DNA of 63,915 nucleotides, filler included, from Octopus bimaculoides (GCF_001194135.2; 8 parts of 7 records of this genome joined end to end with filler, not necessarily neighbours in it), one strand, 5' to 3'. Positions 1 to 63,915 are shown, counted from the first letter of the whole stretch. Program-made: numbers and translations. The notes: generated by a model from the letters alone, not told the origin.

Positions 1-213
1 TTAAAAGAGTTCCAACACTGTCTGTTTTTTATGTTTTATTTGTATTCCTGCAGAACCAATGTGGGGTATAGAATATGGAATATACAATATATAATATAAA
101 ATAAAATAAAATAAAAATGGATGGCACCATGAAATAAAGTATTGAATGTAGATGAAATATTGAGTGTTCAATATAAAGGATCAAATATATAAATATAAAT
201 ATAAATATATAAA

Positions 214-253
214 GGCGACTCGAGTTTCAGGGCTATTTCCCTTCGTCATGGCC
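214..253 (-). ncRNA. Minimal type I hammerhead ribozyme-like motif (one-nt core insertion)
   Basis: The minus strand reads GGC-C(A)UGACGA-AGGG[AAAUAG]CCCU-GAAA-CUCGAG-UC|GCC. It has a 3-bp stem I, a 4-bp stem II, a palindromic ACUCGAGU helix III and a GUC site. Confidence 0.55.
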
Positions 254-373
254 GGTATGACAGACTTTAATATATATCTCCTGCAATTAAATATAGATGA
301 GTAGGCATACACCTTTGTGTATGCCTATATATATATACATATATATAAATATATGCATATACATTCATATATT

Positions 374-414
<41 letters not shown>

Positions 415-424
415 NNNNNNNNNN

Positions 425-470
<46 letters not shown>

Positions 471-670
471 CAGACATATTATTTTCAACTGTACAAGACG
501 GTTTCTATCTGAATCGCAAACAGCTGCTGCTGAAACAATCTTTTTTAAATTCTAATTGACAGAATCAGAATTAGCTATTGTTTACTTATTAGATTTTTAT
601 TCTGAAGAAATATAGGGCACTAATGAATGGCGTATGTTGAAATATTGTGTGTATATTCCTATCAATATAT

Positions 671-762
<92 letters not shown>

Positions 763-1038
763 GTAAGTATGTATACATACATACATATATATACATACAT
801 ACATACTTACCGGCATACATGCATATACGTACGTGCACACAAATATGCATGTGCATTTATTTATTTGTATATGTTTCAAACTCACCTAAACCTCACACAG
901 ACACATAAACACACACGCACGCCCACATTGATATATACTCCTTTACTGATAAAATACATTTCCTGACAATGAAATGCATTCCAATTCCTAAATTCTATAG
1001 ATTTTATTGACAGAATTTAATGTTTTTCTAATATAGTC

Positions 1039-1435
1039 GCAGACGTGGCTGTGTGGTAAGAAGTTTGCTTCCGAACCACATGGTTTCTGGTTCAGTCCCA
1101 CTGTGTGTATTTTGGGGCAAGTGTCTTTTAGAATAGCCTCGGACCGACGAAAGCCTTGTGATTGGATCTGGTAGACGGAAACTGGAAAAAACGCGTCGTA
1201 TATATGTATATGTATATATATCTATTTATGTATGTCTGTGTTTGTCCGCCCCTCTACGGCTTGACAACCGGTGTTGGTGTGTTTATGTCTCGGTAACTTA
1301 GAGGTTTGGAAAAAATATCGATAGAATAAGTACCAGGCTTAAGAAATATTACTGGGGTTGATATATTCAACTATAAATTCTTGAAGATGGTGCCCCAGCA
1401 TGGCCGCAGTCTAATGACTGAAACACGTAAAAGAT
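1039..1435 (+). mobile_element. tRNA-derived SINE family A, full length
   Basis: A-box-like TGGCTGTGTGG and B-box-like GGTTCAGTCCC head, internal TA/TG microsatellite, 3' end ...CAGCATGGCCGCAGTCTAATGACTGAAAC..GTAAAAGA. More than 10 homologous copies or fragments occur in the window. Confidence 0.8.
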
Positions 1436-1797
1436 CTGCTTGGAAACTGATGAACGACTTTGTCCAGGCACCACTGATAATGCGAAGTAGTGGAACGAGA
1501 AGCATCAACAAACGTTTTCTTACGGTATTCGCGCATATAGTCGTTCAATGGCTACCCATGAATTATCAACCGTTGCCGGTTTTATACAGTAAATATAGTC
1601 CATTGTTGTGAGGTCCGTTGAACGCCGAGGGTAGCCTACTCAGTCGCTTCGTCTTGTTTGCATTTTATGGTAACCCCTTGCATTACTATAATAGTGCGAC
1701 AGTTGTTTCATCTTGCTGGAAATTAAAACTTATCTTCAAAGTCCTCTTGCATGTTTGGCATGACATTATCGCATCAAGAACGACTGGATCGCAAATT

Positions 1798-1843
<46 letters not shown>

Positions 1844-2135
1844 TCAAGCACACACAGCGCTCATACACATATATATTTATAAACTTTAAAATATATCTCC
1901 TTCAATTAAATATAGGCATACACCTACATGAAGGTCAGGTAAATGGGATTAGGCGGGTCTAGGTAATCCGTCCTATGATACTTTAACTAACGTGATGTTT
2001 TGCGGATTCTCGGATCCTCAGTAACCGTAACCGTAGTGGTTAATTGAGCTATTTAATTTAAATGGCTTAATCACTATGATTGACTGCTAACTCCACAAGT
2101 TTTTTTTTAATTCCCTCTCTGATTATTTCATCGTG

Positions 2136-2176
2136 GTCCTTCCTGTTGAAGAGCATAGGCTCGAAACGTAAAAGAC
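2136..2176 (+). ncRNA. Hammerhead-like motif, family 1 (CUGUUGA core), degenerate stem I
   Basis: GUCCUUC-CUGUUGA-A-GAGC[AUAG]GCUC-GAAA-CG-UA|AAAGAC. The tail to about 2270 is homologous to 52575-52705. Confidence 0.5.
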
Positions 2177-2269
2177 TTTCTCGCCTTCCCGAGCGTCAAA
2201 CTAATACGCCCGCTTGTTGTTCATACACCTGTCTTCGTCTTTTCTTTTTCTGTAAATTTCAACTAATAT

Positions 2270-2740
2270 AAATGCAGTCTCATCGCTCCAAAAATGCTTG
2301 TTTGAAAGGTATACATCTTCTACATATCTTGCAAAACGTCAATTTTCGGTTTGGATCATCTGCTTTGAGAGCATGGATTATTCTTGGAATGTATCTTCTC
2401 CAATGACAGCTTCAAAATGAGATGGACGCTTGATTTTGAAATTCCTATTCACGAGTTGTTTGCCGTTCGGATTTTCTTGAACGTCTAAACTGCTATTTCT
2501 TGCTTGGTGGAGCACATTGATGTCCTTGATGCTACGAAACATTTATTGCAGTCATTCTGAACAGTTCCTACTGATTCAATGCGATGATTCATTCTGGTGA
2601 TTGGAATCTCGCGTTTATTGAATCACTTTGAATCTCGTTACTAAATTCTCTTTGCACTTCGACAGTATTTTAAAACTCCCAGTAGTTATTTTGGCCACAT
2701 TGTCTTTGTTTAAAGTCTAGTCTAACCTTTTGCATTCTTT
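2270..2740 (-). pseudogene. Degraded Tc1/mariner-superfamily (maT/DD37D-like) transposase, N-terminal half
   Basis: Minus-strand fragments across frameshifts: TVEVQREFSNEI, SKSSVHLILK..YIPRIIHALKADDPNRKLTF, IFWSDET (first catalytic Asp). Confidence 0.55.
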
Positions 2741-3126
2741 CTAAGGGGTTAAATCTAAAACGAAATGAAAACTAAGTCCGCTATCAGCTGCTAAAGAGTG
2801 TACACACATTCTCGATACTACAAGCACGCGCGCGCGCACACACGCGCCCATGCACATACACATATACATTCAACGTATTTGGTTGTTGTTAGCTACAATG
2901 CCTCTTATATTAATATTGTCTTCTGTTTCACTTCTCATCTTTTATCATTCTCTTTTTTATATAAAATTACAGAAGCACACAGACACACACAAACACACAC
3001 ACACAAACTTTCTCACGACCCCATCATTCTGCTTAAACAATGGATTTACAAATACAATATCCCTGCATTCACTCTTTATTTCCTATCTTATCTAAATTAA
3101 CTATTGCTTAACCATCCTCTCACACC

Positions 3127-3174
3127 GTCTCCGATGAAGGGATATAATAAATATCCTGGAAACAGCTGTAAGAC
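3127..3174 (+). ncRNA. Minimal type I hammerhead-like motif (U4C variant)
   Basis: GUCU-CCGAUGA-A-GGGAUAU[AAUAA]AUAUCCU-G-GAAA-CAGCUG-UA|AGAC. It has a 4-bp stem I, a 7-bp stem II and a palindromic ACAGCUGU helix III. Confidence 0.55.
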
Positions 3175-3474
3175 CTATTTACAAATGTTCTATATTATAC
3201 AGAGCCTTGATTTTTTTATCTCATTANNNNNNNNNNNNNNNNNNNNNNNNNNNNNNNNNNNNNNNNNNNNNNNNNNNNNNNNNNNNNNNNNNNNNNATTT
3301 ATTATATAAAGGGACTTTTATAAAATATTACTTGTTTTGATGTGTATGTCGTCTTATCAAATATTTAGAATTGAAATTCAGAATTATTGGATGAGAATTA
3401 ATTGGAAATTAAAAACAGTTTTGTTTTCATATTTTGTACATAGTTAAGAACGAGTGTGTGTGCGTCTGCATGTA

Positions 3475-3550
<76 letters not shown>

Positions 3551-4246
3551 TAAAATGTCCAAGGTGAATTTAAAGAGAGAGCTGTATGCGTGTATGTGTG
3601 TGTGTGTATCTTACGAAATGGAATAGGAAATGGGATCCTATATGCAAAATGTGCATATTTCTGAAATCGTGGTCGATTGAAATAGACATTTTCATATAAA
3701 CCCTGTCTCTATCTGTCTGAATACACAATTTCTAATTCTGTCTATTTTTATACGCTTTTCTTAATTCTGTCTCTTCGGTTACTTAACAATAAATATGATT
3801 ATCTTGAAGAACTACAAGTCCAAGTTTTTCCAATAATTCCAATTTTGTAAATACCCGATATTTACTAAAATTCCTGCAATGGTCAGCTTCCTTTGAAGTT
3901 ATTTTCCTTTTTTGAAACCTACGAAAGATATTATAGAATCCATGTGGACTGTAGTAAATGTTGGTTCCTAACCATTCTTTGTTCTGATGTTAATACCAAT
4001 GAATCAGTTATATACATGTGTCTCTGTCTTTGTTCCTACATGTGAATTGGCAAAGTGGATATTATGTTACACTTCCACATTTAGATGTTTGATTCTGAAT
4101 ATGCTTTCGTTGTTTTAATGTGATTTCCGTACCCAGAGTACTATGGCGTTTGTACTTGTTCATTCCATACTCGGAAATAGGCAACGGAGAATATAAGTAA
4201 CTTAGTAATAGACTGGTATCTTATACAGGGGTGTTCTTACGGTTGG

Positions 4247-4640
4247 TTTCAAATTTACCACAAAGACAGCAATCGGAGTTTAGTCGATTACTTCGACCCC
4301 AGTGCTCAACTAGTACTTATTTTATTGACCCTGAAAAGATGAAAGGCAAAATCGACTTCGGCGGCATTTGAACTCAGAACGTAAATGCCGTTAAGCATTT
4401 TGTCCGACGTTCTCTACCTCAGATGTTATTATTAAGAGCAAGTCTAGGGCGTCCAGCTTGCAGAAGCGATAACACCCCAGAAAAAATGATTAGCGGCACT
4501 TCGTTCATCGATAAGGTAAACTTTGCCTTTCATCGTTTCGAGGTCGACAAAACAAGTACCAGTGAAGTACTGGAATCAATATTATCAATTTGCCACTTTC
4601 CCCTAAAAGCTGCTGGCCCTGTGTCAAAATTTGAAATCAT
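4247..4640. mobile_element. Two SINE family B copies in divergent orientation (4247-4412 -, about 4447-4640 +)
   Basis: Homology to the family-B consensus (GCTGGCAGAATCGTTAG...GAGTTCAAATT...GTCGACTTTGCCTTTCATC...GATAAAATAAGTACCAG) on opposite strands. Confidence 0.7.
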
Positions 4641-5062
4641 TATTAAGAGGAATATTAACCGAAATTATGAATTAATAGCCAATTCTATTGATCCACGTAG
4701 GGTCCATTGATCAGTAGTGTTCTACGGGCACTTACACAGTATATTTAGTTAATCTTCGATAGTAGAGGATAAAATAATTATAAACGATTTTACGTATGTA
4801 TGATAGAATTCTTAAACACCTACTTCTTTATCATGGTGAAGTACTCAAGAAGCAGGTGAGTTTGGAAGAAGACACCTGATGTTTGAAACGATATCAATGT
4901 AGAAAAGACAAACAATTAATGTAAGGAATGCATTTATAGGAGATGTTATACATCCGTACACGATGTAAATTTACAGGAAGGTGTATGTACGTCTTCTAAA
5001 TATATGTAAGCATCTCATAAAAATCCATCACTTACAGCTATATTCATTTCTCCTACTTTCAC

Positions 5063-5114
<52 letters not shown>

Positions 5115-5141
5115 TTATCTATTTATCTATCTATCTATTAG

Positions 5142-5290
5142 GTACATATTTATGAAACTTTTACAAGAGGGGTGACAGTGACACCGTAGTTTCGGTCTGG
5201 TAGCCTTCGTCAGGCATTCTGACGAAAACTAGCAAGCAGACACTCTAAGTTGCTGTTACCCCTCTTGAAACAAGTTTAATAAACATGTAC
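5142..5290. mobile_element. Head-to-head pair of degenerate hammerhead-bearing (Penelope-like) termini
   Basis: TTCGTCAG-gcatt-CTGACGAA at 5206-5226. The arms are homologous out to CTGT(C/T)ACCCCTCTTG...AAGTTT(C/A)ATAAA(T/C)ATGTAC. Confidence 0.55.
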
Positions 5291-5342
5291 TTTAGTAAAA
5301 GGTATTGTCTATTCCTTCAGTTGTCTTTACAAAACAATGATC

Positions 5343-5402
<60 letters not shown>

Positions 5403-5799
5403 CTCTATCTATCTATCTATCTATCTATCTATCACACGTGCGCTCGTGTGTGTAAATCTGAGTGTGCATTAAAGCAGAATAAAGATGATGATGATGCTTT
5501 CGTTACAACAATGTATGACCCAATTTCTATATTGATTTATTTCATTTATTTGCATAAACGCTACTCGCAAAGGAATGAATATTACAGTTCTAATTTGACT
5601 TTTTACATGATGTGAATCAAATACAAATTGTTTCAAGCTTTCAATTTATGCTTTTTATACTTTATATAGTTCAAAATTCACCTAAGTCAACATTGTTTTG
5701 CATCCTACAACAATAAAATAATTTTTTTTTTTCTTGAGCTCTTTGATTCATACTGCCGGCTCCCCACTTTCCATAGTATGTAAGAGATCAAAATCATAA

Positions 5800-6035
5800 C
5801 GTTACCCGCGAATCTGACAGCGGTCATTTGCAGTATTGAATGCCTTCAATTTTGTTGTGGGTAGATGCTGATTACATCGACCCCCTCCAGTACTTGTCTG
5901 TTACTTTATCTTATTAAACTCGAAGGAAAGAAAAGCAAAGTTGACCTCCACCAGATTTGAACTTAAAAAACGGAAGAAATGCCGCTAATCATTTTGTCCG
6001 GCGTGCTAACAATTCTGCCGGTTCACTGCCTCTAC
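5800..6035 (-). mobile_element. SINE family B, old copy
   Basis: Reverse-complement homology to the family-B head and body. Confidence 0.65.
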
Positions 6036-6355
6036 ATCCTACCCACACCGTTAAAAGACAGTACCAGTCAAGAATTAGAGATGTTTAATCGAATAATCTC
6101 ATCCCAAACAAATCTATTTCCTAGTTTCTCTGTTAGAAAGCATTTTAATACGACGTTGTTTTTATTGTCTATCTTCAGGCGAGACGATCTAAATGTGACC
6201 ATCTCATAATAATATATTTTCAGATGTAATTAATCTACGTCTGCATTTTTCAATGTGTTCTTCTTTTTTAAAGATGATAGTGTGTGGAATAGGAGAGACA
6301 ATTTAAGAGAGCAAGAGAGAGAAAAGGAGACAAAGAGATAGATAGNNNNNNNNNN

Positions 6356-6390
<35 letters not shown>

Positions 6391-6748
6391 AAGAGAGAGA
6401 GAGGGCGATTTGATTGCTATTTCTAACATGTTCAGCCTCTCTTATTTGCCCTTATTTTAAAACCCTGCCACCCACACGCAAGCACGCGAATGTTTACAAG
6501 CGGTCTTCAAATTTTTCTAACCAAAGGGATTCTTAGCTCAATATTTACACATTATTATAGCTTTGTCTACTTTGAGCTCCGCCATAAAAAAAAAATCGAA
6601 TTATATACGTTTATATTGAAGATAATGTGAAGTATTTATTTAAAAATTCTATTTTGGAAATGTATGATTGTTTAAAAATTTTTGTATTTTAATTTAGGCT
6701 GAATGGTGAAAATAATGAACTGGTTACCACAAGTAAAAGTTCGACTTC

Positions 6749-7888
6749 ATGAGAAATGAAGAATTAAAGGCGAGAATGATTCCGTCAGAAAATCTTACCA
6801 ACATTATCACTACGAAGAGTTATAATGCTTACGAACAGTTCTATTTGGAAGCGCGTTCCATCACCGGTCTCGTATGTTACCCAATCGCCTGCTCAATCGG
6901 CCTTATAGGAAACACAATGAGCATTATTGTGATGACCCAAAAGCAAATGCAGTCCTCGACAAATATCTACCTCTTGGCTTTGGCCTTTTCTGATAGCATA
7001 AAACTCATCAACGACTTTCTCTATTTCGTTGTGATATTACTGATGGAGATTGACAAACGAACTGGAGAGTCTTTATATCAAGGTTTATATCCTTACGCCC
7101 ACTATATTTTCAATACGTCGTTATGCATATCGGCGTGGATCACCGTATCTGTAGCAGTGGAACGATACGTTTACGTATGTAAACCTCTCTATGTGAAATC
7201 TTACTGCACTATTCACCGCGCCCGCATTATAACTGTATGCGTTTACTTCTTTATGAGTATGCTATCCATACCATATGCAATGAGATACCAGTCTTATGAA
7301 GTGTACGATAATAGAACAAATCAGACTTTATTGGATTTGTCAGTTACGAAACTCTGGCAAAACAATGTTTTCTCAAGGGCTTATACTTGGTTTCAAAACC
7401 TTATTCGTTCAGTAATTCCGCTTTTAACTTTAATAGTATTAAATACTTGTATAATGTGTGGTATTAGGCGTTGTAAACTAAGCAAATCCAAGAATATGAG
7501 ACGATACCGCATTACCATTATGTTGGTCTGTGTTGTCTTGGTATTCATGGTTTGTATATCGCCTGATGCCATCATGTCCACCATCCTTGGTTTTGGCTAT
7601 ATCGAAGAAGATTATTTAACTCGTGGCATTCGCGAGATAACCGATCTATTACTTCTTATTAACTCAGCGGTGAATTTTATACTCTATTGCATATTCAACA
7701 CAATATTTTGGAAGAACTTCTTACATATTTTCTGCGCTATTTGTATAAAAATCTACTGCCCTCACCACCAGATGAACGTTTCCACACCGTCAAGACAACT
7801 GCAAAGCAATGTGTACAGAGAAGTTCAACTAGCTACATTTCCAGGAACACATCATTTTAAATTGGTGTCTGTCAAACGAGGTATGTAG
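6749..7888 (+). CDS. Class A (rhodopsin-like) GPCR, FMRFamide/peptide-receptor-like group, 379 aa, single coding exon
   Basis: Seven hydrophobic segments with TM1 GN, TM2 LAFSD, TM3 ERY, TM4 P, TM5 P, TM6 FMVCISP and TM7 NSAVNFILY. N-glycosylation sequons NLT (N-terminus) and NRT/NQT (ECL2). The ORF is uninterrupted. Confidence 0.93.
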   Translation: MRNEELKARMIPSENLTNIITTKSYNAYEQFYLEARSITGLVCYPIACSIGLIGNTMSIIVMTQKQMQSSTNIYLLALAFSDSIKLINDFLYFVVILLMEIDKRTGESLYQGLYPYAHYIFNTSLCISAWITVSVAVERYVYVCKPLYVKSYCTIHRARIITVCVYFFMSMLSIPYAMRYQSYEVYDNRTNQTLLDLSVTKLWQNNVFSRAYTWFQNLIRSVIPLLTLIVLNTCIMCGIRRCKLSKSKNMRRYRITIMLVCVVLVFMVCISPDAIMSTILGFGYIEEDYLTRGIREITDLLLLINSAVNFILYCIFNTIFWKNFLHIFCAICIKIYCPHHQMNVSTPSRQLQSNVYREVQLATFPGTHHFKLVSVKRGM

Positions 7889-8494
7889 CATAATTAAAAT
7901 TACGTTAGTCTTATCTTTGTCACTGATTATATGCAAACCTACATTCCTTTCTATGTATTGATTAAACGTTAACAAGTCATGAGTTGAGTGGAAATCGGAT
8001 AAGAATACCAAAAATAAAACAATTCAAATAAAGACTCTTCTATTCTTATACTTTACCGAGCTGTTCATTCAATTATTGAAAAGTTGTTATCTCTTAATGA
8101 AACCAGATTTGTCACAATTTTCTAATGTATGATTTTATATAATAAAATAAGCAGTTTGTTTTCTTCCAAGAACTTCTGTAATTGCTTGTATTACTAACAC
8201 ACATGAATGTTTGTTTATAGTAAATGTGCATATGCTTACTCAGCAAATTACAGTGATTTCTTCGTCGCCAGTTTTACATTATCAATGGGTTATAGCTGCT
8301 TTCTTGAAATACTGTTGTTGATTCAAATAATCATCGTCGTTACTTGCTCAGCTAACATCTTTAATTCTTTCTCCAATTGATTTACTTGACCTGAAAATAA
8401 ACATTAATTTTAGTCACCTCATGTATTATATTTTGAGTGTCACTGAACAAACAAAGACAAGAGCTTCGGATTGTTATTATTTCACACAAGTAAA

Positions 8495-8712
8495 GCAGTG
8501 AGCTGGTACAATCGTCAACAAAGCGGACAAAATGCTCCGTGGAATTTCTTCCCGCTCTTTACATTCTTAGCTTAAATTCTTCCAACTTCCATTCTACCTT
8601 TCATCCTTTCGGTGTCTGTAGAATAGATACCAGCTGAGTTAAGCACGGGGATCGATGTAACCGATTAACTCCTTCCCTCCAAATTGCTGGCCTTGTGCAA
8701 AAATTTGAAGTT
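8495..8712 (+). mobile_element. SINE family B copy
   Basis: GAGCTGGTACAATCG head and ...GGCCTTGTGCAAAAATTTGAA tail. Confidence 0.65.
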
Positions 8713-10256
8713 ATTACTTCACATTAGATGTTATTTAACCTAGTTGAGCATTGACAGAGTATAACTATGAAGTTCGAGATATGATTAGCTTTGTGTCAGT
8801 TATTTTCTAATTTTCAGTTCATACCTTAAGATCATATAACACCATATGCACCTCCCTATGTAAGATGGTTAATTAAGGCGTGAGATTAATATGGTTGTCA
8901 TTTCTAGCAGGTCTGGCTACTTTATAAACGCTCACTAATACATTATCGTTATCATTGTCATTATCATCATCAATCCTTGGACATTACCTGTTTGAGTATT
9001 AGGACATATAGGGCCCGTTAAGCGGTTTATATTGCGTGTAAGTCATCGAGGTCCCAATACTCCCAGTGAAATGCAACGCCATTTCGTCTCATTTTTACTC
9101 ATTTACAACAGATTGAACTGGAGCAAGCATCGAAAAATAAACTAACTTGAAGAGTACAACACGGCACTCGATCAAGGAATCAAAAAAATGATCTTACATG
9201 CAAACCCCCTAACCTGTAGATCACATGTTTTCCTAACTTATATTATTGGAAAACTTATGAATATGAAACAGCTTATATACTTATCTATAACAGGCTAAAA
9301 AAAAAAATTGGTATTCAATAATATCATTGATGGGAAACGTAAATAAGAAAATGAAATAAATATAGACAGTATCATATTTATGAATTCACGTTTTAGAAAA
9401 CAGAAACCAAGTAACACGGTCCAACATAGATTACAAAAAAATCTTTATATATATANNNNNNNNNNNNNNNNNNNNNNNNNNNNNNNNNNNNNNNNNNNNN
9501 NNNNNNNNNNNNNNNNNNNNNNNNNNNNNNNNNNNNNNNNNNNNNNNNNNNNNNNNNNNNNNNNNNNNNNNNNNNNNNNNNNNNNNNNNNNNNNNNNNNN
9601 NNNNNNNNNNNNNNNNNNNNNNNNNNNNNNNNNNNNNNNNNNNNNNNNNNNNNNNNNNNNNNNNNNNNNNNNNNNNNNNNNNNNNNNNNNNNNNNNNNNN
9701 NNNNNNNNNNNNNNNNNNNNNNNNNNNNNNNNNNNNNNNNNNNNNNNNNNNNNNNNNNNNNNNNNNNNNNNNNNNNNNNNNNNNNNNNNNNNNNNNNNNN
9801 NNNNNNNNNNNNNNNNNNNNNNNNNNNNNNNNNNNNNNNNNNNNNNNNNNNNNNNNNNNNNNNNNNNNNNTATATATATATATATATATATCAAGTACGA
9901 TTTAATCGCGATCAGGGTTGTTCGAAAACCGAAGTACTAATGTATATATATATATATAAATGTATATACACATATACATATTTTATATACAAATTTATTT
10001 ATACACACACCAACACATACACTCAGCTCACACATATGTATATGTATTTATGCATATTAGTATATCTACATATGTGTGTGTATATATATAGCTGGCCGTC
10101 TACACTTTTTTCTGCAAAATAGTGGTAGCTTATCCTGTTCAGGTTATATTATTAGCATTATTCTGCGTTTGAGAATTTAAAATCACTTTAACTTTCTAAG
10201 ACATCTAAACGTTTCTAAAAGCAAACTTCGTTTGTTTACGTTTATCGTAATTTGAA

Positions 10257-10301
<45 letters not shown>

Positions 10302-10386
10302 NNNNNNNNNNATCACTTTAACTTTCTAAGACATCTAAACGTTTCTAAAAGCAAACTTCGTTTGTTTACGTTTATCGTAATTTGAA

Positions 10387-10446
<60 letters not shown>

Positions 10447-10795
10447 CTGTGTGTGTATACATACCATTTTGCTGAATCAGCCATTCATTTATATGGTAAA
10501 AACTATGTAGTTATAGATTAGACTTCACTTAACTGTAAGCGATGGAATAGTACTAACTACCTGTAATTTCAAGCGAAATTGGCGTGGCAATTTAGTACCC
10601 TAGCTTGTTGTGGTGCGGTTAACTCCACTCTCAGTATATAGACTTGTGCTATGTTTGGAGCTATAATGTACTTTGACTCCTTTTTCTACCAATGTAGGTG
10701 CTATAATGCGCCCTCAGTCATAATTAGGGCCAACTGAATCATTCCTTTTTGGCTTTGTATTGCGTCTAGCCATCTTTATCATTTTATTCATGCAT

Positions 10796-10826
<31 letters not shown>

Positions 10827-10862
10827 TGCATATATACATACACATACATATATACATACATA

Positions 10863-10945
<83 letters not shown>

Positions 10946-11892
10946 ATATATATATATATATANNNNNNNNNNNNNNNNNNNNNNNNNNNNNNNNNNNNNN
11001 NNNNNNNNNNNNNNNNNNNNNNNNNNNNNNNNNNNNNNNNNNNNNNNNNNNNNNNNNNNNNNNNNNNNNNNNNNNNNNNNNNNNNNNNNNNNNNNNNNNN
11101 NNNNNNNNNNNNNNNNNNNNNNNNNNNNNNNNNNNNNNNNNNNNNNNNNNNNNNNNNNNNNNNNNNNNNNNNNNNNNNNNNNNNNNNNNNNNNNNNNNNN
11201 NNNNNNNNNNNNNNNNNNNNNNNNNNNNNGATATCATTCTGATATTATTATTTGCATTTCATTCTGCACTTTGTATATATATTCTATATACATACATTAG
11301 ATTACATTAGTATTTTATGACTTAGTTTTATGCATCAACACTCAGTTATTAATAAATAAAAAATTTTTTCAGAAATATATAGAATGCAAATTTACATTGA
11401 AAGATATCCGCCTTAAGCTAGTAGATCCCTTTTCAAACTGTAGAATAAAAAAGATATACTCTAGTTTAAGTGGGTTAAGAATTCGCTGCACTTGTTGCTT
11501 TATATTTGCCAAATAGAAAATGTAGTTCTTAAAAAAGAAATGGTTAACACTTTCACTGTCAACCCAGTTCGGCCAGGATTTTTCTTCCTCAGAGACGAAT
11601 TATTAGAAAAGCATGATTTGCGGGGTAAAATTTAATAATAATTGTGCTATTATCTGTATGCCATCGGTTATTTTGCGTTAATATACTTACACAAATGCAC
11701 ACACACACACACACGCACACACACACACATACACACACACATACATATATATGAAAAAACCCCAGGAAGGAGAGAGAGGAAGAGAGAGTGAGCGAAAGAG
11801 ATATATTGATAAATAGATAGACAGATATAGATGTAAATATATGCTTATATAGACAATCATACATACATGTGTATATATATATATGTATATAT

Positions 11893-11992
11893 NNNNNNNN
11901 NNNNNNNNNNNNNNNNNNNNNNNNNNNNNNNNNNNNTTAATTAATTAANNNNNNNNNNNNNNNNNNNNNNNNNNNNNNNNNNNNNNNNNNNN
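11893..11992. other. Artificial scaffold spacer (44 N + TTAATTAATTAA + 44 N)
   Basis: Exactly 100 bp. The palindromic 12-mer puts a stop codon in all six frames. The same structure occurs seven times. Confidence 0.95.
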
Positions 11993-12136
11993 TATATATA
12001 CATATGTATGCAAAGACACCACACACACACGCATACACATCGCTCGCGTATTCACACACACACACACACACACACAACATTTGTTATTGCATGTCTCGTT
12101 CCAAATACATTTTTGTTTTAAGACACTCCTTCGTAT

Positions 12137-12170
<34 letters not shown>

Positions 12171-25150: not shown

Positions 25151-25573
25151 AATATCAAAGTGAGACGATGATTCGTCTCAGCATGGTCAACGAGAGCACC
25201 AGATAAATTTCATACTTTTGGGGCTTTTTGCGTACTCGCAGACAGATCCTAGCTCGTACGAGAATTTGTCGTCTCTGGTATAAGAGAATAAAGTTGCGAA
25301 AAGCCACCAAGCTGATGAAAATTCCGGTATATGCAACTGAGTAAGTAATTAATCAAAATAGACATCTATATGTCATACTTAATGTATATACACTGTCGAT
25401 AAGCCAGTTACTGCATCATTTGCCCCGAGAGTTTTCATATCAGAGATGACGAATTCTCGACCGAGCATGGGTTCGCTGTGAGTAGGTGTCATTGAGAAGC
25501 CACCAAATACCACAATGCAACTGTTGCTCAGGTTAGTCGCCACTGTAACGAACTTTCGTCTCTCTCTGATATT
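25151..25573. mobile_element. Two diverged ~130-bp TIR-bounded mini-elements in opposite orientation
   Basis: A motif like ATATCAGAGA(T/G)GACGAA(T/A)T recurs at 25151-25176 (forward), 25260-25281 (reverse), 25437-25458 (forward) and 25548-25573 (reverse). The interiors align in reverse complement. Confidence 0.55.
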
Positions 25574-25712
25574 TATTGTGTTTTTAACACAGCAAGATAT
25601 TATCTCGAGACAAATACGTCAGTAACAGACTTATCGATATCGATACTGAGTAGATATTTAGCATGAAACATGGATGGCATGTGTGTGTGTTTGTGCGCGC
25701 GCTCGCGTGTGT

Positions 25713-25758
<46 letters not shown>

Positions 25759-25857
25759 AATATACACGCACACACAATAGATATATACATGCATAATGTA
25801 CTACCTACCTACAAACATACGGACATCCATACATCCATCTATCTATCTATACATACA

Positions 25858-25888
<31 letters not shown>

Positions 25889-26226
25889 TCTGTAGTTGTA
25901 TAGGCACAGAAAGAGCTGTGCAGGTGTAGATACGGCTGTGTGGTTAATTGTTCGCTTCGCAACTCCGTATATCCATCCATTCAACAATCCACACATACAT
26001 ACATACAAGTATGCATGCTATAGTGATGTACAATGCTATCCATAAGAAACAACAGCAGCTGTGGCTTTGATTACATGCAATCCTTTTAACACGAGAATTA
26101 TTGTTAGGACGTTCCAATTAATATATCTGTGAGTGCAAAAGCTTTATATAGTCATTTACATCCATAATTACATCATATTATGGCGTTCAGCTGCCCACCG
26201 GATGTGAAAATATCATTCATATATAG

Positions 26227-26452
26227 TTAACAAAGAGGACTTTACTTGAGAACTGGTTCGAAAACTACAACCTCTTGCTAGATTATAAATTTTAATTTTT
26301 CTCCATTATTACAGTTAAACATGTTTATGTTAATAAGTGCTTAATTAATTAAACATGTTTGACTGTAATAATGGAGAAACAATTAAAATTTTATAATCTA
26401 GCAAGTGGTTGTAAATTTCGAACCAGTTTTCTAGTAAAGTCCTCTTTGTTAA
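26227..26452. mobile_element. Hairpin MITE / long inverted repeat
   Basis: Arms 26227-26327 and 26350-26452, about 90% complementary, with a 22-nt spacer. Confidence 0.85.
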
Positions 26453-26622
26453 TTAACTTAATTAATTGAATAGACAACGCAACGGATGGATGACATCATC
26501 CATGGTCAGCCATGACCGACGGAGGCCTACGATATGCTTAATTAATTAATCTATGAAAGCTAAGAGTCAATATATTTTACACGAATTCTGTAATTCAATA
26601 AATAGACCAGACATCGTTACAT

Positions 26623-26968
26623 GCGCAGGCGTGGCCGTGTGGTAAGTAGTTTGTTTCCCAACCACATGATTCCTGGTTCAGTCCCACTGCGTGACAACTT
26701 ACGCAAGTATCTTCTACTGAAAGAAACCTGTCATGTGTATGTGTGTATCAATGTGTCTGTGTATTTGTGCTTGTGTTTGTTTCTTATCTTCACCACTTGA
26801 CAGCCGGTGTAGGATTATTAACGTTCCTGTAACTTAGCGGTTATCGATAGAATAAGTTCCAGGTTTAAAACCATATGAGTACTGAGATCGATTCGGTCGC
26901 CTAAAACCTTTCAAGAGTGTGCCCCAGCATGATCGCACTCCAATGACTGAATCAAAATAAAGATAAAA
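26623..26968 (+). mobile_element. SINE family A, older copy with an internal deletion
   Basis: GCGCAGGCGTGGCCGTGTGG head and CCCCAGCATGATCGCAC...AATGACTGAA tail. Confidence 0.75.
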
Positions 26969-27839
26969 ACTTTGACCCTTTATTATAAATGTTATATAAA
27001 TTTCGACCATGTAACAGTTTTTCTTGGAAACCTTCTCTTCTCACATGATTTCAAAGAATTAAATAAGACATATAATAAGTTAAATACAGGCATACCTCAT
27101 CTTACGTTGTACTGAGTTACGTCTTGTTCGACTTTACGCCGCTCTTTTATATCAATCGATTTATTCAACAGTACCTAGGTCTCAGTGAGCATATTTAAAA
27201 TCATAAAAGAAAACAGCTAAAAGCCAATACTTAAAGTGGGAAATCAAATAAAATACATGTGAAAATATATACAAACGGTAAATAATTTTTTGATGTTTTT
27301 CGTGTTACGTCGTTTTTCGATTTGAGGTCGCATGTCTTATTACCGACGTAATTTGAAGTATGCCTGTATAGGGTTCGACATATCAGTAATTTTACAAATG
27401 TTTCGAAGGCATATGTGCATATTCATACGAATGCGTGCACCCATTCACAACACATTTACGCATTCACACAGTCACACAAAGGCATAAGAACATAGTTTAT
27501 CAGCATGCACATAAATCAATGCTTATACGTTTGTGCATATATGCACGCTTTCTACACATGCAAGTCAGAAACACACGCATACACACACACACACACACAC
27601 ACACTAACATGGCTGTCTGTACAAATATCGAATTTCACAGAGGGAGTTGCTATAAATTTTCAGTCACCGCTGACTTCCATTTTCACAGCGCCATTTGCTT
27701 TATTTCTTCCATTTCTGTTGAGGTCATTAGACGCAATGCCTGATGGGAAATGAACGGTAGCAATTTCTTTTGGAAGCTCTGCCAATCAATGATCACAGTA
27801 TCAGATTAGAATCAGATTTGCTGTTTTTTTTATATTTTC

Positions 27840-27909
27840 CCTCCCACCTCTCTCTCTCATACACGCACACACACACACACACACACACTCTCTCTCTTTC
27901 TCTCTCCTT

Positions 27910-27957
<48 letters not shown>

Positions 27958-28054
27958 CTGCTAATATCTAACAGTGTACTTACTCCACTTAGGCCAAGTA
28001 TTTATCTATTTTTTCTTTCCCTCTTCCTCCCCTGCACATTCTGTCGTCATTTGT

Positions 28055-28094
<40 letters not shown>

Positions 28095-28660
28095 GACACA
28101 CAAACATACAACCACATGCTACACACATACATATACTTCCTCTTCTCGTGTCTATGCCTTGTGTCTATTTGTCTCTTTTACTTCTACTCCATCCTCTCAC
28201 TGTTCTCTTACTTTCTCTCTCTCTCTCTCTCTCATCCTCTCTCCCTCATCATCTCTTTCTCTCTCTCTTTCCACTCCCATCGACCAGTTAAATTTCACCT
28301 CTTTCTATCTCTCTATCTCTCCCTCTCTCCCTCTCTTTCACGTTCTCCTCTGCCCTTACTCCGTCCTTTCTTTTTATCGCCTCGCTTTCTCTATCTCCCA
28401 CTCGTACTCTTTTACAATCATTCTCTCCCAACCTTATTCACGTCATTTTCCTTTCCATTTTTCATTTCTCACACTTTCAACCTATTTCTAACTATTCCTC
28501 CACTTCTTTCTCTCCCTCCCTCTCTCTCTTCCTTTCTCTCGTCTTCTCTCTCTCTCTCCCACCTCTCTATCTCCCTCCCGTTCTCTCTCTCTCTCTCTGT
28601 CTCTCTTTCCCTCCCTGGAAATTCTTCCCCCTCAGTTTTCATTCCCTCCTTTTTTGTTTC
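27840..28660 (+). repeat. Long polypyrimidine (CT-rich) tract with embedded (CA)n
   Basis: About 800 bp strongly C/T-biased on +, built from (CT)n and degenerate derivatives. Confidence 0.85.
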
Positions 28661-28816
28661 CTTATATTCTCCTCACCACGAAAGTTATTTATGGCATCTA
28701 CTTACCATGCTTACACACATTTTTCACAGCAAACTTGTCAGTGAACATATATTTAGGTATATATACATACATGCGCCTGTAGACATGTGTGTATGTGTGT
28801 GCATATGTGTGTGCGG

Positions 28817-28867
<51 letters not shown>

Positions 28868-28899
28868 CTGCTTTTCATATCATTTGATGCCTTCCAGTT

Positions 28900-29665
28900 G
28901 AGAAGGAGCTGGTTTCTAACAAAGATATAAAACTTCATCGCTGGGACGTAGATAACGAAAATAATGTCATGTTTTGAACTTAAAAAAAGTCTTGCATATT
29001 TTTACTGTTCCGCTTACATGTGGTATTTCTAATGTGCGTGTTAACTGGTTACTGTCTTTTTCTGAAAAGCTTAGCTTATCCAGATTGCCACTTAGACATT
29101 TACTCACAAAGCAAAATGCAACAATTATTAATATTATTAATATAAATGTGAATCTATAACCTTAATATAGAAGCTGGACATTTCAAAGCACTTATCAGTA
29201 TTTATCCACTTTTTCTATAATTTTCGAAGAGATATTCTCATCCGCAGGGCAGGGGACGTCTATGACGGTACATACTTTTTCTTGTCTGTCCCAGACAACG
29301 ATATCCGGCCTGTTATGTATGCATTTGATAGAAATTTTGATGGGACTGATCCACCAATATTTCTTGTGTTGATGTTCATGTATGCATTCAATAACTGAGA
29401 GCTCACTATATTTATCCCAGATCAGTCTCTTTTATCCATGACATTGCATATTGTTTTAGCGAAAGTATCGTGGGAGGTAGTGCCTTAATGACATTTTTGA
29501 GTAGCAGCTGATCACTTTTGCGATGTGACACAATCGACATTGTCAGTTGGATCTTAGGGCTCCAAGGACTTTGCTGCCTCTTTTGTTTATTATGTATTTT
29601 GTAGCAATTTCTGGTTCTTGGATGAATAGCCTTCGAAATGTGATGTGATGCAGCGACCACGAGTC
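28900..29665 (-). pseudogene. 3' fragment of an R4/Dong-like RLE non-LTR retrotransposon (zinc knuckle + restriction-like endonuclease + 3'UTR)
   Basis: LFIQEPEIATKY, QCRLCH..VISCYSKMSLRHYLP, HNRPDIVVWDRQEKVCTVIDVPCPADENISSKIIEKVDKY (PD..D motif), LDKLSFS..SGTVKICKTF. Confidence 0.78.
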
Positions 29666-29714
29666 CATGAAAGGCAACCTCACATGACTATATTACTCTA
29701 TATATATAAAGCGA

Positions 29715-29925
29715 CCAGTTCGCAGAATGGATAGCACGTAGGACAAAATACTTAGTGGCATTTCGCTCGTCTTTATACTCTGAGTTCAAATACCATCGCC
29801 GTCGATTTTGGCTTTCTTCCTTTCGAGATCGATAAAATACGTATTAGTTGAACACTGGAGTCGATGAAATCCACAAGCCCCCTCCCCGACAATTTCATGC
29901 CTTGTGCGTATAGTAAAGAAGATAA
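29715..29925 (+). mobile_element. SINE family B, old copy
   Basis: CTGAGTTCAAATACC..GTCGATTTTGGCTTTC..GCCTTGTGCGTATAGT. Confidence 0.6.
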
Positions 29926-30176
29926 TACTCTATGTATTTATGTATATACGTATGTATAAATACATATATCTATACTATATATAAAACAGATGTGCGTGTA
30001 ATCGCTTTTCACGTGAAATCGACTTCACCAAATGCTTCCATACTTGTAATGCATGAATAATTTGACATCGGATAAATCTTAGGCTCTTCATTTGATTTTT
30101 TTAAAATTAAAAATAAATAATATCGCTTTATATTTAAGATTCACTTCTTTAAAAAGGTTCCTCAATGTCAACTTCC

Positions 30177-30276
30177 NNNNNNNNNNNNNNNNNNNNNNNN
30201 NNNNNNNNNNNNNNNNNNNNTTAATTAATTAANNNNNNNNNNNNNNNNNNNNNNNNNNNNNNNNNNNNNNNNNNNN
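30177..30276. other. Artificial scaffold spacer
   Basis: 44 N + TTAATTAATTAA (30221-30232) + 44 N. Confidence 0.95.
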
Positions 30277-30726
30277 CTTCGATACTAGTCCACCACAACT
30301 TCCGGTCGTTGCGCGCATGCATACTGATTACATGATCGTATAGTGTGTTTATGTGTTTAAAGTTTCAGTTCGGATGGCACCTTACTCACTCGCACCTTGG
30401 CCACACGTTTGCCGCAGTACAAAGGCAAGAGCACCCATTCCTCTGTCCTTATTGCCTCTGTGGAGTGCTTTATTGTTTCCTCCTCCGTTGTGAAGCGCAC
30501 CTCCACAGTGGCGTATCTCCTCCCTATACTGATTACATGATCGTATAGTGTGTTTATGTGTTTAAAGTTTGAGAACTGTATGCATCTGAGGGGGAGAAGG
30601 TTTGAGTTTCTATTTAATGTTGTTTTTTCATATTTTCAAGTCATTGAAAAACAAACGCCCTATACAATCATGTAATCAGTATGCGTGCGCGCAACGACCG
30701 GAAGTTGTGGTGGACTAGTATCGAAG
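30277..30726. mobile_element. GC-rich element with at least 67-bp terminal inverted repeats and an internal 45-bp direct duplication
   Basis: 30277-30343 is the reverse complement of 30660-30726 with 2 mismatches. 30321-30365 is identical to 30526-30570. Confidence 0.75.
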
Positions 30727-31039
30727 GATCGCCGACATTTGTTACTGATACAGTAACACTAATGGGTGAAAAAGTGACTGTTGTGGTGAATGGGGTTGTA
30801 TAGTACAGGCTGAATGGGTAGGTGAATACAACAAACTAGTGGGATGAAGCAACGAGGGCAGAAGGCTGCCAGTTTCCAAACAGTAATACCTCACCGTGGA
30901 AGACAGGAAGCAAACAGCATTGCTTGTTTAGTGGTGATGCTCGTTTTCAATCATCACATAATATCAATACAAAGGTTATTGCACGCATGCACCTAATATC
31001 AAAACAATATCAATGCTGCATGCACACACACATACATCA

Positions 31040-31480
31040 TCATTATCATCGTTGTTTAACGTCCGCTTTCCATGCTAGCATGGGTTGGACGATTTGACTG
31101 AGGACTGGTGAAACCAGATGGCAACACCAGGCTCCAATCTGATTTGGCAGAGTTTCTACAGCTGGATGCCCTTCCTAACGCCAACCACTCAGAGAGTGTA
31201 GTGGGTGCTTTTACGTGTCACCCGCACGAAGGCCAGTCAGGCGGTACTGGCAATGGCCACGCTCCAAATGGTGTATTTTATGTGCCACCCGCACAAGAGC
31301 CAGTCCAAGGGCACTGGCAATGACCTCGCTCGAAAGTCCTTACACATGCCGCGGGCACAAGTGCCAGAAAGGCGAAGCTGGGCACAGGTGCCATCACGGT
31401 TTCGATTTCGCTTGCCCCAATAAGTCTTCGCAAGCTGAGTTTCGTGTCCAATGAAGGAGATGATGTTGGCATGGGTGCCA
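31040..31480 (-). mobile_element. SINE-like family C with (GAT)n tail
   Basis: The reverse strand reads TGGTTGGCGTTAGGAAGGGCATCCAGCTGTAGAAAC...GCATGGAAAGCGGACGTTAAAC followed by a (GAT)n-like tail. Confidence 0.8.
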
Positions 31481-31567
31481 GTCATCGAATTTAACTCGAT
31501 TTCGATATTATGTGGTAATACTTCAACAATTCGAAAATCACTCGATCAGTTAAGAGAGTAGAGATAG

Positions 31568-31727
31568 TCTTAAATTAAAAACCACAAATTTTGCAAATAG
31601 CTACTCAAGGTTTCCTGGTCGAAATAATTTATTCCACTGCTTTCAGCTTGATAAATTGCAGAATAAAATATTTCGTCGAGGAAACCCTGAATAGCTATTT
31701 GCTATTCTTGTGGTTTTTAATTTAAGA
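31568..31727. mobile_element. Hairpin MITE / inverted repeat
   Basis: Arms of about 66 bp (TCTTAAATTAAAACCACAA..GCAAATAGCTA(C/T)TCA(A/G)GGTTTCCT..CGAAATA..TTTATTC) around a ~24-nt spacer. Confidence 0.8.
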
Positions 31728-31984
31728 TTACTTACACACACGCACACACACAAAGGCTTCTTCCAGTTTATGTCTACCAAATTCACTCACAGGGCTTTGG
31801 CTATAGTTAATGACAAGATGTTATGCAGTAAGACTATGTGGCTGCGAAACAAGTTTCTTAATGTGTGTGCATAACATCCCTTCTCTTCCACATATAAAAT
31901 TGGAATGAGTTCAATGTCCCCAGCCTCAAATGATTGTTTTACTAACACCCACATTTTATATTATCAATCAGGTGCAGCAAATAA

Positions 31985-32212
31985 GAATACATATATAATC
32001 TTTTCTACTCTAGGCACAAGGCCCGAAATTTTTTGGGGAGGGGGCCAGTCGATTAGATCGACCCCATTACGCAACTGGTATTTAAGTTATCAACCCTGAA
32101 AGGATGAAAGGAAAATCAACCTTGGCGGAATTTGAACTCAGAACGTAAAGACAAACGAAATACCATGAAGTATTTCGCCCGGCGTGCTGACAATTCTGCC
32201 AGCTCTCCACCT
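31985..32212 (-). mobile_element. SINE family B copy
   Basis: Full reverse-complement match from head to tail. Confidence 0.75.
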
Positions 32213-32486
32213 TAGAATACATATATAATGCCATCGTTGTTTCCTTAAAACAAACTATAATTTCGACTAACCCCTTCCCCTACACATTGTTTCCCCTTCT
32301 TCAGTCAGACGTGATGCATAATCGTCTGATCATAAAATCCTCCTTACATGAAACACAGCCAAATTTTCACAATTTCATAAACACACACACACACACCTTG
32401 TTCCTCCTATTCAAAAAACATAAGAGACCCTAATTTTGGCTGTCAGCCCTCATTCATTTACGTGTTATTATTCATTATTATTTTAG

Positions 32487-32606
32487 GGTGATTATGACCA
32501 AGCTTTCCAGTATTACTATCAATCAACTCAGTTTGCACCCACCAGCTTTGTACTTCCATTCTTTGGCCTTGGGCAGATGTACATCTACCGTGGTGACAAT
32601 GAAAAT
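32487..32606 (+). CDS. CTR9: CTR9 internal exon A (120 nt, phase 0/0)
   Basis: [40 protein letters not shown], recognisable as the CTR9 TPR region. Flanked by ttttag and gtaagt. Confidence 0.95.
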
Positions 32607-33342
32607 GTAAGTACATAAGTCTAGCTGTCTGTGAATCGGAGGGTTCTTTTTTTTTTTTTTTTAAGTTTTTTAATTTATTTTGGTTTATTTTATTTTTACT
32701 TTTAATGATTTCTTTATTTTTTTTGTTGTTGTCTCATCAGTTGGTCTTTGGTTCCAGGCCAATCTTGACTGGGTGAAAAATATAAAAAATAGATTTTTTA
32801 TCAATTTTAAGAATGTCCACCATATTTTCCGGCATACAAATCAATATAGTAAATCGTGTAGACAATCAAATACCATCAACCTGTTTCCAAATCTTCCACT
32901 TGGAATTTTCAGTCTTCCAAAGTCATCTTGGTGTAAAAGTCAACCCACTCTTTTTTTGACTAAATTTTTGTCTGAATAATCCAACTTGTATACTGAAAAA
33001 TACAGTATTTAGTTGTTCAATCAACTAAACTCATTGAACTAACATAAGTGGCTGAGTATTCCAAAGACACATGAACTCTGAACACAAACTTGAAGTAGAG
33101 TCAGCATGTCACAGCTTATCTCTAGCGTTCAGATTATTCTGTCAAATGTGATGTTTATTTATTTAAATTGTTTTGAATTAATTGTGCATTATCTCGCTGC
33201 TTCAAGATTTCAACGATGTGATTGTTTACTTGTAGAATGAACCTTGTAGGCTATGTGTGAGAAGCTGAATCTGGCCAGTTTCAACATGAATTGATGATGG
33301 TGTATCTTGTTTTTCATTCTGTTGAATTTTTATTCCTTCTAG

Positions 33343-33459
33343 GCCGCCCTGTGTTTTGAGAAAGTCTTAAAAGCTCAACCTGGAAACTATGAAACTATGA
33401 AAATTTTAGGCTCTCTTTATGCCAATTCCGAAGATGTTGCCAAGAGAGATACTGCCAAA
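33343..33459 (+). CDS. CTR9: CTR9 internal exon B (117 nt, phase 0/0)
   Basis: [39 protein letters not shown]; AG and GTAAGT flanks. Confidence 0.95.
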
Positions 33460-33531
33460 GTAAGTAACCAATTTTGATTTCTATAGTAACCTATATAGTT
33501 ACTATTTTATTTTTTACCCACCAATTTACCT

Positions 33532-33689
33532 GAGTGTGGCTGTGTGGTAAGTAGCTTGCTTACCAACCACATGGTTTCGGGTTCAGTCCCACTGCATGGC
33601 ACCTTGGGCAAGTGTCTTCTATTATAGCCTTGGGCCGACCAAAGCCTTGTGAGTGGATTTGGTAGATGGAAACTGAAAGAAGCCCATCG

Positions 33690-33730
<41 letters not shown>

Positions 33731-33916
33731 ATATGTTTGTGTGTCTGTGTTTGTCCCCCCACCATCGCTTGACAACCGATGCTGGTGTGTTTATGTCCCC
33801 GTAACTTAGCGGTTCGGCAAAAGAGACCGATAGAATAAGTCCTGGGGTCGATTTGCTCGACTAAAGGCGGTGCTCCAGCATGGCCGCAGTCAAATGACTG
33901 AAACAAGTAAAAGAGT
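33532..33916 (+). mobile_element. SINE family A, intact, in a CTR9 intron
   Basis: Complete head, microsatellite core and GTAAAAGAGT tail. Confidence 0.88.
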
Positions 33917-34028
33917 AAGTACAATGACTCCAGCTTGGCCTGTCCTGTTCTGACTTTGTGTTTGTTGTGAGAACGGAGCAAGGGGGGATCTTGATTTTTT
34001 TTCTAACGTTTCCATTGATATATTTCAG

Positions 34029-34118
34029 CAACACCTCCGCAAGGTCACTGAACAGTTCCCGGAGGATGTTGAGGCCTGGATTGAATTAGCTCAGATTCTG
34101 GAACAAACTGATGTCTTG
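34029..34118 (+). CDS. CTR9: CTR9 internal exon C (90 nt, phase 0/0)
   Basis: [30 protein letters not shown]; tttcag and gtaagt flanks. Confidence 0.95.
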
Positions 34119-34144
34119 GTAAGTAAAGTATCGGAAGAGGAGGA

Positions 34145-34410
34145 GGAGGAGGAGGAAACTTGTGCTGTGTGGTTGTAGGTGGGAGGAGTTATGTTTTAGA
34201 GGAGGAGTTGTGATTGAATCTTGTGTTGCAGGAAGAGGAGAATTGTGAGGGAACCTTGTGCTGAGTGATGTGTTGCTGGGAGGAGATGTGATGGAACCTT
34301 GTGTTGGAGGAAGAGGAGTGATGTGTTGGAGGGAGAGGAGACTTGTGAGAGAACCTTGTGCTGTATGACTGTTGAGGAAGGAAGCATGAGGTGACATCTT
34401 GTGCTGATGT
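34145..34410 (+). repeat. Degenerate G/A-rich minisatellite (about 6 units, core TGA.GGAACCTTGTG(C/T)TG)
   Basis: The core recurs near 34152, 34210, 34245, 34288, 34345 and 34388. Confidence 0.65.
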
Positions 34411-34769
34411 GTGTGTGTGTGTATGTACACAAGATGAGTGCAGGTAGTATGTTAGTGGTGAGGGGTGGGGGCATGGTGATACATTGTTATATGGTGAGTG
34501 GAGTGGGGAGTGAGGAGAGTACATTGAAGAGAACAGAAAGAGATGAGTTGGGGAGAAGAGTGGGAACATGATGACATCGTGCAAGCCTGTGTATGTAGTG
34601 AATTGAGTGTATGAAGGTGCTTTGTTAGGCTGCAAGGGTGACTACACAATGTTGAATTCTGTGTGCATTGAGGAACCTGTATGATTACTGTTGCTGTTTA
34701 GCCTTAAATTATCCCTGATCAAACGGACTTATGATTAAAGGCATTCCAGTTATGACCATCTCGTCTTTT

Positions 34770-35112
34770 TCCTTTGTGCAGGAAACCCAGTAGGTGGCAT
34801 TAGGAAGGGCATCCAGCTGTAGCAACCATGCCGATGCAGACAGTAGAGCTTGGTGCAGTCTTCTGGCTTGCCAGCTCCTGTCAGACCATCCAACCCATGC
34901 TAGCATGGAAAAACAATCATTAAATGGCAGTAACAATAATGGTTTGAGAGACACTGTCATCATCATCATCATCATTTAGTGTCCGTTTTCCATGCTGGCA
35001 TGGGTTTGACTGGTTTGGTTGGGACTGGTAACCCAAAGAGCTGTACCAGCCTCCAGTATGGTTTGTCTTGGTTTCTACAGCTGGATGCCCTTCCTGATGC
35101 CAACCATGCCAA
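34770..35112. mobile_element. Two convergent family C fragments (34770-34915 +, 34960-35112 -)
   Basis: AGGAAGGGCATCCAGCTGTAG on + followed by its reverse complement CTACAGCTGGATGCCCTTCC. Confidence 0.7.
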
Positions 35113-35221
35113 GACCTTTTTTTCCAATTTGCTATTTCTAATAGATGAAGAAGCTCCCTTGTTATCCCATAGGAAATTGATTCCCTTTAGATGTAGAATT
35201 TTATGCTTTTCTTATTTACAG

Positions 35222-35350
35222 GGTGCCCTTTCGGCGTATGGCACTGCCACCAGAATTCTGAAAGATAAAGTTCAAGCTGATGTGCCACCCGAGATTCTTA
35301 ACAATGTGGCTGCCTTACATTTTAGAATTGGCAATTTCATGGAATCCAAG
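35222..35350 (+). CDS. CTR9: CTR9 internal exon D (129 nt, phase 0/0)
   Basis: [43 protein letters not shown]; ttacag and gtttgt flanks. Confidence 0.95.
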
Positions 35351-36129
35351 GTTTGTATTTTATGTAATTTTCCGTCTCATTTGCTATGATAAGCACTGTG
35401 ACAGCACCAATGATTTCTTGTTATTTTGTAAATTCACATTAAGTAAGGTGTACACAATGCTATTTTGAACTAACACTACTTCCATCACTAATAATGAACT
35501 TTTTACCAAGCCTGACAGCTATTTGTGAATCAATGTTTCTGTTAATCACTGTTTTTCTATATCGTTAGAGGCTAAATTTGTCTAAGCATACGGTTGCTAA
35601 GTCGATACATGCTGATGATGATGCACAAAGACGCAGAAATCCAGATTCAACAATTCCACTGCCACTGCTAGATGCTTTCCATCTACTGCTGAAAAATCAC
35701 TTGTGTTTTTTAGCACTATACACCTATAAGAGGTGGTGTCTCAAGACAAATATTGCAGTTTTGTGGCTTTCTACAATGTATCCACATTGAGTAATATATA
35801 CAGAATGCTTGGGGGCGGGGTGTATTTGACTTCATACATTTTGTAAACAATAACTGTGTTGGTTATAGATTTCTTAGTTGAGCAGGAATAGCAACCGGTT
35901 AACTGCATTTACAGTGACAAGGGAATGTCTGCAACTCACGTGGAAGAATTAACACATGGTATTTTTATGCAGTCCACTCGTTTATTGGTATTTTTGTCTC
36001 ACCAGTGTAGATTTTTCACTAGTGGTGCCCCAGCATGGCCACAGACTAATGACTGACACAAATAAGATATACACACACAAATGCACACATCTTTGTGTGT
36101 ATGTGTATGTATATGTTGGTCTTCTACAC

Positions 36130-36414
36130 CAGGGGTTTTCAAACTTTTTGACTTGCGGACCCCTTTATATTTCAGGCTTTACCTTATAAACGCTTATGAA
36201 ATTTACACATAAATATTTGCTTAAAATAACATATATTTTTACATTTATTTATTTAACAGTATTTAACAAAATAGGTTTATTGTCAATTAAAAGATTTCAA
36301 TTAAAAACATATATAGAATCAAATTGCCCATAAAAAGTATTTGCTGTCCACGGACCCCCTGTCTTGTCCTTGCAGACCCCCTATGGTCCGCGGACCACCG
36401 TTTGAAAACCCCTG
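36130..36414. mobile_element. hAT-superfamily MITE (285 bp) nested in a SINE A fragment
   Basis: Perfect 15-bp TIR CAGGGGTTTTCAAAC (36130-36144 / 36400-36414). 8-bp flanks TTCTACAC / GTCTACAC match at 7 of 8 positions. Confidence 0.88.
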
Positions 36415-36694
36415 GTCTACACAGTTACCGTCTACCAAAATCTACTTCTAAGCTTATAGTAGAAGTCATTTATCTAAGATGCTGCAGAGAACCACTTGAA
36501 TGGAAAATGAACTTAAACCACACATCCATATCTGTACCTGGATTCATTTACCCAAGGTGCCATGCAGTGGGATTGAACACAAAGTAACATTGAGTCCCCC
36601 CTTAAAAAAAAGCACATGCACACACACACACACACACATTCCAAAACGTGCCGTTTATGTAGTTTAGTGTTGCTGATCGTTGATGTCTTTTCAG

Positions 36695-36878
36695 AAATAT
36701 TATGAAGCTTCACTTGAACGCTCCCGACACGAAGCACAGCACGATGAGACATACTACAGCGCCATCTCAGTAACCACAACCTACAACTTGGCGCGACTCT
36801 ACGAAGCAACCCACGAGTACGATAAAGCAGAGAAACTGTACAAGAATATTCTGAGAGAGCATCCTAACTATGTCGATT
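36695..36878 (+). CDS. CTR9: CTR9 internal exon E (184 nt, phase 0/1)
   Basis: [61 protein letters not shown](C); tttcag and gtaagc flanks. Confidence 0.95.
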
Positions 36879-37392
36879 GTAAGCTATATTTCTCTTCACC
36901 TCTCACACAATTNNNNNNNNNNNNNNNNNNNNNNNNNNNNNNNNNNNNNNNNNNNNNNNNNNNNNNNNNNNNNNNNNNNNNNNNNNNNNNNNNNNNNNNN
37001 NNNNNNNNNNNNNNNNNNNNNNNNNNNNNNNNNNNNNNNNNNNNNNNNNNNNNNNNNNNNNNNNNNNNNNNNNNNNNNNNNNNNNNNNNNNNNNNNNNNN
37101 NNNNNNNNNNNNNNNNNNNNNNNNNNNNNNNNNNNNNNNNNNNNNNNNNNNNNNNNNNNNNNNNNNNNNNNNNNNNNNNNNNNNNNNNNNNNNNNNNNNN
37201 NNNNNNNNNNNNNNNNNNNNNNNNNNNNNNNNNNNNNNNNNNNNNNNNNNNNNNNNNNNNNNNNNNNNNNNNNNNNNNNNNNNNNNNNNNNNNNNNNNNN
37301 NNNNNNNNNNNNNNNNNNNNNNNNNNNNNNNNNNNNNNNNNNNNNNNNNNNNNNNNNNNNNNNNNNNNNNNNNNNNNNNNNNNNNNNNNNNN

Positions 37393-37560
37393 ATATACGA
37401 CGGGCTTCTTTCAGTTTCCGTCTACCAAATCCACTCACAAGGCTTTGGTCGGCCAGAGACTATAGTAGAAGACACTCGCCCAAGGTGCCACGCAGTGGGA
37501 CTGAACCCGGAACTATGTGGTTGGTAAGCAAGCTACTTACCACACAGCCACTCATGCGCC
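37393..37560 (-). mobile_element. SINE family A, 5' half (the rest is in the gap)
   Basis: Reverse-complement head; the internal microsatellite runs into Ns. Confidence 0.8.
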
Positions 37561-37960
37561 CTGAGTGAATTGAAATTTTTTTTTTCTTTGTTACAAATGC
37601 ATAAACGATAAGCAGGGAGAAATAACTCGCTAAAATATGAATTCGTCTGAGAATATATTTATCAAATTAAATTTTATTTAATCTTTGTGTGCGCACAGGG
37701 TATGCCTTTATTTTTTCATTTTTTTTTTTTTATTTCCTTCATTTTTATTTTTCTCTGTTTTATTTCTCTTTTTTTTTCCTGGTTTCTTTTTAATTCTTTC
37801 ATCATTTCTTTCTCACTTTTTTCTCGTGTCTCTCTATTTCTTCCATCATCACTTTTCTAACTTTTTCCCTCTCCTTCCGTTTCCTCTCTCTTTACTCTTC
37901 CTTCCTTTTTTGTCCCTCTTTATCCCCGTCTTGAATAAAGCACCCTACTTTATTCTTCAG

Positions 37961-38049
37961 GTTACCTGAGATTAGGTTGCATGGCACGAGATCGGGGACA
38001 AATCTATGAAGCATCTGATTGGTTCAAAGAAGCCCTACAGATAAACCAG
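37961..38049 (+). CDS. CTR9: CTR9 internal exon F (89 nt, phase 1/0)
   Basis: (C)[29 protein letters not shown]; cttcag and gtgagg flanks. Confidence 0.95.
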
Positions 38050-38125
38050 GTGAGGTCATTGAAATTCATTCTATCAATTTGCTGTTCTTTGAGAATTAAA
38101 AGTGATGATGAAAGAAATAGAGTAT

Positions 38126-38160
<35 letters not shown>

Positions 38161-38684
38161 TTAGGCTTATGAAACACGTGTAGTCGTTTTTTTATCATTA
38201 TCTTATGATATTTACTTTGTTTTATAGTATACTTATTTATTGTGCTTTTTAATTATTAATTTTACTATATGTGACAGTGGATTTTCATCGATGAGTTCAT
38301 GAACCTTGGTTCTTTTCCCTAAAACTATATATATATATATATACTGTTGTGTTTGGGCGGTGAGTGTTACATTTTAAGGCACAATAAGAAAATGACCCTC
38401 CCCAGACACAACAGAATATGCTTCAACATACGAAATCACATAAAAAAACTTGCAAACCAAATCCAAAAACGAAATATATATATATATATAATTATGTATG
38501 TGTGTGCATAGATGTTGTTTTTACGTGTTCTCATTAGCACTGCTAATGTATGTATATATTTATATATGTGTGTATATTATAGTTATTTAACGGACAATAA
38601 AATGATTGTTTCAAACATTCACTAGGCATTATATATATTTTTTTTTTTTTTTGTACATTTTGGTAAATTTCTATTTTTATGTAG

Positions 38685-38870
38685 GATCATCCAGATGCCT
38701 GGTCTTTAATTGGAAACCTTCATTTAGCCAAACAAGAGTGGGGCCCTGGGCAGAAGAAGTTTGAACGAATTATCCAGAGACCTAACACCAAAGATGACTC
38801 TTATTCGCTTATTGCTCTTGGCAATGTCTGGCTACAAACTCTTCATCAGCCAATCAGAGACAAAGACAAG
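38685..38870 (+). CDS. CTR9: CTR9 internal exon G (186 nt, phase 0/0)
   Basis: [62 protein letters not shown]; AG and gtaaga flanks. Confidence 0.95.
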
Positions 38871-38915
38871 GTAAGAGCTTTATATCCAATTGATTCATTA
38901 CCATGTCACTTATAG

Positions 38916-39255
38916 ACGAGGGGTGTTGAAAAGTTCCTGGCTTTAATTGTATTGTAAAAGTCCTGGCTGGAGGCCCAACCTTTCAGAGATCTTTTACAGG
39001 GCTTAGAAAAACTGAAGGACTGCTGCAATGAGTGTGTGANNNNNNNNNNNNNNNNNNNNNNNNNNNNNNNNNNNNNNNNNNNNNNNNNNNNNNNNNNNNN
39101 NNNNNNNNNNNNNNNNNNNNNNNNNNNNNNNNNNNNNNNNNNNNNNNNNNNNNNNNNNNNNNNNNNNNNNNNNNNNNNNNNNNNNNNNNNNNNNNNTAGA
39201 AAAATTGAAGGACTGCTGCAATGAGTGTGTGAATCTGACAGGAGAATATGTTAGG
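38916..39255 (+). mobile_element. Internally deleted mariner remnant
   Basis: Mariner-type terminus ACGAGGGGTGTTGAAAAGTTCC followed by a C-terminus-like GLEKLKDCCNECVNLTGEYV, interrupted by a gap with duplicated flanks. Confidence 0.5.
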
Positions 39256-39448
39256 TTGTTGAGGTGAGAGACTCATCAGGGACAAATTGTGTGCAGGTAA
39301 GTTAACGAGAGAAGAGAAAGAAGAGCGGAAAACAAAAGGGAGAGGAATGCAGTGAATGTGAACCCAGGTGGAGGGATAGAGGGTGTTAGGAAGAAATGTT
39401 TATTTTTTGTACCTAAAAAATGAAACCAAATTATTTTGATAATTGCAG

Positions 39449-39536
39449 GAAAAACGACACCAAGACCGAGCTTTGGCTATGTACAAACAGGTACTAAGAA
39501 ATGATGCACGCAATATTTGGGCTTCAAATGGAATTG
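39449..39536 (+). CDS. CTR9: CTR9 internal exon H (88 nt, phase 0/1)
   Basis: [29 protein letters not shown](G); ttgcag and gtaagt flanks. Confidence 0.95.
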
Positions 39537-39914
39537 GTAAGTTGTTGTCATTGTTAAGTAGCGCTGTTTAGCTTTGTTTTAAAATTATGGCTGTCATCAT
39601 CATCATCGTCATCATTGTTTAACGTCCACTTTCCATGCTAGCATGGGTTGGCCGATTTGACTGAGGACTGGTGAACCAGATGGCTAGTTAATTCAAGACA
39701 ATGTGAATAAATAAGCATTACATTTGACAGAGTAATCTGAATGCTAAAGGGTTAAATATCTGTAATTTTAATTTTATCTGTTAGGATTAGGATTAAACAT
39801 GCAGGTTAACATAATACATCCACCATATTTCTCTCCAGCCTCTGAAGATCTTCAGAATTAAACAGAGTGTATTTCACTTTGCAGTCTACTTTTCATTTTG
39901 ATTTCCATATTCTC

Positions 39915-40270
39915 ATCATCATCATCATCATCATCATCGCCGTTTAATATCCGCTTTCCATGCTAGCATGGGTTGGACGATTTGACTGAGGACTGGTGAA
40001 ACCAGATGGCTACACCAGGCTCCAATCTGATTTGGCAGAGTTTCTACAGCTGGATGCCCTTCCTAATGCCAACCACTCAGAGAGTGTAGTGGGTGCTTTT
40101 ACGTGCCACCAGCACGAGGGCCAGTCAGGCGGTACTGGTAACTGCCACGCTCAAAATGGTGTATTTTATGTGCCACCCACACAAAAGCCAGTCCAGGGGC
40201 ACTGGCGACGATCTCGCTCGAAAGTCCTTACACATGCCGCGGGCACAAGTGCCAGAAAGGCGTCACTGGG
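39915..40270 (-). mobile_element. SINE-like family C in a CTR9 intron
   Basis: Near-identical to the 31040-31480 and 40783-40980 copies. Confidence 0.8.
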
Positions 40271-40373
40271 TACATGCCATGTTGTCTGTTATTTATTTTA
40301 GCCTTGTCAATGTTCAACTGTGTTGTTGTTGTTTTTGATGTCAGTAAAAGTAGATAATTTTTGTTGTTGCCAG

Positions 40374-40522
40374 GTTGTGTTCTTGCCCACAAAGGCTGCA
40401 TCAACGAAGCCAGAGATATATTTGCTCAAGTCCGTGAGGCGACTGCTGATTTCTGTGATGTCTGGCTTAATATTGCCCACATTTATGTGGAACAGAAACA
40501 GTATGTAGCTGCAGTACAAATG
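40374..40522 (+). CDS. CTR9: CTR9 internal exon I (149 nt, phase 1/0)
   Basis: (G)[49 protein letters not shown]; tgccag and gtcagt flanks. Confidence 0.95.
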
Positions 40523-40782
40523 GTCAGTTCTGATGAAACAACTTCTTTTTTTTTTTTATATGTATTTTATGTTTTTTGTAAAAGTAACCTGGTACATCCA
40601 CCCCAGACCACATAGTTTAGAGTATTTATTCTCATCCTCATCACATTGGAGAGGATATGTTACTAGCTGTTATGGAATAATGGCTGGAAATGATTCTATT
40701 CTGTGAAGCCAAAAGTGGAAGGCATTTGCACAATTCTTATTATTCTCCTTAATAGTCTTTCAGATCCAAAAATTTATACGCA

Positions 40783-40980
40783 TCATCATCATCATCATCA
40801 TCGTTTAACGTCCGCTTTCCATGCTAGCATGGGTTGGACGATTTGACTGAGGACTGGTGAAACCGGATGGTAACACCAGGCTCCAATCTAATTTGGCAGA
40901 GTTTCTACAGCTGGATGCCCTTCCTAACGCCAACCACTCAGAGAGTGTAGTGGGTGCTTTTACGTGTCACCCGCACGAAA
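40783..40980 (-). mobile_element. SINE-like family C, truncated at the segment edge
   Basis: (CAT)n tail followed by the family C body running into the spacer. Confidence 0.8.
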
Positions 40981-41080
40981 NNNNNNNNNNNNNNNNNNNN
41001 NNNNNNNNNNNNNNNNNNNNNNNNTTAATTAATTAANNNNNNNNNNNNNNNNNNNNNNNNNNNNNNNNNNNNNNNNNNNN
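40981..41080. other. Artificial scaffold spacer
   Basis: 44 N + TTAATTAATTAA (41025-41036) + 44 N. Confidence 0.95.
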
Positions 41081-41126
41081 TGCGTGTCTGTGTCTGTGTC
41101 TGCGTGCACATGTATGTATGTATGTA

Positions 41127-41168
<42 letters not shown>

Positions 41169-41287
41169 CATGCATGCATGCGTGCATACATACATACATA
41201 CATACATACATACATACATAAATATATACATACCTATATACATACATGCACGCATGTATGTATGTATATATATGGCCATATGTAAAG

Positions 41288-41322
<35 letters not shown>

Positions 41323-43330
41323 NNNNNNNNNNNNNNNNNNNNNNNNNNNNNNNNNNNNNNNNNNNNNNNNNNNNNNNNNNNNNNNNNNNNNNNNNNNNNN
41401 NNNNNNNNNNNNNNNNNNNNNNNNNGATCTATAGAGAGAGAGAGAGAGAGAGAGAGAGGTAGATAGTGAAACAGATAGATAGTTTACACACATAAGTATT
41501 TATGTGTGTGTAAGTGTGTGTGTATGCAAAGTATATGTAAGTGCGTGTAATATACGCATACTTGTATGCACTTATATACACAAAGAGAAACTGGTGGCGG
41601 TGGCGATCAAGGTGGAGAACGAGATTGAGAGTAACACGAGATTCAGAGAGTAAATATATTCATAGACTTGTTGCTGAAATATTTTATGGTATCCTCAAGC
41701 TTCCATAAAATACACATCAATACACTGAAATGTTACTCCGTTGCTTTACATAGAAGCATCATTCCTATGGTATGTGTCTCAGCCACTACTATAATTTCAC
41801 ACTAGTTGTTAATGCTGTATTTGGATATTAATAACTAGACATGCCTTGTGAGTGCCATAGTCTACACATAAAATACTCTTCGCTCACTGGTTATAGCAAT
41901 TCTACTTAATTTTGATTTCCAATGCTTACCCCCACTTCAACCATCACCACCACCACCACCACTTCCAAAAGTCATGAATATTACGTAGTCATATGTCCCT
42001 CCTCCGTTAAATTCGATGCCTTGTGCTTATATTCAAAAACTAAAAATCAATATTTAAATATGTCTTGGTGACTGCCGTATTATCTGCCGACGAACTCCTG
42101 AAGTACCGAAGCGTGAGCTATTTTCCAAGCATTCTCGTTCGTTCCATTTCAACTTACTTTAAATCGTACTATGAGGTGGCTTGTTCTGCTAGAAATAACA
42201 GCCGAATCTCTTTTAAATTACACACTCTGTCTTTAAAAAAAATAGCAAGGTCAGATAATTTAGTCCCAGATATAAAACGTCTAAAATAAAAGAAAAGAGA
42301 CCATGACTAATGTTTTTGGACATAGAGTGTGCTCACTCAGGGCTGCTCTTTAGAAAAATATTGTCATGTGTTCTGTTGTGATGGCTGGTTGAACTGAAGA
42401 AGAAACATGTGTTTCTTGAGCTGCACGAAGTAATAAGTGACAATATCCGCAAACATTTAGCAGAAGATTATATTATTACATATAGAGTTACACTGCAATA
42501 AGTACATATTTGGAGAGATATACTGCAAGCTTACCGATACAGCAACATGTGGCCGACCCAACATAATTGGAATCAATTATGCTATATTCGTGATAGATTC
42601 CTATCATCTATCTGCCTTCTGTCTTAACCGTCTTCCTAGATCGTCTGGCTCTGGCAAAAATGGAGACACATCACGCAGCTGCCTCACCATTCTGCCTGGC
42701 AAGCGGCAAGACATGTCAACGAGTCTGCCGCTCTTAAAACTCTGCAAAAGCGCGTTGGCGCTAAGGTGACTTTTTAAGAAGATTCTAGAAGATTGAACCA
42801 CGCGATGACTTCACCTTGATTTGCCTGCTTAGTAGACTGATCACATGAAACTACTGTGGTTCAGTCGTGATGTATGGCCAGTTACCTAACGGTTTGGTTG
42901 CATGTCACCTAAGAATGTCTGAAGTCATGTACCATCCTGACCGAGAGCGCCATTTAAACAAATTGAACTAACTCTACTTATTTGTAGCACACCATTTTTC
43001 TTATAATGTTCTATACTAAATGACATTTCTGTTGCATAAAAACTTTTTAAAGTGTTCTCTAGTTCTTCCTCAAATTATTAAATACTAATACAATAATAAT
43101 TGTTTGGAGAAAAATGTGATGATTTCCTTGATTACGTCTAGAGACAAATATAATGTCTTCTTTGATAATTACTAGAGAGAAACGTGATGTTTGCCTTAAC
43201 AGAAATGTGATGTCTGCTTTGGGTGAAATGCGTGTGACATCTGTATCATGCTCAAGTAAAATAAAGTTATTAAGACATGTTTTGAGGGTAGCGTATTGCA
43301 CAAAGTGCAAAACACAAGCTACATCTTACT

Positions 43331-44052
43331 CAGTGGTTCTCAATCATCTTTTAACTTTCGACCCCTTTTTCCTATTGTACTTGGATGAACCCACGTAACC
43401 ATTCGATGTTTAAAATAATCTTATATTATATTTTTATTCTTAAATATTATTAGGAACTGTATGNNNNNNNNNNNNNNNNNNNNNNNNNNNNNNNNNNNNN
43501 NNNNNNNNNNNNNNNNNNNNNNNNNNNNNNNNNNNNNNNNNNNNNNNNNNNNNNNNNNNNNNNNNNNNNNNNNNNNNNNNNNNNNNNNNNNNNNNNNNNN
43601 NNNNNNNNNNNNNNNNNNNNNNNNNNNNNNNNNNNNNNNNNNNNNNNNNNNNNNNNNNNNNNNNNNNNNNNNNNNNNNNNNNNNNNNNNNNNNNNNNNNN
43701 NNNNNNNNNNNNNNNNNNNNNNNNNNNNNNNNNNNNNNNNNNNNNNNNNNNNNNNNNNNNNNNNNNNNNNNNNNNNNNNNNNNNNNNNNNNNNNNNNNNN
43801 NNNNNNNNNNNNNNNNNNNNNNNNNNNNNNNNNNNNNNNNNNNNNNNNNNNNNNNNNNNNNNNNNNNNNNNNNNNNNNNNNNNNNTATAGTAAAAGACAC
43901 TTGCTGAAGGTGCCGCGCAGTGAGACTGAACCCTGAACCATGTGGTTGGGAAGCAAGCTTCTTACCACACAGCCATGTCTGTGCCTAAATTTTTGACAAC
44001 AAAATCTTATATGGGCACCAAGGATCATATGGATCCCGGTTGAGAACCACTG
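43331..44052. mobile_element. hAT-superfamily MITE containing a gap and a nested SINE A head (43886-43983 -)
   Basis: 13-bp TIR CAGTGGTTCTCAA at both ends. 8-bp flanks ATCTTACT / ATCTAACA match at 6 of 8 positions. Confidence 0.75.
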
Positions 44053-45254
44053 ATCTAACAAATATCCTCATTCTCTCTCCTTTAACCTTTACATATCGAT
44101 GCGATGTCATACATGCACAACCGATATGTGTAACACCAAGTTTCTCCTTCTTCAATGAACAAAGTGCTCAACCACTTCTACGTTAATTTAGCGAGCAGGC
44201 TGTTCTGCTGATCGGATCAACTGGAACCCTCATCGTCGTAAACGACAGAATGCTAGTTGCTGTTTTTGGTACTGCATTCCGATTGATCTATAATTGAAAA
44301 TAACTTCCCATTTTAAGTTAAAAACTAACCAAATATTTTTGTCTCTCATCTTTTGATTAAAAAGAACAAAAGAATAGAAGTAGATCCATTGAACCATTGC
44401 AGAGTTGGATAAAATACTTCACCGAATTCATTGACAGTTCTTTACGTTCTGAGTTCAATTCCTTGAAATAAAGTACTAATTAAACATTAAGGTCAATATA
44501 ATTGACCAACCCCTTCTCCCAAATTTGAGGATTTGCACTGTAGACCAAATTTGGTAAGCAGACATAATTTTGGGATGATTGCCCAAATCCATCGTCGGTT
44601 TAACGTTACCACTTGGTCCCCGAGAACATTTTAGCGGAGTTCATTCTATTGTAAGAATTCGGTCCCAGTCTCCAGTTAAACGAAACTTTTCCAACAGCCT
44701 CCTTAGTATTTTTCAACAGCATGACAGCACAATCACCCACGCACATCAAGGAAACATGGGTTAACATGCAAATAAAACTCTCAGCCAAAATTACAAGGTT
44801 CCACATCCCTGAGGATCTTTCAAGAGGACTTGGCAAAGCTACAACACACGGACTCAGTTTCCAGTTCTAAGCTTCAAGAAGATTTCAATTTTTCTCTATT
44901 GTAGGAATCTCAAGTAAAGCTGTTCGTACATATGAAAGAGTTCTGTACCACTCACAAACAGCCTAAAGTGAAACCAAGTTTCTCCTACACGTCTCGGGTG
45001 TAGGGTGAAAAAAGAGAAAGAAAATGTTTCAGGCGCTGCCTGAATAAGAAACAGACAGAAAGTCTTTATAATGTTGTAAGTTTTACAATTTGTTTTTCTG
45101 CAGAGTTGTCCCCGGGTATTTTTCCTCTCAATCATTCTTACTAGAGACAGAGCAATGTCGATTATTGACTTTCTTTCAAAAAATTAGCTTTTATTCTTTT
45201 TATGGGAGTTAATTCCTTCCGTTTGACTTCAAGTAGAAGAACGAATATTGATTT

Positions 45255-45462
45255 CATATTTTGGCACAAGGTCAACAATTTCGGGGAAGGGGGACAGTAG
45301 ATTATATCGACCCGAGTGCTTAACTGGTACTTATTTTATCGACTCCGAAATGATGAATGGTAAAGTGGACCTCGGCGGAATTTGAACTCAGAACGTAATG
45401 ACGAATGAAATGCTGCTAAGCATTTTACCCAGCGTACTAACGATTCTGCCAGCTCTCTGCTT
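45255..45462 (-). mobile_element. SINE family B copy
   Basis: Reverse-complement match from head to tail. Confidence 0.75.
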
Positions 45463-46878
45463 AAGGAAGTACGACCATTACCAGGTTGTTTGCAATAGTC
45501 TAGATTATTACAGCTTGTGTTGTTGTTGTTGTTGGTGTTGTTATCGTCGTAGTTTAATCGCAGATCAAAAACGATCGAACAGATCTGTAATTATAAATAA
45601 TGCAACATAGGTAGATGAGACCAACAAAATGAGAACCAAGCTTTAAAAAAATAAGTACTGGAGTCGATTTATTTGACTAAAAATTCTTTAAGGCAGTACC
45701 CCAGAATGGCCGCAGTCTACCTGAAATAGGTAAAAGATAAAAGGTAAAAAAAGAATTTTTCATTTCATTTTCTTATGGTTTGCAATTAATTACATTTAAA
45801 CTTAATGCAAGACTAACCCCTCAGACATTGGAAAACACCCCTAAACTGAAGATGCTCTCACTCTGTGGGAATAGAATCCAGGCAAACCAAATATGACATA
45901 CATCAAGGACAATGTTAGTTCTATAAAGGAAAAAAAAAATAATATTCAAATTTCCACATTATTTATTCATGACCTAATTATAAATTCAAAATTACCTACA
46001 AGCCAAACAGACCCTTATTTTAGGTCAATTTTTCTACCAAACTATCAAAGATAATATGCTTTAACTTGAAATGCCAACAGATTTGGGTACAGACAAGATG
46101 CTGAAAAAAAGACATTGATGAAGTTGACCTAGATTTTGTTGTAGGGTTGCTCATAACCACATGCAGGAGTTCAAGCATTTCTGACCCCTGGGTTGTAGCA
46201 TTCAACTGTCTCTGAAAGATGAAGAAATGAAGTGTAACTAAGTCCACATCTAGGCAACTATCGCAAAATTTCAGCCTACTACATCAATTATTCTCGGAGA
46301 TATCGTGACCTAAAGATTGCTACACATAGTCAGAAACGTCATTTTGAGGAAAACACAAAAAACACTGGAAATGATTGACTTTACAACAATACCCAACTAC
46401 ACAAGGATAATATCCACATTTCTTTTTAGAATATTTGCAGTTTTGCACAGTCTAATAACGCCCAAAGCATATCCTTTGCTATTTTTTCTGAGATTTTGCT
46501 ATCTGAAATCTGATGTTTTAAGTCTTGCCTTAAAGTGAGGTTTAGCAAGTTTAGCTGCGTTCTGTTTTGTAGTCACAGTGCAAGTAAGTTCTAGTTCTTT
46601 AGACACTAATTAGAACTTTTCTTAAGGCGGCGAGCTGGCAGAATCGTTAGTATGCTTTCCCGAAATCGCTGGCCTTGTGCCAAAATTTGAAACTAATTAG
46701 AAATTTCCTTATTTTAGCCTAATTATGTCGGTTATGTTCGTAGTAATAAATAGACTGTTAGCTTTGTCCAACACTCTGTCTAACGCGCTAAATCTAGAAT
46801 AACTTACTAAGAATTAATAAGAAAGCAACTCACTGATGTAAGTTGGTTTCAGTCATAAGAATTAAGATGTATGCATAT

Positions 46879-47092
46879 AAGGCGGGGAACCGGTAGAAAC
46901 GTTAGCACACCGGGCGAAATGTTTAGCGACATTTCATCCGTCTTTACGCTCTGAGTTCAAATTCTGCCAGGGTCGACTTTGCTTTCATGTTTTCGGGACG
47001 TCGATAAAATAAGTACCATTTAAACACTGGGGTCGAATTAATCGACTTATTCCCAACGACAAAACTTCCTGGCCTTGAGCCAAAATTTGAAG
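46879..47092 (+). mobile_element. SINE family B copy
   Basis: AAGGCGGGGAACCGGTAGAAACGTTAG...GGCCTTGAGCCAAAATTTGAA. Confidence 0.75.
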
Positions 47093-47103
47093 CTTATATG
47101 TAT

Positions 47104-47135
<32 letters not shown>

Positions 47136-48125
47136 NNNNNNNNNNNNNNNNNNNNNNNNNNNNNNNNNNNNNNNNNNNNNNNNNNNNNNNNNNNNNNNNN
47201 NNNNNNNNNNNNNNNNNNNNNNNNNNNNNNNNNNNNNNNNNNNNNNNNNNNNNNNNNNNNNNNNNNNNNNNNNNNNNNNNNNNNNNNNNNNNNNNNNNNN
47301 NNNNNNNNNNNNNNNNNNNNNNNNNNNNNNNNNNNNNNNNNNNNNNNNNNNNNNNNNNNNNNNNNNNNNNNNNNNNNNNNNNNNNNNNNNNNNNNNNNNN
47401 NNNNNNNNNNNNNNNNNNNNNNNNNNNNNNNNNNNNNNNNNNNNNNNNNNNNNNNNNNNNNNNNNNNNNNNNNNNNNNNNNNNNNNNNNNNNNNNNNNNN
47501 NNNNNNNNNNNNNNNNNNNNNNNNNNNNNNNNNNNNNNNNNNNNNNNNNNNNNNNNNNNNNNNNNNNNNNNNNNNNNNNNNNNNNNNNNNNNNNNNNNNN
47601 NNNNNNNNNNNNNNNNNNNNNNNNNNNNNNNNNNNNNNNNNNNNNNNNNNNNNNNNNNNNNNNNNNNNNNNNNNNNNNNNNNNNNNNNNNNNNNNNNNNN
47701 NNNNNNNNNNNNNNNNNNNNNNNNNNNNNNNNNNNNNNNNNNNNNNNNNNNNNNNNNNNNNNNNNNNNNNNNNNNNNNNNNNNNNNNNNNNNNNNNNNNN
47801 NNNNNNNNNNNNNNNNNNNNNNNNNNNNNNNNNNNNNNNNNNNNNNNNNNNNNNNNNNNNNNNNNNNNNNNNNNNNNNNNNNNNNNNNNNNNNNNNNNNN
47901 NNNNNNNNNNNNNNNNNNNNNNNNNNNNNNNNNNNNNNNNNNNNNNNNNNNNNNNNNNNNNNNNNNNNNNNNNNNNNNNNNNNNNNNNNNNNNNNNNNNN
48001 NNNNNNNNNNNNNNNNNNNNNNNNNNNNNNNNNNNNNNNNNNNNNNNNNNNNNNNNNNNNNNNNNNNNNNNNNNNNNNNNNNNNNNNNNNNNNNNNNNNN
48101 NNNNNNNNNNNNNNNNNNNNNNNNN

Positions 48126-48165
<40 letters not shown>

Positions 48166-48174
48166 GAGTGTTTG

Positions 48175-48368
48175 TGTTTGTGTTTGCACCCCTCTTGAAA
48201 ACCGGTGTTGATGTGGTTTACACCCCTTAAACCTAACGGTCCGCCAAAAGGAAAAGTGCCAGGTTTACAAAATAAGTGCTAGAGGTCGATACGCTCACCT
48301 AAAATTCTTCACAGCAGTGCCCCAGCATGGCCGTAGTCTAATGTCTGAAAGAAGTAAAAGATAAAAAG
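48175..48368 (+). mobile_element. SINE family A, 3' half
   Basis: GTGTTTGTGTTTGCACCCC..CCCCAGCATGGCCGTAGTCTAATGTCTGAAAGAAGTAAAAGA. Confidence 0.7.
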
Positions 48369-49129
48369 ATATATACGCATATGTGTGTGCACGCGCTTGC
48401 ATGTACTTACATACACACACATACACACACGTACATATACACAAATGTTTGTATGTACGTTTGCATGTACATGTAGATATGTGTGTCAGTTGAAATAGTT
48501 ATATGCAAATTTTATATATTTTCCATTTCATTATTTGATGATAACGCTTTAATATTCAGGTTATTTTGTTTTATGAGGCCCTTTTCTAAACTGTGCGCAG
48601 ATAAATATTGATATTATATTTGAGAAACAATCTCTCCCATCACTAATATAATATCCCCTTCCAAAATTTAATTTTGAAATTATGATGATCAATTAATTTT
48701 CACTATAAAGCGGCATGTATTTCAGCTTTTTTCAAGTTTTACTGCTTGCTGTTTATACACGCTTATTTTGCATTTAGATAGAACACGCGTATAAAGAAGT
48801 AATAATCTTCTTCATAGCTACTTTACGTCTCGTGATGACAGGCATGTATCTATGTATAATGTATGTCGGTAATACCGCTCGGAACGTTCAATTTATGTCC
48901 GGATAATATATTTATAGTTTGGTTTTTAAAATAAGTACTTTTTCACAAATTTAATCTTATTATTTCCATGGGCGGTATACGAAAAGACATTGCACGAATT
49001 GCACGAAGAAATACTACGGTTAATATTTCCGAAATATAGTGATTCCAAATAATATCACTCACATACACACACACACATACATACACACACGCACACACAT
49101 ACACACAGATTTTGATATATCGCTTCATT

Positions 49130-49174
<45 letters not shown>

Positions 49175-50231
49175 CTGCATATATATATATATATCATCAT
49201 AATCATCATCATCATCGTTTAACGTCTGCTTTCCATGTTAGCATGGGTTGGACGATTTGACTGAGGACTGGTGAAACCGGATGGCAACACCAGGCTCCAA
49301 TCTGATTTGGCAATATATATATATATATACATACATANNNNNNNNNNNNNNNNNNNNNNNNNNNNNNNNNNNNNNNNNNNNNNNNNNNNNNNNNNNNNNN
49401 NNNNNNNNNNNNNNNNNNNNNNNNNNNNNNNNNNNNNNNNNNNNNNNNNNNNNNNNNNNNNNNNNNNNNNNNNNNNNNNNNNNNNNNNNNNNNNNNNNNN
49501 NNNNNNNNNNNNNNNNNNNNNNNNNNNNNNNNNNNNNNNNNNNNNNNNNNNNNNNNNNNNNNNNNNNNNNNNNNTAAGATATAAAGAAATTCACAATTAA
49601 ACATAACAAATATATTCCCATGATCGGCTGCCACACGGTTATCACTTTTGTTTCGACACATATTTATGTATATTTATTTACATGTGTATGTGCGTGTACA
49701 TTCATTTGATTTAGCTATTTTGGTCCTTGCTGCTTCGTGTAATTATACTGAACGCGCGCACAGACAGACAGACAGACAAACAGAAAAACAGACAGACAGT
49801 CAGACAGACAGACAGGCACACACACACACACACACACATACTGAAACGCACACAATAAACACAATACATGTTTTTATGTGCTACTTATAGCTTCATATAT
49901 CGAGAAATAGCTCAAACATATTCATCAGGCACAAATCACATATCAAAAAGAACGAAGAAATAAAATGAGGGAATAGTAGCGCATAAAAACATGTCTGTTA
50001 AATAATATTTATCTCTCACCAGATGGAGGACTTTGCTGTTGATCTCACCAACACGAAACAGTACATTACGCGCGCGGGCGCGCACACACGTAAGCACGCA
50101 CGCAGGCACACACACACATACACACGCATACACACAGACACACACACACACACACACGCACACACACACACATGTATGTATGTATATATGTATGTCATTG
50201 TCCAGTTTTATTTCAAGATTTCTTGCGAATA

Positions 50232-52075
50232 GAGAAAGAGCCGGTTTCTAACCTAGATTCAAAGTTCCTTCATTGGAATTTCAACATCAACAACAGGATA
50301 TTTTTGCTTGCATGTATGTATGTATATGTGCAGATTTGTATGTTTTGTTTATGCATGTATTCTCGTGCATATAGCTGCATGTCTAGACATGCTCATATAT
50401 ACTGAAATGATAAACTTCTGGAAAGTTTTAATGACTTTTACATTTCCGGTGATGGATTGGATCTGTAGTCTTCGAATTAGCTTTTTCCTTTCTGGCTTTG
50501 AGAAGCCTAATTTCTCAAGATCGGTNNNNNNNNNNNNNNNNNNNNNNNNNNNNNNNNNNNNNNNNNNNNNNNNNNNNNNNNNNNNNNNNNNNNNNNNNNN
50601 NNNNNNNNNNNNNNNNNNNNNNNNNNNNNNNNNNNNNNNNNNNNNNNNNNNNNNNNNNNNNNNNNNNNNNNNNNNNNNNNNNNNNNNNNNNNNNNNNNNN
50701 NNNNNNNNNNNNNNNNNNNNNNNNNNNNNNNNNNNNNNNNNNNNNNNNNNNNNNNNNNNNNNNNNNNNNNNNNNNNNNNNNNNNNNNNNNNNNNNNNNNN
50801 NNNNNNNNNNNNNNNNNNNNNNNNNNNNNNNNNNNNNNNNNNNNNNNNNNNNNNNNNNNNNNNNNNNNNNNNNNNNNNNNNNNNNNNNNNNNNNNNNNNN
50901 NNNNNNNNNNNNNNNNNNNNNNNNNNNNNNNNNNNNNNNNNNNNNNNNNNNNNNNNNNNNNNNNNNNNNNNNNNNNNNNNNNNNNNNNNNNNNNNNNNNN
51001 NNNNNNNNNNNNNNNNNNNNNNNNNNNNNNNNNNNNNNNNNNNNNNNNNNNNNNNNNNNNNNNNNNNNNNNNNNNNNNNNNNNNNNNNNNNNNNNNNNNN
51101 NNNNNNNNNNNNNNNNNNNNNNNNNNNNNNNNNNNNNNNNNNNNNNNNNNNNNNNNNNNNNNNNNNNNNNNNNNNNNNNNNNNNNNNNNNNNNNNNNNNN
51201 NNNNNNNNNNNNNNNNNNNNNNNNNNNNNNNNNNNNNNNNNNNNNNNNNNNNNNNNNNNNNNNNNNNNNNNNNNNNNNNNNNNNNNNNNNNNNNNNNNNN
51301 NNNNNNNNNNNNNNNNNNNNNNNNNNNNNNNNNNNNNNNNNNNNNNNNNNNGGTCTTCTCTGAGGTAAGAGAGCCCAGCTGTTTTGGTGCTGTATAGGAA
51401 ATCATCAGAAAGAGAGTGTTTCTTGAGGAGTTCACTGCCAACTCGTACAATGTTGCTCACTTCACTTTTCAGGACTGCATTGATATATTTATTATTGCTT
51501 CTGTTGTTTAGCAGGTGCTGCCTGAGTGATACTATACGGTATTCGAAGGCCGTCTTCTCTGATCTCAGGCCTCTACCACCTTCGTTTCTTCATAAGTAGA
51601 GCCTGACAACATCACTGTTTCTGTGGATCTTCCCAGTTGTTGTCAGAATTTTATGGGTTTTTATATCTATGGAGTGGATTTCCTCTACAGACCAGTCAAG
51701 TATCCCAAACGTTGGGTTCAACCCTGGTACTGTAATTGCATTGTGGGATATTGTTTTGTTGTAAGGGGAGAGTTCCGACTGCTAAATTTCCCTGAGTCTG
51801 GTGTAATATTCTCGGGTCACTCTATTTAATCACAGTGCCTTCATATGATACATGTTTGTCTATGCCTAGGTACTTGTAACATTCTTTGTGAGGAATGGAG
51901 GAGACAGAAAGACCCTTGATGCACAGGTATTGGGTTTGAGGGACTGACTTTCCTCGTTCTATAACCAAGTATGAAATTTTCTTTTGGCCAAATTCCATGC
52001 CTATATTAGCTGAAAATGTTATTAATTCCAGTTGTTTTTTTGGTATTGTTAACACTTTTAGCATAAATCTTCAGG
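50232..52075 (-). pseudogene. R4/Dong-like RLE non-LTR retrotransposon fossil spanning an internal gap
   Basis: LELITFSANIGMEFG..YKYLGID, RVTREYYTRLREI..SELSPYNK..HNAITVP..FGILDW..GGRGL (RT thumb region). After the gap: LEKLGFSKPERKKLIRRLQIQSITGNVKVIKTF. It shares the 3'UTR motif GTTAGAAACC(G/A)GCTC(T/C)TTCTC (50232-50252) with the copy at 28900-28920. Confidence 0.8.
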
Positions 52076-52394
52076 TTGTCTGCAGTTTGCCTATGTATGT
52101 ATGTATGTATGTAAGTATGTATGTATGTATGTTTGTATGTATGTATGATAAACACACATTGTTTTCTGTGTGTGTATGTGTACAAATGTGCGTATGTGCA
52201 TATGGACGGCGATGCTTGTATGTATGTTTTTATGCGTGCATACGAGAGTATGCAAATGAATAAATGCTTGTGTATATGTGTATGCGTGTGTGTGTGTGTA
52301 TGTGTGTATGTGTGTGTGTGTATGTGTCTGTGTGTGTGCTATGTTCGTAGATAATTGATTGTGAACATGCAGTGTCATCTATGTATGCATGTAT

Positions 52395-52474
52395 GTGTGT
52401 GGTGTTGTGTGTGTGGTGTTGTGTGTGTGGTGTTGTGTGTGTGGTGTTGTGTGTGTGGTGTTGTGTGTGTGGTG
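52395..52474 (+). repeat. 14-bp minisatellite (GTGTGTGTGGTGTT)n
   Basis: About 6 tandem units running into a spacer. Confidence 0.85.
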
Positions 52475-52574
52475 NNNNNNNNNNNNNNNNNNNNNNNNNN
52501 NNNNNNNNNNNNNNNNNNTTAATTAATTAANNNNNNNNNNNNNNNNNNNNNNNNNNNNNNNNNNNNNNNNNNNN
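52475..52574. other. Artificial scaffold spacer
   Basis: 44 N + TTAATTAATTAA (52519-52530) + 44 N. Confidence 0.95.
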
Positions 52575-52576
52575 AT

Positions 52577-52613
52577 TCTTTCTGTTGAAGAGCGTAGCTC
52601 GAAACGTCAAAGA
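52577..52613 (+). ncRNA. Minimal type I hammerhead-like motif, family 1 (CUGUUGA core)
   Basis: UCUUU-CUGUUGA-A-GAGC[GUA]GCUC-GAAA-CG-UC|AAAGA. It has a perfect 5-bp stem I, a 4-bp stem II, a palindromic ACGU helix III and a GUC site. Confidence 0.6.
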
Positions 52614-52703
52614 CTTTCCGTATTCCCGAGCGTCATACTAATATATACTTTTGTTATTTACACCACCTGTGCTCGTCTGTTGTTATTATTTGTATATTCT
52701 CCC

Positions 52704-52744
<41 letters not shown>

Positions 52745-52844
52745 TATATATACATATATATACACATACGTATGAAGAGCTAGCCGTTGTTTGATTTTTA
52801 CATTTAACATGCATCGTACGACAAAAATGGCTTTACACTTATAG

Positions 52845-52886
<42 letters not shown>

Positions 52887-53249
52887 TATTTTTCGTTAGT
52901 AGAAGATACTTTGGTGTAAATTTACAGCTTTCTCATTAATGTACTTAATAGTCTATTTATTCAAAATACCTAAAAACTGAATAATATTAGACAACATAAA
53001 ATAATTTTGGCACCTGATAATAAAGAAGGATCATTAGCAATGTAAAATGTCTTTGAACGTGTTAATTCTTTTGTGTCCTACCGTAGCTTTTGAATGATCC
53101 AAACTTCAAATATATAATTATGATGTAGATGCATTCATTATCTACAAAATCAGTTATAACACCTTCATTACCTGAATCGATTTCATAATCTGTGATGTTG
53201 ACAGGAATACATAGGTAATAGTGTATTAAGTACGTTTGGCCGAACGATA

Positions 53250-54010
53250 AAAGGATAGTATGAAACATATAGCAGTGTATTTGCGTGAAATAGAGAAAAC
53301 TATATTTCCTCACGACGAAGAAAACCTTTTGTCTTCGGGTATTTCGTTCTTTAATCCCCAGAGAAATCAAATCAAATATATTCGTCACAACACTAGAGCT
53401 GTATTTTATAATGAAAGTCGTGTTTTTCTTTACATTGACAACGTATTTCCAGTTAATTGCTGTTATAGATGTTTTCTTTTCTAAATATTAGTTTTAGTTC
53501 TATGTGGTTTGTTCCGAAAGTTATACTAAAGCATAAGTTACTTATGAACAAATGTAGGTAGTTAAATTGCATATGTTGGTAGAAAAAGACTCCCTCTATA
53601 CAAAGCTATTGATCAACATAGTTTCCATATCAATCGATGCATTTGTACCATTGTTGAGCCCAAAATCCGATTCCTCTTTCACAAAATTCAGGCGCGCACC
53701 TTTCTTGTTTGTATAATTTTTATAGTTTTCTAATTTCAACAGGCTGGCAGACAACCTCACTATGGGTGAAACTTTCAGGAATGGTTAAATCTTAATTTTG
53801 AGGTGAGGTGGATAGGACAATAAACAGACCTAACGTCACCTGACTTTTTCTTGTGGTTGTATTGAATTCATGAATTAAAACAAGTAATTTCTGATAGATT
53901 TTCAGCAATTAACGTGGAAACGTGTCAACAGGTTTGTAGAAGTGTTGCCGGTAGGTTTCAACATTGTACTGAAAACGAAGGGAGCGTTTTGAGCACGTTA
54001 ATTAAACTTT
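53250..54010 (+). pseudogene. Degraded Tc1/mariner-superfamily (maT/DD37D-like) transposase
   Basis: VFYNESRVFLYIDNV..NC (decayed FSDE region), WLNLNF..RWIG, DLTSPDFFLW, QHCTENEG..FEH. Confidence 0.55.
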
Positions 54011-54157
54011 TTATCATAATGAATTAGATTATTCTGATGGAGCAATACAAAATAAATTATTTAAATTTATTTGCATTAATTATTTTTTTCTTCATTTCTT
54101 TAACTACTGTGATAAAATTTTGTACAACAAAAATTACAAAATAAAAAAAAAACATTT

Positions 54158-54468
54158 TGTACTCTTTTACTCTTTTACTCTTTTACTTGTTTCAGTCATT
54201 TGACTGCGGCCATGCTGCAGCACCGCCTTTAGTCGAGCAAATCGCCCCCAGGACTTATTATTTGTAAGCCTAGTACTTATTCTATCGGTCTCTATTACTA
54301 AACCGCTAGATTACGGGGACATAAACCCACCAGCATCGGTTGTCAAGCGATGTTGGGGGGACAATCACAGATACAAACATACACACAAACACACACACAT
54401 ACACATACATATATATATACATATACGACGGGATTCTTTCAGTTTCCGTCTACTAAATCCACTCACAA
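54158..54468 (-). mobile_element. SINE family A (tail and core; head lost in the gap)
   Basis: (TACTCTTT)n tail and the reverse-complement body. Confidence 0.85.
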
Positions 54469-54964
54469 NNNNNNNNNNNNNNNNNNNNNNNNNNNNNNNN
54501 NNNNNNNNNNNNNNNNNNNNNNNNNNNNNNNNNNNNNNNNNNNNNNNNNNNNNNNNNNNNNNNNNNNNTATATATATAAGGTATGTATGTATGTAAGTAT
54601 GTGTGTATGTATGTATGTATGTATGTGTATGTGTGTGTCTGTGTATGTGTGTGCATATAGAAAACATCTGACTGCATTCACAATATTCAATTACACGATA
54701 TCACACTTTCATAATTTCTGATTATACCATATCATATTTAGCTGTAGTTTTCCACCTTATGATAGCTTAGGTGATTTATCATTCGTATGTTTGATATGAT
54801 TTATTTACAGCAATATGCAACAAATTATGTAGAGATATTAAAATGTTGGTATTTGTATGTCAATTTTATCAATACAAGGTGAGTCAGTTTTTCATATGTC
54901 AATTGATAAACGATTGTACTCTTATTTCTTTAGAGTAATGCTTCGGTTAATATATTAACACATA

Positions 54965-55180
54965 TCTAGTCGGCGAGCGGGTAGACTCGTTACCATGCGG
55001 ACCAAAATGCATAGCAGCATTTCACCCGTCTTTATGTTCTGAGTTAAAAAGGCCACCAGGGTTGACTTTATCTTCCATCGTTTTAAGGTCGATAAAATAA
55101 GTACCAGTTGACCACTGGGATCGATGTAATCGACTAGCCTTCTTCTCCGAACTTGCTGGCCGTGTGCCAAAATTTGATAT
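54965..55180 (+). mobile_element. SINE family B copy
   Basis: GGCGAGCGGGTAGACTCG..CTGAGTT..GGCCGTGTGCCAAAATTTGA. Confidence 0.7.
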
Positions 55181-55439
55181 CAATGTATATATTACTTCTT
55201 TTAATTATATTTTGAGTGTTTGCTGACATTAAGGTATTCATAATCAAGGATTGAAACTTCATCTCACATCCTGCCAGTAAGTCAAACAAAAACAAAGAAA
55301 GAATGAAAATCAAACAAAAACTAATGTTCATTAATTTCAAATGCTTCGAACATATAAGACCAGAATTCTATCCCTTTATACAAATCGAGCCTCAACAGCT
55401 CAGTTACCCAATTTGTATTCATCGTAATTGAACCATACT

Positions 55440-55916
55440 CGATGACTGGTCACCGCGCCAGTGGAGCACTAACAGCACTGTCGAGCGTGTTCATTGCCAG
55501 AGCAGCTGTCTGGCTTCCGTGCTAGTGGCCAGTAAATAGCACCATTTGAGCGTAATCGCTACCAGCGTTGCCTTCTAGCACTTGTTCTGGTGGCACGTTA
55601 GAAAATCATTCGAGCGTGGTCGTTGCCAGTGCCGCTGGACTGGCTCCCGTGCAGGTGGCGCGTAAAAAAACACCTTTTTGAGCGTGACCGTTGCCAGTAC
55701 CGTGTGACTGGCCCTTGTGCTGGTGGCACGTAAAAGCATCCACTACACACTCGGAGTGGTTGGCGTTAGGAAGGGCATCCAGCTGTAGAAACTCTGCCAG
55801 ATCATATTGGAGCCTGGTGCAGCCTTCTGGCTTGCCAGTTCTCAGTCAAATCGTCCAACCCATGCTAGCATGGAAAGCGGACGTTAAACGATGATGATGA
55901 TGATGATGATGATGAT
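55440..55916 (+). mobile_element. Family C element with four ~65-bp internal tandem units and a (GAT)n tail
   Basis: Units start at 55483, 55548, 55612 and 55680, then GGCGTTAGGAAGGGCATCCAGCTGTAGAAAC and the (GAT)n tail. Confidence 0.82.
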
Positions 55917-56214
55917 TTAATACCGAAATTGTTATATCATATTCTCTAAAGTATCATGTCCACAGTCCAGTTGTGCAACACCTTCGCGGATTTTGACTCG
56001 TCGATCAGCGCGAACTTTATCTACTCACTCGCAGGCGTGTTATATTATTGCTTGTAGTTCATAGTCTTCGGGGATGCCTTTAGTTTTCTCAGTTTTTTTC
56101 ATCTATTTATGCACATGTCTCCTGTCCATGGTTTTACCTCCGTAAACAACTCACAGCCATGAGTGGATGTTGCAAAGCCAGCGACTTTCCTTCGTCAATA
56201 TCTCAATGACGGCA

Positions 56215-56431
56215 AAGCGTCGAGCTGACAGAAACGTTAGGACGCCGGGCGAAATGCTTAGCGGTATTTCGTCCGTCTTTGCGTTCTGAGTTCAAATTCC
56301 ACCGAGGTCGACTTTGAATTTCATCCTTTTGGGGTAGATAAATTAAGTACCAGTTGCGTACTGAGGTCGATGTAATCGACTGGCCCCCTCCCCAAAAATT
56401 TCGGTCCCCATGCTTAGAGTAGAAAAGAAAA
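56215..56431 (+). mobile_element. SINE family B with a perfect 18-bp target-site duplication
   Basis: AATATCTCAATGACGGCA at 56197-56214 and 56432-56449. Confidence 0.92.
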
Positions 56432-56669
56432 AATATCTCAATGACGGCATGTTCTCTGCTTGGAAACTACAATGTGTCTGAAATGAAGAAAAGAACAAAG
56501 AAAAGTTAATTCTATATTTAAGAGATGAGGAATTATTTACATTTGATGGATATTTGTCCTCATCTTGTTTGTTGTTAACACAACTTTTCGGCTGATATAC
56601 CCTCCAGCCTTCTTCAAGTGTCTTGGGGAAATTTCGAACCTGGCTTTTCATTCTGAAGGTATTTTTCGA

Positions 56670-56757
<88 letters not shown>

Positions 56758-56958
56758 TGATCTGAATGATGGAACCATTCATAAGTTTAAAACGCCACAC
56801 ACACACAAAAATACACTATGCCTGGAGATAAATCTATCAACAAAAAAAATACAGATGAATACCGATCTGCTAGCCTTAAAAAACTACGCTACGAGCAATG
56901 TTTACATGCTGAGAACTCGGTGACGGTGTTGTCTCAAAAAACTGACCCTAAACAGACA

Positions 56959-57058
56959 NNNNNNNNNNNNNNNNNNNNNNNNNNNNNNNNNNNNNNNNNN
57001 NNTTAATTAATTAANNNNNNNNNNNNNNNNNNNNNNNNNNNNNNNNNNNNNNNNNNNN
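56959..57058. other. Artificial scaffold spacer
   Basis: 44 N + TTAATTAATTAA (57003-57014) + 44 N. Confidence 0.95.
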
Positions 57059-57574
57059 GCATGGAAAGCGGACGTTAAACGACGATGATGATGATGATAT
57101 ATATACAAATATATGGGCAAACAACATAGCCACGTATGTGACAAGAAAAGAAGCAAACTTCAGTATCATTGAAATAGAAGTCTAAATTCATTTCAAGACT
57201 CAGGACTTCCATATTAAGCATGCATCAATCATGCATTAACCTTGCAAAAGCTGATGAAGTGCAGCCAGTATTGAATTGCTGCACAGAAACTGAGAGTCTT
57301 GAATGCAAGTGTTCCATACCTGTATCTTTTAATGAATGTAAGTCTATAAATATGTGTGTATGTGTATATATATATATGCATGTGCTTATGTGTGTATGTA
57401 CATACACACATGTAGATATATATATCTGTGTGTATATATATATAAATATATATATATACACATATATATATTTATAAATATATATATATTATATATATGT
57501 AAATATTATATATATGTATATACATACATACATGCATACATACATACATACATACATACATNNNNNNNNNNACA

Positions 57575-57607
<33 letters not shown>

Positions 57608-58507
57608 GTGCTGTGAAGCATGACATGTAACCAAAGTTCAAGCTCAGTAGTAGGTCTCATACTCCACTCCTATATCCAATTTGGTACAATATGGGGTATC
57701 AAAACATAGGATAGGCTAGTGTGCAGAATACAAACCATGTAACAGTATTAATAAAATACAGAGAACATATATGGTATTTTATGCCTTATAAAACATATAC
57801 ACATTTTGGCAAATTACTGCCAGGATTACATAATTGCTTTTTAAAGTGCTATATCATCTTGTTAACCCACCTCTTTAGTGTTTAGTAAAAAATAATGAAT
57901 GGTGTTAAATGTTCAATATATATTGCTATGATACAAATTATCAACCAAATTTCTGTCTACCAAATCTATTCATAAGGCTTTGAATAGCTCAGAGTGATAA
58001 TAATGTCATGAGTGGAAGTGAAACATAAACCATATGATTGTGAAGAGAACTTCTTAACCACATAGGCATGCCTCTACATATGTATACAGTATATTAAAGA
58101 GGTTGGAGTAGAGCTGATTTTCATTGTAGAAGAGCTATGTGGCTAATCCCATTTAAAAGAGAGTGAGAATGAATTAGAGGTATCTTTAAGGATATAGATG
58201 NNNNNNNNNNTTTAAAAGAGAGTGAGAATGAATTAGAGGTATCTTTAAGGATATAGATGAGGTGCCCAGGTGGCCTCTACTTATCTATATCTATAGATAG
58301 ATACATACATGCATACATATCTTTGACTATATACATACATATATATAATGTATATATATGTAACTATATATATATGTATAGATATGTATATATGTACATA
58401 TATACATATATACATACACATGTGTACGTGTGTATGTGTTGGTATATAGATTATATACATATCTATACACACACACGCACATATATATAAAGATAGATAG
58501 ATAGATA

Positions 58508-58607
58508 NNNNNNNNNNNNNNNNNNNNNNNNNNNNNNNNNNNNNNNNNNNNTTAATTAATTAANNNNNNNNNNNNNNNNNNNNNNNNNNNNNNNNNNNNN
58601 NNNNNNN
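58508..58607. other. Artificial scaffold spacer
   Basis: 44 N + TTAATTAATTAA (58552-58563) + 44 N. Confidence 0.95.
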
Positions 58608-59080
58608 CCACCATCGCTTGACAACTGATGCTGGAGTGTCTACGTCCCCGTAGACACTTTTTGCGGTTCGGCAAAAAGAGACCAATAGAATAAGTACTAG
58701 GCTTACAAAGAATAAGTGCTGGGGTCGATTTTCTCGACTAAAGGCGGTGCTCCAGCATGACCGCAGTCAAATGACTGAAACAAGTAAAAGAGTAAAAGCA
58801 GACGAAATACCGCTTTGCATTTTGTTTGACGTGCTAACGATCCAACCAGCAGGCCGCCTTAATAATAATTCTCTCTAATATAAATACAAGGACTGAAATT
58901 TTGGAGGAGAAGGCTAGTCGATTACATCGACCCCATTGCTCAACTAGTACTAATTTTTCGACTCCGAAAAGAACGAAAGGCAAAGTCAACAGCGGCGAAA
59001 TTCGAACACAAAACGTAAAGCAGGAATAAAAGCGGCGAAATATTTTTATTTGGCGTGCTCACAACTCTGCCAGATCACCA
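58608..59080. mobile_element. SINE A 3' half (58608-58797 +) followed by SINE B pieces on the minus strand (about 58790-59080)
   Basis: Family A tail abuts reverse-complement family B sequence. Confidence 0.7.
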
Positions 59081-59521
59081 CGTTATAATTAAATGTCTGT
59101 GTTTTTCTATTTCGTATTGTTACTTAATTAAGTCTACATTTTTCTCTAATTTTATAATGTTAACTTAATTAAAATGAAACTATTGTATTATGTTTATGTA
59201 ATGAGGAACAATAGCCAGACAAAGTCAATAGAAACCAATTGACAAATGCTTTGACCAGAAATATGATATAACTGAATCTAAAGATTCAAACGACTAGACA
59301 CGCTATTACGGGTAAGTAATTAGCGCATTTACTAATTATACAATTTAGCCAATTTATAAATTGTTAAATAATTAATTCATAATGAATTAAAACATATATA
59401 AAAAGATTTTAGTTTCGAAGCTATTGAAGCAATATTTTTTGTTTTTTTAACAAACTGGTTAAAGTTAACCCGAGGATTTTTGAGTTGGAGTAAAGCTTCA
59501 GTAATATTAGAGGTAGAGTAT

Positions 59522-60172
59522 AAGGTAGCGAGCTGGCAGAATCGTTAAGCAGGCCGGATAAAATGCTTAGCGGCATTTTGTCTGACTTCACGTACTGAGT
59601 TCTAATTCTGCGAGGTCGAATTTGCCTTTCGCCCTTTCAGGGTCGATAAATTAAGTTTCAGTTGAGTACTAGGATCGATGGAATCAACTTGCTCCCTCAC
59701 CCGAAATAGTTAGCCCCGAGCTAAAATTTCAAATTAATATTAGGGTAGAGTATAAGGTGGTGAGCTGGCGGAAACGTTAACCCCGCCGGGCAAATTGCTT
59801 AGCGGTGTTTCGTCCGTCTTCACGTTCAAATTCCACCGTGGTTGATTTCGATTCTCATCATTTCGGCGTCGATATGATAAGCACCAGTTGAATACTACGG
59901 TCGATATAACTGACTTAACGCCTCTCCTGAAATTACTGGCTTTGTGCCATAATTTGAAACCAATGTTAGAACAGGGTATAAGGCTGCAAGCTGGCAGAAT
60001 CATTACCACATCGGGCAAAAATGCTTAGCGGAATTTCGTCCGTCTTAACATTCTGAGTTCAAATTCCACCTAGGGTCAATTTTGCCTTTCGTCATGTCGA
60101 TATTCGATAAAATAGGTACCAATTGATCACTTGAATCGATGTAATTACCCCGAAATTACTGGCTTTGTGCCA
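59522..60172 (+). mobile_element. Tandem array of three SINE B units (starts 59522, 59754, 59980)
   Basis: Period about 230 bp. Each head is preceded by an AAT(A/G)TTAG..GTAT spacer. Confidence 0.8.
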
Positions 60173-60622
60173 ATAAGAGGAGAAGGGTCAAAGTTTGAAA
60201 TCGTTTGTTAGGGTTAGCATCAGTTAAAGTATGGACTACTTTAGTTTTAGTGTACCCTAGTCAGATGTGACCCTGATGATGCTTTATAAATTTCTATTTC
60301 ATATTATATGTACCTAGCACTGTTAGTATACATATTATATGTACTTCGCGCATGTTGATATACATGGATATTATTGGTATATTTGTAGACAACTCAGTTA
60401 TGTATAAATATCAAAAATAAAACTCATTTCAACGACGAGGATAACTTCGATCAACTCGTCTCTATGTTATTGATCCATCTCGCTTCCACTGCGCCACTCG
60501 GTTGGACGATTGATTAAGCAAATATATAATGTATTTTTTCCGATATTGTTTGTTCTGGATTACGTTATTTCTATTACATCATCCACCATTTGCTAGTCAT
60601 TATTATTATTATTATAATACAT

Positions 60623-61298
60623 AAGGCGCCGAAGTCGGCGAGCTGGCAGAAACGTTAGCACGCCGGGCGAAATGCTTAGCGGTATTTCGTCTGTCTTTAC
60701 GTTCTGAGTTCAAATTCGGCTGAGGTCGACTTTGTCTTTCGTCCTTTCGGGGTTGATAAATTAAGTACCAGTTGCGTACAGGTGTCGATCTAATCGACTG
60801 GACCTCTCCCCATCAATCTCGGGCCTTGTGCCTAGAGTAGAAGGGAATATATAAGGCGGTGAGCGGGCAGAATCGTTAGCACGCCGGGCGAAATGCTTTG
60901 CGGTATTTCATCTGTCGTCACGTTCTGAGTTCAAATCCCACTGAGGTTGACTTTACCTTTTATCTTTTCGGGGTCGATAAATTAATTACTAGCTGCTTAT
61001 TGGTGTCGATCAAATCAACTGGCCCCCTCCCCGCAAATTTCGGGCCTTGTGCCTAGAGTAGAAAAGAAATATTAAAGCGGCGAGCTGACAGAATCGTTAG
61101 CACGCTGAACAAAATGTTTAGCGGCATTTCGGAGGTCTTTACGCTCTGACTTCAAATTTCGCCGAGATCAACTTTACTTTTCATCCTTTCCGGGTCGATA
61201 AATCAAGTACCAGTGAATCATTGTGGTCGACGTAATCGACTAGTACCCTCCCCTAAATTTTCCGGCCTTGTGCCTTTAATAGAAAGGATTAGTATTAT
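60623..61298 (+). mobile_element. Head-to-tail array of three SINE B copies (starts 60623, 60853, 61074)
   Basis: Each tail ...AGTAGAA..GAA(A)TAT(A/T) is directly followed by the next AA(G/A)GCGG head. Confidence 0.85.
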
Positions 61299-61607
61299 AA
61301 AATATCTACTTGTATGCATTGAAGTCTGTCGAATGTACGAAATATAGTAACTACACAGTATATGCTGCAGCAATAGGATGTTAATTTATTTACGGAAAGA
61401 CGACATTTCACTCTGTCGATACATTGAGAGTCACATTTCGCAAATCACATGCGTTGTTAATTTTTCTAGTGTCTCTTCATTCGCCATTTTCAGATTAGCC
61501 AGAGGCAAATGAATTCTATAATTGTTTCTTCAACTCAACAAAGCAAATGAGCTGGAATTCCTTTGAATAATATATATACATATATATACATATATATACA
61601 CACACAC

Positions 61608-61641
<34 letters not shown>

Positions 61642-61739
61642 ATACATACATATATATATATAAACACAGACACACACATATATATATATACATATCCGCA
61701 TAATTGAATATATTTACATATACTTTTGAGAATAATTCT

Positions 61740-61930
61740 TTCTACTACAGGCACAAGCTCTGAAATTTGGGAAGGAGGGGATTAGTCGATAAGATCGACC
61801 CCCCCCCCCTCAGTCCACAACTGGTATTTATTATATCGAACCCCACAAAGGATAAAAGGCAAAGTCCACTTCGACAGAATTTAAAATCAGACATTAAAGA
61901 TGTTTTTCTTTTTTCCGGTGTTCTAACGGT
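61740..61930 (-). mobile_element. SINE family B, old copy
   Basis: Reverse-complement family B tail and body. Confidence 0.65.
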
Positions 61931-62060
61931 TCTGATAAGTACAAGAATAACGAAGACTACCTTAACCACGTGACCTCAGATGTCTCATATCACAAAACAT
62001 CCTGCAAAACAATGGCACATGCCACATGCATAACATCAGACCGATATATATATATATATA

Positions 62061-62160
62061 NNNNNNNNNNNNNNNNNNNNNNNNNNNNNNNNNNNNNNNN
62101 NNNNTTAATTAATTAANNNNNNNNNNNNNNNNNNNNNNNNNNNNNNNNNNNNNNNNNNNN
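62061..62160. other. Artificial scaffold spacer
   Basis: 44 N + TTAATTAATTAA (62105-62116) + 44 N. Confidence 0.95.
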
Positions 62161-62520
62161 CCTTATGTAGCATTGGTATGTTTTGGGTGATGATGGTGAA
62201 GGCTTCTTTGTTTCTGGGGTTGTATGTGGATATGTACGGCAGTATTTTTGGGGAATGTGTGTTGCTGTGTTTAACTTTTCTTAAGTTTTCTATGTCAATG
62301 TGTGATGCACGTCTGATTCCATCCTCTATGAGTTGAACTGGGTAGTGTCTGTCAATTAGTGTGTTTTTTAGTTCTTGTAGTCTATAGTCTCTAGTATTTT
62401 GTTCTGACACTATTGTGCATATCCTTCTTGCAAGGTTGAAGGGGATGTTTGTCTTGGTGTGTCTTGGGTGGCATGAATCAAATATATATTGTTTAAAGAA
62501 GGTTGTTATGCAAGGCTGGA
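62161..62520 (-). mobile_element. Penelope-like element, RT thumb region with an open frame
   Basis: KQYIFDSCHPRHTKTNIPFNLARRICTIVSEQNTRDYRLQELKNTLIDRHYPVQLIEDGIRRA...LPYISTYNP, the PLE S.HP..K..IP...A.R...I.S pattern, running into the spacer. Confidence 0.8.
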
Positions 62521-62729
62521 ACAATGCGAAAAGGTACAAAATAATCTATAAAAGGAAAAGAAAAGGAAATAAAGTTGCAGTTTTACCTTGTATTTCTATA
62601 TTTTGGGGTGAAGATCACTTTTTCAGGACATTTGGTAAAAGCGGTAGTTGGAGAAAGTTGTTGTTTAGATGTCTGCGGGGGAAGGAGATTGGAGAGGAAG
62701 GAGAAAGGTGCTGTGCAGATTGGTGTTGC

Positions 62730-63165
62730 TATAGCAACCAGTCTTGGTAACTTTGTCTGTTGTTTTGCATCTGTCTCTTATATGTGTGATCTCATTCTGC
62801 ATGTATGCAACTTTAGCTCTGATGGGCATGGTTAATTCATAATGTATGAATAGATTCCTACTGACTACTTTTCTATAAAAATTTATGTAGATGTGACCCT
62901 CATTCGTGATCTTGACTTGGAAATCTAGCAGAGAGAAGATTTGATTTTGAATTTGATATGGTTGTTAACATTGTTGAAGTTTTGATGTTTGGCAGTCACT
63001 TCTTTGTGAGAGGAGGTGAGCATCAGGATGTCATCGATGTACCTTGAGAAGAAAACATATGAGTGGCAGGTGTTAAGTGCCATGTGTTTGAGTTGATCCA
63101 TGTAGGAGATGCTGAGAGGCTGGATCCCATGGTAGACCTGAGATCTGTTTATATACCTCACCATT
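62730..63165 (-). pseudogene. Second Penelope-like RT fragment (catalytic YIDD through the thumb start)
   Basis: FFSRYIDDILML (63030-63044)...NNVNNHIKF, then after a frameshift LLDFQVKIT..INFYRK..NLFIHY..MPIRAK. Confidence 0.7.
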
Positions 63166-63915
63166 GTATTGGAAGTAGGTGTTACCTACTATAATGACTA
63201 GTAGTTCACATTGTGTTTAATGGATTTCAGATGGGGGTAGGGAGGGACAAGAATTTTATTGAATTAACATTAAGCAAATTCCTTTTCTATTGAGGAAATG
63301 GTCATCTGTGTGTATACATTGTGTTAAATGGATTTCAATGACAATATTGGAAATGAAAATTTGGAAAGAATTATTTTTCATTTGCTTTGTGGTGTGTTTG
63401 TGAGTGTGTGTGTCAATTAACAAATTCTTTTTCCATTGAAAATATGGCCAGCTGTGTATATATATATTGTACTAAATGGATTTCAGGGATGGTCAACAAT
63501 TGAAATGAAAGGGTCAAGAAGGAATTATGTGTGTGTGTGTTCTTTTGGGAAATATGTTGTTTTGTGTGTGTGTACTTTGTTTTTGGGAATATGTTGTTTT
63601 GTTTTTTGGAATATGTAGCTTTGTGAGTGTGTGTGTGTTTAATTTTTTGGGGGAATATGTTATTTTGTTTTTGAGGAAGCATTTTTTTTGTGTCAAAAAT
63701 TTATCGAATAGTTTGTGTGTAAACTATAGATCCTTATATATTGATTAATAATGATGGATGTTTCCATATTGAATTGAGGTTTATATTTGTTGATGGGTTG
63801 TTTTTCCTTATTTATTCTTTGTTGTTGGGTGAAACAGTTCATACGTTTGTAGAAGGGGGAGATTTTAAAGTTGGGTAAATTCATTCTTGCACAATTTGCA
63901 ACATGACTACTTAAG

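Follow-up and report, generated by a model that had tools for sequence, protein, structure and literature searches.

Minimal hammerhead ribozymes (min-HHRs) have been described in the pseudo-LTRs (pLTRs) of metazoan Penelope-like elements (PLEs), and the published alignment includes the molluscs Lottia and Crassostrea (Cervera and De la Pena, 2014; PMC4209133). Octopus is not found in the part of that paper's supplement that was searched. We analyzed a stretch of 63,915 nucleotides from Octopus bimaculoides, hereafter the window, whose hammerhead motifs share with the published class the type I order, an extra base after A9, a short stem I and a palindromic helix III. As in the material we consulted from that study, the motifs also form several unrelated families, occur mostly as single dispersed copies, and include an opposite-strand pair. 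Their density in the window is apparently higher than that of the approximately 4,000 motifs of coelacanth and 9,000 of Xenopus, which were counted with a stricter descriptor. Two of the core variants described below, U6 and C4, are absent from the published alignment rows we saw, in which the variant is U3-A8.

Three other systems are close. Small hammerhead variants with a diminished stem III (Lunse, Weinberg and Breaker, RNA Biol 14:1499; via PMC6765202) have PLE association and dimer-dependent cleavage in common with the min-HHRs; our comparison with this set is by description only, which limits any claim of novelty. The Neptune and Nematis PLEs, which carry an endonuclease (EN+), share a cysteine linker, plus GIY-YIG as the C-terminal domain, with the reverse transcriptase (RT) relatives of the window, and inverted 5'-truncated copies, pLTR inversion, one-sided tails and (TA)n targets have been reported for PLEs (Craig et al., 2021; PMC8557442). 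In contrast, the window holds PLE protein fragments only, without the linker, and these do not distinguish Neptune from Nematis. Finally, non-LTR retrozymes, short non-coding repeats that are presumably mobilised by PLEs, also contain a hammerhead of type I (Cervera and de la Pena, 2020, PMC7229834; Li et al., 2026, bioRxiv). Retrozymes, however, are described as tandem repeats of 150-450 bp with mostly canonical motifs and abundant circles, whereas the window copies are solo, minimal and without evidence of circles. Among cephalopods, PLEs make up 6.83% of the O. vulgaris genome according to a published supplement (PMC13282606), and 235 loci of Rfam hammerhead 1 are given for the giant squid (PMC6962438). 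None of the papers listed in our literature searches describes hammerheads of octopus.

Hammerhead motifs in the window

A structural descriptor and a model of PLE-linked motifs identified seven hammerhead motifs in the 57.9 kb of called bases. An earlier note on this DNA had listed six, all of which are present where it placed them and keep the order of elements it gave. The type I order is common to all seven motifs, and helix III or loop 3 is palindromic in each of the six listed ones (ACUCGAGU, ACGU three times, ACAGCUGU, ACACGUGU), as had been claimed. Two motifs (22099 and 24803) have the fully canonical core CUGANGA, and one of these (22099) also has a nucleotide other than G at position 17; 22099 alone combines an intact CUGANGA, GAAA, a palindrome and non-G17. 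The extra nucleotide between A9 and position 10.1 is A in five motifs and U in 22099, and the A at this position in 214 could alternatively pair with U. A G10.1-C11.1 pair is present in four motifs (2136, 24803, 52577, 56577); 214, 3127 and 22099 carry an additional base on each side instead, as do three PLE-linked motifs of other organisms (loci L002, L009 and L081).

The best-kept stub (21985-22182, minus strand) consists of a hammerhead at 22097-22182 and a 115-nt tail running into (TA)n. Its motif has an intact CUGAAGA, a 9-bp stem II with U/U at its base, an 8-nt palindrome, A17 at 22104 and a 7-bp stem I. The stub lies directly 3' of a Tc1-like transposase relic; no terminal inverted repeat of that relic was found, and we regard the stub as probably a neighbouring insertion rather than a part of the relic. 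The family A stub (2070-2270, plus strand) has a variable 5' part, a hammerhead at 2137-2176 with the core CUGUUGA (U6), the ACGU palindrome and A17 at 2170, and a pyrimidine-rich tail of about 95 nt. A second family A copy (52577-52704, plus strand), 50 kb from the first and about 80% identical to 2139-2239, has CUGUUGA, C17 at 52608 and a 91-nt tail into (TA)n; its 5' side is interrupted by an N gap. Repeats within the window were compared by masked BLAST, microsatellites being dominant. A relative of family A (24690-24837, minus strand) carries its hammerhead at 24803-24837, with the canonical CUGAUGA and G17, and a tail into (TA)n. The family B stub (3020-3226, plus strand) contains a hammerhead at 3127-3174 with the core CCGAUGA (C4), a stem II whose base has an additional A and G, an 8-nt palindrome and A17 at 3170, and its tail is interrupted by an N gap. 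The motif at 214-253 (minus strand) has an 8-nt palindromic helix III, an extra A between C3 and U4, and C17.

The seventh motif (56577-56622, minus strand; E 8e-10) was absent from the earlier list. It has U3 with G8, a 6-bp stem II and U17, and its helix III, AAGU, is the only non-palindromic one. A possible decayed eighth motif (49877-49933, minus strand) is weak (E 0.73), with a 5-bp stem I, an intact CUGAUGA and a damaged GAAA. The pyrimidine-rich tail leading to (TA)n, previously attributed to several motifs, is seen directly in three of the seven, within 91-148 nt, and in the family of 2136 in other copies. Likewise, the "fused pair" at 5142-5290 does consist of two joined motifs, but they are decayed and inverted head to head; in each, stem I is without its 5' strand, and in one of them GACA replaces GAAA. 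These two hammerhead-plus-tail stubs, to which no common strand applies, occupy 5142-5342 between (TATC)n runs, with about 50 additional bases on the right end only.

Probable solo ends of Penelope-like elements

In other organisms, the same motif lies 83-447 nt 3' of the PLE ORF, on the sense strand, in nine of the 17 loci that reach the ORF end with 3' flank; the other eight lack a clear motif there. Across 98 outside loci, 40 of 46 model matches fall on the ORF strand (13 of the 46 were used to build the model). Among RT relatives, the closest (L002, L009, L081) share with 22099 a stem II flanked by U/U and the longer palindrome, and two of them A17 as well. In two further loci (L033, L038) an inverted motif copy lies upstream of the ORF, in L033 as a head-to-head pair resembling 5142-5290. 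Pattern scans for family A in viral contigs returned 0 and 0 matches.

PLE proteins have left relics in the window itself, all on the minus strand. A C-terminal (thumb) RT fragment at 62162-62497 is 87% identical to the outside protein P0001 and enters an N gap, ending before the position of the linker. A further RT relic of PLE type (62550-63230), which is older, frameshifted and has a YIDD motif, is nearer to distant PLE loci (E 5e-7 and 1e-5), and the C-terminal end of a GIY-YIG endonuclease domain lies at 63762-63914. RT, a cysteine linker C-x4-C-x2-C and GIY-YIG occur together in six RT relatives of Neptune/Nematis type (P0001, P0002, P0004, P0006, P0008, P0016). Pfam gave no RT or GIY-YIG match on eight window fragments; the assignment comes from protein comparisons with PLE relatives. 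The relics claimed to accompany the motifs are thus real, but they occur only at 62162-63914 and no motif adjoins them: the nearest is 5.5 kb away, and no hammerhead was found 3' of the endonuclease end at 63762. Another RT-like relic (51350-52070) matched none of the PLE proteins tried; from its motifs we took it to be presumably Dong/R4, a label that later searches did not confirm.

Both repeat families are abundant. Summed read depth reaches about 41,000 times that of unique flank for family A (2136, 52577) and 14,000 times for family B (3127), sums that, by the method's own warning, are not a copy number. Other copies of family A end at (TA)n and are heterogeneous on their 5' side. Together with the descriptor, the model and the outside loci, these depths bear out the suggestion of a very large population of PLE-type minimal hammerheads (type I) that is made up mainly of solo termini. 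With a probability of roughly 0.8, we regard all seven as minimal hammerheads of type I from several repeat families, most likely PLE 3' ends left as solo 5'-truncated copies and predicted not to cut in place. Against this stands the fact that no window motif is physically joined to a PLE ORF.

By the known PLE cycle, the GIY-YIG endonuclease would nick TA-rich or microsatellite DNA, and the reverse transcriptase would copy element RNA from its 3' end. Because copying would usually halt early, the insert would keep the last 100-250 nt, comprising hammerhead, tail and (TA)n target; the head-to-head pair at 5142-5290 would be a 5'-inverted copy. In an intact tandem parent, the palindromic helix III may let two motifs pair, with slow cleavage as the result, by analogy with what has been published for the class. 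Solo copies would have no such partner, decay neutrally and be transcribed passively inside other RNAs. If U6 is the true majority letter of family A, however, decay of individual copies is insufficient as an explanation.

Core variants and activity

U6 appears to be that majority letter, and the change is predicted to cripple cleavage. Both window copies carry CUGUUGA, and the change 2146 T>A is absent among the 40 of 250 variant rows listed, each of which stands at 50% or more in one or more runs and which include 2142, four bases away (98%). The inference is drawn from an absence among listed rows whose ranking rule is not stated, and the reference used to recruit the reads, at 80% likeness, itself had U6. 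A change at 3132 is likewise absent among these listed rows, and C4 appears to be the majority letter of family B. In the predicted folds of both family A copies, U6 lets UGUU pair with AACG and closes the core, while the natural A6 relative at 24803 is predicted to fold with an open core. The parts consulted of two studies report low activity of CUGA mutants (PMC9901934) and a rate below 0.1 per min for A6C (PMC3088659); our searches found no literature on a U6 core variant of hammerheads, and U6 occurs in one of 39 outside motifs. Family A could be an independently mobile, non-autonomous (SINE-like) PLE derivative of tens of thousands of copies, spread from a U6 master with a ribozyme of little or no activity. 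Neither an autonomous partner nor a master copy came to light, and the relative at 24803 has the canonical A6; we give this proposal somewhat less than an even chance. It refines, rather than excludes, the explanation by solo PLE ends. A wider statement is more tentative still: octopus may hold a hammerhead population that ranks among the densest recorded (of the order of 10^5 motifs if the window is typical), in which family A (of the order of 10^4 copies, and common to a second organism) would have spread from a U6 master that folds shut.

It is improbable that the motifs are monomers of non-LTR retrozymes making circular RNAs by active hammerheads. Retrozymes do occur in a mollusc, the mussel (PMC7229834), and the portion seen of a recent preprint argues that they originated from pLTRs and leave scattered monomers behind (bioRxiv 10.64898/2026.07.22.740005); one DNA contig also contains a 99-base back-joint in family B. 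However, none of the motifs lies in a tandem array within the window, and they are minimal rather than canonical, with mostly variant cores. For families A and B, two cDNA runs (X21, X22; about 6% of each read) yielded no RNA back-joints, in libraries of a kind that loses small circles, and no pile-up of read starts or ends, including at 2170 and 3170. The retrozymes and the self-cleaved or circular RNAs proposed earlier thus gained no support, by a test that is weak for small circles.

Even less probable is an effect of solo copies on gene expression through the cutting of host transcripts, in cis or in trans. Family A and B sequence does occur in RNA reads inside other transcripts, the copy number makes trans-dimers conceivable, and 22099 is canonical, its predicted homodimer forming hammerhead helices. 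The RNA nevertheless looks passive: 94-95% of aligned reads of families A and B continue into unlike sequence, reads at least 99% alike number 7 and 0 in the two runs, and the RNA level is about 3-4% of genome-equivalent. As far as the consulted text of PMC4209133 goes, minimal motifs on their own did not cleave, and dimers did so at a low level only. None of the seven motifs lies among the mapped CTR9 exons (32544-40522), and same-strand neighbours carry different palindromes. Six of the seven depart from the canonical core or site, all seven are solo although a dimer is reported to be required by this fold, and most motifs are predicted to be unable to cut. Given that one motif in seven has both a canonical core and a cleavable site, that none is in tandem, and that neither cut ends nor circle junctions were seen, retrozymes and the cutting of host pre-mRNAs are both unsupported.

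Chance expectation and meaning

The descriptor that allows an extra base after A9, adjusted after the motifs had been seen, matches five of the six motifs listed earlier; without the extra base it matches none. It misses 2136 because a private C at 2142 breaks stem I; T, present at this position in about 98% of aligned reads and contigs, restores the stem. The five matches compare with a mean of 0.06 and a maximum of 2 in 100 block-wise dinucleotide shuffles, so the frequency exceeds that of shuffled sequence. A model built from outside the window (13 of 18 PLE-linked motifs, those of the 4-nt palindrome class) ranks 56577, 24802, 52577 and 2138 first, four matches against a mean of 0.33 and a maximum of 2 in 60 shuffles; it misses the long-palindrome motifs 214, 3127 and 22099. 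We took as chance a match at 598-667 (descriptor without the extra base), a non-palindromic one at 63283-63368 and a weak one at 29215-29247, and dropped weak model matches with E above 0.5 except 49877; of those dropped, the match at 38817-38854 lies antisense to a CTR9 exon. In the whole window, all Rfam families stayed below their gathering scores. The 150 of 282 window matches listed contained microsatellite-driven miRNA matches and no hammerhead, and focused scans of 1900-3226 and 22000-22300 at E<=10 gave no Rfam hammerhead (e.g., RF00163).

The folding of single motifs is not better than that of shuffles, 22099 excepted (z -0.7 to -2.2). In predicted homodimers, the palindrome pairs for 214, 3127 and 22099; for 2136, 24803 and 52577 the predicted minimum free energy structure shows no palindrome pairing. 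Outside PLE-linked motifs have 163 two-sided stem changes against 56 when shuffled, in an alignment fitted to the model, and within the window families one stem-restoring change is visible (2142). The stems do vary between families, as had been pointed out, but what was said to resemble covariation is a published property of the motif class and not a new signal. A mere chance resemblance to hammerheads within low-complexity DNA, as the unexceptional folds, the lack of Rfam hammerheads and the post hoc tuning of the descriptor might suggest, is refuted by the shuffles, none of which reached the observed count, by the independent model, which recovers four motifs, and by the read depth of two repeat families, which peaks at the motif.

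As it stands, the finding is an ordinary one, which adds octopus to a described class of hammerheads and explains a visible share of octopus repeats. The function of hammerheads in EN+ PLEs is called unclear, and the motifs may merely parasitise these elements, in the sections consulted of PMC8557442. If the proposal of a U6 master is true, family A would be natural evidence that cleavage is dispensable for PLE-derived mobilisation, or else U6 would be an active natural core variant, with family B (C4) and the canonical families as built-in controls. A crippled-core family of tens of thousands of copies beside canonical families would then make the function of EN+ PLE hammerheads directly testable.

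Hammerhead motifs of the window

An earlier note placed six minimal hammerhead motifs in the window, and inspection of the sequence finds all six where it put them (starts 214, 2136, 3127, 22099, 24803 and 52577). When stem II had to follow A9 directly, the strict descriptor matched none of the six in the window. A relaxed descriptor, allowing one extra base after A9 and one core mismatch and making a palindromic helix III obligatory, matched five of them, whereas 100 block-wise dinucleotide shuffles gave 0.06 matches on average and never more than 2. Because this descriptor had been tuned with motifs already seen, we turned to a covariance model trained on 13 motifs that adjoin Penelope-like element (PLE) ORFs in other organisms. 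Its top-ranking match in the window was a new motif at 56577-56622 (E 8e-10), followed by 24802-24838 (3e-5), 52577-52613 (1e-4) and 2138-2175 (0.23), with 11 window matches in all up to E 5. The model missed the three long-palindrome motifs of the window (214, 3127 and 22099), a class its training set did not contain. In the proposed check with Rfam, no hammerhead family was among the matches listed for the window. The window is microsatellite-rich animal DNA that includes 6,022 N; its hammerhead feature is real and belongs to an already described kind.

The copies differ in their state. Motif 22099 combines a canonical core and A17 with a 7-bp stem I and a 9-bp stem II. Motif 24803 has a canonical core but G17, motifs 2136 and 52577 carry U at position 6, motif 3127 carries C at position 4, motif 214 has an additional A after C3, and motif 56577 has U3 with G8 and a non-palindromic helix III. 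By core and site, one of the seven motifs is therefore canonical throughout. The supposed fused pair at 5142-5290 forms a 149-nt hairpin (z -9.8) of two homologous stubs lying head to head, both starting at the core and lacking the 5' strand of stem I. It has (TATC)n runs on either side and about 50 additional bases on the right side only. PLE insertions typically comprise inverted 5'-truncated copies and a one-sided tail of 30-40 bp, according to PMC8557442.

Protein comparison located an intact single-exon ORF for an FMRFamide-receptor-like GPCR at 6737-7888 (+). It shares 98% identity with a database entry for the FMRFamide receptor of Octopus vulgaris and 86% with Argonauta, which identifies the host as an octopus. 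Nine exons of CTR9 at 32544-40522 (+) cover positions 347-711 of a homologue with 1,169 residues. Exons for the N- and C-terminal parts did not turn up in the window, for which gaps or scaffold order are perhaps responsible. With regard to the suggested cutting of host pre-mRNAs, no hammerhead motif of the window lies between the mapped CTR9 exons, and none lies inside a tandem array.

Other repeats are also present. Directly 5' of the best-kept hammerhead (22099) is a frameshifted transposase relic at 22300-23300 (-), which its motifs suggest to be Tc1-like and at which no terminal inverted repeat was found. A decayed C-terminal region of a non-LTR reverse transcriptase (RT), presumably resembling Dong/R4, occupies 51350-52070 (-); it matched none of the PLE proteins tried, and further searches confirmed no family. 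One SINE-like family, with a unit of about 220 nt, occurs at 60632-61297, where three copies stand in tandem with a period of 221, and in 19 other intervals; three more dispersed families connect 12, 9 and 8 window intervals. The intervals 264-330 and 1883-1925 have a 33-nt segment in common (94% identical). Next to motif 214 this segment precedes a short, perfect hairpin and (TA)n, and it may be the tail of another element that abuts the motif. Between N runs in several gaps (52496-52575, 56960-57058, 62056-62161), one 12-base AT-only spacer recurs, which is an assembly marker and not biology.

Probable association with Penelope-like elements

A PLE RT fragment at 62162-62494 (-) is 87% identical to the related PLE protein P0001, and its relatives join an RT to a C-x4-C-x2-C linker and a GIY-YIG domain, the same build as in the Neptune and Nematis PLEs described in PMC8557442. 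Neighbouring this fragment are an older PLE RT relic (62550-63230) and a PLE endonuclease end (63762-63914); between these two, 63269-63510 holds two to three copies of an AT-rich unit of 90-150 nt. None of the three PLE protein relics in the window touches a hammerhead motif.

We retrieved 119 PLE loci from other assemblies with an alignment of 21 PLE proteins, and a descriptor scan of these loci showed minimal hammerheads of the palindromic kind in 21. The match reached the ORF end in 18 loci, 17 of which had a 3' flank, and in nine of these 17 a motif lay on the sense strand 83-447 nt downstream of the ORF. In the 98 loci left after removal of near-duplicates from one assembly, the covariance model gave 46 matches, 13 of them its own training motifs, and 40 of the 46 were on the ORF strand. 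The closest relatives (L002, L009 and L081) share with motif 22099 a U/U-flanked stem II and a longer palindrome; more distant loci show the A-plus-GC-stem and ACGU build common to family A, the repeat that contains motifs 2136 (2070-2270) and 52577. Locus L033 carries a head-to-head motif pair upstream of its ORF. Stem covariation is seen across the 39 distinct motifs from outside the window, with 163 two-sided changes versus 56 in shuffled controls, in an alignment fitted to the model. The window motifs fall in the class of PLE minimal hammerheads of Cervera and De la Pena, reported in PMC4209133 as dispersed single copies and opposite-strand pairs; in that study a monomer did not cleave and dimers cleaved at low level.

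Core letters vary among PLE-linked motifs elsewhere: a compensated U3-A8 core occurs in L017:2211-2251, L066:2437-2478, L104:1820-1862 and L035:1864-1906, C4 in L015 and L014, and U6 in L019. Loci L081-L119 come from bacteria-labelled assemblies (e.g. symbiont and marine MAGs) and are most likely contamination by host animal.

Abundance and transcription of families A and B

Four sequence sets were aligned to 1880-3226 at 80% likeness: X5 (DNA-run contigs), X15 (contigs of a second organism, presumed RNA), and the raw RNA runs X21 and X22. Summed depth reached 2.2 million at 2150-2194 in family A and 0.76 million at 3140-3184 in family B (3020-3226, containing motif 3127), about 41,000 and 14,000 times the depth of 53.6 on a unique flank contig; since such sums are not valid as copy numbers, only their order of magnitude was taken. 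Two to three family A copies per 57.9 kb of called bases agree with the high depth. Depth in family A peaks on the hammerhead and runs about 95 nt further, where other copies of the family end in (TA)n. Upstream of stem I, its members split into several unlike sequences. Both families are present in the second organism too. If the window, the one extrapolated here, is typical, seven motifs per 57.9 kb would scale up to some few hundred thousand in 2.3-2.8 Gb. A density of this order would be unsurprising because PLEs cover 191 Mb, or 6.83%, of the O. vulgaris genome in 190 families (PMC13282606), a study whose supplement mentions neither hammerheads nor ribozymes.

Reads aligned to families A and B numbered 2,466 in X21 and 2,308 in X22, with about 6% of each run read. 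Only seven in X21 and none in X22 were at least 99% alike, 94-95% continued into unlike sequence, and mate orientations were about equal. Read starts or ends piled up nowhere in either family in these two runs. As to the circular RNAs proposed earlier, no back-joint was among the RNA joints listed for X21 and X22, from cDNA libraries, which lose small circles. RNA at the family A core was at the level of about 1,400-1,500 genome copies, compared with about 41,000 in DNA. For families A and B, the RNA in these two cDNA runs looks like passive transcription within other RNAs.

Core variants U6 and C4

Both window copies of family A have the core CUGUUGA. The variant table, compiled from reads that the window copy itself had recruited, lists 40 of 250 rows by an unstated ranking, each at 50% or more in at least one run. 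Among these 40 is a variant four bases away from position 6, at 2142 (98%), but they include neither 2146 T>A in family A nor 3132 C>T in family B. The simplest, tentative reading of these 40 of 250 rows is that U6 in family A and C4 in family B are the majority letters.

U4C is tolerated in a viroid hammerhead and A6C gives a rate below 0.1 per min, according to PMC3088659, and C4 is also found in the PLE-linked locus L015. CUGA mutants were low in activity in a full mutational scan (PMC9901934). In predicted folds, a core with U6 closes by pairing with GAAACG, whereas that of the natural A6 relative 24803 stays open. Our literature search, whose coverage did not extend to Lunse et al., found no paper on octopus hammerheads or on a natural U6 core. 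If U6 is indeed the majority letter, family A would have been amplified with a crippled ribozyme, which would bear on the function of hammerheads in PLEs.
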